From Promethearchaeota archaeon (GTDB lineage: Archaea; Asgardarchaeota; Lokiarchaeia; Sigyniarchaeales; SOKP01): a DNA stretch of 64,000 bases. Positions 1-64,000 of the stretch are shown piece after piece; position 1 is the stretch's first letter, and each line of letters begins with the position of its first letter. A model generated the notes under the pieces. It saw nothing but the letters and a program-made list of their open reading frames with translations, searched no databases and was not told the origin of the DNA. The DNA is taken from the NCBI GenBank assembly GCA_048939995.1, contig JBHLOY010000013.1, positions 1 through 64,000 of the forward strand, written 5' to 3'. The position numbers were made by a program, and so were the translations under genes.

Positions 1-548
1 CTATTTGCAATCCATATTAATACTAATAAAATGATAACATATCCTCCAATAAAGGAATATCTTATTTTGTTTGCCTCAGATTTCGTTTTTTTACCTTTCG
101 ATCGCAATTCTATGAACACTAGTAATGCTTCTAAACCAATGTAGAGAATGGGAAGTATATTGATTATTATTACCGTATATCGGATTTTCATTAAAAGTAA
201 TCTTAGATTATCAAATGATCCGCTTAGCCACAATAAATTTAAAAGTACATCGAATATTTTGCCAAATACCCAGATTCCAAAGAATGAGCCAAAACAGAAA
301 TAAGCATCTGTCATATAGATTGCTTCTTGTTTGAACCATCTCTGATATAAAAAGAGGCTCATTGCTGCTAAGATCGCAATTTTGATAGGATAAATTAGAA
401 TCCCTAAAATTAAATTATTTATGACAATTACATTGTAGATTATATCCCAAAAAAGCCAAAATAACGTCGTAAAGGTACCTAATAAGACTATTACTATGCT
501 AAAAATGGAGATCTTAAAGTTTCTAAACCTAACGTATTGAGCCCACAT
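1..548 (-). CDS. Multi-pass membrane protein, partial (runs off window start)
   Basis: Not in ORF track. Own translation from ATG at 548: MWAQYVRFRNFKISIFSIVIVLLGTFTTLFW... stays open to position 1, with several hydrophobic helices. Confidence 0.7.
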   Translation of the reverse strand, partial: MWAQYVRFRNFKISIFSIVIVLLGTFTTLFWLFWDIIYNVIVINNLILGILIYPIKIAILAAMSLFLYQRWFKQEAIYMTDAYFCFGSFFGIWVFGKIFDVLLNLLWLSGSFDNLRLLLMKIRYTVIIINILPILYIGLEALLVFIELRSKGKKTKSEANKIRYSFIGGYVIILLVLIWIAN

Positions 549-704
549 TTAGATCCTTTTTATAGAAAATTTTTCTTGTCTTTTCTCTAGATCTAGTTTT
601 AAAAATTCAATGATTTTTTATACAAGAATGAGGAAAAGTTTTTCTAAATTTAGGATCCATTTGACCAAAAAGCAAGAGAGTCTATTTGGGTGGGACAATT
701 GAAG

Positions 705-1637
705 TTAACTTTTATTAAGAAAGGCGCCTAAATTTCGAGGAAATAGTTCTAGATACTCTACTAAATCATAATCTTTTATCTTCTTAATAGTTAGTTTGGG
801 AAGTTGATCCAATTGTTTTCCTTGAAGGATTAAATTAGTTTCTTCCTCTGAAAATGTAGGACCAATTTCAATCCGAGAAATAACCTTTTTATTTGCAGGG
901 CATACCTTTTGGCAATGAAGACAGCCAACTAAGCAATTATGCCAGCTAGAGTCTATCCATTCCGGGAAGCTTATTTCGGGAGGATGTTCATTATGGTAAG
1001 TAAGGCATTTCTCAGCACGTAAGAGAAATCTATCTGTTGGAATCGCCCCAGTTGGACAATTCCGTATGCAAGCTGAACATTTCTCGCAAAGATCCATCAT
1101 CTGATGTTTACTCCAGCTATCTTGTTGTAGTGGAAAATCAGAATAATAAGCTGAAAGACGATGAAAACTTCCCATATGGTTAACATAAGTAATATTATTT
1201 TTCCCATATTGAGTTAAGCCACTATGTACTGATAAGGTTTTCATAGGTATCCTCGCATATGCTACATTATAACCTTCTGGTGATAAGATAGAAGTTAAAA
1301 AGTCTCGTAATTTATCAATTATTTCCCGACCTTGTAAATATGTAGGAGGAATAAGCAATGGAAGCTCTTTCTGGTTGTAATGAAAGATAACTCTTGTTGA
1401 AGGGTGGGGATGCGCTATAATAAAAATAGAATTAATCCGAAAATCAGTATTAGGTGTAGTTTCAAGAAATGTCTTATATTCTTCATAAAATTCTAAATTA
1501 AAAAGCTGATTGGTTCGATGACCTTGAATTTCTGCATTTATATCAGTAATATGATTTCCAGAAACAATCCTTCCTTTACAACCAATAGCCTTTAAACCTT
1601 CATGAAAATCTGCTATTATTTTAGATTCAGTATTCAT
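705..1637 (-). CDS. Epoxyqueuosine reductase (QueG)-like 4Fe-4S dicluster protein
   Basis: CEKCSACIRNCP and CVGCLHCQKVCP motifs; GLTQYGKNNI...GSF segment typical of QueG-like proteins. Confidence 0.75.
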   Translation of the reverse strand: MNTESKIIADFHEGLKAIGCKGRIVSGNHITDINAEIQGHRTNQLFNLEFYEEYKTFLETTPNTDFRINSIFIIAHPHPSTRVIFHYNQKELPLLIPPTYLQGREIIDKLRDFLTSILSPEGYNVAYARIPMKTLSVHSGLTQYGKNNITYVNHMGSFHRLSAYYSDFPLQQDSWSKHQMMDLCEKCSACIRNCPTGAIPTDRFLLRAEKCLTYHNEHPPEISFPEWIDSSWHNCLVGCLHCQKVCPANKKVISRIEIGPTFSEEETNLILQGKQLDQLPKLTIKKIKDYDLVEYLELFPRNLGAFLNKS

Positions 1638-1710
1638 GGCTTAGTTAATAGGATAGAGGTAAACTTATAAAATTTACACTTTATAAAAAAAAGAGAAGAA
1701 TTTGAAGTGA

Positions 1711-2583
1711 TTATTTTTTTATTTTCTTCCAGATGTAACCATGTACGTCAAATAAAATCAAAAGGGCAATCAAGGATGTTATTAAGCAAAATATCAGTAG
1801 ATCTAAATCTGTGGGAACGTGTCCGAATAACCATTCAAGATTTATCACAAAATTACGCAACCAAGGCCATTCCCCAGGAAGTGGTTGACCATTCAGAAAA
1901 TAATAAAGAAAATCTTCTAAAGTACTAAATTGTAATAGTGTCCCCGCTACAAATATGTTCCAGCTTTGCCTTTTAGAACCTCCTCCTAGTTTCCAACCGA
2001 TGGCAATAATTAAATAAAAAAAGGTCATTAGTAATCCCCAGAACGACATATAATAAATTGTTTTATCAATTGGATCAACCCCTAATCCTTGCTGTATCCA
2101 TATATCATCAATTGTGAAATTAACGAGAATTCCTATTGGGACAATAACAAGGGTAAACAGAACGATTAATATTAAAAATTGGTGTTTAAGAGATTTAGGT
2201 TGTAGAAAAAAAGCAGGAATCATTCCGAATAAGATTAACTGTACATATAAAAAAAGTCCAGGTGGAATACCGATACCTACATAGAATATAATTGGTATGC
2301 CATTAGCAATTAAAAATAGAATGAGTGCGATTATAAACCATTTCTTATCCGTATTACTTCTTTCTTGTATTTTATTACCTGCTAGGAAGAGAAATCCAAT
2401 GGGTACTAATATCCCTAGAATTAATAGAAAGATTAACCAATAGAGGCGTACAGCAAGTCCTACTTCTGGATGCTCAGCGGCCCAATCTACCATAGCAGTT
2501 AGTATTATCACAACAATAAAAATTACAAGAATTATCAATTTGGTTTTCCAAGAATCAAAATTTTTTTCAGACATTTCGATCAT
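1711..2583 (-). CDS. Hypothetical multi-pass membrane protein
   Basis: 290 aa, ~8 hydrophobic segments; LEDFLYY...LPGEWPW motif. Confidence 0.7.
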   Translation of the reverse strand: MIEMSEKNFDSWKTKLIILVIFIVVIILTAMVDWAAEHPEVGLAVRLYWLIFLLILGILVPIGFLFLAGNKIQERSNTDKKWFIIALILFLIANGIPIIFYVGIGIPPGLFLYVQLILFGMIPAFFLQPKSLKHQFLILIVLFTLVIVPIGILVNFTIDDIWIQQGLGVDPIDKTIYYMSFWGLLMTFFYLIIAIGWKLGGGSKRQSWNIFVAGTLLQFSTLEDFLYYFLNGQPLPGEWPWLRNFVINLEWLFGHVPTDLDLLIFCLITSLIALLILFDVHGYIWKKIKK

Positions 2584-2733
2584 AATTTATGCTTTAAATA
2601 TTATGATACTCCCTATATTATAAAATTAGACCTTTTCACGATTATTTAGAAATTGACAATTTAATATAAATAAGCTCAAATAAGATGTTAAATAAATAAA
2701 GATAGTTCTTTCATTTGATTACGGGGATAGACG

Positions 2734-3912
2734 TTGCTAAGTATAAAAATGAAGTCAAAAAACAATGACTCATTTAAGTTTCCCTTTCTTGGATATATAG
2801 GGTATGGAGCAACTAAATTTTTCGATTCATTCAAATCCTTTTCATTTTTGCTTGATAAATTTGAATCTATGTATTTAACCATAGATCTAGAGAATGTAGT
2901 TATCGACAGACCAGTTTATATCACTGGGCTTGCTCGTGCTGGTACAACTATAACGTTAGAAATGTTGAGTAAACACCCAGATTTGAGCTCTCATCAGTAT
3001 AAAAATTTGCTTATGCCTTATCTGCCTCATTGGTTTAGTTTGTTCATAGAAAAATTAAAGATTTATACAAAACCTTTTGAACGAATCCATATGGATGGGA
3101 TACTAATTACACATGAAAGTCCTGAAGCTGTAGAAGAGATATTTTGGCAAAAATTTTTTGAGAATCTTCACAATGAAAAATCATCAAATATTCTTGATAG
3201 AAGAACAACTAATCCTAAGTTTGAAAATTTTTATCAAAATCATATTCGAAAGCTTTTAATTGATCAAAATAAACCTCGTTATGTAGCCAAAAATAATTAT
3301 CACGTTTCAAGGTTTGAATATTTACTTAAACTCTTTCCAGATGTAAAATTCTTGCTAATTATTCGTAATCCAGTTAATCAGATTGCGTCTCTAATCAAAC
3401 AGATAAAACTTTTTATGAGAATTGAGTGTAAAGCGCCATTATTGCAAGAATGGTTTAGATTGATTGGGCATTATGAGTTTGGTCATCATCAAGTTTGTAT
3501 AAATGTAGGTAATACAGACGTTATACGTAAAATTCGTATGTTGTGGACAAAGAAAGAGACCTATGTAAAAGGTTGGGCATACTATTGGAATTCTATATAT
3601 GAATATCTTGCAGATAATCTTGAAAAGAACAGAAAGTTTAGAAAGGCAACTTTAATTATAAATTACGATGAACTTTGTGAAAATCCTGATGGAATAATAG
3701 CCAAAATTCTCGAACATACCGAACTTTCTGTTGAAAAATTTGAAAGAGTTAGAAAGTATTATATTGACCACCTACATGTACCAAACTATTATAAACCAGA
3801 CTTTTCTCAACAAGAACTTGCAGAAATATCTGAAATCACGAAGAAAACTGCTTCTCGATTTGGGATAAAAAACACTTTAATCAACTTTTACCAACAACAA
3901 GGATCAAAGTAA
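2734..3912 (+). CDS. Sulfotransferase family protein
   Basis: PAPS-binding PVYITGLARAGTT loop, KNNYH, IIRNP motifs; true start may be ATG at 2749. Confidence 0.85.
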   Translation: MLSIKMKSKNNDSFKFPFLGYIGYGATKFFDSFKSFSFLLDKFESMYLTIDLENVVIDRPVYITGLARAGTTITLEMLSKHPDLSSHQYKNLLMPYLPHWFSLFIEKLKIYTKPFERIHMDGILITHESPEAVEEIFWQKFFENLHNEKSSNILDRRTTNPKFENFYQNHIRKLLIDQNKPRYVAKNNYHVSRFEYLLKLFPDVKFLLIIRNPVNQIASLIKQIKLFMRIECKAPLLQEWFRLIGHYEFGHHQVCINVGNTDVIRKIRMLWTKKETYVKGWAYYWNSIYEYLADNLEKNRKFRKATLIINYDELCENPDGIIAKILEHTELSVEKFERVRKYYIDHLHVPNYYKPDFSQQELAEISEITKKTASRFGIKNTLINFYQQQGSK

Positions 3913-4364
3913 TCTTTATATTTTTGAATCCAAGGACAGATTGTATATTTTGTATAATCTTCAGTTATCTCTTCTCCTTCTTGAATGTCTTTAAGAGATA
4001 CCGAACAAAATCCATTCTCATCTTCAGAAGCACCAGAGTTAGCATTAAGAGAATGATTTACATAACGAGAATTATCTAAACAAAAAATCAGAGCATCAAG
4101 CTCTCTCTCATAATAAGAGTAAGTTAATAATGTTTGGATATAATTCTCCATTTTTAATGACTTTTGAGAATCGTCAAGTGTTAAAAATTGTTTTTTTGTT
4201 ATAATTAGGACATCTTGTGGACGAGCATGCCACCATATTGTCCCTTTTGGAATTAAATCTTTCGCGAATAATCCTAATCCATGAATCGGGCTTGATCCTA
4301 CTCTTGTGTATTGTTCAACGGGATTATCCTTTTTTCGATTGTAAGGGATTTCAGTATAAGGCAT
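3888..4364 (-). CDS. SET-domain protein (lysine methyltransferase-like)
   Basis: SPIHGLGLFA, RYVNHS and IQEGEEITEDY SET motifs; 3' end overlaps the convergent sulfotransferase by 25 nt. Confidence 0.85.
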   Translation of the reverse strand: MPYTEIPYNRKKDNPVEQYTRVGSSPIHGLGLFAKDLIPKGTIWWHARPQDVLIITKKQFLTLDDSQKSLKMENYIQTLLTYSYYERELDALIFCLDNSRYVNHSLNANSGASEDENGFCSVSLKDIQEGEEITEDYTKYTICPWIQKYKDYFDPCCW

Positions 4365-4417
4365 AATTATTAATTCTTCCTTTAAAAATCAATATATTAT
4401 TATTTCTAATGAATTAT

Positions 4418-4555
4418 TTATTTAGAAATTTGTTTCTCATTATCTTTTATTTCTTCAATTATTTCTCTAAAAACGCGATTATAATATTCTTTTGGAAATA
4501 ATGGATGAATTTCTATATTTTCATCCAAAAATTTTCTTTCTTTAAGTTGATGCAT
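4418..4555 (-). CDS. Small hypothetical protein (45 aa)
   Basis: MHQLKERKFLDENIEIHPLFPKEYYNRVFREIIEEIKDNEKQISK*, preceded by GAGAGG RBS-like motif; co-oriented with its neighbours. Confidence 0.35.
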   Translation of the reverse strand: MHQLKERKFLDENIEIHPLFPKEYYNRVFREIIEEIKDNEKQISK

Positions 4556-4686
4556 AAAATTAACCTCTCAGTTTTAAATTTTTATCCCTAACTCTTATAA
4601 TTTCTAATCCTATTTAAAAGAAAATGGTAAAATTCTGAAGTATAAAATAGTCAAAGTCAAATTAGATTTAAGACTAAAAACTTATT

Positions 4687-5529
4687 TCATAAATTTGTCA
4701 ATTTAGCACTGATTTCCCATAATTTTTTCGCTTCTTCTTCATTGTAAGAGTCTTCAGAAGATTCTTTCGGTTTTTTATTCACAAAATATTTTCCAGTTAT
4801 CCCTTCAACTTCAGGTGATGAAGCAAGATATATTGAAGTTTCTGCGCCCTTTCTTGGCTTCTTAAAAAAAGCTTTTGCAAACAATTGAGAAAAAGCTGAT
4901 TGATCGCGCCCTAAATTGGTATTCACAACACCAGGATGGACTGCATTTACAGTCACTCCTGTACCATTTAATTTTCTACTTAGTTCGTAAGTGAACATTG
5001 TTACAGCTAATTTTGATACTCCATATACTTTGAAAGCACGATAATTTTTATTCTCACATTGGAGATCATCGAAATCCAGAGTTGCATTTTTGTGAAGGGC
5101 CGAACTGATGTTAATTATTCGACTTGGAGCACTAGTTTTCAACACATCAAGTAACAGATTTGAAATTAGAAATGGAGCAAGATAATTAACTGCAAAATTC
5201 ATTTCAATTGCATCACACGATAATTGGCGCTCAGATCGCATTAAACCAGCATTGTTAATTAACACATTCAATTTTTGATATTTTTGCTTAAATTCTGATA
5301 CAAGTTTACGAATTTGATCTTGAGATGATAAATCACATAGTAATAAATCTATGTTCCGATTCCCTGTATATTCGATAATTTCTTTTTGGGCTTCTTCTCC
5401 GCGTTCTTTATTTCGACAAACCATAACTACAGTAGCCCCCATTTCTGCTAATCCCATAGCAGTGGCTTTTCCAATCCCTGAATTTGCTCCAGTAATCATG
5501 CAAACTTTTCCTTCCATACTAATAATCAA
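4687..5529 (-). CDS. Short-chain dehydrogenase/reductase (retinol-DH-like)
   Basis: TGANSGIG, NNAG, YGVSK, HPG motifs. Confidence 0.9.
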   Translation of the reverse strand: MIISMEGKVCMITGANSGIGKATAMGLAEMGATVVMVCRNKERGEEAQKEIIEYTGNRNIDLLLCDLSSQDQIRKLVSEFKQKYQKLNVLINNAGLMRSERQLSCDAIEMNFAVNYLAPFLISNLLLDVLKTSAPSRIINISSALHKNATLDFDDLQCENKNYRAFKVYGVSKLAVTMFTYELSRKLNGTGVTVNAVHPGVVNTNLGRDQSAFSQLFAKAFFKKPRKGAETSIYLASSPEVEGITGKYFVNKKPKESSEDSYNEEEAKKLWEISAKLTNL

Positions 5530-5806
5530 ACACCATCAGTATTTTTTCATATTCAATTTGAGAATAATCTTATTCTATGATTAAAAAATTTAGTTCTTAT
5601 AAAATAAAATAAGACTGTTATAATTCAAGCTCTAAAAAATTCTAAATCAATTTATATTTTATTAGGATTTTAGAGTTTTCTAATGTCCTATAAAAAATAA
5701 TTACTGAATCTTATTTATAATCGTTAAACCGTAGAATTATATTATGTAATTAGGTTGTATTCCTAGTAGACAAATAAATACCCAAAAAAGTAAAGGTGTC
5801 AATATT

Positions 5807-7057
5807 ATGCCAAAGAATTATGTAATTATAGGAGGGGGCCCTGCCGGTGCGAATGCTGCTGAAAAGTTAAGAGAACTAGAACCTTCGGCAGAAATAACTC
5901 TAATATCTGATGAAAATTATACTTATTACAAGCGAAGCAAAATAATTAATTTGATATCAAATAGTTGCACAGAAGAAGACCTTTTTTTGAAAGGTAATAA
6001 TTTTTATGAAAAATTGAGAATTAATTTTAAAAATGGATATGTTAAAAAAGTCAATCCCAATAACAATCAAATCGTGTTAGAAGATAACTCAACATTAAAT
6101 TATGACTCTTTATTAATAGCTTCTGGTGGAACTCCTTTAATTTTACCATGGGAAGGAGTTAACCTTAAAGGAATATCTACTCTATATTCTTTAAAAGATG
6201 CAAAAGAAGTAGCAAAGAACATCTGTAAGGCTAAACATGCGGTAATTATTGGAGGGGGTTCTATCGCAATAAAAGCGGTAAAAAATTTTATAAAAGCAGG
6301 TTTAAAAGTTTCTATTATAGAAAAAAGCTCACATCTATGGCCTATTGGATTTGATCGAAAAATTTCTAGAATTTTTGAAAGAGAATTCATTGATCGTGGA
6401 GCTGATCTTTATTTTAATGATGAAGTGGTCAGATTTAATGGCGAGAATGGAGAAGTTAGATCTGTTACTTTAAAAAGCTCTCAGGAGATTCCTGCCGAAC
6501 TTGTTGTCATAACAATAGGAATACGTCCTAATATTGATTTTATAAAAGATACAAATATTAAAATAGACAAGGGTATTATAGTCGATAAGCATTTGGTAAC
6601 TAACATTTCTAATATATTTGCTGCAGGAGATGTCGCTCAAACTGAAGATCCTCTTTATCAAAGTCCTATACTCCATTCAACCTGGGGAAATGCGAAAAAG
6701 CAAGGTAAAATTGCTGCTGAAAATATGGTTGGAAATAGTATAGAATATAAAGGAACAATTCCAATACAAACAATTAAAGGATTCGATTTTCAAGCAATTG
6801 CGGCAGGAATTACGCATTCCAAAAAGAGTTTTGATGAAATCTCATGGGTTTCATTTCAAGAGAGCTTTTGTAGGAAGTTCGTCCTTGATAAGGATAACTT
6901 GATTGGAGTATTAATTCTAGGAAGAAATATAGACAAAAAGCAGTTAAAACCGCTGATTAAGAAAGCTGTTTTTAACAAATCGAATATAAGTGACTACAAA
7001 ACTGATATTTTAAAAGAAGGATTTGATTTTAATAAGATTTTATCTAATACCAATTGA
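5807..7057 (+). CDS. NAD(P)/FAD-dependent oxidoreductase (NirB/rubredoxin reductase-like)
   Basis: GGGPAG FAD motif, second Rossmann IIGGGSIA, TNISNIFAAGD. Confidence 0.85.
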   Translation: MPKNYVIIGGGPAGANAAEKLRELEPSAEITLISDENYTYYKRSKIINLISNSCTEEDLFLKGNNFYEKLRINFKNGYVKKVNPNNNQIVLEDNSTLNYDSLLIASGGTPLILPWEGVNLKGISTLYSLKDAKEVAKNICKAKHAVIIGGGSIAIKAVKNFIKAGLKVSIIEKSSHLWPIGFDRKISRIFEREFIDRGADLYFNDEVVRFNGENGEVRSVTLKSSQEIPAELVVITIGIRPNIDFIKDTNIKIDKGIIVDKHLVTNISNIFAAGDVAQTEDPLYQSPILHSTWGNAKKQGKIAAENMVGNSIEYKGTIPIQTIKGFDFQAIAAGITHSKKSFDEISWVSFQESFCRKFVLDKDNLIGVLILGRNIDKKQLKPLIKKAVFNKSNISDYKTDILKEGFDFNKILSNTN

Positions 7058-7072
7058 TTAATAGAAATTGGT

Positions 7073-7999
7073 TTATAGAGTAATCTTTAATTTATTTAAT
7101 AGAGAAATCACAAAATCATCAATAAATTCTGTTATTCCCAACTGTTCTTCAAAATATTGGAAAAACAGTTGTTTTAATTCAGAATAAAGAAATTGTCGAT
7201 CTATTGAGTCTGCATCCTTTTTATTGTAGATACTCTCTAAAGCTAAAAATTTCAATCTATTGAAGACTAACTCAAACATTAAATTGATAAAGGTATTATT
7301 AATAAACCTTTCATCATCTTTGCTTAATTCATAATATTCATAAATTACTTTGCTTCTTATTGTTTTAATTTCTACTAAATTCTTCTTTAGATCATCTGAT
7401 ATCTCTAAACCTTGTATTCTATCTAAAAATTTTTCATTACTTATTTTAGCCTCTTGGAGTTGATTGCTTTTCAATACATATGAATAAAATCTAATTAGGA
7501 ACTTAAATGAATCAATACTTTTTTCCTTCTTCCACATTTTATACAATTTTCCCCAGTGGGCTAACTTTATATCTTCAATAGCATTATAAATACTATTTTT
7601 TAGAAATTTGAGAAGCTTTTTATTATAAAATAAAGCATCGTTATAAGGTTGTTCATAATTATGAAAACTATATTCATAGATATTACCGTTTTCTTTAAAT
7701 TCTCTAAAATGGAAAAATGAGCTGAAATCTGTTAATAATTCTTTTTTTCCTACTTCTGCGGCAAATTTAATAATATATTTACATTTAGGGCAATAAGTTA
7801 CCCAAGAACGGCGAATAATGTTAATTGGACGAACATGGTTATTTGATTTCTTGAATTTAGGAATTTTAAATCTATAAATAGGAGCTTCAAGCTCATAGTT
7901 CATTTTTTCCCGATGAAAAAACTTGGGTACATACTTCTTGCCACACATTGGGCACATGATTTTGTTTTTCTCTGCAATTTCCAACATAATTTTAAGCAA
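7073..7999 (-). CDS. Hypothetical protein: Zn-ribbon plus helical (degenerate HEPN-like) domain
   Basis: CPMC...CPKC pairs; helical C-half with IKTIRSKVIYEYYELS. Confidence 0.55.
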   Translation of the reverse strand: MLKIMLEIAEKNKIMCPMCGKKYVPKFFHREKMNYELEAPIYRFKIPKFKKSNNHVRPINIIRRSWVTYCPKCKYIIKFAAEVGKKELLTDFSSFFHFREFKENGNIYEYSFHNYEQPYNDALFYNKKLLKFLKNSIYNAIEDIKLAHWGKLYKMWKKEKSIDSFKFLIRFYSYVLKSNQLQEAKISNEKFLDRIQGLEISDDLKKNLVEIKTIRSKVIYEYYELSKDDERFINNTFINLMFELVFNRLKFLALESIYNKKDADSIDRQFLYSELKQLFFQYFEEQLGITEFIDDFVISLLNKLKITL

Positions 8000-8235
8000 G
8001 GTTAGTTAAAATGCTATGTTAAGGTTATGAAAGGTAGTTTTTAATTGCATCGCTAATTTTTAAAATAATTAATTAATAATCAATAGGTTTAGTTTTAGGC
8101 GGTCTTTTATAACTTATAAATAATATTGAATCCCTATTTCCAAATTAAAGTCATTCTGCTGAAAGAATTTAGAAAACTAAAGAAAAATTTATTTAAACTA
8201 CAAAATCTTGATTAATCTACCAAAGGTGAACTTAG

Positions 8236-8724
8236 ATGGTACAATTAATTTCTAGAGAATTAAATGATTTAATGAATAAGCAAATCGTTGAAGAACTACG
8301 ATCAGCTTATATTTACTTAGGAATGGGTGCTTGGGCAATAGAAAAAGGCTTAAAAGGTCTTGCTGAATTTATGAAAACTCATGCTGAGAAAGAAGAGTAT
8401 AAACATGCTATGAAATTTGTCCATTACATAGAAGAAACAGGTGGGAAGGTAGAATATGGAACCATAGAGCAAGTTACTACTAATTATGAAAATGCAGAAG
8501 AAGTATTGAAGGCAGCGATTAAACATGAGGAGTTTATTACTAACAAGATTAAAGAACTTATGGATTTAGCTCAAAGTAAAAATGAATATTATGCCTACGA
8601 TCTATTAAATTGGTTTATTCAAGAACAAATTGAAGAGGAAAATCTATTTACTGATTTGTATAATAAGTTTCTGTTAAGTGGCAAAAACCTTGGAATTTGG
8701 GACCATCACATCAAGCATCCCTAA
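8236..8724 (+). CDS. ftnA: Non-heme ferritin
   Basis: NKQIVEELRSAYIYLGM, EEYKHAMKF, HEEFIT, WFIQEQIEEE ferroxidase motifs; GGTGA RBS. Confidence 0.9.
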   Translation: MVQLISRELNDLMNKQIVEELRSAYIYLGMGAWAIEKGLKGLAEFMKTHAEKEEYKHAMKFVHYIEETGGKVEYGTIEQVTTNYENAEEVLKAAIKHEEFITNKIKELMDLAQSKNEYYAYDLLNWFIQEQIEEENLFTDLYNKFLLSGKNLGIWDHHIKHP

Positions 8725-8764
8725 ACTAACAACTTTATTTTCTTTTTTTAATTTAATTTATTTT

Positions 8765-9403
8765 ATGACGCTTAGTTTTATGTATATTATCTGGGATTTT
8801 GATGGCACATTATTCAATACATATCCCTATATTGTTTCTGTAATTAATACTATTTTAAAAGATAATTACGACCTAAATTTAGATAGGAATCAGATTCAAG
8901 ATTGGTGTAAAATAAGCCTAAGATTTTTGTTTAAAAAATTAGAATCTGATTTTAAGGTCAATAAATCAGAATTTCAGAATCTCTTTAGTAAACAATATGT
9001 GGTAAATTTGGAAACTCAACAGCAACCTTATCCCGGAGTAGAAGAAGTTCTTCAACTTTTTCATAGAGAAGGAGGTAAAAACTTTATAGTCACTCATCGA
9101 GGCTCTAAAAGTCTATTTAGATTATTAGATTATTATAAGATTGAAACTCTCTTTGAAAAAGTAATAACCAATGAAGATAGATTTCCAAATAAACCAGATC
9201 CTGCGTCTTTTTTATACTTAATTAGTGAAAACAAAATACCAAAGGATGAAGTTTTAGCTGTTGGTGATAGAGCTATTGATGTTCAAACAGCAAACGCAAT
9301 TAAAATTAAATCTTGTTATTTCAATCCAGAAGGGAAAAGAGACGAATTAGCTGATTTTAATATAAAACATCTATTGGAATTGAAAGGAATTTTAAATTTA
9401 TGA
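8765..9403 (+). CDS. HAD-superfamily hydrolase (subfamily IA)
   Basis: WDFDGTL, VTH, KPDP, VGDRAID; start moved to ATG 8765 (or 8780) to avoid overlap with ferritin. Confidence 0.85.
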   Translation: MTLSFMYIIWDFDGTLFNTYPYIVSVINTILKDNYDLNLDRNQIQDWCKISLRFLFKKLESDFKVNKSEFQNLFSKQYVVNLETQQQPYPGVEEVLQLFHREGGKNFIVTHRGSKSLFRLLDYYKIETLFEKVITNEDRFPNKPDPASFLYLISENKIPKDEVLAVGDRAIDVQTANAIKIKSCYFNPEGKRDELADFNIKHLLELKGILNL

Positions 9404-9496
9404 ATTGAAATCATCTCTTAAAATTTATATCTCATTAAAATGATATAAATATCACTTAATAAGATATATAATAATATTTAGATTAAGGCCTTTATT

Positions 9497-10735
9497 TTGA
9501 TTTATGATTTAATAGTTATAGGCGCTGGTCCAGGTGGTTCTACAGCTGCTAAGGTTGCGGCAGATGGTGGGGCAAATGTTTTATTACTTGAGGCTGCTGA
9601 TGAGGGTCGTTATAAGTGTTGTGCTGGAGGAATTCCAGTTAGTAATGAAGTTTTTAGTGAAATTCCTCATGGTATTGGCGACCGAGAAATTACAGGCGGA
9701 GTATTAGTGACTCCCCAGAAGGAGATTATGGAATTCAAAGCTACTGGAGAGAAAAATAGGGGTTATTGTATGTTTCGAACAGACTTTGACAAATTTTTAG
9801 TAGATATTGCCCGAGATGCTGGGTCTCAAGTGAGGTATGATTTTTTTGTAAAAGCAATTGAGAAGAGCAAAAGTGAAGTAATTCTTAGGGGTCCTGAAGA
9901 ATATAGAGCAAGGTGCGTTATTATTGCTACTGGACTTGGAGGGGCAAAATTGCAGCGTCAAATTGGAATTGAAGTACCAACTTCAATAAATGCTATTCAA
10001 GCTGAGTTTGCCATACCTGAATCGAGTATCGATGAAGAATTTGGGAATCGTATCTGGGAATTTTTCGGTTACACCTCTGTTGATCATGGTCTCGCTTGGG
10101 CATTTCCAAAGATTGATGCTGTAAGTATAGGAATTCTAGGCAAGAGTCTAAAGATGAGAGATTTTGAGGAATTTCTTAATAATCCTATTATAAAAAATAA
10201 AATTGAAAACAGAAAGATGATAGAATTTGAAGGACGGAAGATATGGGCAGCACTTATTCCTGATCATCTTATTTCAAAACCATATAGTGATAGGATCATG
10301 GTCATTGGAGATGCATGTGGTACAGCAGATCCTATCTTATATGAAGGTATTTATCAAGCGAGGCTGTCAGGTAAACTTGCCGCAATTGTATTCAGTGGTG
10401 CTCTTGAACAGGATGATTTTGGAGAGGAATCCCTTTCTCAATATTATAATCTATTACTTAAGCTACTTTATGAAGAAGAATTGCGATATACGTATAAGAT
10501 TCATCACCTTTTATTCCACAGTGGATTATTAGGAAGTATTATTAATGCTTCTTATGCGATTGCTCAAGATGATCAAGAAATGATGCAATCACTCACAGCA
10601 ATGTTTTCAGGTTCTCAAACACGAAAACATATTTGGAGAGTTATGATGTCAAAAAAATGGAAACTTATGAAGCAGTTAGGAATTCGAAATAGTTTACGCT
10701 TAATACCTACTTTTATTCGCAGTTCATCAATTTAA
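9497..10735 (+). CDS. Geranylgeranyl reductase family FAD oxidoreductase
   Basis: GAGPGG, KCCAGG, RTDFDKFL, WAFPK, GDACGTADPILYEGI. Confidence 0.85.
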   Translation: MIYDLIVIGAGPGGSTAAKVAADGGANVLLLEAADEGRYKCCAGGIPVSNEVFSEIPHGIGDREITGGVLVTPQKEIMEFKATGEKNRGYCMFRTDFDKFLVDIARDAGSQVRYDFFVKAIEKSKSEVILRGPEEYRARCVIIATGLGGAKLQRQIGIEVPTSINAIQAEFAIPESSIDEEFGNRIWEFFGYTSVDHGLAWAFPKIDAVSIGILGKSLKMRDFEEFLNNPIIKNKIENRKMIEFEGRKIWAALIPDHLISKPYSDRIMVIGDACGTADPILYEGIYQARLSGKLAAIVFSGALEQDDFGEESLSQYYNLLLKLLYEEELRYTYKIHHLLFHSGLLGSIINASYAIAQDDQEMMQSLTAMFSGSQTRKHIWRVMMSKKWKLMKQLGIRNSLRLIPTFIRSSSI

Positions 10736-10808
10736 TGAAAATTTATATAGCTTAGATTTTACTTATAAATGATTATACATCAAACCATCATTTAAAAACT
10801 GAAATGTT

Positions 10809-11306
10809 ATGAGTGAGGAAATCAAATTAGAAAAAATAAAATCTCTACGTGCTGCTTATTTTCATGCATTTTCAGATAATCCAGAAGAAGATGCATGGAA
10901 AAAACTGGAATCTTGGGGAAACAAAAAAGGTTTATTAGAGGAGAATTCTAAAACACGCATTTTTGGTAGAAATACTTATCCAACAGACAACCCAGAACCT
11001 CATGGTTATGGCTACTTCATAACTATTCATCCCGAAACTAAGATTGATAAAGATATTTTAATTCGTATAATACCTGGTGGTCTTTATGCCGTGCTAAAGT
11101 GTGAGGGAATAGAGAATTTGGGATCGTTCTGGGGTAAATTATGGAAATGGGTAAATAATAGTGAATATAAATACATTGGTGAGACAAAAGGAACGAATGG
11201 ATACGAATTAGGCTATGAAGAGCATCTTAATTGGCGCAATGTAATGGTAAAAAAAAGAGATGCCAAATTCCTCTTTAATCTTATGATTCAATTGTGTGAA
11301 GAATAA
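10809..11306 (+). CDS. GyrI-like small-molecule-binding protein
   Basis: PEEDAW, IPGGLYAV, W..LWKWV pattern. Confidence 0.8.
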   Translation: MSEEIKLEKIKSLRAAYFHAFSDNPEEDAWKKLESWGNKKGLLEENSKTRIFGRNTYPTDNPEPHGYGYFITIHPETKIDKDILIRIIPGGLYAVLKCEGIENLGSFWGKLWKWVNNSEYKYIGETKGTNGYELGYEEHLNWRNVMVKKRDAKFLFNLMIQLCEE

Positions 11307-11318
11307 AAATATACGTGA

Positions 11319-11924
11319 TTAATCTTTCTTTCTTCTTAATTTGGGAAATAAAATTCCAGTTCTCTTCTGATATTCTCGATATATTTCACCAAAACGGGAG
11401 ACAAGATCTTTTTCTTCATAAAAAATCATAATTGGAATGTAGATTAGAATATAAATAATCATTAAAATTACTAAGAACCATGAATTCACCATGAATGCTA
11501 TTGCTACAAATAATGGAAACTCTCCAATTGATTGGGGATGCCGAATATATTGATAAATTCCACCATACAACTCTGTTTTCTTTGAAGGTTCCAGTGTTTC
11601 CGAACCTGCATCTTTCATTCCCTTCAACATTAAAGCTAAACAAGGAATTGAGATCACAATGCCAATTATTAGACCTATTACTATGTTTGAATGTACCTTC
11701 CAATTAATAAGAGGAACAGGAAACCATATCCACAATATTAAATTAATCACAACCATGAATTCAAAAATGCCTGCAATTATCCGAAGTTTCATACATTCCC
11801 TCCATGCCTTTTGACCCTTTCTTTTTTCTCTCTTGACAGGTTGCACACTTAGTATATACAAATAACTAAAAAAAAATAAACTTATTATCAACAAGCTGAA
11901 ATTTATCCATTTAATCATTTCCAT
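11319..11924 (-). CDS. Isoprenylcysteine carboxyl methyltransferase/PEMT family membrane protein
   Basis: GIYQYIRHPQ, EEKDL..RFG..YREYQKRT motifs. Confidence 0.85.
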   Translation of the reverse strand: MEMIKWINFSLLIISLFFFSYLYILSVQPVKREKRKGQKAWRECMKLRIIAGIFEFMVVINLILWIWFPVPLINWKVHSNIVIGLIIGIVISIPCLALMLKGMKDAGSETLEPSKKTELYGGIYQYIRHPQSIGEFPLFVAIAFMVNSWFLVILMIIYILIYIPIMIFYEEKDLVSRFGEIYREYQKRTGILFPKLRRKKD

Positions 11925-12074
11925 TATTCTTTTTGTTCTTTAAAATTGAAAATTCAATATCTTCTAAATTATTCATAATGCTTAAATACATTCAAATATG
12001 TCACTTTAGTAAAATTGGATACTGAATATATATTCGAATAATCATCCATATGATATAAAGAGGTTTTTGTTAGA

Positions 12075-12263
12075 ATGAAAAGTTATCAGGAAATTATCAA
12101 GGGAGATATCTTTAAAAAAAAAGATTGCTATTTTGTGGATACTGCTGTCAATAAGATGTGCTGGGGTTGTGAGTCAATGCACACAGCGGGGTTTATGGTT
12201 TGGGATACTTCGAAAAATCGAAGAATCTTCTTCTGTCAAAATTGTTTTGATAAATTGGAATGA
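12075..12263 (+). CDS. Small Zn-finger protein
   Basis: 62 aa, CWGC...CQNC; GAGG RBS upstream. Confidence 0.6.
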   Translation: MKSYQEIIKGDIFKKKDCYFVDTAVNKMCWGCESMHTAGFMVWDTSKNRRIFFCQNCFDKLE

Positions 12264-12404
12264 AATTATCATAACCTCACCTATATTTACTCAAGTCTTA
12301 GATTTTTAAGGATGCAGTAAATTTATATCCTTGAGCTTCAATAATACATTCTTTTCTTTCAGTATTTATCTTTAACATGGCACTTTCAATAACATAAATT
12401 GGGA

Positions 12405-13601
12405 TTAGATTATTTTTGGAAAACTTTTTTCGTAACAACGGACGGGTATATCATTAGGTAAAGCTGCTACACAGCGGTTGCATGAGGAACATGAAGACTT
12501 ATCCTTTCTGGCTTTATATATTTGCTTTATTAAATGAGGTTCTCTAATGAATGGTCGACACATCGATATGAAGTCAGCATAATTTTGTTCAATAATCTTT
12601 TCCATATAAGCTACAGACCTAAATCCTCCTACTAATATTAAGGGTGTCTTTCCAATTTTTGGCTTGATTATCTTTGCAGACTCTAAATTATAACCCTCTT
12701 GGAGCGCGTACTTACCTTCCATATCTTGAAACATTTTCTTTGCGGATTCTCTAACATTCTCAGGGAGCCACTGAACTATCTCTTCTGAGGGAACTTTACC
12801 TCGTACTACATTGAAAAGAGAATAATGATTAGTACCACCACTTATCTCAATTGCGTCAATTCCAAGCTCTACTAACCATTGGGCATATTTCACGGCTAAA
12901 GAAGGGGTAATTCCTTCCTTTGGAGTATGATCATGAGCATTCAATTTTATAAAAACAGGTATTTCATTCGGTATCGCCTCCTTAATCTTTATATATATCT
13001 CTTTTAGATATCGAAATTGATTTTCATCTGACCCACCCCAAATATCTTCCCTAAGATTAAAGTATGGAGAGAGAAATTGATTAATGAGATACCCATGGGA
13101 GGCATGAATTTGGATTGCATCTACTCCTGCTCTTACAGCCCGCTTTGCGGCATCAATAAAAAAAGTAATGGTCTCATGAATTTCTTCCTCACTCATTTCT
13201 TTCGGGCTGGCAAAAGTAAAGGGATTCATTACTTTTTTTGAAGGTCCTAAAGGTTTTGTATGTATTAGCTGGGGATAGGTTTGAGGTCCAGCATGCACAA
13301 TTTGTACAGCTACCTTTCCCTTCTCTTTATGAATAATGTCTGTAACCTTCTTAATTCCGGGGATGTGTTCATCGCTATAAATCCCCGTTTGATATTTAAA
13401 AGCTCTACCATAAGGATGAACATACATATATCCTAGAATTATTAGCCCAATCTGCCCTTTTGAAAGAATTTTGTACATTTTGACAAAATCGTCAGTTACC
13501 TTTCCAGTTTCAGAAGCCATACCTTCGCACGTAGCGGATCGAACAAATCGATTCTCTATCTCCATTTTACCTATTTTCATAGGTTCAAATAGCTTTGACA
13601 T
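12405..13601 (-). CDS. NADH:flavin oxidoreductase (Old Yellow Enzyme family)
   Basis: NRFVRSAT, QIVHAG, HASHGYLINQFLSP, C-terminal CSSCNRC. Confidence 0.9.
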   Translation of the reverse strand: MSKLFEPMKIGKMEIENRFVRSATCEGMASETGKVTDDFVKMYKILSKGQIGLIILGYMYVHPYGRAFKYQTGIYSDEHIPGIKKVTDIIHKEKGKVAVQIVHAGPQTYPQLIHTKPLGPSKKVMNPFTFASPKEMSEEEIHETITFFIDAAKRAVRAGVDAIQIHASHGYLINQFLSPYFNLREDIWGGSDENQFRYLKEIYIKIKEAIPNEIPVFIKLNAHDHTPKEGITPSLAVKYAQWLVELGIDAIEISGGTNHYSLFNVVRGKVPSEEIVQWLPENVRESAKKMFQDMEGKYALQEGYNLESAKIIKPKIGKTPLILVGGFRSVAYMEKIIEQNYADFISMCRPFIREPHLIKQIYKARKDKSSCSSCNRCVAALPNDIPVRCYEKSFPKII

Positions 13602-13638
13602 AATTATGACATTTATATATTATGAATCAGTTTAAAAA

Positions 13639-13968
13639 TTAAAATTTAAAAAAGTTTAATGGATCATCGAAATACTCTTTATCTAATTTGATTAACTGAT
13701 GATCATTAATACTCGAAGACTTATAGAGGATTATCTTAATATGGGAATAAAGTTCCTCCTCTTTCAAGATTTTTAGTAGAAGAGGAAAATATATTAATTT
13801 TGGTTCTATTAAAACCACACATATCTCCTTATGTTGCTTCTTAATAAACTCAAAACCATCTAAAATTGAAGTCTTTACAATTGGCTCAAACCCACCTAAT
13901 TTTAAAAAGTTTAATGCTTTCTTGTTTGAGATTTCATCATTATCAATTATTAATGCAATTTTATTCAA
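13639..13968 (-). CDS. Degenerate response-regulator receiver domain
   Basis: IALIIDND acidic pocket; VVLIE where the phosphoacceptor Asp is expected; HIKIIL strand. Confidence 0.65.
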   Translation of the reverse strand: MNKIALIIDNDEISNKKALNFLKLGGFEPIVKTSILDGFEFIKKQHKEICVVLIEPKLIYFPLLLKILKEEELYSHIKIILYKSSSINDHQLIKLDKEYFDDPLNFFKF

Positions 13969-14010
13969 TTTTAGTCTCCTTTATAACATCATAAAGATTG
14001 ATATAATAGG

Positions 14011-14643
14011 TTAAGTATTATTTTCATACTTTTTAATTATCATCCTTGTTAAACTCTCAAAAACATTCTTTAAGTTCTCCCCTGTAAGAACATTACATTC
14101 GAAATAAGCATCAAGTTGTTCAGATCTTAAAAATTCTAAAGCTTGTTCTTTAGATACTTGGCTTAGATTATTTGAATTATCATTATTACCCATCAATATT
14201 AAAGGAATATTGTTAGTATTATCCCTTATTATCTGAATCCATTTTGGTAAGATATATAATGTTTTAGAATTTGATATTTCAAACATTAAAAGAGCACCCA
14301 ATGCACCCCTACAGTAAAGAGGGACCAAAACTCTCCAGCGTTCTTCAGTTGCTAGATCCCAGATTTGTAATTTAATGTTAAGGCTTTCTATTTTAATTTC
14401 TTTTATCTCGAAACTAATCCCGATTGATAGCTTTGTATTTGCCTTAAACCATGAATTTCCATAATTTTCTAAGTATGTTATCTTTCCCGTATCATTATGC
14501 CCTACTAACAAGACTTTAAATAAAAAATGAGGGTCAAAATGAGCTTTTTTTTTAACTTTCTTTTCCACAAAAGGTTCTTTTTTAATGTTAGATAATTCTT
14601 CCCTTAATTTTTCATTATCTATATTGCTCTTCTTTGATCCCAT
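14011..14643 (-). CDS. Rab-like small GTPase with degenerate G motifs
   Basis: FLFKVLLVGHNDTGKI, SIGISF, KLQIWDLATEERW, YCRGALGALLMF, LMGNND, YFECNV. Confidence 0.85.
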   Translation of the reverse strand: MGSKKSNIDNEKLREELSNIKKEPFVEKKVKKKAHFDPHFLFKVLLVGHNDTGKITYLENYGNSWFKANTKLSIGISFEIKEIKIESLNIKLQIWDLATEERWRVLVPLYCRGALGALLMFEISNSKTLYILPKWIQIIRDNTNNIPLILMGNNDNSNNLSQVSKEQALEFLRSEQLDAYFECNVLTGENLKNVFESLTRMIIKKYENNT

Positions 14644-14707
14644 GTTAATATAATTCTATTTTTCAATATTAAATTTAACTACATTCTTCTCTACGAATTT
14701 TTATAAA

Positions 14708-15028
14708 AATGAATGTCAATGTGATTCTGAATGTCCTTATAACGGTAATTTTCTTAAAGCGAAATTAAGAATAAAAACCACCAATCAAAATCGATTAGGT
14801 CAATGGGCATGTTATGATGGTCACAATAATGAATGGATAGCAGTTCTAACCACAGATCAAGATGGATATCTTACTGCGGAGGTAAGAATGTTATCAATAT
14901 GGACTTTATTGATCGCTGAGACGGCAACAGTTCCTATTGAAGGAACCATCGTTATTGCTTTGATATCTATAGTTAGTAGTATAACATTTTTGGGTATTAT
15001 CTTAAAAAATGGTATTAATAAAAGGTAA
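14708..15028 (+). pseudogene. 5'-truncated remnant of a membrane-anchored surface protein
   Basis: Open frame with no start codon: ...WACYDGHNNEWIAVLTTDQDGYLTAEVRMLSIWTLL...TM helix...KNGINKR*; upstream in-frame stop at 14651. Confidence 0.55.
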
Positions 15029-15178
15029 TTTCCTTTTTTTTTATTTTTCTTCCAATCTTGATTGAATTCTTATTTATTTTAATTTTTTTTGTATTAAGCG
15101 CTACATCAGATTAATAAATGAAGATTTATACTTATTGAAACAAAAATTTTTATTCTAACTTTTTTTTATTAACAAGCC

Positions 15179-16198
15179 ATGATTCTATTATCCTTTATTC
15201 TTCTAATCGGTGGATTTATTGGGTTATATTTTGGGGCAAAATTTGTAATCATTGGACTCGAAAATATTGCAACTCGACTGAAGGTTAGTCATATAATGGT
15301 AGGTTTAACAATCCTGTCTATAGGGACAAGTTTGCCTGAAATCGCTGTTAGTATAATTGGTGGGTTTGATAAATTTTTGGGAATTGACCCTAATATTGAT
15401 GGAATAGTAATTGGAAATAAAGTTGGATCTTTTTTAACTAATTTTACTTTGATAATTGGTATTTTAGCGGCGAGTCAGCCAATTTTTGTGAGTAAATGGG
15501 AATTACGAAGAGAAGGTCCTATGCTTGTGATTTCTGTATTAATTTTTCTTGTCTTTTCCCTTGATGGGGTACTTTCTCAGTTTGAAGCACTCTTCATGAT
15601 AATTATATATATTGCATATCTTTCATTAGTAATTTGGAGTGAGAAACGCTTGGTTAAGTCAAAGTGTGAGACTCAATATCTTGAAAAGCAACGTTTAGAT
15701 CCTGTTTGTACTGAACCAATTGAAGCTCCTCACAAAACATCATCAATCTTTAAAGATATTAGCGTTTTTTTGGTCGGTCTTGGGATTTTACTCTTCACTG
15801 CGGAGCTTACATTATTATCAGCTCATGATATATCTAAGGCGTTTCAGATTCCTGAGAATGTGATTGGAATTTTGGTAGTTGGTCTTGGTACAAGTCTGCC
15901 AGAATTAATTGCTGATTTAACCGCAATTAGGAGAGAATCGTATGGGCTTGCTGTAGGAGATATATTAGGATCCAATATATGTGATCTTTTATTGGCTACA
16001 GGATCAGGGGCAATATTCATTAATTTTAATATTCCAATGATCATTTTAATTTTTGATATCCCCGTTCTATTCATAGCATTGTTTCTCGGGTTGTATTTAT
16101 TATGGAGCCAAAAAACATTAAAAAGATGGGAAGGAGCACTATTGATTAGTTTTTATGGTGTGTATGTCTTTTTGAAATTGCTATTATTTCAAATTTAA
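15179..16198 (+). CDS. Calcium/sodium:cation antiporter (CaCA, YrbG-like)
   Basis: Two GTSLPE alpha-repeats with GNKVGS / GDILGSN. Confidence 0.9.
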   Translation: MILLSFILLIGGFIGLYFGAKFVIIGLENIATRLKVSHIMVGLTILSIGTSLPEIAVSIIGGFDKFLGIDPNIDGIVIGNKVGSFLTNFTLIIGILAASQPIFVSKWELRREGPMLVISVLIFLVFSLDGVLSQFEALFMIIIYIAYLSLVIWSEKRLVKSKCETQYLEKQRLDPVCTEPIEAPHKTSSIFKDISVFLVGLGILLFTAELTLLSAHDISKAFQIPENVIGILVVGLGTSLPELIADLTAIRRESYGLAVGDILGSNICDLLLATGSGAIFINFNIPMIILIFDIPVLFIALFLGLYLLWSQKTLKRWEGALLISFYGVYVFLKLLLFQI

Positions 16199-16209
16199 GT
16201 GATTAGAGA

Positions 16210-17022
16210 TTAAAGATCAAATTTACTACCTATCAGTTCTTCGGTTCTATTCCAAAGCATTTTCTGAATTGTTTTATTGTAGGTGATGTCTTTTGAGAGC
16301 TCTGGATGATTACTTACAAGATATTTACCAGTTACAGTTTCCAGTTCTTGTGATGTAGCAGCAAATATCAAAGTTTTAGCTCCTTCTAAAACTGGCACTC
16401 CATATGAACCATAAGCAGCTCTTAACAATTTTGTATTTATCACCCCTGGATGAAGACAATTTGCAACGACATTTGTATTTTTTAATTTATCTGCAAGCAA
16501 ATAAGTGAATAAAATGAGAGCTGTTTTCGATTGTGCGTACGCTTTAACACCAGTATACCCCCTCTCAAATTGTAAATTTTTAAAATCAAATTGATTAGAG
16601 TGAACTCTAGATGCCACATTTACTATTCTACTAGATGTGCTTTTTTTCAATAATTCAATCAAGAGGTTTGTAAGTAGAAAGGGAGCAATATAGTTTACCG
16701 CAAAGGTCGTTTCAAATCCTTCTTCAGTTGTAGAACGCACTGGTTTATACACTCCAGCATTATTAATAAGTACGTCTAGCCTATTAAATTTATTTGTAAT
16801 GTCGTTGGTCATCTTAATTATTTGATTAAAAAAGCGTAGATCAGCATAGAATGCACTGATACTTTTTTTCTGGGTCATCCGTGTAATACGATTCAGTGCT
16901 AAATCAACCTTTTCTTGATTTCTGCCATGAATAATAACGTGAAAGTTTGATTTAACTAATTCTATTGCTGTCTGATACCCTATACCATCTGTGGAACCCG
17001 TAACCAGAATAACTTTTTGCAT
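16210..17022 (-). CDS. Short-chain dehydrogenase/reductase
   Basis: TGSTDGIG, NNAG, YAQSK, LHPG. Confidence 0.9.
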   Translation of the reverse strand: MQKVILVTGSTDGIGYQTAIELVKSNFHVIIHGRNQEKVDLALNRITRMTQKKSISAFYADLRFFNQIIKMTNDITNKFNRLDVLINNAGVYKPVRSTTEEGFETTFAVNYIAPFLLTNLLIELLKKSTSSRIVNVASRVHSNQFDFKNLQFERGYTGVKAYAQSKTALILFTYLLADKLKNTNVVANCLHPGVINTKLLRAAYGSYGVPVLEGAKTLIFAATSQELETVTGKYLVSNHPELSKDITYNKTIQKMLWNRTEELIGSKFDL

Positions 17023-17183
17023 TAATATTAATCACTTAACTATTGATTACCAATTAACTTCAATTCCAATTTCATTATAAGGTTCGTTTATATGTAGGAA
17101 TACTCTTTTTGGTTTTATTTGTTTTACATTAACTTGGGTTAGATTAGCTTAATAATAATAATAAAAAAAAAATGAATTGACTA

Positions 17184-17699
17184 CTATTTCTTTGTTGTTG
17201 CTTTCTTTTTAGGGGCTTTTTTTGGGCTCTTTTTAGGTGTTGTTTTCCGGGGCTCTTTTTTAGGGCTCTCTCTCGATTCTTCTTGAAAATTCAATTGCCA
17301 CCCTACTCCCTCTGAATCTTCGAATCGTGCATACCAAGCGCCCCAAAATGTCTTTTGAAGTTCCATTTTAATTTTAAACTTTTTAGCCTTCGCTTTCTTA
17401 TAGATTTCTTCAAGATCTTTCTTATTATCTAGATGAAGAACGATTTCAACATTTCCACTACCAGGGGCTCCCATTGTATTGTCAGCGAGCATTATCTCAG
17501 CACTTTTTACATCTAATACTGCATGCATAGTGGAATTATTATAATCAAAATTCTTAGGAAATCCAAATTCTTTGCCCATTTCTTTGGTAAAGGGCATGTG
17601 ATCTACTAATTTTGCTCCTAGTAATTCTTTATATAACTCAATAGCAGCTTTTCCATTCTTTACTAATAAAAAAGGATTTGCTTTAATCAAATTTTTCAC
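17184..17699 (-). CDS. VOC/PhnB-family protein with Lys/Pro-rich C-terminal tail
   Basis: TMHAVL, ELQKTFWGAWYARFEDSEGVGWQLN; tail SPKKEPRKTTPKKSPKKAPKKKATTKK; likely TTG start at 17690 after GGTGA. Confidence 0.85.
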   Translation of the reverse strand: MKNLIKANPFLLVKNGKAAIELYKELLGAKLVDHMPFTKEMGKEFGFPKNFDYNNSTMHAVLDVKSAEIMLADNTMGAPGSGNVEIVLHLDNKKDLEEIYKKAKAKKFKIKMELQKTFWGAWYARFEDSEGVGWQLNFQEESRESPKKEPRKTTPKKSPKKAPKKKATTKK

Positions 17700-17804
17700 C
17701 TTTCTTCTTTTCGTAAATTATAACAAACTTATCTATTAAAGAGCTATGTTAATATTTTATAAAACTCTGAAAATAACATATAAAACAAACGCGAAAAGCG
17801 TCTT

Positions 17805-19094
17805 TCAACCTAATAAAAGTGTGTAAACCATAGTATATCCTAAAATGATGAGGAAATGAATTGTCGCGAAAATCGCACCATTTTTTAAAAGGCGTCTGTA
17901 ATTTAAATTGGCTACTTTGTACTTTTTTGCCAGTGATAAAGTGAGTAGATCACATGCAGAACCTTGTGGTAAAAAATTGCCAGCCATATTTACTCCACTG
18001 ATGAATGCTATTATAATCGGGTTGGGAAGAGTGAATTCTCCGACTATTGCCGTAAAAATAGGGAGAAGAATGATGGTAACTGGTGTACCCGCAAGAAATG
18101 CAGATAACAAAGAAGAAAGTCCTAATGTGATCAGAACGGCAAGATAAATGTTATTATTTACAAAACTGATCAGCCCCGTAGAGATCAACTCTGAGAAGCC
18201 TAACCGTGCCAAGGAATTTGAAATGATAAACATAATCGCAAATACGATAATGAGTTTCCATTCAATTTCATTCTTTACATCTGAGAATTCGGAAGTTTTA
18301 AAATGAAGGAGGAGAAGAATAGCTGCGGAGATAATCGCAACAATAGCAGGTTCAAATCCTATGATCATAAACACGAATGTAGCTAAGAGAATGATAGTTG
18401 TCAGAAAAAAATATTTTCGGTCTCTGATTACGATTCCAGGTTTTAGCATTGATAATAATATTTTTTTATTTTTCTCTGTTGGTTTCTCTTCTTTTCTTAG
18501 TATGAACCTGTCAATTAAAAAAAGCGTGATTATTAAGGAGATCACAAATAAGATACCCATATTAGCGAAATATTCACCAAATCCCCACCCAAATTGTTTA
18601 CCAATTATTAGATTTTTCAAGCTTGAAACTGGTGTAAGTATTGCACCAATATTTATAGTAATCGTCATTCCCATCATATAGGTGCCTGCACGTATCTCTA
18701 AAATTCTACAAGTCCTATAGATCAATGGTACTAAAATCAATGAGAGAGTTAAATCCTCAATAAAAGCTACCATAATGCTTGTAAACACGCAAATCATATA
18801 AAAGAACAACCGATTATTCCCTTTCGTAATATGAATTAATTTAATTGCAAGGTATTCTAAAACTCTGTCACTAATTGCATAAAAAATAATTATTTGCATA
18901 GCAAAAATGAAGATTAGAGTGTTAAAGTTGATAAATCCGAGTATTTCACCCTCTGTTATACCCAAAATCATCATTGAAATCACTGCAATGGTTCCAATAA
19001 TTAATGCGATGGGAAAATAATCGATCTTACTTTGAGAATAAAATGCCATTAAAATCGCAAATAAGACCAAATTCAGTATTATTACGGGAAGCAT
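17805..19094 (-). CDS. ArsB/NhaD/SLC13 (CitMHS-like) anion transporter
   Basis: ~12 TM; NIGAILTPVSSLKN and NMAGNFLPQGSACD repeats. Confidence 0.8.
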   Translation of the reverse strand: MLPVIILNLVLFAILMAFYSQSKIDYFPIALIIGTIAVISMMILGITEGEILGFINFNTLIFIFAMQIIIFYAISDRVLEYLAIKLIHITKGNNRLFFYMICVFTSIMVAFIEDLTLSLILVPLIYRTCRILEIRAGTYMMGMTITINIGAILTPVSSLKNLIIGKQFGWGFGEYFANMGILFVISLIITLFLIDRFILRKEEKPTEKNKKILLSMLKPGIVIRDRKYFFLTTIILLATFVFMIIGFEPAIVAIISAAILLLLHFKTSEFSDVKNEIEWKLIIVFAIMFIISNSLARLGFSELISTGLISFVNNNIYLAVLITLGLSSLLSAFLAGTPVTIILLPIFTAIVGEFTLPNPIIIAFISGVNMAGNFLPQGSACDLLTLSLAKKYKVANLNYRRLLKNGAIFATIHFLIILGYTMVYTLLLG

Positions 19095-19155
19095 TAAATA
19101 AATAGAAGGGGTTTCAAATATAAAAAAGAAGTTATTATAATTTTTATTGAACTTA

Positions 19156-19239
19156 TGGTCACTTAATGACCAAAAGTTTAAATATGATCTTAATTTTATA
19201 TTAAATAATGACTGATGGTCAATAAAAAACCCTTGGTCA
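19156..19239. promoter_or_regulatory. Putative TetR operator cluster in divergent promoter
   Basis: TGGTCA-N5-TGACCA (19156-19172), TGAC-N5-GTCA (19209-19221), further TGGTCA at 19234; TATA-like TTTAAATA at 19177. Confidence 0.55.
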
Positions 19240-19261
19240 AATACTGAAAAAAAGGATTATA

Positions 19262-19960
19262 ATGAAAAAGAGTGAAGATGATAAGAAAAATAGAATCCAA
19301 CAACGAAAGGAAAAGGAAAGAGAACTCAGACGAAACCAGATCATAAATGCAGCAGAAAGCTTATTCCTCTCGAAAGGATTTAACGATACAAAGATTGAAC
19401 AAATCGCCTATGAAGCTTCTTTAAGTAAAGGAACGGTATATAATTATTTTGATTCAAAAGATCAACTCTATTTGGCAATTGCTAGTATTGCGTACTCCAA
19501 ACTTTTCGAGTACACTAAAAGGTCAATTAAAGGATTTAAACCTGGAATAAATAAATTAAATGCTTTTGGAAAAGCGTTTTATACCTTCTCAAAAGAATAT
19601 CCTAATTATGCGAAAGTAGTGCATAATTATGATTCCAAGACAAATTTAACCAAGGCTATCATAGAAAAAAAGGATCCAATTCTTAATTCACGTGAATTTG
19701 AGGATTTAAATAAAGTTGTAAACCAATACAGAATGCTTTTTATTCAGATCATTACTGAAGGAATAGAAAGTAATTCTATTCGAAAAGATCTCGACCCAAA
19801 TTTGCTTGCCTTAACTTTAAGCATGTTAACTGGTGGAATAATTGAAGAATTAACAAAAAACAGATTTTTTTTGAAGAATCTAAAAATTCTGGAGGAGGAT
19901 ATAATTGCATTAGTATTTGACTGGATTGGTGAGGGTTTACGACCAAAATCGCAAAAGTGA
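19262..19960 (+). CDS. TetR/AcrR family transcriptional regulator
   Basis: IINAAESLFLSKGF..TKIEQIA..ASLSKGTVYNYFDSKDQL. Confidence 0.92.
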   Translation: MKKSEDDKKNRIQQRKEKERELRRNQIINAAESLFLSKGFNDTKIEQIAYEASLSKGTVYNYFDSKDQLYLAIASIAYSKLFEYTKRSIKGFKPGINKLNAFGKAFYTFSKEYPNYAKVVHNYDSKTNLTKAIIEKKDPILNSREFEDLNKVVNQYRMLFIQIITEGIESNSIRKDLDPNLLALTLSMLTGGIIEELTKNRFFLKNLKILEEDIIALVFDWIGEGLRPKSQK

Positions 19961-20034
19961 ATGGTTGCCAATTTGGCACTATTGTTTAAAAAAAAATAAA
20001 ATTAAGTAAAAATAAACGAAGGAGGTATATTGAA

Positions 20035-20445
20035 ATGTCTAAAAATATAGTAATAAATACTCTAAATGGATTAGCTAATAATAAATACATAAGCTTAACG
20101 ACTTTCAGAAATAATGGGGAAGGAGTTCCAACTCCAGTTATGTTTGCGATAGAAAATAATAAATTATACGTTGAAACTCGCGCGTCGCGTTATAAAGTAA
20201 ATCGTATTAAAAATAATCCTAAAGTCCAGTTCGCTCCATGTAGATTGAAAGGGAAAGTAATAGGTCCGGTAATTGAGGGAAGAGCAAGAGTTTTACCAGC
20301 TTCCGAGCAAGAAGTTGCATTTAATGCATTAAGAAAACGATATTTTCGTTTTAGATTAGGAGACACCATCTCTAAGATAAAGTCATCTAATAAAAAACAA
20401 GATATTGATGATAGAGTCTATCTTGAAATTATTCCCGAGTTTTAA
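20035..20445 (+). CDS. PPOX-class F420-dependent oxidoreductase
   Basis: YISLTTFRNNGEGVPTPV, KVNRIKNNPKV..APC...G; GGAGG RBS. Confidence 0.85.
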   Translation: MSKNIVINTLNGLANNKYISLTTFRNNGEGVPTPVMFAIENNKLYVETRASRYKVNRIKNNPKVQFAPCRLKGKVIGPVIEGRARVLPASEQEVAFNALRKRYFRFRLGDTISKIKSSNKKQDIDDRVYLEIIPEF

Positions 20446-20474
20446 TTAAAAAAATAATTTAAAATTGTGGCAAA

Positions 20475-21278
20475 ATGATGAAAAATATAATTAAAAAATA
20501 TCCATTAATAAGTTATTTTATCATTGCTTGGATATCAACATGGATTTTGGTCTTACCCTTAATTCTTACCAATTTTGGTCTTCTTTCGGTAGATATGAAT
20601 TGGCATTTTCTAGGTGCACTTGGACCAACTATCTCAGCGATTATTGTAGTTTATATTACTGCTAAAAAGCAAGGGCTTAAGGAATTAAAAAATACGAGTT
20701 TTAAATGGAGAATAGGAGCTTTTTGGATTCTCTTTTCCGCTTTGATAATGCCATTTTTCTTGTTGTTAGCTATTTTACTAAATTTCTTTTTTACAGGGAA
20801 TTTCATAGATTTAATTGGATATCTTATTGATAATGGCATCTCAAGTCCACTTACATTTTTCATATGGATATGGGTTGGGGCTATTGCGTATGGATTATTT
20901 GAAGAAATTGGATGGAGAGGGTATGCCTTACCCAAATTACAAGAGAAGTATAACTCACTAATCGCTACCATTATTCTTACAATTGGTTGGGCCTTTTGGC
21001 ACTTCCCTATGTTTCTTTATCACTTTTCAGTTGATATGTTATTTGGATGGCTTTATAGCCTATTTATGGGCTCAATAATAGTAACCTTCCTCTTTAATAG
21101 CTCTGGAGGAAGTGCATTTGCAACCATCTTATTCCATATCACGAATAATCTTGTATGGCTCTTTAATATTGCTGAGCTACAAATCTACTTAACCATAATG
21201 ATAACTATATTCGCTTTTATTATATTGGTTGTGTGGAGAACAAGGGTATCAACAAGAAAAGATATTCTAAAAAAATAA
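20475..21278 (+). CDS. CPBP (CAAX/Abi) intramembrane metalloprotease
   Basis: EEIGWRG, WAFWH, FH..NN motifs. Confidence 0.9.
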   Translation: MMKNIIKKYPLISYFIIAWISTWILVLPLILTNFGLLSVDMNWHFLGALGPTISAIIVVYITAKKQGLKELKNTSFKWRIGAFWILFSALIMPFFLLLAILLNFFFTGNFIDLIGYLIDNGISSPLTFFIWIWVGAIAYGLFEEIGWRGYALPKLQEKYNSLIATIILTIGWAFWHFPMFLYHFSVDMLFGWLYSLFMGSIIVTFLFNSSGGSAFATILFHITNNLVWLFNIAELQIYLTIMITIFAFIILVVWRTRVSTRKDILKK

Positions 21279-21402
21279 TTTAATCTTTTTTTCTTAAATT
21301 TTTTCTTAATTGTATGATAATTACTCTTTAAGTTATTGAGGTAATTTTTAAATAGAATTTTATACTACATTTTGATTAATAAATACTACATAGGTGAATT
21401 TA

Positions 21403-22041
21403 TTGTTTAAGAAATTTATGGACGCTTTAGGTTTAACAAGTAACAAGATTAGTGATTTAGTTAAGGAGAGTAATCACTATATCAATGCCGAAGAAAATGT
21501 GACCAAAGATATTAACAAAACTATGACTGCCTTAAAAAGTTATGCAGAGACAGAAACACCTTCATTGGGAGAAGCCATAAATTCATTGGCTCAAACTTTT
21601 GAAATCATTGAAATAGAACGCAAGGAGAAAGTATCCAAGCTAAGAGAGCAATATATTGCTCCTTTGAATAATTTGATCGCACATTTAAAAAGGTTACAAA
21701 CTGAGCAAGACGAGGCAACAAAAGCAGTTAAAGAAGTTGAAAAAGCTGAAAAAACTCTTAGTAAGGCTCAGAGTAAACCCAATGAAAAATTAAAACCGGG
21801 CGAAATAGAAAGTGCTGAGACTGCTTTAAAAGCCGCGAAACAAAAAGCAAAAAAAGAAGAAAACGATGCAAAGACTGCCGCAGAAGAATTTAACAAGGTA
21901 AAATTAGAAACAATCCAGAAAGTTCTCCGTAATATGGTAGAGATTGAAAAATTATACCATGAAAAGATACTCACCGCTATCTCAAATGTCAAACAAAAAG
22001 CTGAAGCAATAAAGATCGAGGAAGAATCTAAGATAGCATAA
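21403..22041 (+). CDS. BAR-domain protein (FAM92/CIBAR-like)
   Basis: All-helical three-helix BAR pattern: YAETETP.L, ER...V.KL...YIAPL, I..AET.L, F...K...I......IE..YH.K.L. Likely TTG start at 21403 after AGGTGA (ORF track start 21394). Confidence 0.7.
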   Translation: MFKKFMDALGLTSNKISDLVKESNHYINAEENVTKDINKTMTALKSYAETETPSLGEAINSLAQTFEIIEIERKEKVSKLREQYIAPLNNLIAHLKRLQTEQDEATKAVKEVEKAEKTLSKAQSKPNEKLKPGEIESAETALKAAKQKAKKEENDAKTAAEEFNKVKLETIQKVLRNMVEIEKLYHEKILTAISNVKQKAEAIKIEEESKIA

Positions 22042-22073
22042 TTTAGAAATTTTTTTCTCTTTTTTTTCTAATT

Positions 22074-23342
22074 TTAACTTTCCGTGTTAATTGCATTATA
22101 ATACTCATCTTTTATCTTTTGGAGAGTTCTTTTCTTTTGAATACGATAAAACATCAAACATAAAGAACCACTTATTATACTTAAACTGATAACCAACACA
22201 AGCACACCATCCAGATCTAGAGGATAAAAGCCTACTGAAGGGAAGATATAATCTACTAATAATCTTATATATTGAAATTCTCTATTACCAGTAAATATTA
22301 CTATTGAATTCAGGTCAGGAATCACAGCAATTACTTGATCATTTGAACCTCGCGCAGTATACGCATTAAACCATCTGTAGATCCACCACTTGTATCCATA
22401 ACCAGAACCTTCTCCTTGATCAAATTCCACATTCATAAAAGGAGTTATAGATTCGGCTATCCATTCTGAAGGGATAAGTTGAGTACCATTCCAATAACCA
22501 TTATTTAAGTATAAAAATCCAAATTTAGCCATAGCCCTCGGAGTAAGATGCAATAAGGTACCACCATTGGGAATTCCCTGATTATCTGTATACCATTTGT
22601 AGTTAATATTTAAAGGATCAAATATCTTAGCTTCAGCATAAGCACGAGTTCCATTTGGAGTCACCTGGTCAAGAATAGCAGATAAAACATGCGATCCTCC
22701 AGAATTATAATTCCAAACTGTTCCTGGTTGATGTTCCATAGGTCGATCTAATACATATTTAACCCAATCTGAGGTTCCATCCATCTGATAATAATTAATA
22801 TTATCATTCCATGATAATCCAGAAGTCATAGTAATTAGGTGCTTAATAGTGATGGCTTCTTTTTGCGAATCTAAATTAGCAAAGGTTTTATTAGGGAAGA
22901 AATCAAGAACGTGCTCATCAACTCCCGAGATATAATTTTCCTCAATTGCAACCCCTATCAAGGCAGAAATGAACACTTTGGTGCACGAAAAGATATGATG
23001 CCTACGATTTTGATGATAAGAGCCTGAAGGATATTTCTCATATACTATATAACCGTTCCGGATAATAAGTAAAGAATCAATATAACGCCTTATATTATAA
23101 TTTTCTATAAATACTTCCATCTCTCTCAATTTTGATATGGCGACTCCTTGATCTCCTGGTAATGAACTCCTCCAGCCTGAAGTCGGCCAATAGGCGGGAT
23201 CTGAGCTTTTGAATTTTAAATCATTAACAAGGGGAACCTGCTTAAAACTTATATTGTGAATGGAGCTTAAATAAAATAAATTGGAAAAAATGAACCCTAA
23301 GCTCAAAATAAATATAAATAACTGCTTAGAAATTTGTTTCAT
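22074..23342 (-). CDS. Membrane-anchored serine hydrolase (beta-lactamase class C/CubicO family)
   Basis: Signal peptide, SCTK (SxxK), YNS, C-terminal TM plus basic tail. Confidence 0.88.
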   Translation of the reverse strand: MKQISKQLFIFILSLGFIFSNLFYLSSIHNISFKQVPLVNDLKFKSSDPAYWPTSGWRSSLPGDQGVAISKLREMEVFIENYNIRRYIDSLLIIRNGYIVYEKYPSGSYHQNRRHHIFSCTKVFISALIGVAIEENYISGVDEHVLDFFPNKTFANLDSQKEAITIKHLITMTSGLSWNDNINYYQMDGTSDWVKYVLDRPMEHQPGTVWNYNSGGSHVLSAILDQVTPNGTRAYAEAKIFDPLNINYKWYTDNQGIPNGGTLLHLTPRAMAKFGFLYLNNGYWNGTQLIPSEWIAESITPFMNVEFDQGEGSGYGYKWWIYRWFNAYTARGSNDQVIAVIPDLNSIVIFTGNREFQYIRLLVDYIFPSVGFYPLDLDGVLVLVISLSIISGSLCLMFYRIQKKRTLQKIKDEYYNAINTES

Positions 23343-23453
23343 AATTAATCAATTATATATTTGTAAATATAAGATATTAATAGTCCAGTTTCTAAAATCA
23401 TGATTCTTGAATATTAAAAATTTATTTATAACAATTGAGAATTATAAACAATT

Positions 23454-23867
23454 ATGCCTAAACCATTTCCTATGAAAATGAAAGGGTTCCACAAATTTGG
23501 AGATTTACTCGGAATTGAATTTACTAAGTTTGAAGAGGGCTATTCGCAGTGTGTTTTACAGATAGATGAAAAACATTTTAATCCACATAGGATAGTACAT
23601 GGAGGGGTGTTATACTCAATGGCAGATACATGTATGGGAGCCGCATTATATTCTCTGTTGGAAAGAGATGAATTATGCGCAACAATTGAGATTAAAATAA
23701 GTTATTTTAAATCTGCGAAAGAAGGAAAAATTACTTGCGATACTAAGGTTATTCAAAGGGGAAAAGCTATAGGTTTCCTTGAATCAGAGATCCTGAATGA
23801 GGGAAATCTTGTAGCAAAAGCTTATGGAACTTTCTCAATTTTTAAAATTAAAAAGAAAATTGATTAA
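23454..23867 (+). CDS. PaaI family thioesterase (hotdog fold)
   Basis: NPHRIVHGGVLYSMADTCMG motif. Confidence 0.9.
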   Translation: MPKPFPMKMKGFHKFGDLLGIEFTKFEEGYSQCVLQIDEKHFNPHRIVHGGVLYSMADTCMGAALYSLLERDELCATIEIKISYFKSAKEGKITCDTKVIQRGKAIGFLESEILNEGNLVAKAYGTFSIFKIKKKID

Positions 23868-23868
23868 T

Positions 23869-24390
23869 ATGCTACCAAGACCCAATACACCACTTTATAA
23901 TTTAACTCATGAAGATAATGAAATTAAGGCCAAAACCCTAAAAAGATGGAGAAGATTGAATAAATACCTCGTTCTTCCACTATATAGATGCTATTTATTA
24001 CCTTTCTTTGGCTTCGGGAGAATCTTCCTCATATTAACTACAAAAGGAAGGAAAACTGGAAAGAAAAGAAGAACTCCATTAGAATATCATCGAATAGATA
24101 ATATTATTATGGTTATTTCGGGTAGAGGAGAAGATGCCGGGTGGATGAAAAATATAAGGCTCAATCCCGATTCTGTATCAGTTAGGCACGGTTTTCATCG
24201 CTTCAAACCAAAAATAGACTACGTTATTGATGAAGACAAAAAACTTCAAATCATTAAATGGTATGTTAAAAAACATGGAAGATCCGCTAAACTTTTATTT
24301 GGGTGGGATCCTAAAATAGATGATCTTGAGACTACAGACTTTTCAAATATATTAAGATTGATCTCAATCATTAGATTTATAAGAGAGTAA
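23869..24390 (+). CDS. Deazaflavin (F420)-dependent nitroreductase family protein
   Basis: LILTTKGRKTGKKRRTPL, W.KNI..NP; start moved to ATG 23869 just after the PaaI stop. Confidence 0.85.
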   Translation: MLPRPNTPLYNLTHEDNEIKAKTLKRWRRLNKYLVLPLYRCYLLPFFGFGRIFLILTTKGRKTGKKRRTPLEYHRIDNIIMVISGRGEDAGWMKNIRLNPDSVSVRHGFHRFKPKIDYVIDEDKKLQIIKWYVKKHGRSAKLLFGWDPKIDDLETTDFSNILRLISIIRFIRE

Positions 24391-24513
24391 AGAAGATTTA
24401 GAAAAAAATTATAAAAACTAAATTAAAACAAGAATTTTTAAAAAAATATGAGAAAATATTTTTATACAAGAGAAATGTATATATTATTATTCACTTTTTA
24501 AAAAGGGTCGAGA

Positions 24514-26589
24514 ATGTTGAAATCATATCATTATTTTGTCCTAATATTACCACTATTACTTATCAGCTTGATTTTTATTAATGTTTTTATTGTTTGGTTT
24601 CCTACTAAGGAACCAATCAAGATTATCGATAACATATACAATAATGAAAATATAGAATTGATTAACTCATCAGTACAGATAAAAAATGAAACAATTAATA
24701 CAGATGAGACATGGAGTGGAAATATACTTATAACTCGAAGTATCACGATATCTAAGGGAGCTGCACTAAGTATTTTGCCCGGGACGATTATCAGATTTAA
24801 ACATTATAGAGGATATAAATTTCCAGATGCAAGGTTAAGCCTTTTTGTTGCAGGGACTATAAAAGCCTTAGGAACATCAGATCAGCAGATTTGGTTTACT
24901 TCTGATGCTGAACCACCAATAAATGGGGATTGGGATGGAATCTATATGAATGGTACTACAGATTCTATATTTAATTATACAATTGTGGAATATGGACTCG
25001 TAGGTATTGTCCAGTTCCACTCTGAATCTATAGTTGCGAATTCAATAGTGAGATGGGTTAATACAGAAGGACTTTATGCAGAGTATTCCAATGTGGAGTA
25101 TGTGAATAATACTTTATATGGAAATGGGTATCACGAAATTGCTTTAGAACAATTTAATAACGCTACTGTTAGAAGGAATATATTTAAAAATGGAATTGTT
25201 GCTTTTCACTCAGAAAATTCAGAAGCATATCTTAAACGAAATTACTTTACTAATTATAGTGGAGACATTGTATCGATTGCCGCTCATTCAAATGCAACTT
25301 TAGAAGAAAACATTTTTGATCCATCTTTAACGAGTCCTCAAGTCACAGTGACCCCAAATGCCAATGTTACTTTAATTAATAATGATAATGGAACTATGAC
25401 TTTACCAATTCCAGTATTTGATTATCTGGACATGCAAAACTATACATTGGGTTATATACCAGGGGATCCAGAAGATCAATACCCATATGTTTATGACACT
25501 ATAGATGAGACGAGAAAGGTTATAAAAAGAGTAGGATTAGGTCTAAGTTTTGGCTGGGCTTTAGAATTTGCTATGGGTTACCTTTGGCGATTTGACTTTT
25601 GGAATGCTCAGATTGGGAGTGCATTAAATTTTATAAGAATGGAACCAGATACGGGGAACTATATTGAAATCAAAAATGATGTCATTGAAAATGCGCGAGG
25701 CTTAGCTTGGGATGGAGAATATTTTTTCGCATACGATCATAGTCAACTCAAGATTTTCAAATTTAATATCTCTGGGAACGAAATCTTAATTAATGATTTT
25801 TTCGATCTACCCAAAAAAGAAGAAGGTGGCGTACAAGGATTGACTTCTGATGGAGAATTTCTCTATATTCCAAGTAGAGGGGGAGCGCTAGTAAGAAAAG
25901 TAAATAAGTCTGGAGCAATTATTGACGAGATTAACATTACTGGAGAAGGTGTTAGTGGGGGGCTAGTATGGACAGGGACACATTTTTGGGGCGTTACGGG
26001 GGGAGGAAATTTAACCAAATATACACATGATTGGCAAATCGTTGGGCAATTTTATCCGGTAGCCGATGGGACATGGGCAATTGCTTGGGATAGAGATTAT
26101 TTATGGGCCCTTCAGAGAACGTGTGAAAGCTGGGTTGATGCAAAAATGTTCCAAATTAAGCCATTAATATCAACTAAAACTGATTATTTAATAATAAAAG
26201 ATGACAGCCCTCATACAATAACAGTTAAATCTAATTCCTCTGATTATGGACTTCGGTTTAATGAATCCCGGGATGAAATTAGCTTTGAAATTTACGGTAG
26301 AGCTGGGAGCAAAGGAAAATGTGATGTTTCTATTCCCAAAGCATTAGTACTTACACCATACGCGGTATCTATTGATGGAATTCCAATCGACTTTAGTATA
26401 AGCACCAAGGAAACACAAATTGTAGTTCATTTCGAATATCAGCATAGTTATCATGAAATTAAAATTCACTTGGAAATTGAATCAACAACACCTACTATTC
26501 CGTGGATTCACATTCTTCCTTATTCTATGATCTCTATTGCGATATTTAATGTTTGGGTGTATTATAAGAGGAAAAAAAGTTTTGAATGA
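24514..26589 (+). CDS. Secreted/membrane-anchored protein: right-handed beta-helix, beta-propeller, C-terminal TM
   Basis: IWFTSD...GDWDGI; pectin-lyase-like repeats; GLAWDG/GLTSDG/IAWD blades; TM plus KRKK tail. Confidence 0.75.
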   Translation: MLKSYHYFVLILPLLLISLIFINVFIVWFPTKEPIKIIDNIYNNENIELINSSVQIKNETINTDETWSGNILITRSITISKGAALSILPGTIIRFKHYRGYKFPDARLSLFVAGTIKALGTSDQQIWFTSDAEPPINGDWDGIYMNGTTDSIFNYTIVEYGLVGIVQFHSESIVANSIVRWVNTEGLYAEYSNVEYVNNTLYGNGYHEIALEQFNNATVRRNIFKNGIVAFHSENSEAYLKRNYFTNYSGDIVSIAAHSNATLEENIFDPSLTSPQVTVTPNANVTLINNDNGTMTLPIPVFDYLDMQNYTLGYIPGDPEDQYPYVYDTIDETRKVIKRVGLGLSFGWALEFAMGYLWRFDFWNAQIGSALNFIRMEPDTGNYIEIKNDVIENARGLAWDGEYFFAYDHSQLKIFKFNISGNEILINDFFDLPKKEEGGVQGLTSDGEFLYIPSRGGALVRKVNKSGAIIDEINITGEGVSGGLVWTGTHFWGVTGGGNLTKYTHDWQIVGQFYPVADGTWAIAWDRDYLWALQRTCESWVDAKMFQIKPLISTKTDYLIIKDDSPHTITVKSNSSDYGLRFNESRDEISFEIYGRAGSKGKCDVSIPKALVLTPYAVSIDGIPIDFSISTKETQIVVHFEYQHSYHEIKIHLEIESTTPTIPWIHILPYSMISIAIFNVWVYYKRKKSFE

Positions 26590-26690
26590 AAATTGTTATA
26601 AATTTTTTTTTTTTTAAAATAGATACTAGTTCCAATCCACATATATATTAAAAGCAGTGGATTCTTTTATCATCAATTTTTTTTTTTATT

Positions 26691-27491
26691 ATGACAGAAA
26701 GAATGCCCATCCTTTTCATAGGGCATGGTTCACCTATGAATATCATCTCCGATAATGCATTTACACGCAGTCTGAAAACTTTAGGGATAAGTCTACCTAA
26801 ACCAAAAGCTATTCTAGTAATCTCTGCTCATTGGTTGACTTCTGGGACTAAAATATTATGTAATAAACATCCAGAAACGATACACGATTTTTATGGGTTT
26901 CCAGAAAAGCTTTATCAGCTCCGTTATTCAAGTCTAGGACAACCAGAATTAGCAGGTAAGATCAGCCAAAAGTTTGATAATTATAATGTTAAGTGTGACT
27001 ATAATTGGGGATATGATCATGCTTCTTGGGCAATTTTAAAACATATGTATCCCGAAGCAGACATCCCTATGATAGAGCTAAGCTTAGATTATGACTTTAA
27101 TAGTTGGCGAATCAAACCAATTGAATACCATTATCAATTAGCTCAAAATTTAGCATTTTTGCGGAAGGAAGGGGTTCTGATCATAGGAAGTGGAAATATT
27201 GTACATAACCTCAGGATGATTGATTTTAATGTTAATGCCCCAGTTATGGATTGGGCAAAAGAACTCGATGCACATGTTAAAGAGAAAATAATAAATAAAG
27301 ATCATAATAATCTGATTCATATTGAAAAATTAGGAGTAAATGCGCGATTAGGAATTCCCACTTGGGATCATTATCTTCCTATGATTTATATTTTGGGGCT
27401 TCAGGAGGAGGAGGACCCAATAAAATTTGTGCATGAAGGATTTCAACACGGTTCAATCTCGATGCGATGTTTCCAAATCGGTATTGAATGA
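26691..27491 (+). CDS. ygiD: 4,5-DOPA extradiol dioxygenase (LigB family)
   Basis: MPILFIGHGSPMN, ISAHW, TIHDFYGFP, DHA.W, GSGNIVHNL, PT.DHYLP. Confidence 0.9.
   Translation: MTERMPILFIGHGSPMNIISDNAFTRSLKTLGISLPKPKAILVISAHWLTSGTKILCNKHPETIHDFYGFPEKLYQLRYSSLGQPELAGKISQKFDNYNVKCDYNWGYDHASWAILKHMYPEADIPMIELSLDYDFNSWRIKPIEYHYQLAQNLAFLRKEGVLIIGSGNIVHNLRMIDFNVNAPVMDWAKELDAHVKEKIINKDHNNLIHIEKLGVNARLGIPTWDHYLPMIYILGLQEEEDPIKFVHEGFQHGSISMRCFQIGIE
27336..27491 (+). repeat. Left copy of 156-bp direct repeat (3' end of ygiD)
   Basis: Aligns without gaps to 34419-34574. Confidence 0.85.
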
Positions 27492-27527
27492 TGTCTTAAA
27501 AAAATAGTTTCCATTAATCACATACTT

Positions 27528-28088
27528 TTATTTTAATTTTGTTGGCCTTCTTTTCCAGAGTTTAATCGATTCGAGAATAAATACTCCTGTTCCAAAAATT
27601 AAGAAAATTAAAAAAAGAAAACCTCCTGGATGCGTGATAAAATCATCACCATAGACGCTTGCTAAAAAAAGATATGCTATAAAACCAAGAATATAAAAAA
27701 TTAAGTAAAGCGAAAATCGAGGGACCATAATATATCCAACTCGGATGTAAAATCCCAACATTCCTTTTTTTGATTCCTCACAGGGATAATACTTTCCATT
27801 TATTTCGTTTTTTTTTATGATTCCAGCTCTAGATAACTTTTTTATTTGATATGAAACGGTTCCGGGAGAAGAAAAGTTCAATGATTTCTGAATTTCTCTA
27901 ACTCCCGCATGTTTATGAGTTAGTATATACCAATAGATTTGAAGTGCTTTACCTCTTAATACTTTTCCTTTATTAAAATCGGGATTTATTTCAATATTTG
28001 ATTTTAACTCATAGATTTCATTTCGGAACGCAGACTCAGACGATATTTCAAATTTTTCCTCCTTACTTTCAGCTTCTTCAGAAGTCAA
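27528..28088 (-). CDS. Membrane-tethered winged-HTH regulator (LexA-like DNA-binding domain plus 2 TM)
   Basis: GVREIQKSLNFSSPGTVSYQIKKL..AGII followed by two hydrophobic helices; TTG start overlaps upstream TGA stop (TTGA). Confidence 0.8.
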   Translation of the reverse strand: MTSEEAESKEEKFEISSESAFRNEIYELKSNIEINPDFNKGKVLRGKALQIYWYILTHKHAGVREIQKSLNFSSPGTVSYQIKKLSRAGIIKKNEINGKYYPCEESKKGMLGFYIRVGYIMVPRFSLYLIFYILGFIAYLFLASVYGDDFITHPGGFLFLIFLIFGTGVFILESIKLWKRRPTKLK

Positions 28089-30205
28089 GTTAAATCAAAC
28101 TCTTTTTTAACATTTTTCATTATTTTTCGATTTTTAATAATAGTTAAACTAGCTAAGACTATTATTGGCCCAATAATAATAAGAATGATTGGTAAATAAA
28201 CAAAGGTTAATAAAATTAAGTTTTTCTGACCTAGACGAAGAATCGCATTTCCTTTTAGTTTAACTTCGGAAAAACGGAGATTAGGATTTGAAGAGACAAC
28301 TTCTAACTTATTCCAAGACTGAGTTGTATAGTTCCATTGAAACACTTCTTGTTCTTCGAGGGGATTAGAATAATCTATTTCATCTAAATCGTAATAACAA
28401 CGTAATAGATATTGAGATTTAGATCTATTAACTTGGAGTTCATAAAATTTACCTGTTTCTTGTTGATTAGAGATGAGATTACTTAAATCATGGGTCATTG
28501 TCATATTCCCTTCAAAATGTTGGCTTTCCAAGGCTATAACTCCATCTGTAAAGGGTAAATAAATTGGATCAGAACTAACTTCTATTTTTTCCATTTTATA
28601 GATATCTATATCTTGTAATTGAACCGTATAATTAAAAATAATTCGTCCCATCCTATTCATCTGAACAAATGGAGTTACCTCCTTTGCTCTTAGATATATC
28701 CCTTTTGTTTCCTGTATTAAAAGAAGAGGAGCATCTTCCTGAGCGAGCCGTTGCACCTGAAAGTAATAATATTCACGTTCTTGCCGAATGGGCGTTTGTT
28801 GACCTAAAGATGTAAATAAATCAGCCTCAGAATTTGAATACCTCCCATAATTAATATCCCCTGAAGTATGAAGAAGTCTTCTGGATAGGCTAGGATCTGT
28901 TATAGGAACCCATCCAACAACAAAAAGATCAAAATTACCTGCTTTGAGGTTTTGTCTCGTACCATTGATAGTTGTGCAATGGATACCCACAAGATTGAGA
29001 TCTGCTTTAATCGCGCTTACTTTCTCATAGGAACGTTCAAATCCTACGAGCTCGATATCAAAGCGATATCCATCTCCAAGTCTGGGATATCCCGAACTAT
29101 CTAATATAGTATTTGCTAGATCAACATTATATGGATATCCCTGAATTGATTTATCATTGTATAAATCTCCAGAATAAATAACACTACGAAGTGGGTGCAC
29201 TCCCTTGTTTAGATTTTCAAAATAGTAATTGGTAAACATTTGCTTATTCACAGCATAATTAATCGCTAACCTTACATTTTGGTCATTTAGAATCGGGTGA
29301 AGATGATTAAAATAACCATATTGAATTCCATCAATAGCCAAAGATTCTTCCCAGTAAGTATCATTTTCGGGTAATGGATTAATACCAATTGTAGTGAACT
29401 CTCCTTCATGATTCTCAACAGCAGCTTGAAAATTTCCCATGGATCCATATTTGATATATTGAATTTCTTCAAAAGGAGGAACCCCACGGAAATATTGGTC
29501 GTTTCTGATAAATTTTTGAAATGTTGAATTACTCGAAATCTTATCTAAATAATATGGCCCAGTTCCAATTGGTTCAGTAATGTTCGGACCTCCACTAAAA
29601 CTGTTTGGGGAATAAATCCCACACAATGCAGCCTCTTGATATATAAAGGGAGCATAGGATTGGTTGAAGTTAATAGACACTTTATATTCGTCTAAAATTT
29701 CAATAGATTCTAATGGCATCTGACTAAAATCTATAAATGGATCAGCTACATATGCAGGATGGGTGGGATCAATAAATCGATCATAAGTGAATTTAACTGA
29801 AGTTGCATTAAATTTTGTACCATCACTGAAATTGACATCATCTCGGAGTGTAAAAATCCAGTTCCTACTATTATTTGTGACCACCCATTGTTTAGCTAAT
29901 GCTGGTATAAGTTCTCCTGTATTAAATGAATATTCAACCAAAGGATCGAAAATTATGGTAGCTAAAAATGAAAATTCACGAATCATATCATAATTAATCC
30001 CAAAATCTAATTGTGGTGGCGAAATGTACCTTAGTACTTGAGGGGGGTCGAATTTCGCTGATGATTTAATCTCCTGAGAATTTATTTGTACAGAATCACT
30101 TTCTACAATTTTTTCAATTGACATATTTATTGGAATTATCTGTATTGTAATTAGTACAATAATACAAACTAAAGCAATACGGTTATATTTCATACTATTA
30201 GACAC
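28085..30205 (-). CDS. Family-5 (peptide/nickel-type) solute-binding protein with C-terminal TM anchor; no ABC permease adjacent
   Basis: IFDPLV, PALAKQW, FTLRDDVNFSDGT.FNA..VKFT, PIGTGPY, VRLAINYAVN, NYGRYSN; extra C-terminal domain plus TM. Confidence 0.88.
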   Translation of the reverse strand: MSNSMKYNRIALVCIIVLITIQIIPINMSIEKIVESDSVQINSQEIKSSAKFDPPQVLRYISPPQLDFGINYDMIREFSFLATIIFDPLVEYSFNTGELIPALAKQWVVTNNSRNWIFTLRDDVNFSDGTKFNATSVKFTYDRFIDPTHPAYVADPFIDFSQMPLESIEILDEYKVSINFNQSYAPFIYQEAALCGIYSPNSFSGGPNITEPIGTGPYYLDKISSNSTFQKFIRNDQYFRGVPPFEEIQYIKYGSMGNFQAAVENHEGEFTTIGINPLPENDTYWEESLAIDGIQYGYFNHLHPILNDQNVRLAINYAVNKQMFTNYYFENLNKGVHPLRSVIYSGDLYNDKSIQGYPYNVDLANTILDSSGYPRLGDGYRFDIELVGFERSYEKVSAIKADLNLVGIHCTTINGTRQNLKAGNFDLFVVGWVPITDPSLSRRLLHTSGDINYGRYSNSEADLFTSLGQQTPIRQEREYYYFQVQRLAQEDAPLLLIQETKGIYLRAKEVTPFVQMNRMGRIIFNYTVQLQDIDIYKMEKIEVSSDPIYLPFTDGVIALESQHFEGNMTMTHDLSNLISNQQETGKFYELQVNRSKSQYLLRCYYDLDEIDYSNPLEEQEVFQWNYTTQSWNKLEVVSSNPNLRFSEVKLKGNAILRLGQKNLILLTFVYLPIILIIIGPIIVLASLTIIKNRKIMKNVKKEFDLT

Positions 30206-30282
30206 TTCTTTTTTTATAATATTTCAATAATTTGCTTTTAATTGTTAAATAGTTCATTTTTTTGCTGTTTTATATAATTATC

Positions 30283-30303
30283 TTTTGAACAATATGTTCA
30301 AAA
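30283..30303. promoter_or_regulatory. Palindromic operator TTTTGAAC-N5-GTTCAAAA (copy 1)
   Basis: TTTTGAAC AATAT GTTCAAAA, 78 bp upstream of the SBP gene and adjacent to a minus-strand TATA (TTATATAAAA, 30278-30269). Confidence 0.7.
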
Positions 30304-30456
30304 TGTTGTACACTTATTTCTTTTATAAGATTATGATCCCTCTTAATAAATTTAGAGAATAAAGGTATGACACAAGGAGATTTTTTTGTGCCAAATCCAT
30401 TTTGAGAGATTTTGTAAATTAAAATAAATTCCATTTTATCACTCCTCATTTGTATT

Positions 30457-33171
30457 TTATTTTGACTTTGATGGCCTAGTTTTCCAAACTTTAATCGATT
30501 CAAAAATAAACACGGCAGTTCCAAAAATCAAGAAAACTAATAGAAGTATACTGCCTGGATTGGTAATGAAGTTATCGCCATATATACTAGCAAAAATTAG
30601 GTACCCTATAAAGCCTAACACATTGATAACTAAGTATAATGAAAATCGAGGTATCATTAGAAAACCAATATGAGTGTAAAACCCTAAAATTCCTTTTTTT
30701 AATTCTTTATTCACGTAATATTTTCCGTCTTTATCGCTTTTTGATATAATTCCAGTTTTTAATAACTTATCTATTTGATAAGATACGGTTCCTGGCGATG
30801 AAAACTTTAATGATTTCTGGATTTCTCGTACTCCGGCACGACTATGAGTCAAAATATACCAATAAACTCGAAGCGTTTTACCTTGTAATACTTTTTCTGG
30901 GCTAACATTAAGAGGCTTAGTTTTAACTTTAGTTAATATCTTTATATGAACGAGTCTCTCTTTAACTTTGGACCTTGGTAGTGTCTTTCTCTTTCCCTTG
31001 GTTAGTTTTTTCCGTTGGACGTACCATTCAATAGATAGAATACCAACAAAAATGAGGGAAACACTTATTAAAATGCCAAATTGTAAAATTAAATAATAAC
31101 CTGGAATTAATGGACCTTCAGTATCGATAGATTCAGGTTTTTCATAATAGTCAGTAATTGTATTGTTAATAAATATGTTCCCAATTACATTGTTATAACA
31201 CGAAAGTTCAAGATATATCCCAATCTCGTTGTTACTTACTATATTTCCTAAAACTAAATTGGATTTACTCACATTTAAACCAATACCTATCCAAAAATTA
31301 TTATCTACGGTATTCAAATATATAGTATTATTATTGCTATCTTGTAAAGCTATACCAGCAAGAACATTATAGTTTGCAATGTTTCTAGTAATATTGTTAT
31401 TTTTGCTGTTAATTAAGCCTATTCCAACAATATCATTGTTATTTACGATGTTTCCCGATATTATATTATTATTGCTGTCTTGTAAGACTGCTCCAGCCAG
31501 ACCATTACAGTTTGCATAATTCTCAGAAATCAGATTTCCACTACTATTTTCAACGAGTATTATACCAACTAGATTATTATCTACGATATTTTTTGTAATG
31601 TTATTATAATGACTATTTAATACAAATATCCCATTACTGTTGTTGTTGATAATGTTTCCCATTATAATGTTATTAATATGATTATAAAAGCCTATTTGAA
31701 TCCCATTAGTATTATTATTTACAGTGTTACCAGAAATAATGCAATTATCTCCGCGCAGGAGTATCCCATTCTCACTATTATTTACCATATTTCCCGAAAC
31801 AATATTATTATCGCCTAGGATTCGAATACCTTCTCCATAAAAGTTATGAACACCATTTGAGGAAACTTTGTTTTTCAGGATGTTATTCTTATTCCCTTTA
31901 ATTTCGATGCCATTATATTCGTTATATTTTACCGTATTTTCTGTGATAATAGTTTCATTTCCATCAAATATACTTATTCCAACCCCATCATTATTAAAGG
32001 TATTTCCAGAGAGCATGATGTTATCGCAATAAAATAATTTTATCCCATTGTTAAAATTGTAATTTGCGGTGCTTCCTGAAATACTATTGTTATTACTCTC
32101 AATTAAGCTTATTCCGTTATAACCATTACTTGCGTTAATTCCTAAAATAGTGTTGTTATTAGAGAAATATAATGCAACTCCCGTATTGGCATAGGAAACA
32201 TCCAAATTTGAGATATTTGAATTATTACAATTAACTAAAATAACTTGACCAGCATTAGTAAAATTGTTTGAACTTAGACTTTTTTCATTCTTATAATAGT
32301 ATAAAGGTTTGCCATTAACTAAATTTGAATTGTCTATATCGTGGGAATCTAATTCGTCAATTGATCCTCTTACCTCTAACCCATTATTATTTAAGATATT
32401 TTTGGACACTGTATAATTTACACCTTCTCTGGCAATAATTCCGCCCCAGCGATTATTTATGACAAAATTTCCTGAAATTGTTGTACTTTCGCTCTGTTCT
32501 AATAAAATTCCATTAAGATTATTACTTAGAAAGTTTCCAGTAAGATTATTGTTCCCACCACCATTTAATGATATTCCATAACCGTTATCAGTTAATGAGT
32601 TCCCCTCAATATTGTTTCTATTACTATTAAACATGATATTTATCCCTATCTCGTTTTTATTTACGTCGTTTCCTAAGATACTGCTATCATTACAATTTTC
32701 CAAGAATATCCCATTATAATTAAGTGAAAGATTGTTATTAATTAATTGAGCATTACTAACATTTGACAATACAATTGCCCCTCCCCAACCATATTCATAA
32801 CGATCAACAGCTAATGAGTTATAAATGGTACAATTTTCAATTTTAAAAAAAAATCTTGAATTCTCAATCAAGATACCGTAGACCATTCCGTCGACCTCAA
32901 TTATAAGATCTTCTATAATATAAGGATCGGTAAAATTCCCATAACCTGTGACTATTTTCGCAATCTTCGTTTCAGACCAATTATTATTGATGTGAATAAT
33001 TCTTGATACTTTTGAGATTTTCAAAGTTTTGCCATCTAAGTCAATATCATCAAGATTTTCTAAATTTTTCTTGTTATCTCCGTAATTATTTATAAGGTGG
33101 ATTTTTGTTGAAAATACAAAAATAAATCCAAATATGGCTATTAAATTTATTATTTTTATGATTCTTTTCAT
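30457..33171 (-). CDS. Receptor-like fusion: NosD/right-handed beta-helix ectodomain, IPGY-TM, LexA-like wHTH, 2 TM
   Basis: Signal peptide; GNFTDPYIIEDL; many ~22-aa N..GI.L..S.NN.I.GN repeats; LIPGY-TM-RKK; C-terminal 145 aa are 68% identical (98/145, hand count) to 27528..27965. Confidence 0.85.
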   Translation of the reverse strand: MKRIIKIINLIAIFGFIFVFSTKIHLINNYGDNKKNLENLDDIDLDGKTLKISKVSRIIHINNNWSETKIAKIVTGYGNFTDPYIIEDLIIEVDGMVYGILIENSRFFFKIENCTIYNSLAVDRYEYGWGGAIVLSNVSNAQLINNNLSLNYNGIFLENCNDSSILGNDVNKNEIGINIMFNSNRNNIEGNSLTDNGYGISLNGGGNNNLTGNFLSNNLNGILLEQSESTTISGNFVINNRWGGIIAREGVNYTVSKNILNNNGLEVRGSIDELDSHDIDNSNLVNGKPLYYYKNEKSLSSNNFTNAGQVILVNCNNSNISNLDVSYANTGVALYFSNNNTILGINASNGYNGISLIESNNNSISGSTANYNFNNGIKLFYCDNIMLSGNTFNNDGVGISIFDGNETIITENTVKYNEYNGIEIKGNKNNILKNKVSSNGVHNFYGEGIRILGDNNIVSGNMVNNSENGILLRGDNCIISGNTVNNNTNGIQIGFYNHINNIIMGNIINNNSNGIFVLNSHYNNITKNIVDNNLVGIILVENSSGNLISENYANCNGLAGAVLQDSNNNIISGNIVNNNDIVGIGLINSKNNNITRNIANYNVLAGIALQDSNNNTIYLNTVDNNFWIGIGLNVSKSNLVLGNIVSNNEIGIYLELSCYNNVIGNIFINNTITDYYEKPESIDTEGPLIPGYYLILQFGILISVSLIFVGILSIEWYVQRKKLTKGKRKTLPRSKVKERLVHIKILTKVKTKPLNVSPEKVLQGKTLRVYWYILTHSRAGVREIQKSLKFSSPGTVSYQIDKLLKTGIISKSDKDGKYYVNKELKKGILGFYTHIGFLMIPRFSLYLVINVLGFIGYLIFASIYGDNFITNPGSILLLVFLIFGTAVFIFESIKVWKTRPSKSK

Positions 33172-33431
33172 TTTACTTTCTCTAAATATTATCCATGTAG
33201 GGTAATTGTTAAGTTAAGTAAAGTGGTACTGCTATATTCTAAATAATTCGGTACTTTTCTATTTTATAAAGTTTTACTAAGTTTTTAGTATAATAAATGT
33301 TGTTATTATAAAACTGTAATTGGTTTCAGTTTGAATCTAATTCATATTATTAAGTTGAGAATTTAAGCTAATTCCTTTGATATAAAAAAAAATGTAAATA
33401 ATATTTATTTTTCATTATGTGCAAGTATCGT

Positions 33432-34148
33432 TTACGTATTTGATTTTTTTAACTTTTTACCGATTAGGAATATCACAATCGAAAGTGTCCCAACTAGAAT
33501 TAATATACTATATCCTGGAATTCCTGATATTAGTGGTCCAGTTAGGGCATTAGTACTAACAAAAATTGCTTTCTTCCAAAATCCGCTATATTGAAATGTA
33601 CCATTTAAGAAAATTCCTGTGCTTTTTTCATACCAAACTGCGCTTCCATTAGAATCCTCTAATTTCCATACTTCTATTTGGCCATAACCAGGCATAGTCC
33701 AATTTAATTCGGCAGTAACATTAAAATTTTGGTCTCCGCCTGAATAAATAAATATTTGAACAATATCATTAAGTGAAATATTAGTTAAAATCCTAGTCCA
33801 TGTATGAGACCCAGCAACGGGACTCGGCAGGTCTGTATTTGATACAATTCTTGAGCTTAATTCCTCATCCCAAGAACCTTGTTCTGCTGGGGTTCCTAAA
33901 GTTCCCTCTCCTAAGAACCATATAACATGATAAACATCATCTGAAACTCTGCTGAATTCGATGTTAGCTTCTTGTGTTTCAAATATGTGAAAAGAATCAG
34001 AGTGGATATAATTAACGTACATCCCATCAAAAACTCCTGTTGTACTAGAATAACCCAATGCTATAAAATGAGAAAAGAATACAAATGAAATTATCGACAC
34101 AAGAATATACTTCATGATTTTCTGCCTATATTTGCCTTTTTCTTTCAT
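33432..34148 (-). CDS. Secreted surface protein with IPGY-TM-basic (Loki-CTERM-type) sorting tail
   Basis: Signal peptide; WYEKSTGIFLNGT; ends GIPGYSILILVGTLSIVIFLIGKKLKKSNT. Confidence 0.8.
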   Translation of the reverse strand: MKEKGKYRQKIMKYILVSIISFVFFSHFIALGYSSTTGVFDGMYVNYIHSDSFHIFETQEANIEFSRVSDDVYHVIWFLGEGTLGTPAEQGSWDEELSSRIVSNTDLPSPVAGSHTWTRILTNISLNDIVQIFIYSGGDQNFNVTAELNWTMPGYGQIEVWKLEDSNGSAVWYEKSTGIFLNGTFQYSGFWKKAIFVSTNALTGPLISGIPGYSILILVGTLSIVIFLIGKKLKKSNT

Positions 34149-34232
34149 ATTTTTTACCTACTTTACTCAATTTAGTGGTTTTTTTATAAATTTCTTAAAT
34201 ATTTGTTTTGATTTCTATTTCTTAAATCTATT

Positions 34233-34253
34233 TTTTGAACGCCCCGTTCAAAA
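34233..34253. promoter_or_regulatory. Palindromic operator TTTTGAAC-N5-GTTCAAAA (copy 2)
   Basis: TTTTGAAC GCCCC GTTCAAAA, 85 bp upstream of 34148. Confidence 0.7.
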
Positions 34254-34279
34254 TTCTGTACATTCGCATAACATAGTTT

Positions 34280-34300
34280 TAAGTTTCAAATTGAAACTTA
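34280..34300. repeat. Perfect inverted repeat TAAGTTTCAA-A-TTGAAACTTA
   Basis: 10-bp arms; a related TTTCAA-N9-TTGAAA follows at 34307-34327. Confidence 0.5.
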
Positions 34301-34418
34301 TTACTGTTTCAAAGTATAGTCTTGAAAGTTATCCCAATTTAATAAAAAGGTATTAACTTAAAAAAAAGAAAAACTACAATGTAATTATTTTATTCTTTAT
34401 ATTTCTTTACTCTTATGA

Positions 34419-34574
34419 GTAAATGCATATTTAGGAATTCCTAACGGGGATCACTATCTTCCTATGATTTATATTCTGGCGCTTCAAGATGAGAAAGACG
34501 CGATAAAATTTATGTATGAAGGCTTTCAACATGGTTCTATTTCAATGAGATGCTTCCAAATTATCATTGAATAA
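34419..34574 (+). pseudogene. Displaced 3' fragment of ygiD (right copy of direct repeat)
   Basis: Translates VNAYLGIPNGDHYLPMIYILALQDEKDAIKFMYEGFQHGSISMRCFQIIIE*, 41/51 identical to the C-terminus of 26691..27491; preceded by in-frame TGA where the intact gene has GGA. Confidence 0.88.
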
Positions 34575-34606
34575 CATTGTAAGGATTGCGTGAGAATAAA
34601 AAAAAA

Positions 34607-35053
34607 TTATTTAATTAATTTAAATCCAAATTCTTTGCATTTTGGAAGATCTTCTTCAGATATTGGTCCTTTCATACCATCAACTTTGATAGACAATCCT
34701 GGACTTGCTTTTATTAAATCGGGGATCTTTTTACTGATCTGATTCTCCATCTTTTTGACTGCTTTCTCAAAATCCTTCGATAAGTACGTATCAAATACTG
34801 CAAATGAATTTACTTTTACTTGAGCTTTTGAAAGATTATTGATGAATTTCTTTACTGAACTTATATGACTTCCCATATGGTTTGGAGATCCAATTAAAAT
34901 TAGATCATAGGCATCAGTTTTATTTAATTCAATGTCTTTAACATTTCTGACAATCACTTCGTTACCTTCAATAGAATTAATTCCATCTGCAATTAATTGG
35001 CCTACTTTTTCAGTATTTCCATATTTTGTATCATAAGCTATTAGAACTTTCAT
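34607..35053 (-). CDS. Flavodoxin-domain protein
   Basis: YDTKYGNTEKV, YDLILIGSP, FAVFDT. Confidence 0.88.
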   Translation of the reverse strand: MKVLIAYDTKYGNTEKVGQLIADGINSIEGNEVIVRNVKDIELNKTDAYDLILIGSPNHMGSHISSVKKFINNLSKAQVKVNSFAVFDTYLSKDFEKAVKKMENQISKKIPDLIKASPGLSIKVDGMKGPISEEDLPKCKEFGFKLIK

Positions 35054-35342
35054 TTTAAAACACTGCTTTTAATACTTATACTTATTGTAATTTAATTTAT
35101 ATAATTAACCCTTGCAATAGAACTTTTTCAGTAATTCTTTTTAACTATTTAATTGAGCTTTGCTCATGGATTTTCAATGAGAGTGAGTATTAATGAAAGA
35201 GACTAATGAACCTAAAAAATTGAAACAATAAAAGATTTACTCAAATTTATATAATCATTTGGTTATAATAATATCAAACAACCAATTAATCCGTAATTAT
35301 AATTTTTCTGATCTACAATCATTTTCTTTTGATTTATACATC

Positions 35343-36890
35343 ATGTCAATAAATAGAAATAAATTATTAATGGAATTATTCGCGAATTTCATACAGGCAA
35401 ATAAGGAAGTTGAAGCTATTATAGTTTCCGATAAAGATGGATTAATAATTTCCGGAGAACGAAGAAAAGATGTGGATATAGAGTTAGTTTCGATAATGAC
35501 TGCGGTGGTTAACCCTGTTATTGAGCGATTTCGTGATGAATTTTCCTATAAGAAATTTGGGACCGCAAGTTTTGATACTGAAAATAATCGTCTTTTGTTC
35601 ATCACTATAACAGAAAATGTAACATTAACTTTAGTTATTGAAAATCTTGGCTCGATTGAGAAAATAGCCCCCTATGCGTATTTTCTTGCTGAAAAAGTGG
35701 CACAGATTATAGTTGCAACTAATGAAGATCTAATTGAGGTATCAATTCCTAATTTTGATTATAAAACTGAAGGATATTATGGAAGTGATGCTCAACTTTT
35801 TCAAATTGGTTTAGAACCAGGTGGAGAATATAGATTTAAATTTATAGTTATAGGTGACCATGAAGTTGGTAAGACTTCAATTCTACGTAGATTTGTAGAA
35901 GGGAGATTCTTAGTAGATTATCGTACTACTATTGGATTGAACGTTTTGACTCATAATTTCGAATTTTTTGGCAACAAAATTAACGTATTTCTCTGGGATA
36001 TAGGAGCTCAACAATATTTTAAAAGATACCGTAAAGTTTATTACAAAGGTGCACAAGCTGCTTTTATCATTTTTGATTTAACAAACAAGGATTCTTTTTA
36101 TAACGTAATGAATTGGTTTAATGAATTGAATGAGTTTAAGGAACATGAAATCTCAATAGTAGTCGTTGGAAATAAAAAAGATTTAGAACAGCAAAGAGAA
36201 GTTGATTATGAAGAGGCAACTACTTTAGCTGAAATGTTATCTGAAAAATATAACAAGAAAATTTCTTATATTGAAACCAGTGCTTTAACAGGAGAGAATA
36301 TTGAAGAAGCATTTGGAATTGTATCCTATCATTTTATAATGCTAAGCAAAGAATTTGAGGAAAAAAATTTAAGAGAAAAGATTTTTACTGAAATTAATTC
36401 GGTATTAGATACACGAAATTCACTTTCAATTGCATTTATATCAAAAAATTTCCAAAAGAATCCTATTATAATGCTTTTAAAAGAGATAGAACCTTTAGGA
36501 TTGTCTTTAAAAATGGAAAAAAAAGATAAAGTGATCTATCAATTTGCAAATGGATTAACCTTGGAAAGTTACAATTTCGATTCAATGAAAGTTTCTGATT
36601 CTGATGGAGCTTTTGTAATTTTTGATGGGAAGGATAGAGATTCCATTGACCCGAAATGGAATAGTATTATATTACAAATTTTAAAAACAATCAAGGATAA
36701 CACTGTGATTTTAATCGGTATAATTACTAAAAAAGATGTAAATTGGTCAAAAATGATGAGTGAGTTTAACTTTTATACAAAGTTAGAAGCAAAGCAAATC
36801 TCGTATTTTGTATTTAAAATTGACTCCGATTCTAAAATAGAATTATATGAACACATAAATACTATGTTCAATACTATTAGGAATCTTTAA
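35343..36890 (+). CDS. Roadblock/LAMTOR-like domain, Rab-like GTPase, degenerate second G-domain
   Basis: VEAIIVSDKDGLIIS (roadblock); GDHEVGKT, TTIG, WDIGAQ, NKKD, ETSAL; C-terminal SDGAFVIFD...VILIG strand pattern; start likely ATG 35343 (ORF track 35259). Confidence 0.85.
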   Translation: MSINRNKLLMELFANFIQANKEVEAIIVSDKDGLIISGERRKDVDIELVSIMTAVVNPVIERFRDEFSYKKFGTASFDTENNRLLFITITENVTLTLVIENLGSIEKIAPYAYFLAEKVAQIIVATNEDLIEVSIPNFDYKTEGYYGSDAQLFQIGLEPGGEYRFKFIVIGDHEVGKTSILRRFVEGRFLVDYRTTIGLNVLTHNFEFFGNKINVFLWDIGAQQYFKRYRKVYYKGAQAAFIIFDLTNKDSFYNVMNWFNELNEFKEHEISIVVVGNKKDLEQQREVDYEEATTLAEMLSEKYNKKISYIETSALTGENIEEAFGIVSYHFIMLSKEFEEKNLREKIFTEINSVLDTRNSLSIAFISKNFQKNPIIMLLKEIEPLGLSLKMEKKDKVIYQFANGLTLESYNFDSMKVSDSDGAFVIFDGKDRDSIDPKWNSIILQILKTIKDNTVILIGIITKKDVNWSKMMSEFNFYTKLEAKQISYFVFKIDSDSKIELYEHINTMFNTIRNL

Positions 36891-36924
36891 ATAAAGAAAA
36901 ATAGATACTATGATAAGTTTAAAC

Positions 36925-39900
36925 TTATCTAGAGAAATATTCCTTTAACTCATGCTTAACTGAACCTTTTCCTTTGAGATCATAGAGTAATTCATCAGTA
37001 CTATGAATAATTACCTCACTTAATTCGTGAGTCTCACGTAAGATATCAAATTGTCCTTTATAATACAGATCGATAATCTCATTAAATGCCTCCTCATATA
37101 CTCCTTTCAATCCTATTGATTGAATAAATGCCTTATAATGATTGATTCTAACATTTTTCATAGGACCTTGAAATGAAAAAGACTCATTATTTTCTAGCAA
37201 TTTAATAACAACAATGATTAAGAGCGTGTTTGCATTCTGAAAATCTTTACTTGATTTGATAATATCTTCATTAGATGTATCCTCAGTGTAAATTATTTGA
37301 ATCGATCTAATTCTGTCCCTAATTGATGGATCTATATTTAGGAACGAAACTTGATCATCAAAAAGAATTAATCCATGGATTTTATTTTGAATATCATCAT
37401 AGATTTGAGGATTGGAATAATATTTAATACCAATTTCATCAAAATACTTCGTCAATAAATCGTTAATGCAGGAATAAACAAGTTCTACTTCTCCCATAAC
37501 TAGTGGTGTTCCTGTTATTTCTAATTTTCGGTCTTGTTCATGTTTAGATTCTTGATTGTCAACATACATTTTAAGATTTTCAGAGACTATCTTACTTTCA
37601 TTATATAGTTCAAGTGATTTTGAATAATCTCCAGATATTGCAGCTTTTTTGGATTCAATCTCATATTGATCCTTCAAATAGTTAAGACCTTTAATTGCGA
37701 TATCGATTTGTTTTTGACGGTAAAAATCTGCATTTTGAGAGTTTCCAAGAATCTCTTCAATAATAATAATTTCACCTGCAAATCCTGCTGCTTTGACATA
37801 ATCTTTCTCTTCTGTTAATTTGTTAACATAAGCAATTACTTTCTCTCTTCTGGCAAGTAGATCTGCTTCAGTCTTATCTTTGAGCGTTTCATAATCTAAT
37901 AAACTTAATTCTTCATAAATTTTCAACTTTGCCTTAGTTACTGGCTGCTTTTCTGATATTTGAATACCTATTTCCTTCTTCTTACTCTTTGATTTTTTTA
38001 GCACTACAATTCCTACTACCCCACCTATAGCTGCTCCTATTACAACAAATATTATCCATAATGGAAATTCAGATGGTTGAGAAGTGGATGTTATAGAAAA
38101 GCTATCTGTTGCGGCAGGACTCTGATGACCTGCACCATCAATTTGATATAAAAAGTAATAATAAATTCCTGGTTGAAGAGATTCCATATACTCATAATAA
38201 TTACCCGTTAAGTTTATTGCAAACACGAATCCAGGGGTAGCTAAAGGATTTGCTTCATTATCTATAATTAATCTATACTTAATTATCCCAGAAGGATCGG
38301 AACCATCTTGCCATTCAAATATTAAAGTACCACTTACAGCTCCTTGGGGAGCCTGTATTAACGACGGTGCTGGAGGAGCAATTGTATCTTTATATAAAAC
38401 TATTAGCACAGGGTCGCTCAAATGATTAAGAGTATCATTTGCATAGATATAAACATAAAATCTTCCTTCTGGTAAACTATTCCAAATTAAATTATTGAAT
38501 GGTTGGTTAATATTATTTCCCAACAAGATGTTAGTTGTGTTTACTTGATACCAAATTAGATCTAGATTAGCATCTGTAGCTAAAACATTGATAATAGGTG
38601 CTGCTCTGCAGTAAGTGTTATTCAACGGGAAATTTAATGCAATTGAAGGTGCTATTGTATCTTTTATTATCGTTATCTCATCAAATCCAATAACTCCTAA
38701 AGTATTATTTATATAAAAACTAATCGTAATAGTACCATCTGATTTAGCGTCCCATGCTAATTGATTTATAGTCCCAGTTAGCCCTGTAAATGTATAATTT
38801 ACTATTCCATTATCTAAAGTATACCAACTTGTATCTAGATTGCTTCCACTTATATTAACAGCATAATTCGGCGCTGTATTACCATACACACCGTCTGAAA
38901 TAGGAGTATTAATCATTATCATGGGAAAGAAGATATCTTTATAAACAATAACTTCTGCTGTTCCTAAATTGCCTACTGTATCATTAGCATAAAATTTGAT
39001 CATTATTGTTCCATTACCAACTTGCTCCCAAACACTCTGAGCGATTGCTCCTGTCCATGTGTAATTATTAGTAACAATAGTTCCATTGTCCAATTGATAC
39101 CATTCATTATCTAAATTAGCGTCATTAATATTAATAGTAATGCTTGGAGGTGAAATCCCAAACAAGTCATAATTATTTGGTTCTGTAATAATTATAGTAG
39201 GAGTAATTGAATCTCTATTGATTACCACACTCGCAGCATCCCAGTTACCAGCAGAATCATTTACATAAAATAGTATCGTAATAGAACCTTGACCTGCAGT
39301 ATTCCATGCCGTAGAATCGATCGTTCCGCTCAATGCTCCTGTGAAGTTATTTAGACCTCCATCAAGTGTGTACCAAATCCTATCTCTATTCGATTCAGTG
39401 ATAGAAAGAGTATAACTTGGAGGAAGGCTACTGAACCATGCTCCAGGTAATGGTGAATCGATACTATCTATTGAAGGATTAACGGTATCTCTATAAATTG
39501 CTACGCTCGCAGTATCCCAGTTACCCGCAGAATCATTTACATAAAATATAATTGTAATGGAACCTTGGCCTGCATTATTCCATGCTAAAGAGTTGATTGT
39601 TCCGCTTAATGCTCCGGTATAGTTATTTAAGCCTCCATCAAGCGTATACCAAATCCTATCTCTATTCGATTCAGTGATAGAAAGACTATAACTTGGAGGG
39701 AGGCTACTGAACCATGCTCCAGATAATGGTGAATTGATACTATCTATTGAAGGATTAATGGTATCTCTATAAATTGCTACGCTTGCAGTATCCCAGTTAC
39801 CCGCAGAATCATTTACATAAAATATAATTGTAATGGAACCTTGGCCTGCATTATTCCATGCTAAAGAGTTGATCGTTCCGCTTAATGCTCCGGTATAGTT

Positions 39901-42900
39901 ATTTACCCCTCCATCAAGCGTATACCAAATCCTATCTCTATTCGATTCAGTGATAGAAAGACTATAGCTTGGAGGGAGACTACTGAACCATGCTCCAGAT
40001 AATGGTGAATCGATACTATCTATTGAAGGATTGATAGTATCTTTATAAATTTGTACGGTATCAGAGGTTTCAATGCCAAAATTGTTGTTTAAATAAAATG
40101 TAAGAGTAATAGAACCTTGACCAGCATTATCCCATGCTGTGGAATCAATTACACCAAACCAAGAATTAGATTGATTAGCATTACTAGTAATAGTATAATT
40201 GTTAAGTCCATTATCAAGAGTATACCATATAGAATCACGATCGTTCCCGCTCACATAAACATCATAATCTGGAATAGATCCAAACCATTCGGCAGTACTA
40301 GGTGAATTAATAGAAATTGATAAATCTGAAGTTTTTGTTACTCCTACACTTGCAGAATCCCAATTACCCAAGGAATCATTTACAAAAAATGTAATCGTGA
40401 CAGCACCTAAACCAGCATTGCCCCATGCGATATAATCAATTGTTCCACTCGTTGCTCCCGTGTAGTTGTTTAAACCATCATTGAGGGTATACCAAATCTC
40501 ATCTAAATTCGCTTCGGTAATGGAAAGACTATAACTTGGTGGGGTTGAATGGTTTGAGCCAGATGAAGGTGAATCGATACTAACTGAAGGTTTGATAATA
40601 TCTTTTCTAACTATTACTTCTTCATAATTAATATTACCTAATGTATCATTTGCGTAGAATCGAATTATTACTGTTCCATTTGGTCTTCCGTTCCACGTAG
40701 TCTGATCGAGACTCCCTATTGCAGCGACAGGAGTGGAATTAGTGGTTCCACCATCTAAGCTATACCAAATAGAATCTAAATTGGGATCTGTAACTGTAAG
40801 ATTATAATTAGGCGCCATCGATCCAAATAACTCATTCGGGTTAGGAGAGTTAATGTTTATATCTGGTGCTGTGGTATCTTCACCTACTTGATATTCAGCT
40901 CCAATTGAGTAAAAACTGCTTGGGTCATATTGATTGTTGTATTCAGTAGCAATCCAATCTACTGAACGAGCAATATTAGATAATCGAACTTCATCCATGA
41001 TACCTTCTAAGTTATCAGGACTTCTAGCAATAGTTAGAGAATCTATTATTGTTTCAATCATTTCTGAAAAAGTGGCCGTATTTGGATCTTGAGTCCCATT
41101 AATAAAAATTTTCATTGTATTGCCAACTCTAACACATGTGATACTAACCCATTTATTAAGCGAAATCAATGTCTGACTCTTTAAACTAGTTGAACCAATC
41201 CCATTTAATCTAAAATAAATAGCTCTATCCCTATAAATAAAAGAGGAATAAGCATCAGTATAAATACCTTTGGTTACTGTATCAGGATCATTACTTACAT
41301 CATATGCCATTACCCAATATTGGATAGTTAAATTCTCGGTCAAATCTAATGAAACATCATTTCCACAATCAACATAATCATCGATTCCGTCAAGTTCTAG
41401 ACTCCCATCAAGTCTTCCAGGAATTTGATCTCCAGGATCCATCGTTCCATACGAAGTACCATCATTATTGTTGGTTGTGGAATCCTTTATTGGATTTGTA
41501 GGATCTTCAGATAAATGCCATACTCCAACATAATTAGTATCCCATACTCCATCGGGGTTTTGAATTGAATACATGGTTGAATTTCCATAATACATATAGA
41601 TTTTAGTGTCTACCATGGGTGAAAGAGAAGGAATGCGTACCCAAGATACTAAAAATGCATGTGTTGTATTATGATCTCGATTAAATAATTCAATTTCATG
41701 ATCAAGCCAATTCTTACCATCATAAAAAGCTATATCGTTACCATTAGATTGAACATCAGTATGTAAGTCCATATCATAAAGAGATATTAAAATAGGAAAA
41801 TTAGTGAGATTACTCGATCCAGAGATTTTAGTATGATCAATTATTATTTCTTTATAATATTTAAAGCTATTCAAAGAAGGTCGAAGTAATTCTTCAGTGC
41901 TTAGTGTAAGTGTTGGTTCTGGCTCTACAAATATCCTTAAGTAGATATCATCCACAAATAGCGTGTTAAATTCATTAGGTGATGCCCAATAAATACCTGT
42001 GGAGAATTTATCGGTTGGTTCAGAACCTAAATTAATCGAAGTGTTATGAATCTCTAAGTTACCATCTAACCATAGCTTAGCCAATCCATAACTACTGGAA
42101 ACGTTAACTTGTACATCCAATGTATGCCAGGTACCCTTAGATATAGTGTTGGTCTCTAAATAACCATAGGCTTCTCCTGCAACAGCATTCCACATATATA
42201 AAGTCATATCATCATTTATAGTAACACTAATCAAATTTTGCCATACTGTGGCTGTGTCAACAAACTGTATAACTGTTACCCTGTCTGTAGTACTAAAACT
42301 AGGATCAAGATAAATATGTACGTGGGCATAAAGGCTTGCTTCATCTGGAAAATCCTCAAAAACCATAGCCTGAGGAGTAGTAACATTGTCCATATCACAC
42401 TTTGCAGCATAATTGCCTGTGTGAACCTGATCAGTTGATGCTATGATTGAATCCCCTACAGATCCAGTACTATTTCCATCCCATCCGTTCAAATTACCGC
42501 TTTCGAAACCATCATAAAAAAAGAATATATTACTTGGGTCAACCAACGGGGAATTAGCTAATTTATTGCCGTAGTATAGATAATAATTATTATCAAATGA
42601 CAAGGCTTGTATTGGTTTCTGGGTTTTAAACCATATTTTAGTTGATTCATTGTTCCATGAGGAGTCAAGATCCAACATTCTATCCAGAACATTCCACATA
42701 GTGCCATTCCAATATACTAATCGGATATCATCACCATCTGCTTGACTTTTACCCTTAATGACCAGATCAGCGTGATCGAAAGTCAAAGAAACTGTATAGC
42801 CAGAAGGTATATCAGAACTACCAGTTGTCACAGTAACTTTTCTACGATATTTCCAGTTTTGATTAAACCAAGAACCGTATGTTTCTTCAGATTCAAGTGT

Positions 42901-43995
42901 TAAACTTGGTGATGTTGCGACTAATAACCTAATCTTTAGATCATCATAATATGAGGGTATAGTAGTCCAAGTTAAGAAACCAATTTGTCCAGCATTCAAA
43001 TGAGAAGTATTTGTATTATCAATTCTTAATTGATCATCTAAATATATCTTAAATCGTGATCCAAGAGCCTCTACTTTTAAGTTATACCATTGGTCACTCA
43101 CTAAATTCGATTCATCTACACCATCATAAACAGGTGTCTCCCAAATACCACCAGTACAATCACCATACGCTACTTCTCTGTCCCAATATCCAATTCCCGC
43201 ACAATAGAAATTATTTGAGTCAGAGTAACGAAATAATATTCCTACTCCAAAACTAATGCCAACATTTTTTATACGGACCTCTATTGATGCATTTTCGACA
43301 GTATAGGAATTTAATAAACTTCTACGATCTGTAAGACCTGAATTTTCGCGATATTCATTATTTATAACAGACCAAGTTCCGCTTATAACCGTCCATCCAT
43401 TAGCAGGTCCATCAGCCTGTGTAAAATCATCGTAATAATCATATACTTTACTTTTATTTGTTGGGGGACTACCAGCAACCTCATTACCATAATAGAGATA
43501 ATAATTAGTGTCAGTAGCACCCACGCTTATGGAACTTTGAGTTTTAAACCAAATTTGAGTACTAATAGTATTAAAATTTGTTTCATTTACACGATCGAGT
43601 TCTAACCATGTCTTATTAGTTGAGTTATACCATAAGATTCGAAGGTCATTTCCATCAGCTCGAAGTTTTCCTACAGAAATTAATTCAGCTGAATTAACTG
43701 ATAAATTAACCGAATATCCTTTAGGAAGAATTTTCGTATTTACATTTGTAATATTTATTTGAACACGATACATATATGATGAATCCCACCAATTTTTTAA
43801 ATTTGGTGGTTGACTAGTCTGCAGCTTATCGGGATAAAAATTATCGCGAGTATTATTGAAACCGTTAATCTTTATAAAATTATCAGCAATATCAATTGTT
43901 GATATTATATTACACGCCAAGATAATAGTTAAAACCAAAATTTTAGATTTAACCTTTTTCAACTTAATTCCTCCATTCTTATACCTATATTTCAT
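36925..43995 (-). CDS. Giant single-pass surface/receptor-like protein A (3x DUF2341, LamG/ConA-like domains, Ig-like stalk, TM, cytoplasmic domain)
   Basis: DG.D.R/IWFK...YYLYYGN repeats; GVWHL...DEVRLS..ARS.DWIATEYNNQ; YAND..GN Ig-like repeats; PSEFP-TM-KKSKSKKK; ~350-aa C-terminal domain. Confidence 0.85.
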   Translation of the reverse strand: MKYRYKNGGIKLKKVKSKILVLTIILACNIISTIDIADNFIKINGFNNTRDNFYPDKLQTSQPPNLKNWWDSSYMYRVQINITNVNTKILPKGYSVNLSVNSAELISVGKLRADGNDLRILWYNSTNKTWLELDRVNETNFNTISTQIWFKTQSSISVGATDTNYYLYYGNEVAGSPPTNKSKVYDYYDDFTQADGPANGWTVISGTWSVINNEYRENSGLTDRRSLLNSYTVENASIEVRIKNVGISFGVGILFRYSDSNNFYCAGIGYWDREVAYGDCTGGIWETPVYDGVDESNLVSDQWYNLKVEALGSRFKIYLDDQLRIDNTNTSHLNAGQIGFLTWTTIPSYYDDLKIRLLVATSPSLTLESEETYGSWFNQNWKYRRKVTVTTGSSDIPSGYTVSLTFDHADLVIKGKSQADGDDIRLVYWNGTMWNVLDRMLDLDSSWNNESTKIWFKTQKPIQALSFDNNYYLYYGNKLANSPLVDPSNIFFFYDGFESGNLNGWDGNSTGSVGDSIIASTDQVHTGNYAAKCDMDNVTTPQAMVFEDFPDEASLYAHVHIYLDPSFSTTDRVTVIQFVDTATVWQNLISVTINDDMTLYMWNAVAGEAYGYLETNTISKGTWHTLDVQVNVSSSYGLAKLWLDGNLEIHNTSINLGSEPTDKFSTGIYWASPNEFNTLFVDDIYLRIFVEPEPTLTLSTEELLRPSLNSFKYYKEIIIDHTKISGSSNLTNFPILISLYDMDLHTDVQSNGNDIAFYDGKNWLDHEIELFNRDHNTTHAFLVSWVRIPSLSPMVDTKIYMYYGNSTMYSIQNPDGVWDTNYVGVWHLSEDPTNPIKDSTTNNNDGTSYGTMDPGDQIPGRLDGSLELDGIDDYVDCGNDVSLDLTENLTIQYWVMAYDVSNDPDTVTKGIYTDAYSSFIYRDRAIYFRLNGIGSTSLKSQTLISLNKWVSITCVRVGNTMKIFINGTQDPNTATFSEMIETIIDSLTIARSPDNLEGIMDEVRLSNIARSVDWIATEYNNQYDPSSFYSIGAEYQVGEDTTAPDININSPNPNELFGSMAPNYNLTVTDPNLDSIWYSLDGGTTNSTPVAAIGSLDQTTWNGRPNGTVIIRFYANDTLGNINYEEVIVRKDIIKPSVSIDSPSSGSNHSTPPSYSLSITEANLDEIWYTLNDGLNNYTGATSGTIDYIAWGNAGLGAVTITFFVNDSLGNWDSASVGVTKTSDLSISINSPSTAEWFGSIPDYDVYVSGNDRDSIWYTLDNGLNNYTITSNANQSNSWFGVIDSTAWDNAGQGSITLTFYLNNNFGIETSDTVQIYKDTINPSIDSIDSPLSGAWFSSLPPSYSLSITESNRDRIWYTLDGGVNNYTGALSGTINSLAWNNAGQGSITIIFYVNDSAGNWDTASVAIYRDTINPSIDSINSPLSGAWFSSLPPSYSLSITESNRDRIWYTLDGGLNNYTGALSGTINSLAWNNAGQGSITIIFYVNDSAGNWDTASVAIYRDTVNPSIDSIDSPLPGAWFSSLPPSYTLSITESNRDRIWYTLDGGLNNFTGALSGTIDSTAWNTAGQGSITILFYVNDSAGNWDAASVVINRDSITPTIIITEPNNYDLFGISPPSITININDANLDNEWYQLDNGTIVTNNYTWTGAIAQSVWEQVGNGTIMIKFYANDTVGNLGTAEVIVYKDIFFPMIMINTPISDGVYGNTAPNYAVNISGSNLDTSWYTLDNGIVNYTFTGLTGTINQLAWDAKSDGTITISFYINNTLGVIGFDEITIIKDTIAPSIALNFPLNNTYCRAAPIINVLATDANLDLIWYQVNTTNILLGNNINQPFNNLIWNSLPEGRFYVYIYANDTLNHLSDPVLIVLYKDTIAPPAPSLIQAPQGAVSGTLIFEWQDGSDPSGIIKYRLIIDNEANPLATPGFVFAINLTGNYYEYMESLQPGIYYYFLYQIDGAGHQSPAATDSFSITSTSQPSEFPLWIIFVVIGAAIGGVVGIVVLKKSKSKKKEIGIQISEKQPVTKAKLKIYEELSLLDYETLKDKTEADLLARREKVIAYVNKLTEEKDYVKAAGFAGEIIIIEEILGNSQNADFYRQKQIDIAIKGLNYLKDQYEIESKKAAISGDYSKSLELYNESKIVSENLKMYVDNQESKHEQDRKLEITGTPLVMGEVELVYSCINDLLTKYFDEIGIKYYSNPQIYDDIQNKIHGLILFDDQVSFLNIDPSIRDRIRSIQIIYTEDTSNEDIIKSSKDFQNANTLLIIVVIKLLENNESFSFQGPMKNVRINHYKAFIQSIGLKGVYEEAFNEIIDLYYKGQFDILRETHELSEVIIHSTDELLYDLKGKGSVKHELKEYFSR
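39211..40041 (-). repeat. Three near-identical 276-bp (92-aa) tandem Ig-like repeats
   Basis: Anchor points 39484, 39760 and 40036 are exactly 276 bp apart. Confidence 0.9.
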
Positions 43996-44435
43996 TCTTG
44001 TAAATTTTAAAAATATACAAGAAAGTATATATAATATAGTGTATGTTTATTTAAATCTTTCAAAAATAAAGGAGGCACTAATGGAGATAATTCTAAATAA
44101 GATCCAAGTAATTAAAGGGAATAAAAGGAGAATTTTAAAATAAAAAAACTAAAATTTTCCTTCTTATGTAAACTTTATCGGAATTTATGAAGTAATTAAA
44201 AAAGAAATAAATGGTGTAAACGCTTCAGAAGCAGTTGCAAGGATTTAGGACGGTTAAGAGGACAATTTCAATTTTAAGTTTATACAATTTTATCTTTATT
44301 AAGATAGAAAGTACTTATAAAATAATATTAGAACCTTAAACTTATGTAAATTAATACTAGGATTAACCTATTAAGAACCTTTAGATAAAAAAAGAAATAT
44401 CAAAAATAAAAATAGATTTAATATTAAGGTTATAT

Positions 44436-47400
44436 TTATCGATGAAGATATTCTTTTAACTCATACATAACTAAACCCTTTTCTTTGAGATCATAGAGTA
44501 ATTCATCAGTACTATGAATAATTACTTCACTTAATTCATGAGTCTCACGTAAGATATCAAATTGTCCTTTAAAATAGAGATCGATAATTTCATTAAATGC
44601 CTCCTCATACACTCCCTTCAATCCAATTGATTCAATGAATGCCTTATAATGATTTATTCTGACATTTTTCATAGGACCTTGAAATGAAAAAGACTCATTA
44701 TTTTCTAGCCATTTAATAACAACAAGGATTAAGAGCGTATATTCATTCTGAAATTCTTTACTTAATTTAATAATAGCTTCATTAGATGTATCCTCAGTGT
44801 AAATTATTTGAATCGATCTAATTCTGTCTCTTATTGATGGATCTATATTTAGGAATGAAATTCGATCATCAAAAAGTATTAATCCATGTATTTTGCTTTG
44901 AACATCGTCATAGATTTGAGGATTGGAATAATATTTAATACCAACTTCATCAAAATACTTTGTCAGTAAATCATTTATGCAAGAATAAACAATTTCTACT
45001 TCTCCCACAACTATTGGCGTTTCCGCTACTTCTAATTTTCGGTCTTGTTCAAGTTTAGCTTGATTGTCCATATACCTTTTAAGATTTTCTGATACTATCT
45101 TACTTTCATTATATAGTTTAAGTGATTTTGAATAATCTCCAGATATTGCAGCTTTTTTGGATTCAATCTCATATTGATCCTTCAAATAGTTAAGTCCTTT
45201 AATTGCGATATCGATTTGCTTCTGACGGTAAAAATCTGCATTTTGAGAGTTTCCAAGAATCTCTTCAATAATAATAGTTTCACCTGCAAATTCTGCTGCT
45301 TTGACATAATCGTTTTCTTCTGTTAGTTTATTAACATGAGTAATTACCTTCTCTCTCCTAATAAGTAAATCTGCTTCAGTCTTATCTTTGAGTGTTTCAT
45401 AATCTAATGATTTAAATTCTTCATATACTTTCAATTTAGGCTTAGTTATTGGCTGTTTTTCCGTTATTTGAATAGGTACTGCTTTCTTCTTCTTCTTACT
45501 CTTTGACTTTTTTAGAACTATAGCTCCCACGACTCCACCGATAGCAACTCCTATTACAATGAATATAATCCAGAATGGAAATTCTGATGGTTGAGAACTG
45601 GACATTATCGAAAAACTGTCTGTTTCAGCAGGACTCACATTACCTGCTCCATCAATCTGATATAAAAAGAAATAATAAGTTCCTGGTTGAAGAGATCCAG
45701 TATATTCATAATAATTCCCAGTTATGTTTATTTCAAATACAAATCCAGGTGTGATCAAAGGATTTGCTTCATTATCTATAATAAGTCTATATCTTAGTAT
45801 CCCAGAAGGATCAGAACCTTCATACCATTCGAATATTAATGTACCACTTACTTCTCCTTGAGGAAAATTTATTAAAATTGGTACTGAGGGAGCAATTGTG
45901 TCCTTGTATAAAACTAACAAGATATAGTTACTCAAATGATTAACAGTATCATTTGCATAGATGTAAACATAAAATTGTCCTTCTGATAAACTATTCCAAA
46001 TTGAAATATCTAATTGCTGATTGATATTATTTCCCAGTAATATACTAATTGAGTTAACTTGATACCAAATTGAATCTAGATTTGGATCTATAGCTAATAC
46101 ATTGATCATTGGTGATATTCGACAATATGAATTATTCAATGGGAGATTTAATATAACCGATGGTGCTAAAGTGTCTTTTATAATAGTTATCTCATCAAAT
46201 CCTATAACTCCTAACGTGTTATTTATATAGAATCTAATTATTACATCACCATCACTTTGGGCGCTCCATGCTAATTGGCTTATAGTTCCTGTTAATCCTG
46301 TAAACGTATAATTAACTAACCCATCATCTAGCGTATACCACCTTGAATCTAAATTACTTCCACTTACACTAACAATAAAACTAGGTGCTGTACTGTTAAA
46401 AACCTCGTTAAAATTGGGATTGTTAATTGTTATTATAGGAGCGAAGACATCCTTATAAACTATCACTTCTGCAGATCCTAAATTACCCAGCGTGTCATTT
46501 GCATAAAACCTAATGATAACTGTACCATTACCAACTTGATCCCATACGCTTTGAGCGATAAAACCTGTCCATGTGTAATTATTAGTAATAATAGTTCCGT
46601 TGTCCAATTGATACCATTCATTATCTAAATTAGGGTCATTAATATTTATGGTAATGTCTGGAGGTTCATTTCCAAACAATTCATAATTAGTTGGTTCTAT
46701 AATAGTAACGGTAGGAGAAATTGTATCTCTATTAATTACTACACTCGCAGCGTCCCAGTTACCTGCAGAATCATTTACATAAAATATAATCGTAATAGAA
46801 CCTTGACCTGCATTATTCCATGCCGTAGAGTCGATCGTTCCGCTCAATGCTCCTGTGTAGTTATTTAAGCCTCCATCGAGCGTATACCAAATGTTATCTC
46901 TATTCGATTCAGTGATAGAAAGAGTATAACTTGGAGAGAGGTTACTGAACCATGCTCCAGACAATGGTGAATCGATACTATCTATTGAAGGATTAATTGA
47001 GTCTCTATAAATTACTACGCTTGCAGTATCCCAGTTACCCGCAGAATCATTTACATAAAATATAATTGTAATAGAACCTTGACCTGCATTATTCCATGCT
47101 ATAGAGTCGATCGTTCCGCTCAATGCTCCTGTGTAGTTATTTAAGCCTCCATCAAGCGTATACCAAATCCTATCTCTATTCGATTCAGTGATAGAAAGAG
47201 TATAACTTGGAGGGAGGCTACTGAACCATGCTCCAGACAATGGTGAATCGATACTATCTATTGAAGGATTAATTGAGTCTCTATAAATTACTACGCTTGC
47301 AGTATCCCAGTTACCCGCAGAATCATTTACATAAAATATAATTGTAATAGAACCTTGACCTGCATTATTCCATGCTATAGAGTCGATCGTTCCGCTCAAT

Positions 47401-50400
47401 GCTCCTGTGTAGTTATTTAAGCCTCCATCAAGCGTATACCAAATCCTATCTCTATTCGATTCAGTGATAGAAAGAGTATAACTTGGAGGAAGGGTACTAA
47501 ACCATGCTCCAGATAATGGTGAATCGATACTATCTATTGAAGGATTGATAGTATCTTTGTAAATTTGTACGGAATCAGAGGTTTCAATACCAAACGTATT
47601 GTTTAAATAAAATGTAATCGTATTAGAACCTTGACCAGCATTATCCCATGCTGTAGAATCAAATATTCCAAACCAAGTATCTGTTAGATTAGCACTACTC
47701 GTAATAGTATAATTGTTAAGTCCATTATCAAAAGTATACCATATGGAATCACGATCATTTCCGCTCACATAAACATCATAATCAGGATTAGATCTAAACC
47801 ATTCGGCAGCATTAGGTAAATTAATAGAAATTGATAAATCTGAAGTTTTTGTTACTCCCACACTCGCTGAATCCCAATTTCCCACGGAATCGTTTACATA
47901 GAATGTAATTGTGACTGCACCTAAACCTGCATTACCCCAAGCTATAGAATTAATTGTCCCACTCAATGCCCCTGTGTAGTTGTTTAAACCATCATTAAGG
48001 GTATACCAAATCTTATCTCTATTCGCTTCGGTAATGGAAAGACTATAACTTGGTGGGGTTGAATGGTTTGAACCAGGCGAGGGCGAGTTGATACTGATTG
48101 AAGGTTTAATAATATCTTTCCTAACGATTATTTCTTTATAACTAATATTACCTAATGTATCATTTGCATAAAATCGAATTGTTACTGTTCCATTACCTAA
48201 TGCACTCCACATGTTTTGATCAATGGTTCCACTAGCGCTAACAGGCGTAGAATTAGTGGCCCCTCCATCTAAGGTATACCAAATAGAATCTAAATTGGGA
48301 TCCGTAACTGTAAGATCATAATTAGGCGCGCTCGATCCAAATATATCATTCAAGTTTGGAGAATTAATAGTTATTTCTGGTCCTGAAGTATCTTCACTCT
48401 GATATTCAGCTCCTACAGAGTAAAAGCTATCTGGATCATATTGATTGTTGTATTCGGTAGCAATCCAATCTGCAGAACGACCAACCTGAGAAATCCGAAC
48501 CTCATCAATTTGTCCTAACCACGGATATGACCATGCTACTCCTTCAGGTTGATCTCCATGCCCGATTCTAAAAGAAAACGGCAGAGCACTTACAATATTA
48601 TTTGTTTTAGATAAGGTGGCAGGATCTGGTATTCCATCTACATATATTCTCATTTCAGTTCCATTATATGTAGCAACGACATGATGCCATATATCTGATG
48701 AGATGGTTTGTGCAGTTTCTAAATCACTCTCATTTCCAGGAAGTTGAAAGCTCATCAACTGACTATTAAGATCCATTACAAGGCGATATCCATTATAAAA
48801 ACCTTTATGGTTGAGAGGACCCATCCAAGGATGAGTTAAAGGATATTTCATCCATAACTGTATAGTTATTTGATTAGTTGTAAGATCTAAGCTTGTATCA
48901 TTTCCGCAATCGATAAAGTGATCACTAAAATTTTGGCCATAACCAATAGATCCCGTAACTTTGCTTGGAATATAAGTTATATTTCCTAATCCACCTTGAC
49001 CATGATTCCCATAGTGACTACTATCTGCATATTCATTCACTGTTCCTATTCCTATCTCTTTAAGATGCCAAACTCCAACATAATTTGGATTCCATACTCC
49101 CATGGGGTTCTCTTGAGACCCCATCGTTGAATTTCCATAATACATAGTGATGTTAGTATCAATTGAAGATGATAGAGATGGAATTCGAACCCAAATAATT
49201 AATTGAGCATGAGTAGCACTATAACTTTGATTGAATAGTTCAATTTCATGATCTAACCACGTATCTCCGCTATAAAAGGCAATATCATCACCATCTGTTT
49301 GAGTATGAATATGTAAATCTGAATCAAACAAAGAAATTAGTACGGGAAAATTAATTAGATCGTTTAATCCAGTTACCATTGTTGAGTTAATTGTTATGAC
49401 TTTATAATAAGCGAAATAATTCACATTCCGAGCTAAATTTGTTTCTTCAATTCCCACAGAATAAAAAGATTTAGGATCATTTTGATTATTATATTCGGTG
49501 GCAATCCAATCTGCAGAATGTGTTTTACTAGAAATACGTATTTCATCGTATTTGCCTTCAAAATGACCAAGTTGACTGATATTAACAGAAGCACCCCATA
49601 ACCAATCCTCCAGTTGAGCTAATTGGGTCCAATAGGTATCAACATTAATAATATCAAATGTACTAGGAGATCCATCAAGATACATTGTTACATTTCTGTT
49701 AGAATAATTAAATGTAACAATCAGATAATGCCAGATTCCATTAGTAAAGGGGTTTGTTTTTAAGTTATAATTAAGACTATTTCCTCCCCAGGGATAGAAG
49801 AAATTATCTCCATTTTGATTAACAGACCATTCAAAACCGTCTCTATGATTAGGAGCTATTCTATTAAAACGATTACTAGTAGTCATGATTCTTTGATATT
49901 CACCAGTTTTAGACGAATTTACCCAATTAATCCATAGGGATAAAGTTCCCTCATCGTTTATTGAATTTAAAGATGAACTTCTTGAAATATTGATAAAATC
50001 ATCAATCCCATCAAAATCATAACCCTTTCCAATTTGAGAATTAACTAAATCTATATTATCCATTGAACCATTAGTTATTCCATTATTTCCATGGTATGTA
50101 CTATCATATACATCATTCATTATTCCAGTTGGAGCATCATTTAAATGATAAACTCCAACATAATTTGGATTCCATACTCCCATAGGGTTTTCTTGAGGAC
50201 CCATAGTTGAATTTCCATAATACATATAGATTTTTGTGTCAGTGGATGTCGAGAGCGAAGGAATGCGAACCCAAGCAATTAATTGGGCATGGGTAATGTT
50301 AAAATCTTGATTAAATAGTTCTATTTCGTGATCTAACCATTCAATACCATTGGTAAAAACAATATCATCTCCATCTGGTTGAGCATGGTCATGTAAGTCT

Positions 50401-51740
50401 GAGTCATACATAGAAATTAGTACAGAAAAATTAATAAGAGAGCTTGAACCAGAGACTTTGGTATGGTCAATTGTAATTTCTTTGCGAAAATTAAAAGAGT
50501 TCACATTTGGAGGGCGTTTAAATGTCGTATATTCTCTACTTACTGAATAAAATGAGCTAGGTTCGTATTGATTATTAAATTCCGTTGCAATCCAATCTGC
50601 AGAGCATGTTGTATTTAAGAGTCTTAATTCATCAATTTTGCCTTTATAGAGTTGTAGGCTAGGACTATCTAAATTTATACCTATAGTAGCATTATTAGCA
50701 TTAAAATCTATATTGTTAACAAATTCATCAACTTGTTTGGAACCATTAATATATAATTTTAGAGTTGTTCCATCATATGTTCCTACTAAATGAGTCCAAA
50801 TGTTATCATTTATACCATAATCAGAAATGGCATATCCCATATTAAGCCCATCACCAATAGCTATTCTTGCATTTCTGCTAGATGATGAATGAAAGCCTTG
50901 AACCCTAATCCCTATCTGATCACCCCATGAAAAACCGCTACAAAAAATTGGAGAACGTGTGTCTATTGTTGTATTAAAAATTCCATTATACCATGTTTCA
51001 ATGGTGAATGAGTTTATAGGTTTTAATCCTGAATTGTTTCCTAAACTTATATAATCATTTCTTCCATCAAATTCTAAACTTCCAGCAATATGTCCTTTTA
51101 CTTGATCATTACTACTCATTGACCCATGGGGAGTCCCATGATAAGAGTTGGATGTACTGTCCTTAACTTGAGATATAGATGGATCCTCCTTTAAATGCCA
51201 TACCCCTTTATAGTTATTATTCCAAACACCTGTAGGATTTTCTCGAGCGTCCATAGTAGGATTTCCATAATACATAGTGATTTCAGTGTCCACTGATGTA
51301 GACAAGGAAGGTATTCGAACCCAGGCAACTAAATGAGCATGAGTAGCGCTATAATTTTGATTAAATACTTCAATTTCATGGTCTAACCACTCATTCCCTA
51401 TTGCAAATGCAATATCATTTCCATTAGATTGAACATTTTGTCGTAAATCTTTATCGATAATCGAGATTAATAAAGGAAAATTCGTATGGCTTCCTATACC
51501 ACTAACTTTCGTATTATCAATAGTTATTACTTTATAAAAATTGAAGTCAGTATAATTAATAGGAGAATTAGCTAGAGGAATCTTGATATTTAAATTATCT
51601 AGATTATTATGTGAGCGATTATTTTTTATAAGAATGTCTGATAAATTAATAATCGATAATGAACTACACGTAAAAAGGAGAATTAAAATTATAGCTTTAA
51701 AATTTACTTTTTTCAACCTACTTACCCTATTCTTATACAT
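44436..51740 (-). CDS. Giant single-pass surface/receptor-like protein B (3x [DUF2341+LamG], Ig-like stalk, TM, cytoplasmic domain)
   Basis: Paralog of 36925..43995; three NFP.LIS.D.DL...WVRIPSLS...YYGN + GVWHL...DWIATE.NNQ modules; stalk, TM and C-terminal domain closely match protein A. Confidence 0.85.
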   Translation of the reverse strand: MYKNRVSRLKKVNFKAIILILLFTCSSLSIINLSDILIKNNRSHNNLDNLNIKIPLANSPINYTDFNFYKVITIDNTKVSGIGSHTNFPLLISIIDKDLRQNVQSNGNDIAFAIGNEWLDHEIEVFNQNYSATHAHLVAWVRIPSLSTSVDTEITMYYGNPTMDARENPTGVWNNNYKGVWHLKEDPSISQVKDSTSNSYHGTPHGSMSSNDQVKGHIAGSLEFDGRNDYISLGNNSGLKPINSFTIETWYNGIFNTTIDTRSPIFCSGFSWGDQIGIRVQGFHSSSSRNARIAIGDGLNMGYAISDYGINDNIWTHLVGTYDGTTLKLYINGSKQVDEFVNNIDFNANNATIGINLDSPSLQLYKGKIDELRLLNTTCSADWIATEFNNQYEPSSFYSVSREYTTFKRPPNVNSFNFRKEITIDHTKVSGSSSLINFSVLISMYDSDLHDHAQPDGDDIVFTNGIEWLDHEIELFNQDFNITHAQLIAWVRIPSLSTSTDTKIYMYYGNSTMGPQENPMGVWNPNYVGVYHLNDAPTGIMNDVYDSTYHGNNGITNGSMDNIDLVNSQIGKGYDFDGIDDFINISRSSSLNSINDEGTLSLWINWVNSSKTGEYQRIMTTSNRFNRIAPNHRDGFEWSVNQNGDNFFYPWGGNSLNYNLKTNPFTNGIWHYLIVTFNYSNRNVTMYLDGSPSTFDIINVDTYWTQLAQLEDWLWGASVNISQLGHFEGKYDEIRISSKTHSADWIATEYNNQNDPKSFYSVGIEETNLARNVNYFAYYKVITINSTMVTGLNDLINFPVLISLFDSDLHIHTQTDGDDIAFYSGDTWLDHEIELFNQSYSATHAQLIIWVRIPSLSSSIDTNITMYYGNSTMGSQENPMGVWNPNYVGVWHLKEIGIGTVNEYADSSHYGNHGQGGLGNITYIPSKVTGSIGYGQNFSDHFIDCGNDTSLDLTTNQITIQLWMKYPLTHPWMGPLNHKGFYNGYRLVMDLNSQLMSFQLPGNESDLETAQTISSDIWHHVVATYNGTEMRIYVDGIPDPATLSKTNNIVSALPFSFRIGHGDQPEGVAWSYPWLGQIDEVRISQVGRSADWIATEYNNQYDPDSFYSVGAEYQSEDTSGPEITINSPNLNDIFGSSAPNYDLTVTDPNLDSIWYTLDGGATNSTPVSASGTIDQNMWSALGNGTVTIRFYANDTLGNISYKEIIVRKDIIKPSISINSPSPGSNHSTPPSYSLSITEANRDKIWYTLNDGLNNYTGALSGTINSIAWGNAGLGAVTITFYVNDSVGNWDSASVGVTKTSDLSISINLPNAAEWFRSNPDYDVYVSGNDRDSIWYTFDNGLNNYTITSSANLTDTWFGIFDSTAWDNAGQGSNTITFYLNNTFGIETSDSVQIYKDTINPSIDSIDSPLSGAWFSTLPPSYTLSITESNRDRIWYTLDGGLNNYTGALSGTIDSIAWNNAGQGSITIIFYVNDSAGNWDTASVVIYRDSINPSIDSIDSPLSGAWFSSLPPSYTLSITESNRDRIWYTLDGGLNNYTGALSGTIDSIAWNNAGQGSITIIFYVNDSAGNWDTASVVIYRDSINPSIDSIDSPLSGAWFSNLSPSYTLSITESNRDNIWYTLDGGLNNYTGALSGTIDSTAWNNAGQGSITIIFYVNDSAGNWDAASVVINRDTISPTVTIIEPTNYELFGNEPPDITININDPNLDNEWYQLDNGTIITNNYTWTGFIAQSVWDQVGNGTVIIRFYANDTLGNLGSAEVIVYKDVFAPIITINNPNFNEVFNSTAPSFIVSVSGSNLDSRWYTLDDGLVNYTFTGLTGTISQLAWSAQSDGDVIIRFYINNTLGVIGFDEITIIKDTLAPSVILNLPLNNSYCRISPMINVLAIDPNLDSIWYQVNSISILLGNNINQQLDISIWNSLSEGQFYVYIYANDTVNHLSNYILLVLYKDTIAPSVPILINFPQGEVSGTLIFEWYEGSDPSGILRYRLIIDNEANPLITPGFVFEINITGNYYEYTGSLQPGTYYFFLYQIDGAGNVSPAETDSFSIMSSSQPSEFPFWIIFIVIGVAIGGVVGAIVLKKSKSKKKKKAVPIQITEKQPITKPKLKVYEEFKSLDYETLKDKTEADLLIRREKVITHVNKLTEENDYVKAAEFAGETIIIEEILGNSQNADFYRQKQIDIAIKGLNYLKDQYEIESKKAAISGDYSKSLKLYNESKIVSENLKRYMDNQAKLEQDRKLEVAETPIVVGEVEIVYSCINDLLTKYFDEVGIKYYSNPQIYDDVQSKIHGLILFDDRISFLNIDPSIRDRIRSIQIIYTEDTSNEAIIKLSKEFQNEYTLLILVVIKWLENNESFSFQGPMKNVRINHYKAFIESIGLKGVYEEAFNEIIDLYFKGQFDILRETHELSEVIIHSTDELLYDLKEKGLVMYELKEYLHR
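46725..47555 (-). repeat. Three near-identical 276-bp tandem Ig-like repeats
   Basis: Anchor points 46998, 47274 and 47550 are 276 bp apart; nearly the same sequence as the repeats at 39211-40041. Confidence 0.9.
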
Positions 51741-51886
51741 TAAATTAATACCTTACAAAAGTAATATGAATATCATATAGTGGGTGAATTTTTAAATAAT
51801 CGCAATGCGTAGTGATTTAAGGTTATTAATTTATATCTTAATTGTTGAACTTTAATGAATTAATTATGAAATTATCCAGTAGGAAT

Positions 51887-52459
51887 CTATCGTAAAAAAA
51901 ATTTTGATTTATTAGGAATAGGAAGTGAATTAGGAATTTCCTCAAGATTAATATTCTTTAACATTAACCTAGTTAAAGTATTAAACACTTTTTCTATATT
52001 TACCCCTGTCTTGCTAGAGCACTCTATAAAATCATCAAGCCCCATTAATTTTGCGCTGTTCTCGCCTTTCTCGAATGATACTTTTCTTTGATTCTCTAGA
52101 TCAGTCTTTCCACCGACTAGAATGATTGGAAATATCTGTTTTGATTCACTAATGATCGATAACCAATCACTCAAATGATAGAGTGAAGATTGATTCGTGA
52201 TATCATACATCATTACTCCGCCCATTGCTCCAAGCACATATTGAGGAAAGAGGAACCTAAAACTCTTTTCCCCACCAAAATCCCAGATCATTAGCTTTAC
52301 GTTAAATCCATCTATCGAAAGGCTTGTAGCATCAAAATCGACTCCAATTGTTTTATAAGTATTTGGGATGAATTTTGTTGTTAAAAACCGCTGAGTTAAG
52401 GTTGTTTTGCCACACCCAGCATCACCAAAAATAACAACTTTGAAAATTGCATCAAACAT
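51887..52459 (-). CDS. Rab-like small GTPase
   Basis: GDAGCGKT, TIGVDF, WDFGGE, GGKTD (G4 Asn to Gly), ECSSK. Confidence 0.9.
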   Translation of the reverse strand: MFDAIFKVVIFGDAGCGKTTLTQRFLTTKFIPNTYKTIGVDFDATSLSIDGFNVKLMIWDFGGEKSFRFLFPQYVLGAMGGVMMYDITNQSSLYHLSDWLSIISESKQIFPIILVGGKTDLENQRKVSFEKGENSAKLMGLDDFIECSSKTGVNIEKVFNTLTRLMLKNINLEEIPNSLPIPNKSKFFLR

Positions 52460-52490
52460 TTTAAATATCGATTTTTAATTAAATTTTAAA

Positions 52491-53003
52491 TTATGAATAA
52501 TGTATTAATTCAATTGCACAGTTCCCCTTAAATTTTATCCCATTACACAATTTTCCTGTTATTTCAATTTGACAGAATTGTTGCGGCTCAAGAAGATCTA
52601 TTAACGTACTTCTATCAAACTTTACCATCAATTCTGGAATATTATCATTATTAATAACCTTAATTGAGCATGGTCTCATTTCGGGGACTATTATTTGATT
52701 TAAAGAAATTGTATTAATATTAATTTCATTAAGATCATACTCATATGGAGGAGGTAAACTAATATATGCTAAAATCCATTTTCCTTTACTCTTACAGTTA
52801 AGCCTACCTGGATGAATATTAATTGTTGCTATGATAGTTTTTGATTTTTTTTTCTCTTCTTCTTGAAAAGTTCCCATTGCTTTGTCTATTTCTGTAATTT
52901 CTTCAGAATAACTTGTTATAAATAATAAAGTATTGAAACTTGGTATCAATACTATGCCTAGACTAACTAGTGTTAAAACTAACCCTGTTAGTATCCTTTT
53001 CAT
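52491..53003 (-). CDS. Hypothetical secreted/membrane-anchored protein
   Basis: Signal-like N-terminus from ATG 53003 (MKRILTGLV); P..LN.KSKGKWI.AYI.LP...LMVKFDR module common in archaeal surface proteins. Confidence 0.65.
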   Translation of the reverse strand: MKRILTGLVLTLVSLGIVLIPSFNTLLFITSYSEEITEIDKAMGTFQEEEKKKSKTIIATINIHPGRLNCKSKGKWILAYISLPPPYEYDLNEININTISLNQIIVPEMRPCSIKVINNDNIPELMVKFDRSTLIDLLEPQQFCQIEITGKLCNGIKFKGNCAIELIHYS

Positions 53004-53206
53004 TATTACCCCTTTGTGTAATAGACTAATGCAAAAATAAAAATAATAATATTCATATATAAATCTTTTCAATAAAAATGCTCAATTTATCGTTTTTTTC
53101 ACAGAAGTTAATGCTATTTTGTTTTTCATGAGATATTTTAATTTTATTCCTTTTTATCCTACGAAATACACGAAATATTCTTCTTGCAAGAAAACGTCTA
53201 AAAACT

Positions 53207-53338
53207 AAGGTTCTAGACTTAGATATCCAAAGTTTCAGACTTGGAGTATTTATGTTAAAAGAGATAATTGAATTAAATTATGGTAAGATAAGCATTGAAT
53301 CATTAGGGAGAAATAGAGGAAGTAGGCAGGACCTTTAA
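53207..53338 (+). pseudogene. Decayed C-terminal fragment of a histidine kinase ATPase domain
   Basis: KVLDLDIQSFRLGVFMLKEIIELNYGKISIESLGRNRGS resembles the HATPase_c end G.GLGL.ISKEIVELHGG.I.VES.G.N.GS. Confidence 0.5.
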
Positions 53339-53470
53339 ATAAAAGATATTCACTACCTGCTGCTTCAACCAAAATAATTGCGAAAATAGAAGTAATATAC
53401 CTTAATTATAATTTTCTTACCTTTTATAAAGACAAAAAAGTTTTAATTTTTAGCAAAAAACCCAATACCT

Positions 53471-54079
53471 ATGAATCTATTTCAAATTTTAGCAATATGT
53501 GGAATACTTAGTCCGATTATATATACTGCGATGTGGGCTATTATTGGTAGTGTTCAGAAGGATTATAGTCATATTCGCGATGATATAAGCTCACTTTTTG
53601 CAGTCGGTGCTCCCTACAGACGTTTTGCACAAGCGCTCATGATAATATCAAGTATTTTATTGCTTGTGTTTTATATTGGATTACATGAGGGTATAAACGA
53701 TGTAGGAGGTTCAATCTTAGGCCCTATTTTATTCTTGATCAGTTCCATTTTAGGCACTCTCGTGGCTCTCTTTTTCCCTCTTGATGAAGGAGGTGAAATA
53801 AAAACTTTTAGAGGAAAAATGCATATAGCACTGGTAATCGCGATGGGATTATTAACAATCGCAGGCATGGTGGCATTGTGGATTCGATTACAATTTGTAA
53901 CCGGTTGGAGCGTTTTTGCCACATACTCACTTGTTTCAGCTGTAGTTTCTTTAGTTTTAACAGTTGCCTCTGGTATTTTCGCTACAGGTAAATATAGGGG
54001 TATACTCGAGAGAATAGGAGTGACTCCTTATCAGTTATACTATTTTGTTCTTGGTCTGATGCTTTTTTTGTCTAATTAA
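53471..54079 (+). CDS. DUF998 family membrane protein
   Basis: DYSHIRDDISSLFAVGAP, FP.D, MH, GILER. Confidence 0.85.
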   Translation: MNLFQILAICGILSPIIYTAMWAIIGSVQKDYSHIRDDISSLFAVGAPYRRFAQALMIISSILLLVFYIGLHEGINDVGGSILGPILFLISSILGTLVALFFPLDEGGEIKTFRGKMHIALVIAMGLLTIAGMVALWIRLQFVTGWSVFATYSLVSAVVSLVLTVASGIFATGKYRGILERIGVTPYQLYYFVLGLMLFLSN

Positions 54080-54174
54080 TCAGCAAAGTAATCTTCGCTT
54101 ACTCATCAAAAGGAAAAATTAAAAAAAAATTAATAATAAATTCCTATTCTTTACCACGCATCGTTTATTCCATC

Positions 54175-54191
54175 TTGAACATAGAGTTCAA
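54175..54191. promoter_or_regulatory. Palindromic operator TTGAAC-N5-GTTCAA (copy 3)
   Basis: TTGAAC ATAGA GTTCAA, 68 bp upstream of 54259 and just upstream of TATA-like TTTTTAAAAA (54201). Confidence 0.6.
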
Positions 54192-54258
54192 TCAACTCTC
54201 TTTTTAAAAAACTTTTAAAATGATATACTCAAATTATGACTAAACTAAATTATTTAAT

Positions 54259-55035
54259 TTGGAGAGGGAGAATTTGAACAACGAAATTGATAGCTCTATT
54301 TATAGTGAGAATTTTTATCTAAAAAATAAAAAAAAGATATTCAAAGAATTTAATCTATTAATAAAAACTGCAAAAACAGTTCTCTCATCAAAAAATAGTG
54401 AATTAATTCTTGATTCTATTGAAAAAGAGGCTCAAATTGAGTTTGAAAACCTTCTTTCAAGACTTCCTTATGTTGGTGGTAATAGATCACCCTTTACTTC
54501 TTTTATGATCCAATCTGCAGAAACGATCGCACTTTACAAAGCGAGTAAATCACTCAACTTATCTAGGCGAGAAATAGGTGAACTTATTTATGACATAGCT
54601 GAGAATTCTGCTCAATCTATTCCCTCCCTTAAAAAATGGTTATTTAGGAAAGCTGTTTTTTCTAAAAAGATGAAGAACTCTTGGAGAGAGTGGTTAAAGG
54701 AGAGCCAAAAGCGTGAATATCCTGAAAATTGGGTTGGTGATTTTATTGATGGTGAGGGCAAAATGTTTGATTATGGGTTTAACTTTACGGAGTGTGGTTG
54801 GATTAAACTTATAAAGAATGAGGGTGCCGAAGATATTGCTCCATATGCATGTTTATGCGATTTTGCTAGAATGAAAGCAATTGGTGTAGGATTTAAAAGA
54901 ACTAAAACGATTGCAAATGGAGCTGAAATCTGTGACTTTCGATTTGTCAAAAATTTTCCAACTTCTTCTGGTTGGCCACCAGAAGCTCTTGAAGAAAGTA
55001 AAAAACGAACGGACAAAAATGTAGATTCCAGATAA
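54259..55035 (+). CDS. L-2-amino-thiazoline-4-carboxylic acid hydrolase (ATC hydrolase) family protein
   Basis: FTECG, C.CDF, RTKTIANGAEICDFRF. Confidence 0.85.
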   Translation: MERENLNNEIDSSIYSENFYLKNKKKIFKEFNLLIKTAKTVLSSKNSELILDSIEKEAQIEFENLLSRLPYVGGNRSPFTSFMIQSAETIALYKASKSLNLSRREIGELIYDIAENSAQSIPSLKKWLFRKAVFSKKMKNSWREWLKESQKREYPENWVGDFIDGEGKMFDYGFNFTECGWIKLIKNEGAEDIAPYACLCDFARMKAIGVGFKRTKTIANGAEICDFRFVKNFPTSSGWPPEALEESKKRTDKNVDSR

Positions 55036-55193
55036 CCTTCAATAGAGCGTAAGTGAGAGGTTTTTTATGTTATTCCATGCAAATTTTGCACTTATAATTA
55101 AAAATGGCTCTACTTTAACTAAAAAATTAGATTTAATATTGAAAATGAAATAGATAAATAAAATTTACCTCAAAAAGTAGGTTGCTTAATTAA

Positions 55194-55784
55194 ATGAGTG
55201 AAAAAAGTTTTGGATCCTCATTAAAAGTTAAAGAATCAAAACCAAAAGCTAAATTATATCAAAAGTATCCAATCTATCGAGTATTAATTTATGAAGCTTC
55301 AACAATTTTACATTATTTAATAGGAGGAATAGGATTAATAATTGGGTATACATTTTTGTGGTTGGGATATCTAATTGGTTCAATCTATATTATTTTTGCT
55401 TTTCTACAGATGTATATTCTTATGCCATTGACTGTGTGCCCAAATTGTGTCTATTACAGAATGGAAAATTCATGCTGTGTATCTGGTTTGAATAAAATCT
55501 CAAGAGTGTTAGCGAAGGAAGGGAATCCGGAAGATTTTCCAAAAAGGGCTAAGGGTTTATTGTGTTACAATAACATTTATATGGCTACTTTATTCTTCCC
55601 AATCATAGCCTTAATCCCTGCTTTAATTTTAAATTTCTCTCTAGTTCTATTAATCATGTTTCTGATAGTCTTGGGCTTACTAGTATTTCGTTTCTTTGTT
55701 ATTTTTCCTAAAATAGCATGTTTACACTGTCAAGCAAAGTATACTTGTCCTATTGGTGAAAAAATAGGTGTTCGAGATAAGTGA
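55194..55784 (+). CDS. Cys-rich four-TM hypothetical membrane protein
   Basis: TM pairs each followed by CPNC..YY...CC and CLHC....CP. Confidence 0.7.
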   Translation: MSEKSFGSSLKVKESKPKAKLYQKYPIYRVLIYEASTILHYLIGGIGLIIGYTFLWLGYLIGSIYIIFAFLQMYILMPLTVCPNCVYYRMENSCCVSGLNKISRVLAKEGNPEDFPKRAKGLLCYNNIYMATLFFPIIALIPALILNFSLVLLIMFLIVLGLLVFRFFVIFPKIACLHCQAKYTCPIGEKIGVRDK

Positions 55785-55888
55785 GAATTGAAAATTAAAT
55801 TGTTATTTAGTTTTTATTCTATTAATAAAGTGTTTTTAAATGAGGAATTTTATTTTCTTAATAAAACAAAGTGATGAGGTGAACTATT

Positions 55889-56227
55889 ATTCCAAATTTA
55901 CTAAATATAAAATGTGTACCATGTGAAGGTGGTATACCTCCACTTCTTGAAGGAAAAGAAAATGAGTATCTCAAGGAAGTAGAAGGATGGTCCCTAATTA
56001 GGGATGGTGTTCATCGAATTAAAAAGGAATTCTTTTTTGAAGATTTCAAGGAGTCTATGAAATTTGTAAATAAAGTAGCAGATCTTGCAGAGGAAGAGGG
56101 TCATCATCCTGATATCTATATATTCTATGATGAAGTTGTCTTAGAATTACATACACACGCAATAAAAGGACTCCATCTTAATGATTTTGTTATGGCTGCA
56201 AAAATTAATGCTATAAATCAAGAATAG
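55889..56227 (+). CDS. phhB: Pterin-4-alpha-carbinolamine dehydratase (missed by ORF track; probable ATT start)
   Basis: Own translation: PNLLNIKCVPCEGGIPPL...GW...KEFFFEDFKESMKFVNKVADLAEEEGHHPDI...THAIKGLHLNDFVMAAKIN; GAGGTGA RBS at 55876-55882. Confidence 0.88.
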   Translation: MPNLLNIKCVPCEGGIPPLLEGKENEYLKEVEGWSLIRDGVHRIKKEFFFEDFKESMKFVNKVADLAEEEGHHPDIYIFYDEVVLELHTHAIKGLHLNDFVMAAKINAINQE

Positions 56228-56259
56228 AGAAGAAAAAGGGGTTTATACTTATTTTCCTT

Positions 56260-56709
56260 CTAAGAATTAAGGAATTTTTCAAGGATTTCTAATTTATGTT
56301 TGTCAAACCTTCCCTCAGTGCGCCAGATAATCTCTCCTTTTTTATTTATTAGAAATAAATAAATTGTATCTTCAGAAAGTATTTTTAATTTCTTTTTAAA
56401 CAGACTTTTATTTATATATAATGTTATTGTTCTTTCCCTCACTGCCTTATCTGGGATTCCAGCCCTCATTCCACCATCAATCATAAATCTCATTACTTTA
56501 TAACCCTTACTTAATGTTGGTATTTCATAATACTTAAAGTTTGAATATTGCTTTTCTAGGGAATTCAAGTGAAAACTCCACTCATCTACTAAACTTTGAT
56601 GCCAGCGGTGGAAAGGTATAATTAGTAAATTAAGTGTGCCTTCTAGATTATAAGGTAAATTAAAATTTTCAAATTCTAAATTTTGCCCGGAAACTTCTGG
56701 AAACATCAT
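56260..56709 (-). CDS. Thioredoxin-like hypothetical protein (ATP10-like family)
   Basis: FPEVSG.NL...LP, Q..VD.W, YE.P, IDGGMRAGIP...R.TITLY, LINKKGEIIWRTEG. Confidence 0.65.
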   Translation of the reverse strand: MMFPEVSGQNLEFENFNLPYNLEGTLNLLIIPFHRWHQSLVDEWSFHLNSLEKQYSNFKYYEIPTLSKGYKVMRFMIDGGMRAGIPDKAVRERTITLYINKSLFKKKLKILSEDTIYLFLINKKGEIIWRTEGRFDKHKLEILEKFLNS

Positions 56710-56963
56710 TTTTATGACTTTTATTGAATTCTTTATTTTTATATAATATAATTTGGTATAAAAAAATTAATATAATGAAGAATATGTTTTAAGTTAGTTT
56801 CGTCTACCTAAATTATTAAAAATAAGCAAAAGAATTACAAATTATTAATTTCAACTAATGAACAGCTCTATAGCCTACAATAAAGAATTTTAAGTAAATA
56901 CTGAAATAATAATAAAAAAGAATTATAGCTTGATTTACCCTTCAAGTATGACAATTATCAATT

Positions 56964-57176
56964 CTATAACTTCATATATAAGTTATTGACTTGAACACAT
57001 CCAGTATTGCTTCCATTCTCAGCATTTGCGAAGCATCTTTTCTCAGGGCTTTTAGTGAATTTTGCACAACCCCAACACCACAATTTATTAAAAGAGATCA
57101 ATTTTTTCTTATTAGTAGCACGAACTTTTTCACACAGTGCTAATGCCTCATCAAATTCTAAATTTAGTTTACTCAT
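56964..57176 (-). CDS. Small Cys-rich hypothetical protein
   Basis: C..V, CWGC, RC, GC.QVN; ATG 57176 follows AGGTGA RBS. Confidence 0.65.
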   Translation of the reverse strand: MSKLNLEFDEALALCEKVRATNKKKLISFNKLWCWGCAKFTKSPEKRCFANAENGSNTGCVQVNNLYMKL

Positions 57177-57189
57177 TATCTTTTTCACC

Positions 57190-57840
57190 TTATTTTCTTA
57201 CTTGAATATTCATTCTGATTTTAAGATAATTTGCTATATACCATCCCATAAAACCCCCCATGATTCCTTGAATGATTGAATATGGTATCATAAAATATCC
57301 ATATGTGAGAAAATGCTCAACTTCAGGTGACGTTGGTTTATATAAAGTCTCCAAAGCTAAAATACTTAATAATATAAAACCAACTGAAGCAATTAAGGAA
57401 GAGATTAAAATTGCCCTTCTCTCATTTTTAGCAGGTTTCAATAACCATAGAGATAAATCTATAATTAATCCATATGCAATATAGATTAATGCCCAATATA
57501 CCGCAGACCAGGGAGTTTTTAAAGTGTTCTCTATCTGCCATTCTATTATAAATTCAATTGGAATACCTATAATCCCATTCATTCCAAAAAAGAAAACAGC
57601 TGTGCCTTTTGTTTTGAGATAAACACAGAAAAAGTAGGTTACCCCCATTAGAAAAATCATGACAAAATAAAGATATATATAGCCTATTCCTATCATGATA
57701 ATATCAAAAAACACAGTAAAGATTGCTGATAATATCGCTATAATCATAAATCCAAGAATATTCAAAGCTAAGGATCTCTTATCCCAAGGTTTATACCAAC
57801 TTGAGTCTTTTATTCGATCCAACATTACTATTTCTTTCAT
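57190..57840 (-). CDS. Hypothetical multi-pass membrane protein
   Basis: 216 aa, ~6 TM; GGAGG RBS. Confidence 0.7.
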   Translation of the reverse strand: MKEIVMLDRIKDSSWYKPWDKRSLALNILGFMIIAILSAIFTVFFDIIMIGIGYIYLYFVMIFLMGVTYFFCVYLKTKGTAVFFFGMNGIIGIPIEFIIEWQIENTLKTPWSAVYWALIYIAYGLIIDLSLWLLKPAKNERRAILISSLIASVGFILLSILALETLYKPTSPEVEHFLTYGYFMIPYSIIQGIMGGFMGWYIANYLKIRMNIQVRK

Positions 57841-57967
57841 GCTTTCTACCTCCTTTTAATTAGATTTAACTTCTTTAAGAAAAACAGAGAATATTTACTC
57901 CATTTTTCCCATTTATCAAGAAAGATATGCTTTATTTAAAGAATATGACAATTTCAATCACTTAAAG

Positions 57968-58027
57968 TGGACATAAATTTTAGATAAAATGTCCAGTTTC
58001 ATAAAAGTAAATAAGGAAGTTGGACAA
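57968..58027. promoter_or_regulatory. Putative operator for the adjacent Lrp/AsnC regulator
   Basis: TGGACAT-N14-ATGTCCA inverted repeat (57968-57995) plus TGGACAA half-site at 58021 in a divergent promoter. Confidence 0.45.
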
Positions 58028-58061
58028 TAATTAAATTAAAAAAATTATAAGTTAGCTTAAA

Positions 58062-58955
58062 ATGGATGATAGAGACTTAGAACTTTTAAAATTACTACTT
58101 TTCGATGGACGTATTTCATATGAATCAATTGCAAAGAAAATTAAGATAACTCCCTATTTAGTTAAAAAACGGATTAAAGAGCTTATGGATTTGGGAGTAA
58201 TAATGAAATTCACAACAAATCTCAATTTTTTAATGTTTCAAAAATCAGTGTGCTATACTCTTGCTGAAGTAAAAAATAGTACCGATCAACATGATTTAAT
58301 TAATCGTATTGGAAAATTAGATGAGGTCACTGGAGGGGCAATTTCTCTTCAAAATAAAATGCAAATTATTCATACCTATTCTAATGACTATGACTTTAAG
58401 AAAAATCTTGAAACTTTAATGCAATTTGAAGAAATTGAAAGCATAGAAAATTTCATTTTACTCATTCCTCCAGATTTAGGCTTCAAAAATAAAAGATTGA
58501 CTAAAACAGATTGGAAGATAATTAATATTATCAAAGACGATTGTAGAAAAACCGATATAGAAATCGCAAATGAGCTAAGGATCTCATCTAAGACTGTCAA
58601 AAGAAGACTAAGCTATCTCACAGGAAATAAAATCATTCTTTTCATGATCGACCTTGATACCAGTGCCGCAGACTTCCTCTCTTATTTGCTAATCGTTAAA
58701 TTCCAGAGAATTGCATCTGAATCCTATAATAAAGTCTTAAGTATAATTAAAAATTACTTCTACGTATGGAAAGTTGCTAACCAAGAAGCATTCATTTTCA
58801 CAGTATTTATAAACCAATTGAGAGAAATTGACGAACAAGTAAAAGAAATTCAAGAGATTCCATATGTAAAAGATGCAATCAGTTTTGTACCCATTAAAAT
58901 GTTTTATTTTGAGAATTGGATTGATGATCTGATTAAAAAAAATGCTTTGGATTAA
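58062..58955 (+). CDS. Lrp/AsnC family regulator with tandem HTH-ligand modules
   Basis: MDDRDLELL..L..DGRISY..IA...V..RI and second LTKTDWKII..I..DCRK....IANEL.ISSKTVKRRL. Confidence 0.88.
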   Translation: MDDRDLELLKLLLFDGRISYESIAKKIKITPYLVKKRIKELMDLGVIMKFTTNLNFLMFQKSVCYTLAEVKNSTDQHDLINRIGKLDEVTGGAISLQNKMQIIHTYSNDYDFKKNLETLMQFEEIESIENFILLIPPDLGFKNKRLTKTDWKIINIIKDDCRKTDIEIANELRISSKTVKRRLSYLTGNKIILFMIDLDTSAADFLSYLLIVKFQRIASESYNKVLSIIKNYFYVWKVANQEAFIFTVFINQLREIDEQVKEIQEIPYVKDAISFVPIKMFYFENWIDDLIKKNALD

Positions 58956-58988
58956 GCAGCTTTTTCTTAAAAAAAGAAATTGTAAGGA

Positions 58989-59663
58989 CTATGCAATCAT
59001 GACAAAAGCACCTAAAATATGGGAAAGAATACTCCACCAAATTGTATTAGTCCATTTAGCTAATAATGAAAGATATATTCCAAAAAATGCAGATCCTATA
59101 ACTAAGCCTAGAGCATTAGAATTTGGGGACAGAGATCCTGATGCAAAGTGAAACAAGGCATACCAGATAGTGGGATAGATAATTCTTAAGAAATTATTGT
59201 TAGGATAGAGTTCCATATACACCCCACGCCATAAAATCTCTTCGAAGGTACCATTCCCGAAAGCACTTATAACCAAAAATATTACTCCAAGAATACTTAT
59301 TTTATCAAATTCGATCCCCGAAATAAACCTGAAAATCAATGCCATAAACACTGGAAATAAAATTGCTGGGATTAATTTCGGTTTGAATTTTTGAGGAGAA
59401 CTTAATTTTTTAATATTTTCAAATCCAATAAGCCAGTTGGAAAATATTAATCCACAAAGCATCCAATACACAAACAATCCTAAATACCAACCAAGCTCTG
59501 CTCCAAAAAACATACCGAATAAGGTATAAATAAAATACATGATCAGCATTAAAATAGGAGGTGCGACTATTCCTGCAATTCTTTTAATTTTTTTCTTTGG
59601 TCTTGGAGTTACATCTCGCTTTTTTATAGTTTCGTTCAAATCTTCATACTTTAATTCATTCAT
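58989..59663 (-). CDS. CPBP (CAAX/Abi) intramembrane metalloprotease
   Basis: FEEILWRG, YALFH, LSH. Confidence 0.85.
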   Translation of the reverse strand: MNELKYEDLNETIKKRDVTPRPKKKIKRIAGIVAPPILMLIMYFIYTLFGMFFGAELGWYLGLFVYWMLCGLIFSNWLIGFENIKKLSSPQKFKPKLIPAILFPVFMALIFRFISGIEFDKISILGVIFLVISAFGNGTFEEILWRGVYMELYPNNNFLRIIYPTIWYALFHFASGSLSPNSNALGLVIGSAFFGIYLSLLAKWTNTIWWSILSHILGAFVMIA

Positions 59664-59863
59664 TATGAATCACAAGATTCTATAGAAATTTATCTTCATA
59701 TAAATCAATGTTTACAGTAAAACAAATAAAAGAGATAAATAGTAGATGACTAATCTAATAATTTTTATTTTACTAAGGTAATAAATAATAATAAAATGAC
59801 AACTTTTTCAACTTAAAAGGAAAAAAAAACTAAATATCAAAAAGCCAATATGGTGGAATTCAT

Positions 59864-61171
59864 ATGACTGGAAAAAACAGTATCTCATATGACTGGAAGA
59901 AACTATTTTCTCAAAAATGTACCTCAAAAGAGGAAGCGATCTCAAATATAGAGTCTGGGAATAGAGTGGTCTTTGGACATGCTGCGGGGGAACCAATTGT
60001 TTTAGTAGATGAACTTGTAAAACAAAAAGATCGTTTATATAATGTTGAGATTGTACATATGGTTCCTCTTAGAGAGTGCCAATATTGCCTTCCTGAAATG
60101 AAATCCCATTTTCGCCACAACTCTTTGTTTGCAGGACCAGGAACGCGACAAGCAATAAGGGAAGGCAGAGCAGATTATACTCCAACATACTTTTCTGAAA
60201 TTCCACGTCTCTTTAGAGACAATCTTTTACCAATTGATATCGCTCTTATCCAACTTTCTCCGCCAAATGAACAGGGGTTCATGAGTTTTGGGATATCTGT
60301 GGATTATACCGTACAAGCAGCAAGATCTTCGAAAGTAGTAATTGCTGAAGTAAATAAGCAAATGCCTAAAACTAACGGGGTGAGTATCCACGTTTCAGAT
60401 ATTGATTATATAGTAGAAACTGACAGGCCCTTAATAGAAATTCCTCCTCCAAAAATAACACAAGTCGAAGAAAAAATTGGAAAAAATATTGCTAAGTTGA
60501 TCCCAGATCAAGCAAATCTGCAATTAGGTATTGGTGGAATTCCAGATGCGTCATTGAAATTTCTTCATGAAAAGAAAGATCTAGGAATCCATACCGAAAT
60601 GTTTTCTGATGGTGTAGTGGAACTATACGAAGGAGGAGTTATAACTAATAAATACAATAACCTACATAACGGAAAATTTATTGCTACTTTCTTAATGGGT
60701 ACCAAGAAACTCTATCATTTTGTAGATAATAATCCCAATGTTGAAATGCATACTGTTGATTATACCAATAACATTATAATAGCTGGTAAGGTTAAAAACT
60801 TAATTTCTATTAATTCTGCTCTCCAAGTGGACTTATTTGGTCAAATATGTGCTGATACCCTCGGATATCAGCAATACTCTGGAGTTGGGGGGCAAGTTGA
60901 TTTTGTTAGAGCGTCAGCTCTCTCTCCAGGAGGTAAATCTATTATTGCCTTGCCATCAACAAACAAAAAAGAAACAATTAGTAGAATTGTTTCTAAGTTG
61001 GACGATGGATCATGTGTAACTACCTCACGGAATGATGTTCATTACATTGTAACTGAATATGGGATTGCTAATTTGCGGGGAAAAACAGTACGTCAACGGG
61101 CAAATGATTTAATTAGTATTGCTCATCCAGCTTTTCGTGCTCAACTTAAAGAATGTTTTTTAAATTATTGA
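59864..61171 (+). CDS. 4-hydroxybutyrate/acetyl-CoA CoA-transferase (acetyl-CoA hydrolase family)
   Basis: LQLGIGGIPDA, LGIHTEM, SGVGGQVDFVR, IVTEYGIANLRGK. Confidence 0.92.
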   Translation: MTGKNSISYDWKKLFSQKCTSKEEAISNIESGNRVVFGHAAGEPIVLVDELVKQKDRLYNVEIVHMVPLRECQYCLPEMKSHFRHNSLFAGPGTRQAIREGRADYTPTYFSEIPRLFRDNLLPIDIALIQLSPPNEQGFMSFGISVDYTVQAARSSKVVIAEVNKQMPKTNGVSIHVSDIDYIVETDRPLIEIPPPKITQVEEKIGKNIAKLIPDQANLQLGIGGIPDASLKFLHEKKDLGIHTEMFSDGVVELYEGGVITNKYNNLHNGKFIATFLMGTKKLYHFVDNNPNVEMHTVDYTNNIIIAGKVKNLISINSALQVDLFGQICADTLGYQQYSGVGGQVDFVRASALSPGGKSIIALPSTNKKETISRIVSKLDDGSCVTTSRNDVHYIVTEYGIANLRGKTVRQRANDLISIAHPAFRAQLKECFLNY

Positions 61172-61247
61172 TCAAAAACAGGAGAATATTACAAAAATGT
61201 CAAACTAAATCGTAAAGCTATTTAAAGATAAACTCTAAATTGATTTT

Positions 61248-62078
61248 ATGACTGAACAAAATGCACAAATTGGTGATATTAAACTCTGTTATGAAATTTT
61301 AGGAAAGGAGGATGGATATCCCATACTCTTAATTCATGGATTTGGCGTTAAAAAAGAAGTATGGATGTGTCAAGTGGGGGAATTATCTCAACATTTTAGA
61401 GTAATTAGATTTGATAACAGAGGATCTGGAAAAAGTAGTCGACCAGCAGGAACTACTATGGAAATGTTTGCAGATGATACGGCAAATTTACTTGATTATC
61501 TTAAGATTGAAAAAGCTCATGTTATGGGCTGGAGCCTTGGAGGCATGATTGCTCAAAATTTTGTTTTAAAGTACCCAGAAAAAGTAGACAAGCTAATTCT
61601 TATTTGTACAGTACCAGGATACCCAACAGAAGAAGGTCCAGAGATGTATCAAAAAATGCGTCTTTACGAACTCGAAATTGGACCCGAAAAAGCATTTTGG
61701 GAAACTGCCCGAGCTAACTTCCATTCTACTTATAGGAGAGAAATGGAAAAAGATCCAAAGAAGAAGTTTTTTGGAATCTGGTCTGCACAAGAGTTTATTG
61801 AATTCCTAAGTATGGATCCTGCAACTCCTCAAGATATCAAAAATCAAGCAGCAGCACTTAAAACGCATAATACTTATGAAAGATTGAAAGAAATTAAAAA
61901 TGAAACGCTTCTTATCGCAGCTTCTCATGATAGATTAACTGCTCAAATAACTATGGAAGAAATGAACCAGAAAATCCCAAATAGCTCTCTTATTGTCATT
62001 CAAAAGGCAGGTCATTATGCTCCGATGACTAGAACTCCTGAAGTTAATAAAGCTATAATGGAGTTTTTGCAAAAATGA
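61248..62078 (+). CDS. Alpha/beta hydrolase
   Basis: IHGFG, FDNRGSGKS, GWSLGG nucleophile, HD, AGH. Confidence 0.9.
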   Translation: MTEQNAQIGDIKLCYEILGKEDGYPILLIHGFGVKKEVWMCQVGELSQHFRVIRFDNRGSGKSSRPAGTTMEMFADDTANLLDYLKIEKAHVMGWSLGGMIAQNFVLKYPEKVDKLILICTVPGYPTEEGPEMYQKMRLYELEIGPEKAFWETARANFHSTYRREMEKDPKKKFFGIWSAQEFIEFLSMDPATPQDIKNQAAALKTHNTYERLKEIKNETLLIAASHDRLTAQITMEEMNQKIPNSSLIVIQKAGHYAPMTRTPEVNKAIMEFLQK

Positions 62079-62109
62079 TTTTTAATTAATTTTTTTCTTA
62101 TTTTTTATT

Positions 62110-64000
62110 CTAAACTTCAGGAATTAAAATGACAAAATTATCTCCTTCTACCCATATTCGCCCATTGTAATTATTTAAAATACGCACTACTAAGAGAAAG
62201 CCTAAAATTATTTCTTTAATTCTGCTATTTTGAATTCCTTTCTGAAAGATCATATGTTTCTCTATATTTGAGATTTCTTTTTTATAGTCAACAAATTTTA
62301 TTTTAACATAATTTAGGTCATTTTCTTCACTTCTATTAATAATGATTTTAAAATTAATTGAAGGTTTTTTACTATATCTAATCGAGCTTATAAGAATATT
62401 AACAATCACATCTATTAGAAACTTATCAGCTTTTACATATAAGCGCTCAGTGGGGTGTTCAACTATTATGTTAATTTTTTTATTAGTATAACTACTAGTT
62501 ATAAAATCTATAACATCATCAATAATACTATATAGATCTACTTTTCCAATTACAATTTTAGCTTCATTAAGTACTGTTAATTTTTGTATTATGTATATTA
62601 AAAGTTGTGCGTTTATACATTGACTCTTTATACTATCTAATAATTCTCCTGAAATTTGTGGAAGAAATTGATTATCTCGTTTGAAATATTCATCTAATGA
62701 TGATTGAAGGGTACTTATTATATTATTCATGTCATTAACAAATAATTCTTTATAGAAATACTCTCTATCAAATTCTTCATGGAAAGATTCTTCACTAGAA
62801 CGTAAATTATCTTCAGCTAACTTACGCAATATAGCATTTTTAAGGATGTCTGAAAAAATACCTAGTATTTCAAGATTTCCTTCATTCCAGTAATCTTTTT
62901 CTGATAAATTATCAAAACAAATTATACCTTCTAATTCATCGTTAATTTTTATTGAAAATACCAGTATATCTTCAACATTTTGCTTTTCAAGGAAGCCTTT
63001 AAAACTGTTAGCGTAATAAGGAAGTTTAGTAACTTCATTAATATAAAAGTGGTCAGAGGTCTCTAATTTCTCAATTACCCATGGAAAATTGTTTATTGAT
63101 ATAAATGGAGGTAATTCAATTTGAGGATAAATCAATTTACCATACCAAAGATAATTTCTTCTCATGAAATTATAATTATTACTAAAAATATAAATATAGG
63201 CTCGAGCAGCATTAAGAAATTCTCCAATCTCTCTAAGAGAATCGTAAATAGCTTGGTTAAAGTCTTTTAAACCAACAAATCTCGAAATAATTCTCGCAAG
63301 AATACCTTCTAACTTAGAGATTGACTTGAGATCCTGCTCTGTCTTTTTTTGCTCTGTTACATCATGACAAATTATTTGATAGAACGTTTCATTACCAATC
63401 TCGACAAAAGATGATTGCATATTTACCCAAATGAGATTTCCATCTTTCTGATAAAGCTGAATTTCCAATGGTGGAAAATCTGTATTTCTCTCTTCTTTTT
63501 TAAACCTATTAAGAACCTCTATTAGATAATTTTCATGTAATATCGAAAGATCAACGAACTTCTTCCCTATTAATTCTTCCCTTGTATAACCCAAAGTTTT
63601 TTCTAAAGCAGGATTGCAATCAACTATGGAACCATTTGGATTAATTAAAAGAATTGAAAAAGGTGAATCTTTAAATAGATGACGATATCTAATTTCTGAG
63701 TTTTTTAGTTTAATTTCAGCTTCCATTCTTTTACTAATATCTCGAATTATGTATTGAATGAAGACCTGTCCTCCCATTTGAACTTCACTTACACTTATTT
63801 CAACCGGAATTAGGTTACCCGCATTATCTACAACATCTAATCTTAAAGGAAGTGGATTATTAAGTTCATCGAATATTTCAGCATTAAAGTCTATGTTAAT
63901 TATATCACTTAGTAATTGATTTGAATGGGATCCAATAAAATCTTCAAAAGGACGTTGAAATAATTCTTCTGCTTGTTCATTAGCATCTATTATAATTCCT
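62110..64000 (-). CDS. PAS-PAS-GAF pseudo-histidine kinase, partial (runs off window end)
   Basis: Frame stays open from 63777 to 64000 (GIIIDANEQAEELF... PAS); PAS and GAF domains, then HisKA/HATPase-like region lacking His, G1 and G2 residues. Confidence 0.8.
   Translation of the reverse strand, partial: GIIIDANEQAEELFQRPFEDFIGSHSNQLLSDIINIDFNAEIFDELNNPLPLRLDVVDNAGNLIPVEISVSEVQMGGQVFIQYIIRDISKRMEAEIKLKNSEIRYRHLFKDSPFSILLINPNGSIVDCNPALEKTLGYTREELIGKKFVDLSILHENYLIEVLNRFKKEERNTDFPPLEIQLYQKDGNLIWVNMQSSFVEIGNETFYQIICHDVTEQKKTEQDLKSISKLEGILARIISRFVGLKDFNQAIYDSLREIGEFLNAARAYIYIFSNNYNFMRRNYLWYGKLIYPQIELPPFISINNFPWVIEKLETSDHFYINEVTKLPYYANSFKGFLEKQNVEDILVFSIKINDELEGIICFDNLSEKDYWNEGNLEILGIFSDILKNAILRKLAEDNLRSSEESFHEEFDREYFYKELFVNDMNNIISTLQSSLDEYFKRDNQFLPQISGELLDSIKSQCINAQLLIYIIQKLTVLNEAKIVIGKVDLYSIIDDVIDFITSSYTNKKINIIVEHPTERLYVKADKFLIDVIVNILISSIRYSKKPSINFKIIINRSEENDLNYVKIKFVDYKKEISNIEKHMIFQKGIQNSRIKEIILGFLLVVRILNNYNGRIWVEGDNFVILIPEV

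Follow-up and report, generated by a model that had tools for sequence, protein, structure and literature searches.

The gene at positions 21403..22041 (+) of the window, which is the whole stretch of 64,000 nucleotides of DNA that was analysed, encodes a 212-aa protein that sequence profiles and structure models confirm as a real BAR-domain protein of the stand-alone classical type; judged by sequence, the eukaryotic proteins closest to it are FAM92/CIBAR. We consider it fairly likely that this protein binds membranes as a dimer and there senses or stabilises positive curvature, as an accessory factor and not as a core morphogen of all Lokiarchaeia; its fold, the type of its dimer, its conserved core and its basic tips were predicted by computation. 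Testable predictions follow from a family that is now defined, with what is best read as its specific sister among eukaryotes, with a modelled dimer and with a surface charge that clearly differs.

In eukaryotic membrane traffic the BAR domain is the chief curvature module, and eukaryotes use the banana-shaped BAR dimer to bend membranes. References to a putative BAR protein of Lokiarchaeum go back to the first genome, in 2015 (PMC4917890), a 'Vps5-BAR' in Asgard archaea was described by Eme et al. (PMC10307638), and two BAR proteins, which could not be matched to the FAM92-like family, were found in a co-IP of Lokiactin from L. ossiferum, at an enrichment that was not significant (PMC13716822). 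All of these proteins are of the same superfamily and lineage, but the papers speak of BAR or Vps5-BAR with no mention of FAM92; the present family matches FAM92 and not Vps5, and the published Asgard BAR proteins may or may not belong to it. In the literature, no searchable paper contained both 'FAM92' and 'Asgard', though a supplementary table may carry such a label, and no biochemical study of archaeal BAR proteins was found. Asgard BAR proteins were already known, whereas their link to FAM92 was not described in any paper that we found. NCBI gives the label 'BAR domain-containing protein [Promethearchaeota]' to homologues of 67-79% identity, and in Pfam and the ESM Atlas the precomputed label is already FAM92.

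The gene, its fold and its affinity to FAM92

The open reading frame was found where the original prediction had placed it, from a TTG start at 21403 to a TAA that ends at 22041, and the segments quoted there are residues 47-88, 135-142 and 161-190. A Shine-Dalgarno-like AGGTGA (21392..21397, +) lies 5 bases upstream of the TTG, and because of this spacing, and because close homologues begin with MFKK, the TTG is preferred over the GTG at 21394 and the ATG at 21418, which are less likely starts. NCBI has an identical 212-aa protein (P0264), which begins with MFKKF. Past the stop codon, a T-rich tract (22050..22069, +) is, from its sequence, likely to be an archaeal oligo-T terminator; it lies ahead of a convergent beta-lactamase-family gene which, together with a CAAX-protease-like gene, neighbours the BAR gene in the window. 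The host genome is that of an Asgard archaeon, from the order shared with Ca. Lokiarchaeum ossiferum, and a six-frame search showed that it carries a single copy of the BAR gene (next match at E 0.002). A eukaryotic contamination was excluded by a GC content of ~31% that matches the flanks, the absence of introns and three neighbours in common with a genome of the same genus (G109).

In the AlphaFold2 monomer (pLDDT 91), three long helices span residues 2-48 (21406..21546, +), 53-124 (21559..21774, +) and 134-211 (21802..22035, +). Helix 1 provides the antiparallel interface on the concave side of the dimer model, helix 2 contains P87, the counterpart of the FAM92A kink proline (mouse P167, human P98), which is invariant in 71 close homologues, and F163, K167, L175, E182, H186 and L190 in helix 3 match dimer-core positions of FAM92A. 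The helix-2 angle of FAM92A is 33 degrees (PMC11266426). The model has what defines a classical BAR, namely three long antiparallel helices over ~200 residues, the second of them kinked. Its best Foldseek match was FAM92A (9uhd, TM 0.89, rmsd 1.6 Å over 203 columns), with BAR domains in all of the best 50 matches listed, and the best 37 VIA-align rows were all BAR-superfamily chains, with Z up to 17.6. The BAR fold claimed in the original prediction was thereby borne out. In VIA-align, however, arfaptin (Z 17.6), SNX5 (16.5), BIN1 (16.0) and FAM92A (16.0) came close together, FAM92A standing 1.6 Z under arfaptin and tied with SNX5 and BIN1, so shape alone cannot choose the BAR subfamily. SNX-BAR/Vps5, amphiphysin, BIN1, endophilin, arfaptin and APPL all share the fold (Z 14-17.6), but the sequence scores of SNX-BAR/Vps5, N-BAR, arfaptin and APPL with the archaeal profile are at most 23 bits, and the archaeal protein has no PX, PH or SH3 domain, all of its 212 residues being BAR.

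The inside of a tube is I-BAR geometry, and the suggestion that the protein shapes protrusions would most directly need an I-BAR-like protein, lining the protrusions from inside and pushing out (negative curvature). Basic charge is concentrated at the tips, as it is in I-BARs, and weak matches to the IMD profile were found in 6 of the 105 aligned sequences. This reading is nonetheless improbable, as the monomer model fits a classical BAR much better than an I-BAR or an F-BAR: against the values for FAM92A, Foldseek gave IBARa/I-BAR a TM of 0.55-0.59 at an rmsd of 6-7 Å, and F-BARs mostly a TM near 0.4. Moreover, the kink proline is retained, and FAM92A itself is a classical BAR. A classical BAR would suit the necks and bases of protrusions and not the interior of the tube. 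A role in shaping protrusions also has to be weighed against the many near-complete genomes of the genus in which the gene was not found.

The specific affinity to FAM92/CIBAR that was originally predicted was found both with Pfam and with profiles in both directions, ahead of that to arfaptin, I-BAR, N-BAR and Vps5/SNX. The Pfam FAM92 model (PF06730) was the best among BAR models and above its gathering score (29.6 bits where 23.6 are needed, with profile positions 30-219 of 225 aligned), and phmmer against the PDB found CIBAR1 (E 4.6e-9 and 1e-7), the next match being at 0.03. With a profile of 64 archaeal domains, FAM92A scored 82.5 and 78.2 bits among PDB sequences and the next, amphiphysin, 23.3 bits. 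In the reverse direction, a profile of 40 eukaryotic FAM92-like domains gave 95.4 bits for the query and 32.9 for the best other PDB BAR, Vps5, scores that are biased upward because the set was chosen by the archaeal profile, whereas the forward direction and Pfam are unbiased. Controls on the eukaryotic profile scored at most 7.3 bits (1000 shuffles), at most 22.1 bits (1000 heptad-block shuffles) and -4.6 bits (reversed sequence). When searched against 1.84 billion representatives, the close-family profile found archaeal paralogues and then eukaryotic FAM92-type proteins (animals, protists). Archaeal and FAM92 sequences have 29 consensus positions in common, including Y47, E51, R73, P87, F163, K167 and H186, and the human FAM92A segments given in the original prediction agree with the printed alignment to PDB 8ceg.

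An assignment to Vps5/SNX was ruled out, as Pfam Vps5 (PF09325) matched neither the gene at E 0.01 nor the protein at E 10, and FAM92A scored 78-82 bits against at most 23 for other BARs. The protein is all-helical and K/E-rich, and JGI names of homologues read 'SbcCD' and 'MlaD', as would be expected if its BAR matches were compositional noise in a PspA/ESCRT-III-like protein or a generic coiled coil; the shuffle and heptad-block controls, the lack of any PspA or Snf7 Pfam match up to E 10, and a VIA-align Z of 9.7 over just 112 residues for CHMP3, compared to 16-17.6 over ~190 for BARs, rule this out in practice and make it extremely improbable. The outcome that the original prediction had named as telling against it, best profiles of a generic coiled coil or PspA/ESCRT-III, did not occur.

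Predicted dimer, surface charge and proposed membrane binding

The two-copy model scored 0.80, compared to 0.14 for the best control; among solved proteins, 20 of 30 homodimers and 1 of 23 monomers come up to the mark used for a dimer, and the pass may stem from the resemblance to the solved FAM92A. The runs share at least 97% of contacts, with a pLDDT of at least 89. The model predicts an antiparallel BAR-type homodimer with a central six-helix bundle, as in FAM92A; a predicted dimer without BAR architecture would have told against the original prediction. Contacts are antiparallel via helix 1 and the last part of helix 3 (43-19', 40-26', 186-186'), and the FAM92A dimer likewise has antiparallel helix 1 / helix 3 contacts (PMC12269497). 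Mutations at L113, L120, Y127, F256, I257 and H264 break the FAM92A dimer, Y127K/F256Q being among those tested (PMC12269497), and the six corresponding positions (V33, T40, Y47, M178, V179 and H186) all lie inside the predicted interface. In the dimer-core set of FAM92A, Y47, E51, K167 and H186 are identical, the counterpart of L120 being a small residue; E51 and K167 are likewise part of the predicted interface. The inter-chain salt bridge E131-K245 of FAM92A corresponds to E51 and K167, both invariant in the 71 close homologues; E51 (FAM92A E131/E62) lies in the helix 1-2 loop YAETETPSL (residues 47-55; 21541..21567, +), which is common to FAM92.

Mutation of region 1 in helix 1 of FAM92A abolishes ~90% of its liposome binding (PMC12269497). 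The counterpart of this lipid-binding region in the archaeal protein (residues 28-36; 21484..21510, +) has a net charge of -1 according to the alignment and charge tallies, R108, K109, R112, R114 and K116 of FAM92A being replaced by N28, A29, N32, T34 and D36. The mean charge of region 1 is -0.45 in 64 archaeal domains, compared to +4.07 in 42 eukaryotic ones, and that of region 3 is also lower in archaea (0.27 versus 1.98). The central basic lipid patch of FAM92 on helix 1 is thus missing from the archaeal protein at the five positions aligned and tallied, and compared with FAM92A its lipid binding should hence be less strong or located elsewhere. The lysine-rich arm tip (K107, K110, K114, K117, K121, K125, K129 and K131; 21721..21795, +) is the likely membrane contact: K114, K121, K125 and K131 are invariant in the 71 close homologues, and R201, R203 and R205 of the FAM92A distal tip correspond to K121, Q123 and K125, with a mean charge of +2.16 in archaea and +2.31 in FAM92. 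Five further tip positions add a charge of +3.1, in archaea only.

The N-terminal segment (residues 1-18; 21403..21456, +) is amphipathic and could be an H0-like anchor or merely the start of helix 1. Its hydrophobic moment over 18 residues is 0.54 (rank 2 of 195 windows), and the best 11-mer moment is 0.63 in archaeal homologues versus 0.48 in eukaryotic FAM92, the archaeal N-terminus being the more amphipathic. AlphaFold2, with a pLDDT of 64 over residues 1-10, joins the segment to helix 1; residue 1 aligns with BIN1 residue 53 and FAM92A residue 11, both within helix 1, and the structural alignment has no separate H0 position. Residues 5, 8, 11 and 12 contact the partner chain in the dimer model. 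For these reasons an H0 is possible only: the amphipathic N-terminus of the original prediction stands, and a free H0 helix is no more than a candidate, residues 2-48 being modelled as one helix.

We propose that the dimer would act as a crescent whose lysine-rich arm tips attach it to the cell membrane on the cytoplasmic side, probably assisted by the amphipathic N-terminus, and which would prefer positive curvature, as at invaginations, protrusion bases, branch points and necks. Since the central basic patch of FAM92 is missing, a protein partner may find room at the centre of the concave face, which is neutral or acidic. Against our proposal stand the lost charge of region 1, the near-neutral charge of the whole 212-aa protein (38 K+R versus 37 D+E), the patchy range and the non-conserved neighbours. 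The loss of the central patch would also agree with a dimer that serves mainly as an arfaptin-like protein scaffold for a small GTPase or actin regulator, its membrane contact being secondary or recruited. Arfaptin, solved bound to ARL1 (4dcn), is the best VIA-align row (Z 17.6), and an ARF GTPase was present with the two BAR proteins in the Lokiactin co-IP (PMC13716822). The tip lysines are, however, invariant or strongly conserved, the N-terminus is amphipathic family-wide, and no partner gene is linked, so that a mainly scaffolding role is rather unlikely, though it deserves some weight; it is compatible with the membrane-binding dimer, which remains our best explanation.

Evolution and range of the family

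In an IQ-TREE mixture-model tree, which is unrooted, 58 archaeal and 30 eukaryotic FAM92 rows formed the two sides of one branch (100/100); the tree took in only the archaeal family and eukaryotic FAM92. None of the archaeal rows is placed inside the sampled eukaryotic FAM92 (100/100). This split, together with the profile gap of 55 bits and more, agrees with the archaeal relative of FAM92 that had originally been claimed, and the best reading is that, of the known prokaryotic families, the one in Lokiarchaeia stands closest to FAM92/CIBAR, as a sister group and not as a ciliary CIBAR orthologue. With FAM92A/CIBAR1 and FAM92B/CIBAR2 (PF06730; 9uhd, 8ceg; PMC12269497, PMC11266426) the protein shares the three-helix classical BAR fold with its kink proline, the YAxxExPxL loop, the E-K salt-bridge pair, the dimer-core residues and the basic arm tips, at an identity of ~20-22%. 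FAM92, in contrast, has the RKxxRLRDK central lipid patch and a long C-terminal tail, both of which the archaeal protein is without. The archaeal host has neither a cilium nor a mitochondrion, and the ciliary or mitochondrial role of FAM92 is not to be carried over to the archaeon; a search of the genome for Chibby (PF14645), run without a working positive control, gave no match. In our reading the protein is a classical BAR that is sister to FAM92 without being its orthologue in function.

The likeness to FAM92 might instead reflect no special sister relation, either because FAM92 is the slowest-evolving eukaryotic BAR family, the archaeal family being related equally to every BAR, or because of an ancient transfer from an early eukaryote to the ancestor of Lokiarchaeia, and we give this possibility considerable weight, somewhat short of an even chance. 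It gains from the tree having no outgroup and from the ~239 genomes of other Asgard classes, in which there was no convincing match, only short marginal ones (best E 1.8e-4 or weaker), and it loses from the profile gap, which holds in both directions, from the 29 common consensus positions and from the place of the archaeal sequences outside the sampled eukaryotic FAM92. Since the archaeal sequences span two orders and include deep paralogues, any gene transfer must be ancient. [quoted passage not shown] Simple vertical inheritance is made less convincing by a range that is patchy and confined to Lokiarchaeia.

The family was found in 61 of 400 Asgard genomes, all in the class of the window (Lokiarchaeia), the search having scored few candidates per genome, so that a genome counted as negative is one where the family was 'not found' rather than 'absent'. 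It was present in 45/134 genomes of the window's family, 11/41 of its genus, 9/14 of the family of the cultured strains and 2/2 of a Helarchaeota-like family; several genomes of the same genus, estimated to be 99-100% complete, gave no match. The PF06730 cut-off was passed in 40 of the 400 genomes, all of the window's order. The 209 homologues also speak against eukaryotic contamination, as they bear Lokiarchaeia names where they are named, apart from a few labelled 'Thorarchaeota', 'Hermodarchaeota' or 'Hodarchaeota' at 66-72% identity, which we suspect to be mislabelled MAGs, as the labels conflict with the GTDB scan.

Gene context and multidomain forms

In ~75 loci, neither a conserved operon nor a linkage to ESCRT or actin genes was seen, and the neighbours vary. 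GTPase-like neighbours recur at a few BAR loci, in an arrangement that is not fixed; in the window, a Rab-like small GTPase gene (14011-14643, -; Pfam Ras, 107 bits) lies 6.8 kb from the BAR gene.

Among cultured strains, P. syntrophicum has a single-domain member (DSAG12_01423, QEE15597.1), and L. ossiferum has NEF87_003839, NEF87_002122 and a third, single-domain gene. Tandem BAR-BAR chains occur in L. ossiferum (UYP47554.1, UYP45837.1), in Ca. Harpocratesius repetitus (MCF2140564.1) and in relatives, and tandem loci are at L082:6208-7563 (+), L084:6645-8288 (-), L085:6682-8058 (-), L095 and L096. In the AlphaFold2 model of a 451-aa tandem chain (pTM 0.79), two three-helix units were found, one half matching FAM92A at TM 0.90, which suggests that the chain may fold as a single-chain pseudo-dimer. 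Another tandem BAR protein, P0155, has a coiled-coil insertion of ~100 residues at the first arm tip (residues ~130-240). Three adjacent, very divergent BAR genes lie at L089:5941-8411 (+) in a Helarchaeota-like genome, which has a fourth copy elsewhere (L090); the two genes that were tested had no BAR-family Pfam match.

A dedicated but weak search for longer fused forms returned none, and the fusions described here came from other searches. A HEAT-repeat (PBS lyase-like) domain N-terminal to the family BAR domain was seen once (P0162, L097:5405-6952, +). The searches did not recover the Vps5-BAR-Vps28 fusion published for Thorarchaeia, and the two long Vps28 proteins examined are UEV-like fusions that do not match BAR profiles. 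UEV-Vps28 fusions have been reported for Heimdallarchaeota, and another Asgard family has proteins of 465-489 aa in which an N-terminus that looks UEV-like by eye is followed by a coiled coil and, at the C-terminus, a Vps28 domain (L119:682-2079, +; L129:610-2079, +); these are not BAR proteins. A match to the C-terminal part of Vps28 also lies within an open frame of ~796 aa (G000:C28:163431-163712, -) and recurs in the same genome family. Lastly, Lys/Ser/Thr-rich polybasic tails are present on BAR-family C-termini at L084, L086 and L089, and such a tail is also carried by an unrelated 171-aa protein of the window (17184-17699, -), which is glyoxalase/PhnB-like by eye.

Follow-up and report, generated by a model that had tools for sequence, protein, structure and literature searches.

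The window, i.e., the whole 64,000-nt stretch of Promethearchaeota contig JBHLOY010000013.1 that was analysed, carries a cassette in which a family-5 solute-binding protein (SBP) and a stand-alone regulator are encoded by overlapping genes, together with a fused beta-helix and regulator protein, a 238-aa surface protein and two predicted operators (Table 1). The cassette is bracketed by a 160-bp direct repeat, which is an insertion or recombination scar. Homologous ligB sites in relatives had other neighbours and included no clean empty site, and one low-depth contig that joins 27391 to 34507 via 32 foreign letters is too weak to use. A 4995-nt contig from an independent metagenomic study matches 26628-31621 apart from 4 substitutions and one insertion between genes, and includes both the gene overlap and the fusion joint of the 904-aa protein, confirming two arrangements that an earlier note on this DNA had described.

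Table 1. Features of the cassette and its borders (positions within the window)
Feature	Positions	Strand	Basis
3' end of ligB/ygiD-type dioxygenase gene; left repeat copy	27330..27489	+	81% identity between copies
Stand-alone regulator, 186 aa, TTG start	27528..28088	-	ORF list, hydropathy, Pfam, AF2 model
TTGA in which the SBP stop codon and the regulator start codon overlap (translational coupling)	28085..28088	-
Family-5 SBP, 706 aa, putative receptor subunit	28085..30205	-	Pfam profile search
Partner anchor of SBP	28088..28225	-	Profile searches, alignment
Juxtamembrane beta-sandwich of SBP, about residues 531-661	28223..28615	-	Predicted fold
Operator 1 (predicted)	30287..30311	-	Motif search
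Fused beta-helix and regulator protein, 904 aa	30457..33171	-	ORF list, hydropathy, Pfam
238-aa surface protein with Loki-CTERM-like tail	33432..34148	-	Profile search
Operator 2 (predicted)	34237..34261	-	Motif search
Orphan 3' fragment of ligB/ygiD-type dioxygenase gene; right repeat copy	34413..34572	+

The 186-aa and 904-aa proteins end in a common 145-residue module, identical at 98/145 positions as previously reported (75% at the DNA level over 446 nt), with the second copy at 30460-30894 and no third copy found in this genome by tblastn. In the 186-aa regulator a flexible N-terminus of ~40 aa precedes a winged helix-turn-helix (wHTH; about residues 42-104), and in the AF2 model (pLDDT 70-95 across the module) ~20 residues separate this domain from the first of two transmembrane (TM) helices, 127-145 and 157-175. 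The helices are joined by an outer loop of ~11 residues and followed by a basic C-terminus inside; with almost no outer loop, the regulator is without an ectodomain of its own. Hydropathy, which gives two C-terminal TMs per module, and the surrounding basic residues agree in supporting the proposal that the wHTH is cytoplasmic and membrane-tethered, and an extracellular wHTH is not predicted. A stop lies two codons upstream of the TTG in the regulator's reading frame, and some 60 homologues of ~187 aa, similar to it at the N-terminus, are separate proteins; these observations and the independent contig rule out a frameshifted SBP-regulator fusion.

The description of this module as LexA-like holds only in part. 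Its best Pfam match is indeed LexA_DNA_bind, and the S24 autopeptidase domain is absent, with two TMs in its place. However, the match scores 20.4 bits, under the cut-off of 23.7, with TrmB and ArsR close; the LexA profile TIGR00498 reaches 15.8 bits against a cut-off of 110.95, and TrmB matches 31/35 family members compared with 19/35 for the LexA profile. A fold search supported a wHTH, with ArsR/MarR-type proteins first (Z~10-11), generic wHTH matches tying at Z 9-11 and LexA absent from the 50 best rows, a result that still leaves room for a LexA-type fold. Foldseek of the regulator and juxtamembrane-domain models returned no match at E<0.001, and a sequence search of solved structures with the module gave nothing below E 0.5.

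The SBP, whose true start is possibly the ATG at 30193, has an N-terminal signal/TM and a C-terminal TM by hydropathy, and an SBP_bac_5 domain at 28889-29914 (E=1e-53; 183 bits, cut-off 32.4). Its best matches among solved structures, peptide- and nickel-binding proteins, reach only E~1e-21, too distant to assign a ligand; polysaccharide and peptide, named earlier for the beta-helix and the SBP, are candidate ligand classes. As reported earlier, no permease or ATPase gene adjoins it. As an argument for a receptor role this absence carries little weight: the genome's 13 family-5 SBP genes lie mostly apart from its 11 genes for Dpp-type permeases, and 11/12 of the other family-5 SBP genes lie >20 kb from any Dpp-type permease. 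Orphan SBPs are thus common here, and a missing permease is weak evidence for a receptor.

The 904-aa protein comprises a signal/TM, a NosD-type right-handed beta-helix (NosD and Beta_helix matches at E~1e-51 and 1e-45), a TM at 694-712 that starts with the Loki-CTERM-like motif IPGY, and the regulator module, i.e., four TMs by hydropathy. The 238-aa surface protein matched no Pfam family, its Loki-CTERM-like tail scores 17.5 bits (cut-off 19.9), and its gene is likely a regulated target.

The wHTH and two-TM family occurs in 188/301 Asgard genomes and also in Bathyarchaeia and Nitrososphaerota, so it is not restricted to Asgard archaea; the coupled clade occurs in this genome's family and Hodarchaeales. 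A surface gene stands directly ahead of the regulator in 37 loci, an association with sensor-like neighbours that the earlier note had anticipated; the gap between the two genes is -4 to +6 nt in 32 of these loci and exactly -4 in 21. The partner ectodomains are SBP_bac_5 (29 loci, none with a Dpp permease, so that no co-conserved cognate permease was found), beta-helix (NosD; 4), beta-propeller (SBBP; 3) and SBP_bac_1 (1; locus L069). In the tree the coupled, fused and 4-TM forms make up one clade (100/99) with the SBP-coupled rows basal.

One anchor type is common to these four unrelated folds, which bears out the suggestion of exchangeable ectodomains. It consists of a TFxYLP-like motif, one TM, an Asn at the cytoplasmic edge (Asn692 in the SBP) and a short basic helical tail; the Asn is invariant in 37/37 anchors, which are 20-68% identical. 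When only SBP tails are used to build a profile, it finds 8/8 non-SBP partners, at E values of 1e-6 to 1e-11, and no other locus ORF below E 2e-3, and in its own genome finds only the cassette SBP. Across the 301 genomes, 39/39 matches at E<1e-10, six of them outside the training set, directly precede a regulator; the weaker matches examined have no regulator behind them. A sister SBP at locus L180 carries a generic anchor and has no regulator downstream. The extra TMs of the fused and 4-TM forms fail to match the profile (best E 0.1, search space 1000), so these forms are not a regulator joined to the anchor, and the 904-aa protein does not represent the split pair joined into one chain, contrary to the idea of sensors fused or split around one regulator. 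Judged by sequence, fusion to a beta-helix happened rarely and late, and without the partner anchor (2/150 among the genome matches listed; six records in all), best explained as a later fusion of a duplicated regulator with a neighbouring beta-helix surface gene. The 904-aa protein could be a one-component form of the system, or it could enter a heterodimer at the same operators.

A conserved predicted operator is present at the cassette promoters, and it differs from their most conspicuous palindrome. The unit GTWC-N8-GWAC occurs in 23/33 partner promoters, compared with about 0.22 in shuffles and 0-5 with other spacers; it lies immediately upstream of BRE/TATA, often in two copies at a distance of 21 bp. 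Where such tandem sites meet they create TTGAAC-N5-GTTCAA: this palindrome explains 17/33 promoters, two of its 4 genome copies are unrelated to the cassette, and a third palindrome at 54175 has no N8 site, whereas the N8 form also accounts for non-coupled members. Operator 1 consists of a full site at 30296-30311 and, after a 5-nt gap, a half site, and it stops 9 nt short of the TATA box (30270-30277) of the SBP-regulator operon. Operator 2, a full site at 34246-34261 plus a half site upstream of the TATA-like box of the 238-aa gene, is the top-scoring site genome-wide; the two best sites both fall in the cassette (20.8 and 19.7; next best 14.8). Uncoupled family members of further Asgard groups have the operator beside them too, as do the regulators of two TACK loci; in 4/6 TACK/other loci no strict operator was found next to the regulator. 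An N-terminal signal is encoded in 37/52 operator-bearing genes versus 100/472, a comparison of related loci that are not independent. Half sites of the GAAC/GTTC type recall Gram-positive SOS boxes; the genome-wide operator search gave no sign of an SOS regulon.

Taken as a whole, we favour, at a probability of about 0.55, a two-protein receptor/regulator pair that signals via membrane helices and activates neighbouring surface-protein genes. A regulator dimer would bind GTWC-N8-GWAC upstream of BRE/TATA and, as the position of the sites suggests, activate its own operon and neighbouring surface-protein genes. The co-translated upstream surface protein would be the sensor, with an exchangeable ectodomain that was ancestrally a family-5 SBP and later a beta-helix, beta-propeller or family-1 SBP. 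The anchor helix and tail, probably kept because they dock on the regulator, would pass on a change in helix packing caused by an outside ligand, and so affect how the regulator binds DNA or recruits TFB/TBP inside. The SBP and the 186-aa protein of this window would form one such pair. A complex prediction for the regulator module and anchor peptide (1:1, 35 paired rows) scored 0.08 against a mark of 0.32, which speaks neither for nor against the pair. Ectodomain shuffling that spares the overlapping 3' end could partly explain the anchor's conservation.

The cassette may instead be a plain pairing of regulator and target, in which the regulator senses the membrane or envelope state via its own hairpin or another protein, and the upstream protein is its first target, with a tail that served as generic anchor and translational coupler during ectodomain shuffling. 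The partner's own promoter carries the operator, so linkage alone could be that of a regulator to its target. Furthermore, the anchored partner is absent from many members that keep the operator (4-TM, DUF3160-linked, Thorarchaeia-type and TACK) and from a coupled-clade member at locus L008, so the regulator is not strictly dependent on the anchor; the uncoupled and 4-TM members lie near genes for DUF3160, DUF2330, a PF09826 propeller, DUF4349 and Dpp permease operons, i.e., they too adjoin surface genes. We nevertheless think this unlikely, as a generic anchor needs neither an invariant Asn nor a motif conserved over two archaeal classes, and would not be restricted to genes ahead of the regulator; ordinary Loki-CTERM-type anchors are what neighbouring target proteins use. 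The SBP could also be an ordinary transporter receptor for Dpp/Opp permeases encoded elsewhere, its amount set by the regulator. The scattered SBP and permease genes make a transport role in trans possible, one compatible with the signalling pair, and 4-TM members at L052, L062 and L064 are transcribed away from neighbouring Dpp permease operons, with the operator in the intervening DNA. It is a very improbable account of the cassette, given that the SBP shares only ~25% identity with the other SBPs of the genome, carries an extra domain and a dedicated anchor, and is interchangeable with folds that are unable to feed an ABC permease.

The extra domain bears on a further alternative. It is predicted to adopt a ZU5/GAIN-B/FIIND-like fold (Z 7.4-8.6, rmsd 3.2-3.7 over 106-124 residues); the same families came top in Foldseek, at E>0.03, which is not significant. 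Such a fold would suit a switch in which the partner silences the regulator until loss, unfolding or cleavage of the ectodomain, through force or ligand on this domain, frees it, the anchor motif then being a protease or sorting signal. Archaeal sorting signals combine a motif, a TM and a basic tail, as the anchor does, and partner-less family members would be expected if the partner is inhibitory. This is nonetheless distinctly doubtful: the HxS/T self-cleavage motif is absent from all 28 aligned domains, the domain itself is missing from beta-helix and propeller partners, and no recurrent protease gene was seen in the loci. The autoproteolysis motif of MAIN/GAIN domains is HxS/T, and the MAIN proteins described have no link to transmembrane signalling (bioRxiv 10.64898/2026.05.12.724683); the likeness here is a predicted beta-sandwich directly before a surface protein's membrane anchor, but without the motif, with modest Z values and coupled to a regulator.

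The earlier note had placed the system with one-component regulators such as ToxR/CadC, but its typical form is the two-protein pair; a one-component layout is found only in the rare 904-aa fusion, where, unlike ToxR/CadC, the ectodomain is N-terminal and the wHTH lies between TMs. With a predicted DNA-binding domain and at least one TM segment, the regulator fits by architecture the class of transmembrane transcription regulators, which includes ToxR/CadC and 1,384 archaeal proteins (Demey et al. 2023, PMC10269533); LexA-type, Asgard, Loki, Bathy or solute-binding partners are not mentioned there. VtrA/VtrC and ToxR/ToxS of enteric bacteria are closer, being a membrane-tethered HTH factor and a single-pass ligand-binding partner from adjacent, often overlapping genes, with no kinase; there the regulator gene comes first and its product carries a periplasmic domain of its own, through which it forms an obligate heterodimer; the partner there is lipocalin-like (Kinch et al. 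2022, PMC9214523). Adjacent, co-translated regulator and anchored partner genes recur in 32/37 archaeal loci, but in reversed order, with two TMs and a ~11-residue loop in place of one TM and a VtrA/ToxR-fold domain, and with SBPs, beta-helices and propellers that share only an anchor in place of lipocalin-like VtrC/ToxS. ArnR/ArnR1 of Sulfolobus acidocaldarius have an N-terminal HTH and two C-terminal TMs, and are activators on two inverted-repeat boxes in surface-structure gene promoters; in ArnR, HAMP and cytoplasmic sensor domains are also present, and the target is TCGAC-N5-GTCGA (PMC6396743). Their likeness to our regulator is one of layout; the latter is without HAMP or sensor domain, its box differs, and its anchored partner comes from a coupled gene. 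The regulator resembles LexA (PF01726) through a low-scoring profile match that covers the recognition helix.

Little is understood of how Asgard and other uncultured archaea, with few transmembrane kinases, perceive their surroundings, and to our knowledge ArnR/ArnR1 are the only archaeal membrane-bound regulators with biochemical study. Our results point to an undescribed kinase-free path from cell surface to gene control. They also supply a regulator family that is widespread but has no name with a predicted operator, a candidate partner for input that has one invariant residue, and a predicted regulon of proteins for the cell surface and uptake. A literature search confined to sources outside subscription journals found no description of the family or its operator motif. 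More tentatively, and short of an even chance, any surface domain might be wired to one membrane-bound activator via a 45-residue docking anchor, with an operator used family-wide from Asgard to TACK, and an ancestral receptor of SBP plus ZU5/GAIN-like domain that would recall adhesion-GPCR ectodomains, but with output straight to DNA. Should the anchor dock on the regulator, nature would offer here a plug-in scheme for signalling across the membrane, and the co-component concept, taken from enteric bacteria, would reach archaea in a different architecture.

Homologous cassettes adjoin thiC/thiD in loci L001/L040, L006-L008 and L042-L044. In this genome thiC/thiD sit together on another contig (C38) without a cassette, so a functional tie to thiamine genes was rejected, and the adjacency elsewhere marks an insertion site.

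The three reading frames described in an earlier note, the 98/145 identity of their shared module, the TTGA overlap and the transmembrane (TM) arrangement were all borne out on re-examination of the sequence, and charge bias places the winged helix (wHTH) in the cytoplasm in both the regulator and the beta-helix fusion. A contig from an independent study spans both the overlap of the solute-binding protein (SBP) with the regulator and the fusion joint, with reading frames unchanged, and around 60 regulator homologues are free-standing proteins of ~187 aa; the split and the fusion are therefore both real and not assembly artefacts. The host is an Asgard archaeon and most likely belongs to Lokiarchaeia, to judge by best hits that carry the name Promethearchaeota and by a neighbouring protein that is Loki-CTERM-like; the NCBI labels of the MAGs concerned are inconsistent.

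To survey the neighbours, ~90 loci were retrieved and their adjacent genes classified. The regulator lies directly 3' of a surface-protein gene in 37 loci, which belong to one clade (tree support 100/99) found in the genome's own family and in the family containing Ca. Hodarchaeum mangrovi, and the two genes are separated by -4 to +6 nt in 32 of these. The partner ectodomain is a family-5 SBP in 29 loci, a NosD beta-helix in four, an SBBP beta-propeller in three and a family-1 SBP in one, thus the proposed exchange of sensors around one regulator holds and is wider than the window alone could reveal.

All partners share one C-terminal element, here called the anchor, which has a TFxYLP-like motif, a single TM, an invariant Asn (37/37) and a short basic tail. 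A profile built from SBP tails only recovered all eight non-SBP partners (E 1e-6 to 1e-11; next match E 2e-3), and its sole match in the own genome is the cassette SBP. Across 301 genomes, all 39 matches below E 1e-10 among the capped number of candidates scored per genome lie directly 5' of a regulator (related genomes are non-independent), six of them outside the training set. The weaker matches that were examined lack a regulator, and none follows the sister SBP with a generic anchor at locus L180.

Architecture, coupling, ectodomain exchange, the common anchor, and a conserved promoter motif and its position were seen directly. Our preferred reading (probability about 0.55) is that the surface partner would pass a signal to the regulator through the anchor, as a co-activating receptor; that it instead uses this input as an anti-activator is distinctly improbable. 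The chief rival, because many family members operate without this anchor, is that the regulator senses by itself and the partner is its first target gene. We consider this unlikely: that the anchor is kept across folds and genomes and is tied to the regulator speaks most strongly for a partner with a role beyond that of a target gene. A co-activating receptor would resemble in its working the bacterial co-component systems (PMC9214523), which also pair a membrane regulator with a partner, but the cassette shares neither their regulator ectodomain, nor the lipocalin partner, nor the gene order. The regulator falls within the broad TTR class, but the paper on that class (PMC10269533) has no description of it. 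It is also distinct from ArnR (PMC6396743). We found no paper on the regulator family, anchor or motif, and all three are apparently undescribed in the literature searched.

No Dpp-type permease occurs at any of the 29 SBP loci, which extends the earlier observation of an SBP without adjacent permease, but this carries little weight alone because 11 of the 12 other family-5 SBP genes in the own genome are likewise far from permease genes; dispersed SBP expansions appear normal for it. The cassette SBP is only ~25% identical to these others and has an additional ~130-residue beta-sandwich before the anchor. The model of this domain (pLDDT 85) resembles FIIND, ZU5 and GAIN domains (Z 7.4-8.6), and Foldseek placed these families at the top with no significant E-value. 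The HxS/T self-cleavage motif known from MAIN/GAIN domains is absent from it, and we treat the modelled likeness as a lead only.

Of 301 Asgard genomes, 188 have matches to the module profile, with as many as 13 in one genome. The profile also matched 608 representatives of a 50%-identity library, of which the best 150 are nearly all 110-300 aa; Atlas clusters with the module architecture stem from Bathyarchaeia, Nitrososphaerota, Thermoproteota and Thorarchaeia. The LexA-like assignment is not supported: the module has an unspecific winged-helix fold, with ArsR, MarR and PadR proteins tied, Pfam LexA_DNA_bind scores under its cut-off and TrmB matches more family members, therefore we regard this as an unnamed archaeal transmembrane regulator family. 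Among its derived 4-TM forms, several are predicted to be autoregulated through the operator described below and are divergent to Dpp permease operons or an uncharacterised ~170-aa membrane protein, and half have Gln for the conserved Glu of the last TM.

Long frames make up 2 of the 150 genome matches listed, and the beta-helix fusion has six records in all. The fused protein's TM, starting with IPGY in the window, is unlike the anchor profile, and in relatives (L008, L042, L044) the beta-helix protein at the same position is unfused and ends in a CTERM-type tail. In a tree of 145 columns with uncoupled relatives as the root, the SBP-coupled rows appear at the base, and propeller-coupled, beta-helix-coupled, 4-TM and fused forms appear to arise within the own genome's family lineage. 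The likeliest origin of the fusion is that a duplicated regulator was joined, late in this history, to an adjacent target gene.

The motif GTWC-N8-GWAC with an AA..TT core occurs in 23 of 33 coupled-operon promoters, against 0.22 in shuffles; other spacer lengths occur in 0-5 of the same promoters. Another site, full or half, commonly comes 5 nt later (21-bp period), and the TTGAAC-N5-GTTCAA palindrome seen in the window is the junction of two adjacent N8 sites. The regulator very likely binds the motif as a dimer. The array ends ~9 nt before the TATA box in the window, and in most relatives it stops no more than ~30 nt from BRE/TATA. A position upstream of BRE/TATA is usual for archaeal activators. 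ArnR is one example (PMC6396743). The regulator thus probably activates transcription.

An N-terminal signal is found in 37 of 52 genes with the operator versus 100 of 472. The predicted regulon is small and local, made up of the operon of SBP and regulator together with the gene for the 238-aa surface protein; no strict site lies in the fused gene's own upstream region, and transcription possibly reads on into it from the 238-aa gene. A further palindrome at 54175-54191 is probably not this regulator's, because it lacks an N8 site. The motif also adjoins uncoupled family members in other Asgard groups, and it has two copies each in a Nitrososphaerota locus (L191) and a second TACK-type locus (L192). 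Uncoupled members adjoin genes for DUF3160, a ~240-aa N-anchored unnamed protein, DUF4349, PF09826 propellers or DUF2330, mostly with the operator, which gives a first clue to how these uncharacterised families of surface proteins may be regulated.

Features of the window and of related loci (L, loci fetched from other genomes; P, proteins; C, contigs of the own genome, G000)
Location	Strand	Feature	Remarks
24514-26589		Surface protein, 691 aa	Beta-helix, propeller-like middle, C-terminal TM; adjoins cassette, without operator
27330-27489; 34413-34572		160-bp direct repeat of ligB/ygiD 3' end	81% identity; brackets whole cassette
27528-28088	-	Regulator, 186 aa	Stand-alone
28085-30205	-	Family-5 SBP, 706 aa	
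30296; 34246		Operator sites	Best two in own genome
30457-33171	-	Beta-helix fusion, 904 aa	
33432-34148	-	Surface protein, 238 aa	Loki-CTERM-like tail
35259-36890		Roadblock-like + Ras-family GTPase fusion, 543 aa	Extra C-terminal domain
36925-43995		Giant surface protein, 2356 aa	Long cytoplasmic tail after TM
44436-51740		Giant surface protein, 2434 aa	Faces its paralogue at 36925-43995
54175-54191		Perfect TTGAAC-N5-GTTCAA	Intergenic, 5' of next entry
54259-55035		ATC-hydrolase-family gene	
L181:1945-4299; L180:1-1251		Sister SBPs	Same juxtamembrane domain, different tails; L181 SBP runs off contig, its long cytoplasmic part may be another fused output domain
C17 217000-285000; C6 105000-108500		Ten family-5 SBP genes	No nearby Dpp permease gene
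L052:18056-18826; L041, L045, L046, L048, L049, L053, L056, L058, L059, L062, L064		4-TM forms, 229-263 aa	Two added N-terminal TMs; no coupled partner
L199:5001-6068 (P0190)		Non-Asgard fusion, 355 aa	Independent; N-terminal ~150-aa domain + TM precede module
L191:5001-5855 (P0134)		Non-Asgard fusion, 284 aa	Independent; C-terminal extension with more TMs
L080, L082-L084, L087, L091, L113; L081, L085, L086, L088, L090, L108, L117-L119; L191, L192, L195		Uncoupled members	Beside DUF3160, N-anchored, DUF4349, PF09826 or DUF2330 genes

The cassette is patchy within the genus and adjoins thiC in several relatives; the own genome's thi genes are contiguous elsewhere, apart from it. No integrase lies within the repeat-bracketed block. 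The 160-bp repeat is an insertion or recombination scar, and the cassette is predicted to move as a unit. Further along the window, the two giant paralogues are 86% identical over 4.1 kb and contain internal repeats.

Follow-up and report, generated by a model that had tools for sequence, protein, structure and literature searches.

The 64,000-nt stretch of DNA that we analysed (the window) comes from an Asgard archaeon (a Promethearchaeota/Hodarchaeales-like MAG of 3,754,348 bp and 30.5% GC, with 446 kb of intergenic DNA) and carries three exact copies of the palindrome TTGAAC-N5-GTTCAA, at 30285-30301, 34235-34251 and 54175-54191 (sites 1, 2 and 3). The question raised by this locus is what binds these palindromes and whether they unite the genes behind them into a regulon. 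The first-pass annotation had counted the same three copies and took them for SOS boxes through which LexA-like wHTH proteins control an SBP-regulator operon, an IPGY surface-protein gene and a distant ATC-hydrolase gene.

No match to the palindrome occurred in any of 100 dinucleotide shuffles of the window, and the whole 3.75-Mb genome holds only four exact copies. Three of these are intergenic, against 0.036 expected in 446 kb, and the fourth (C23:80) lies within an ORF, against ~0.4 expected for coding DNA (both expectations by composition or hexamer counts). Other spacers from N0 to N11 between the same arms gave at most one exact match each in the genome. GAAC-N4-GTTC, the form of the LexA Cheo-type SOS box, was present in 22 copies compared with 17-38 for other spacers, which is the background level. 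The distance to the start codon, annotated as 68-85 bp, was close to the 67-91 nt that we measured, depending on the start: 79 nt (GTG 30205) or 91 nt (ATG 30193) for site 1, 86 nt (ATG 34148) for site 2, and 67 nt (TTG 54259) or 82 nt (TTG 54274) for site 3. An Rfam search of 27-56 kb returned no RNA family, and the palindromes thus match no known RNA element.

At sites 1 and 2 the palindrome forms the core dyad within a 30-bp composite, TGTACA-N-TTTTGAAC-N5-GTTCAAAA, which is followed ~10 nt further on by a TATA-like box. Each is a 21-bp palindrome (9+3+9), so the 5-bp spacer, previously described as free, is not fully free, and an extra TGTACA box is located 4 nt beyond each palindrome (30307-30312 and 34257-34262). 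The two composites and the genes around them are:

30283..30312, minus strand: putative composite operator 1, the top A-B-C matrix match in the genome (35.3 bits); boxes, gene-ward, A TGTACA 30307-30312, B TTTTGAAC 30296-30303 and C GTTCAAAA 30283-30290
30270..30277, minus strand: TATA-like box TTATATAA, read from the sequence as a putative promoter element
28085..30205, minus strand: orphan SBP_bac_5 extracellular solute-binding protein, first gene of operon 1 (Pfam E=1e-53)
27528..28088, minus strand: wHTH-2TM regulator of 186 aa, with the wHTH at residues ~47-102 and then two long TM helices
34233..34262, minus strand: putative composite operator 2, the top B-C matrix match (25.2 bits); boxes A TGTACA 34257-34262 and B-C palindrome TTTTGAACG-CCC-CGTTCAAAA 34233-34253
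34220..34227, minus strand: TATA-like box ATTTAAGA, coming after a conserved AAAATAG and likewise read from the sequence
33432..34148, minus strand: 238-aa exported protein with a GIPGY-TM-KK tail (Loki-CTERM-like), downstream of operator 2
30457..33171, minus strand: fusion of a NosD/beta-helix ectodomain, a TM segment and wHTH-2TM, the second copy of the regulator module

Boxes B and C of operator 1 correspond to the palindrome annotated earlier, and the palindrome does precede the SBP-regulator operon and the IPGY surface-protein gene. The TATA-like box TTATATAA lies 9 nt downstream of the GTTC core of box C (5 nt after the 8-nt box), and a TATA-like box is found at the same position in G066, G068 and G070. 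The SBP gene more likely starts at ATG 30193; its stop codon overlaps the start codon of the regulator (28085-28088), and the identical 4-nt overlap is present in orthologs. We found no ABC permease or ATPase genes near the SBP_bac_5 gene. Operator 2 is orthologous to the G-rich-spacer sites of G032, G012 and G066. The 238-aa protein behind it scored 17.5 bits with the NCBIfam Loki-CTERM model (cut-off 19.9), and its tail shares 66% identity with the tail of the Kelch protein behind the orthologous G066 operator. The region upstream of the NosD-wHTH fusion gene (33172-33431), which is that gene's own promoter, has no GWAC operator, and this counts against the operator model.

Weight matrices were trained on 14 operators, all from other genomes, and used to scan this one. 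With the A-B-C matrix, operators 1 and 2 scored 35.3 and 33.6 bits whereas the best background match reached 14.5; with the B-C matrix the two again came first, at 25.2 and 21.7 bits, and the next distinct site scored 15.4. Of the 46 Asgard regions upstream of a wHTH-2TM gene or operon, 35 contain the motif, compared with a rate of 0.02-0.03 per 300 nt in the remainder of the same 559 kb of loci. The GWAC motif was absent from the other 11 Asgard regions and from 11/11 regions upstream of Bathyarchaeia homologs. Orthologous SBP-wHTH operons with the same architecture in the same place occur in G012, G014, G032, G061, G066, G068, G070, ABR03 and WORC5, among others, with the common layout GTWC-N8-GWAC-N5-GTWC, then AAAATAG, then a TATA-like box. 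Within the genus, true tripartite operators were detected only in genomes that bear the family; the operator of G008 has decayed, and in G020 the regulator gene runs off the contig end. A paralogous four-TM class has the same half-sites arranged as GTTC-N8-GAAC; in this monocistronic class, where the regulator is the sole gene behind the palindrome, 16 of 19 members have the motif. Phylogenetic footprinting, proposed earlier as a check, favoured sites 1 and 2, which are conserved with the wHTH-2TM family, but not site 3, which is not conserved.

The arms of the B-C dyad change together. Pairs 19-35 and 20-34 switch symmetrically from T:A to C:G in 3 and 5 operators, and there were 10 double-change cells where shuffles gave 4.9, with one shuffle in 500 getting as high (relatedness inflates this statistic). 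Arm complementarity was 80.7% in register and 26-51% when the arms were slid, and covariation of the A-B dyad was no better than in shuffles. Half-site variants are shared by the operators of one genome, even across contigs (G012 C39/C50; G032; G066). Conservation and symmetric covariation of the arms point to a dyad-type transcription-factor site, as had been proposed. The same promoters contain a second conserved palindrome, GTTTCA-N3-TGAAAC. Across 60 relatives and the 5 closest genomes we counted 0-3 exact copies of TTGAAC-N5-GTTCAA per genome, like the reversed control, and all copies examined in the relatives away from the regulator locus were inside ORFs, which argues against a wide regulon. 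A TTGTAC-N5-GTACAA match at G014:C220:49802 was rejected as an operator; it lies inside a dehydrogenase gene. The putative regulon is a local cluster of 2-3 promoters and not a genome-wide network.

In the 186-aa regulator a confidently assigned wHTH precedes two TM helices, an architecture shared by 57 homologs. The family has ~150 loci, 149 of them confirmed; its recognition helix varies between GTVSYQ, GTVAYQ and GTVTYQ, and its half-sites read GAAC or GTAC with TT, TC or CT flanks. Only ~15 residues separate the wing from TM1, the external loop is nearly absent, and no HAMP or sensor domain was found between the HTH and the TM helices. A DNA-binding domain and at least one TM segment are thus combined in one protein, the defining feature of transmembrane transcription regulators (TTRs). 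Searches with Pfam and NCBIfam gave nothing at threshold: PF01726 LexA_DNA_bind scored 20.4 bits (cut-off 23.7; E=4.5e-4) and TIGR00498 15.8 bits (cut-off 110.95; E=0.008), and the matches to TrmB, HTH_24 and ArsR were as weak as that to LexA_DNA_bind. The wHTH is not of the OmpR/PhoB type, as only MarR/ArsR/TrmB-type models match. A PDB sequence search with the family profile produced 0 matches, and Foldseek recovered generic winged helices only (MarR, CadC, BigR, MecI, PadR and IclR; E 0.013-0.08). Neither Pfam nor NCBIfam detected an S24 self-cleaving peptidase domain, the C-terminal half being the two TM helices. The wHTH-2TM protein of Asgard archaea, so far uncharacterised, is predicted to bind DNA while anchored in the membrane, and its putative sites 1 and 2 front surface-protein genes.

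The occurrence and conservation of the motif, its association with the regulator family and its symmetric covariation make it likely that sites 1 and 2 serve as operators for membrane-tethered winged-helix regulators whose genes lie in the same 7-kb block. These regulators would be the wHTH-2TM protein of 186 aa and the module of the same kind in the NosD-like fusion. The operator would comprise three copies of a ~8-nt half-site, TGTWCRAA, with A running forward, B following 2 nt later and facing back, and C 3 nt later running forward again and ending ~10 nt before the TATA-like box. A cytoplasmic wHTH dimer, held at the membrane by its two C-terminal helices, would bind this element just upstream of BRE/TATA and act on its own operon (orphan SBP and regulator) and on the neighbouring gene for a Loki-CTERM-anchored surface protein. 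Both sites would probably be autoregulatory, activating operators. The position of the element upstream of the core promoter slightly favours activation, through TBP/TFB recruitment, over repression; the A-tract of box C may overlap the BRE, and repression would also fit. That the wHTH-2TM protein binds here is our inference, as are the sign of regulation and any signal that the co-transcribed extracellular proteins might feed in. The earlier proposal that LexA-like wHTH proteins bind the N5 variant is consistent with the comparative link to the wHTH proteins but loses its LexA label.

The closest known analogue appears to be Sulfolobus ArnR, with its TCGAC-N5-GTCGA boxes. ArnR and ArnR1 are transcription activators with an N-terminal HTH and two C-terminal TM helices, and in the Sulfolobus acidocaldarius flaB promoter the boxes lie at -43 to -84 (PMC6396743). 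Compared by architecture, the proteins described here are likewise archaeal membrane-bound regulators and show the same order of an N-terminal HTH before two TM helices at the C-terminus. Their predicted sites (YGWAC-N5-GTWCR) repeat a 5-nt arm in inverted orientation across an N5 spacer, more than one box would be needed, the boxes lie upstream of BRE/TATA (here placed from sequence), and the genes concerned code for cell-surface structures. In ArnR, by contrast, HAMP and sensor domains separate the HTH from the TM helices; here only ~15 residues lie in between, and sensing presumably falls to extracellular proteins that are co-transcribed with the regulator or fused to it. The lineage is Asgard and not Crenarchaeota, and the boxes form a tripartite A-B-C element. 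Among bacterial systems, ToxR/ToxS, VtrA/VtrC and CadC also have a membrane-tethered DNA-binding domain that acts on the chromosome, and in vtrA/vtrC the regulator gene overlaps that of its extracytoplasmic partner (PMC10269533, PMC9214523). These regulators have an OmpR/PhoB-type winged helix, one TM helix and their own periplasmic domain (PMC10269533, PMC9214523), whereas the wHTH here is MarR/ArsR-like and is joined to two TM helices with hardly any external loop. Partners in this case are SBP_bac_5 or Loki-CTERM-anchored proteins, in contrast to the lipocalin-like partner in the obligate VtrA/VtrC heterodimer. Neither PMC10269533 nor PMC9214523 includes an Asgard example. Predicted control of Asgard surface proteins would add to the membrane-tethered regulators, represented by ArnR in Crenarchaeota and ToxR-like proteins in bacteria. 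Autoregulated MarR/ArsR-type regulators are soluble and mostly repressors with promoter-overlapping operators. The resemblance to such dimers lies in the fold class and in the dyad operator before the regulator's own operon, although no family cut-off is reached here. The 30-bp element with defined boxes and the small soluble wHTH domain offer a testable pair, and dozens of natural operator variants are available for specificity studies.

Protein and motif are linked by comparative evidence only, and another, unlinked transcription factor could bind the palindrome, in which case the association with wHTH-2TM would reflect co-regulation and not autoregulation. Candidates are soluble wHTH or Lrp/AsnC proteins, for instance the double-HTH AsnC-type protein encoded at 58062-58955, 4 kb from site 3. 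In archaea, Lrp-type dimers recognise inverted repeats of 13-17 bp whose centres are AT-rich (PMC6396743), and the presence of GTTTCA-N3-TGAAAC in the operator-bearing promoters shows that further factors are at work there. However, the wHTH-2TM module is the sole feature common to the class-1 operons, where its partners are SBP, Kelch or NosD proteins, and the monocistronic class-2 genes. The motif tracks this module through genomes of differing gene content, and the half-site variants differ by genome, as expected of a locally co-evolving factor-operator pair. We regard an unlinked factor as unlikely and keep the wHTH-2TM proteins as the predicted binders.

Sites 1 and 2 lie in paralogous promoters (70% identity over 71 nt) and so are not two independent events within the genome; a 160-nt direct repeat flanks the 7-kb block that holds both operators, and the regulator module is duplicated within it. 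These features would also suit a locus with no functional set, in which sites 1 and 2 are relics of promoter duplication in an inserted block and site 3, which is not conserved and has a low matrix score, arose by chance. Yet the 5-nt spacer and the 2 nt between boxes B and A are identical at 0/7 positions while the box positions are identical at 23/23, and the element is kept at the orthologous promoters of at least 14 other genomes. Taken by itself, site 3 would arise as an exact intergenic match by chance with p ~0.035. Relics and chance together are thus a very unlikely explanation, and operators of the wHTH-2TM regulators remain our preferred reading of sites 1 and 2.

An SOS-box variant under a LexA-like repressor, in a stress regulon of three promoters with the ATC-hydrolase gene as a member, is hardly credible: the GAAC and GTTC tetramers of the core recall the Cheo box and the winged-helix fold and the two weak LexA matches agree with it, but both matches are far under their cut-offs and no better than those to TrmB, HTH_24 and ArsR, the fold matches are generic, the S24 peptidase domain is absent, the spacer is N5 with the N4 form at background, the targets code for surface proteins and not for DNA repair, the element lies upstream of the TATA-like box and core promoter and not over it, and the host is an Asgard archaeon, which makes the LexA/SOS framing wrong. 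An attractive but wrong annotation is thereby corrected.

The third palindrome lies in a different setting:

54175..54191, plus strand: site 3, TTGAAC-ATAGA-GTTCAA, B-C core only
54201..54221, plus strand: TATA-like runs TTTTTAAAAAA and TTTTAAAAT, the second run being kept in the promoter of the G010 ortholog
54259..55035, plus strand: ATC_hydrolase-family gene (Pfam E=4e-18), which likely starts at TTG 54274, after GGAGAGGGAG

Box A, the A-tract and the ATAG flank are all missing from site 3, whose family-matrix score of 5.8 bits is attained by 344 positions in the genome. Neither GWAC-N5-GTWC nor GTWC-N8-GWAC was found upstream of any of 8 ATC-hydrolase orthologs (5 in the genus and 3 in the closest wHTH-bearing genomes), and membership of this gene in the regulon, as annotated, is unproven. 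One of the ~20 orthologs of the paralog of this gene has the motif (G008:C3:100858; 0.26 expected), which may be chance. In this genome a 1-mismatch site (C28:299231, GTTT for GTTC) lies 314 nt upstream of the second ATC-hydrolase paralog, a suggestive finding with p ~0.004 for one post hoc test, in which the invariant core is broken. Site 3 may be a lineage-specific extra target of the regulator, although we lean slightly against it. More speculatively, the locus could exemplify an Asgard-specific kinase-free module in which wHTH-2TM with swappable extracellular partners (orphan SBP, NosD beta-helix or Kelch propeller, fused or separate) activates, from the membrane and through tripartite operators, its own operon and neighbouring surface-protein genes, with half-sites co-evolving and targets recruited lineage by lineage, the ATC-hydrolase gene being an example of a newly recruited target.

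Exact copies of the palindrome TTGAAC-N5-GTTCAA occur in the window at 30285, 34235 and 54175 (sites 1, 2 and 3), and 100 dinucleotide-preserving shuffles yielded no match. The full assembly (38 contigs, 3.75 Mb, 30.5% GC), in which the window is C31:1-64000, contains four exact copies, three of them intergenic under a crude ORF mask (88% coding), compared with 0.036 intergenic and ~0.4 coding copies expected from composition or hexamer counts. With the spacer set to any other length between 0 and 11, at most one exact copy was found in the assembly. This genome-wide scan confirmed an excess far beyond chance, and the three promoter copies reported in the first-pass annotation are real. Its SOS-box/LexA framing was abandoned: every LexA/SOS membership test failed, and the host is an Asgard archaeon, so that promoters consist of a BRE and TATA box and a LexA/SOS system is not available as an explanation. 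Homologs of the wHTH come from Promethearchaeota, Candidatus Hodarchaeota or Hermodarchaeota MAGs, with more distant ones in Bathyarchaeia. Genes in the region code for Ras-family GTPases, NosD/beta-helix proteins and an SBP_bac_5 protein, and the GIPGY-TM-KK tail of an exported protein there has a weak match to the Loki-CTERM model.

Two transcription units on the minus strand have sites 1 and 2 in their promoters.

Features of the window around sites 1 and 2
27528-28088, minus strand, 186-aa protein with a wHTH and two C-terminal TM helices, second in the site 1 operon
28085-30205, minus strand, orphan SBP_bac_5 gene downstream of site 1
30457-33171, 904-aa fusion protein, between sites 1 and 2
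33432-34148, minus strand, 238-aa exported protein with a Loki-CTERM-like tail, downstream of site 2
35259-36890, 51887-52459 and 36925-51740, Ras-family GTPase genes and giant-protein pair

The stop codon of the SBP_bac_5 gene and the start codon of the 186-aa gene overlap. In the 904-aa protein, a NosD-like beta-helix ectodomain and an IPGY-TM segment are followed by a second wHTH-2TM module, and the genome has no copy of the module beyond those in these two proteins; the fusion gene's own upstream region lacks the palindrome. In the direction of transcription, site 1 reads as the 21-bp palindrome TTTTGAACA-TAT-TGTTCAAAA and site 2 as TTTTGAACG-GGG-CGTTCAAAA, each with TGTACA upstream at a fixed offset and a TATA-like box ~10 nt downstream. 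We call TGTACA box A and the palindrome arms boxes B and C of a tripartite operator. The two promoters are 70% identical across 71 nt and hence paralogous. Between sites 2 and 3 are two giant paralogous proteins (2356 and 2434 aa) with a Ras-family GTPase gene on either side; a matrix scan found no operator-like motif upstream of these genes.

A 160-nt direct repeat (27330-27489 and 34413-34572, 81% identical), duplicating the 3′ end of a LigB-family gene (26691-27491), encloses the 7-kb block in which sites 1 and 2 and both regulators lie. This arrangement suggests a scar of insertion or recombination. A second palindrome, GTTTCA-N3-TGAAAC (34283-34297), lies ~20 nt upstream of box A of site 2 and probably binds a different factor. 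All three exact genome copies are intergenic (the others at C17:336196 and C17:411609), the NosD-wHTH fusion gene is preceded by a variant (GATTCAAACTGAAAC, 33323-33337), and similar elements occupy the same place in promoters of the relatives G008 and G066.

With a weight matrix derived from 14 operators that all belong to other genomes, sites 1 and 2 ranked at the top of the whole genome, at 25.2 and 21.7 bits for B-C (15.4 for the next distinct site) and 35.3 and 33.6 bits for A-B-C (14.5). Across 19 aligned operators, complementarity of the B-C arms was 80.7% in register and 26-51% out of it. At four B-C positions, symmetric double changes filled 10 cells, compared with 4.9 in shuffles, and 1 of 500 shuffles reached that number, although these figures overstate independence because the aligned operators share ancestry. 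Even so, the palindrome of the first-pass annotation behaves as a true dyad. The A-B pair was 75% complementary in the 19 operators and showed no covariation excess.

The wHTH-2TM family is patchy, and of 36 genomes sampled from the genus 13 carry it. In these 13, class 1 proteins (~187 aa, wHTH + 2 TM) are encoded downstream of an SBP-like gene and class 2 proteins (230-265 aa, 2 TM + wHTH + 2 TM) are monocistronic. The exact motif was not found beside wHTH-2TM genes of relatives, and all exact copies examined there are ORF-internal. Upstream regions of the orthologous operons share the architecture, with half-sites particular to each genome.

Half-site variants in relatives
G014, TCTGTAC-N5-GTACAGA
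G012 and G032, TTCGAAC-N5-GTACGAA
G066, G068 and G070, TTTGAAC-N5-GT(A/T)CAAA
G069, TTTTGTAC-N5-GTACAAAA

All of these are preceded at 8 nt by a GTWC box and followed by AAAATAG and a TATA-like box. Ahead of class 2 genes, 70-150 nt before the start, the half-sites are arranged the other way round, as TGTTCRAA-CT-TTYGAACA (GTTC-N8-GAAC); class 1 boxes A-B have this arrangement too. Distant class 1 loci show it as GTWCTAAC|GTTAGWAC, in locus L092 as two tandem units 21 bp apart. Either core pattern was present in 35 of 46 Asgard upstream regions (class 2, 16/19; class 1, 18/23) and in none of 11 from Bathyarchaeia, against a background of 0.02-0.03 per 300 nt in the rest of the same 559 kb of loci. 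Among the hits inspected in a search of 42 congeneric genomes for the strict tripartite pattern, genuine intergenic operators were confined to the family-bearing G000 (this genome), G012, G014, G032 and G061, plus G020, whose 3.7-kb contig stops within the operon's first gene. The other matches were in G028 (ORF-internal on checking), in G009 and G020 (near-identical copies of the G028 match) and in G003 (one). Residues 74-85 of the 186-aa regulator form the recognition helix, which occurs as GTVSYQ, GTVAYQ or GTVTYQ, and these variants seem to track the half-site variants, though over very few independent points; GTVTYQ is paired with the GTAC half-site in G014. In MAG ABR03 (L080:3017-3121), two complete tripartite operators in tandem, 40 bp apart, precede one SBP-like + regulator operon.

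Winged-helix dimers commonly have palindromic autoregulatory operators, and ArnR and ArnR1 are archaeal membrane-tethered regulators of the same general kind. A survey of transmembrane transcription regulators does not mention Asgard (PMC10269533). What is new is this particular family-operator pair in Asgard archaea; new too are the tripartite layout of the operator and the same half-site in two arrangements, used by two paralogous classes.

By parsimony, the wHTH-2TM proteins would bind the operator, since the module is the sole feature common to class 1 and class 2 loci. Regulation would be positive because the entire element lies upstream of the presumed BRE/TATA. Archaeal factors bound there mostly recruit TBP/TFB, whereas repressors overlap or follow the TATA box. 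ArnR, an activator, has boxes at -43 to -84 (PMC6396743). The A-tract of box C may touch the BRE, so repression may apply instead. The absence of transporter genes near the SBP gene, its translational coupling to the regulator and the ectodomain-regulator fusion in the paralog together suggest that extracellular proteins would feed a signal to the regulator. We propose a likeness to bacterial co-component systems, in which an extracellular partner signals to the regulator (PMC9214523).

Of three targets originally assigned, the SBP-regulator operon and the IPGY surface-protein gene are probable, and the ATC-hydrolase gene is doubtful. In G066, the closest relative, one locus contains three such operators, all tripartite, which precede a Kelch + Loki-CTERM gene, a NosD + PKD gene and the SBP-regulator operon; G032 has two with 1.5 kb between them, G061 two, and G012 has operators on separate contigs. 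This inventory points to a small, local set, probably a few exported or surface-anchored protein genes plus the regulator, with no broad regulon. Possible distant targets in G018, on contigs other than the regulator's, are a NosD/beta-helix gene (L152, C177:2488, TGTTCAAACTTTTGAACA) and a 12-TM membrane protein gene (L154, C192:4861, TGTTCAAATTTTTGTACA), each preceded by a class 2 type palindrome at ~75-90 nt.

Site 3, on the plus strand upstream of the ATC_hydrolase-family gene, could be functional, with the evidence leaning somewhat the other way. In its favour, it is an intergenic, exact 12/12 core (p ~0.035 genome-wide) 20 kb from sites 1 and 2, and the TATA-like run that follows is spaced as it is there. 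Against it, site 3 has only the 6+6 core in common with the other two, lacks box A, the A-tract and ATAG, and has an asymmetric inner pair; its family-matrix score of 5.8 bits is reached at 344 genome positions. The G010 ortholog (76% identical) keeps the proximal promoter and not the palindrome, and no motif was found upstream of ATC-hydrolase orthologs in ten genomes, five of which have class 1 regulators of similar half-sites. None of ~18 other orthologs of a second ATC_hydrolase paralog has such a site; the paralog in this genome has TTGAACTCCATGTTTAA (1 mismatch) 314 nt upstream (C28:299231-299247), and its G008 ortholog a degenerate TTGAAC-TCAAG-GTTCAG ~125 nt upstream (C3:100858-100874; L053:2368). 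The 297-aa product of a gene 4 kb from site 3 (58062-58955) has two AsnC-type HTH domains and is a candidate alternative binder of an AT-centred inverted repeat.
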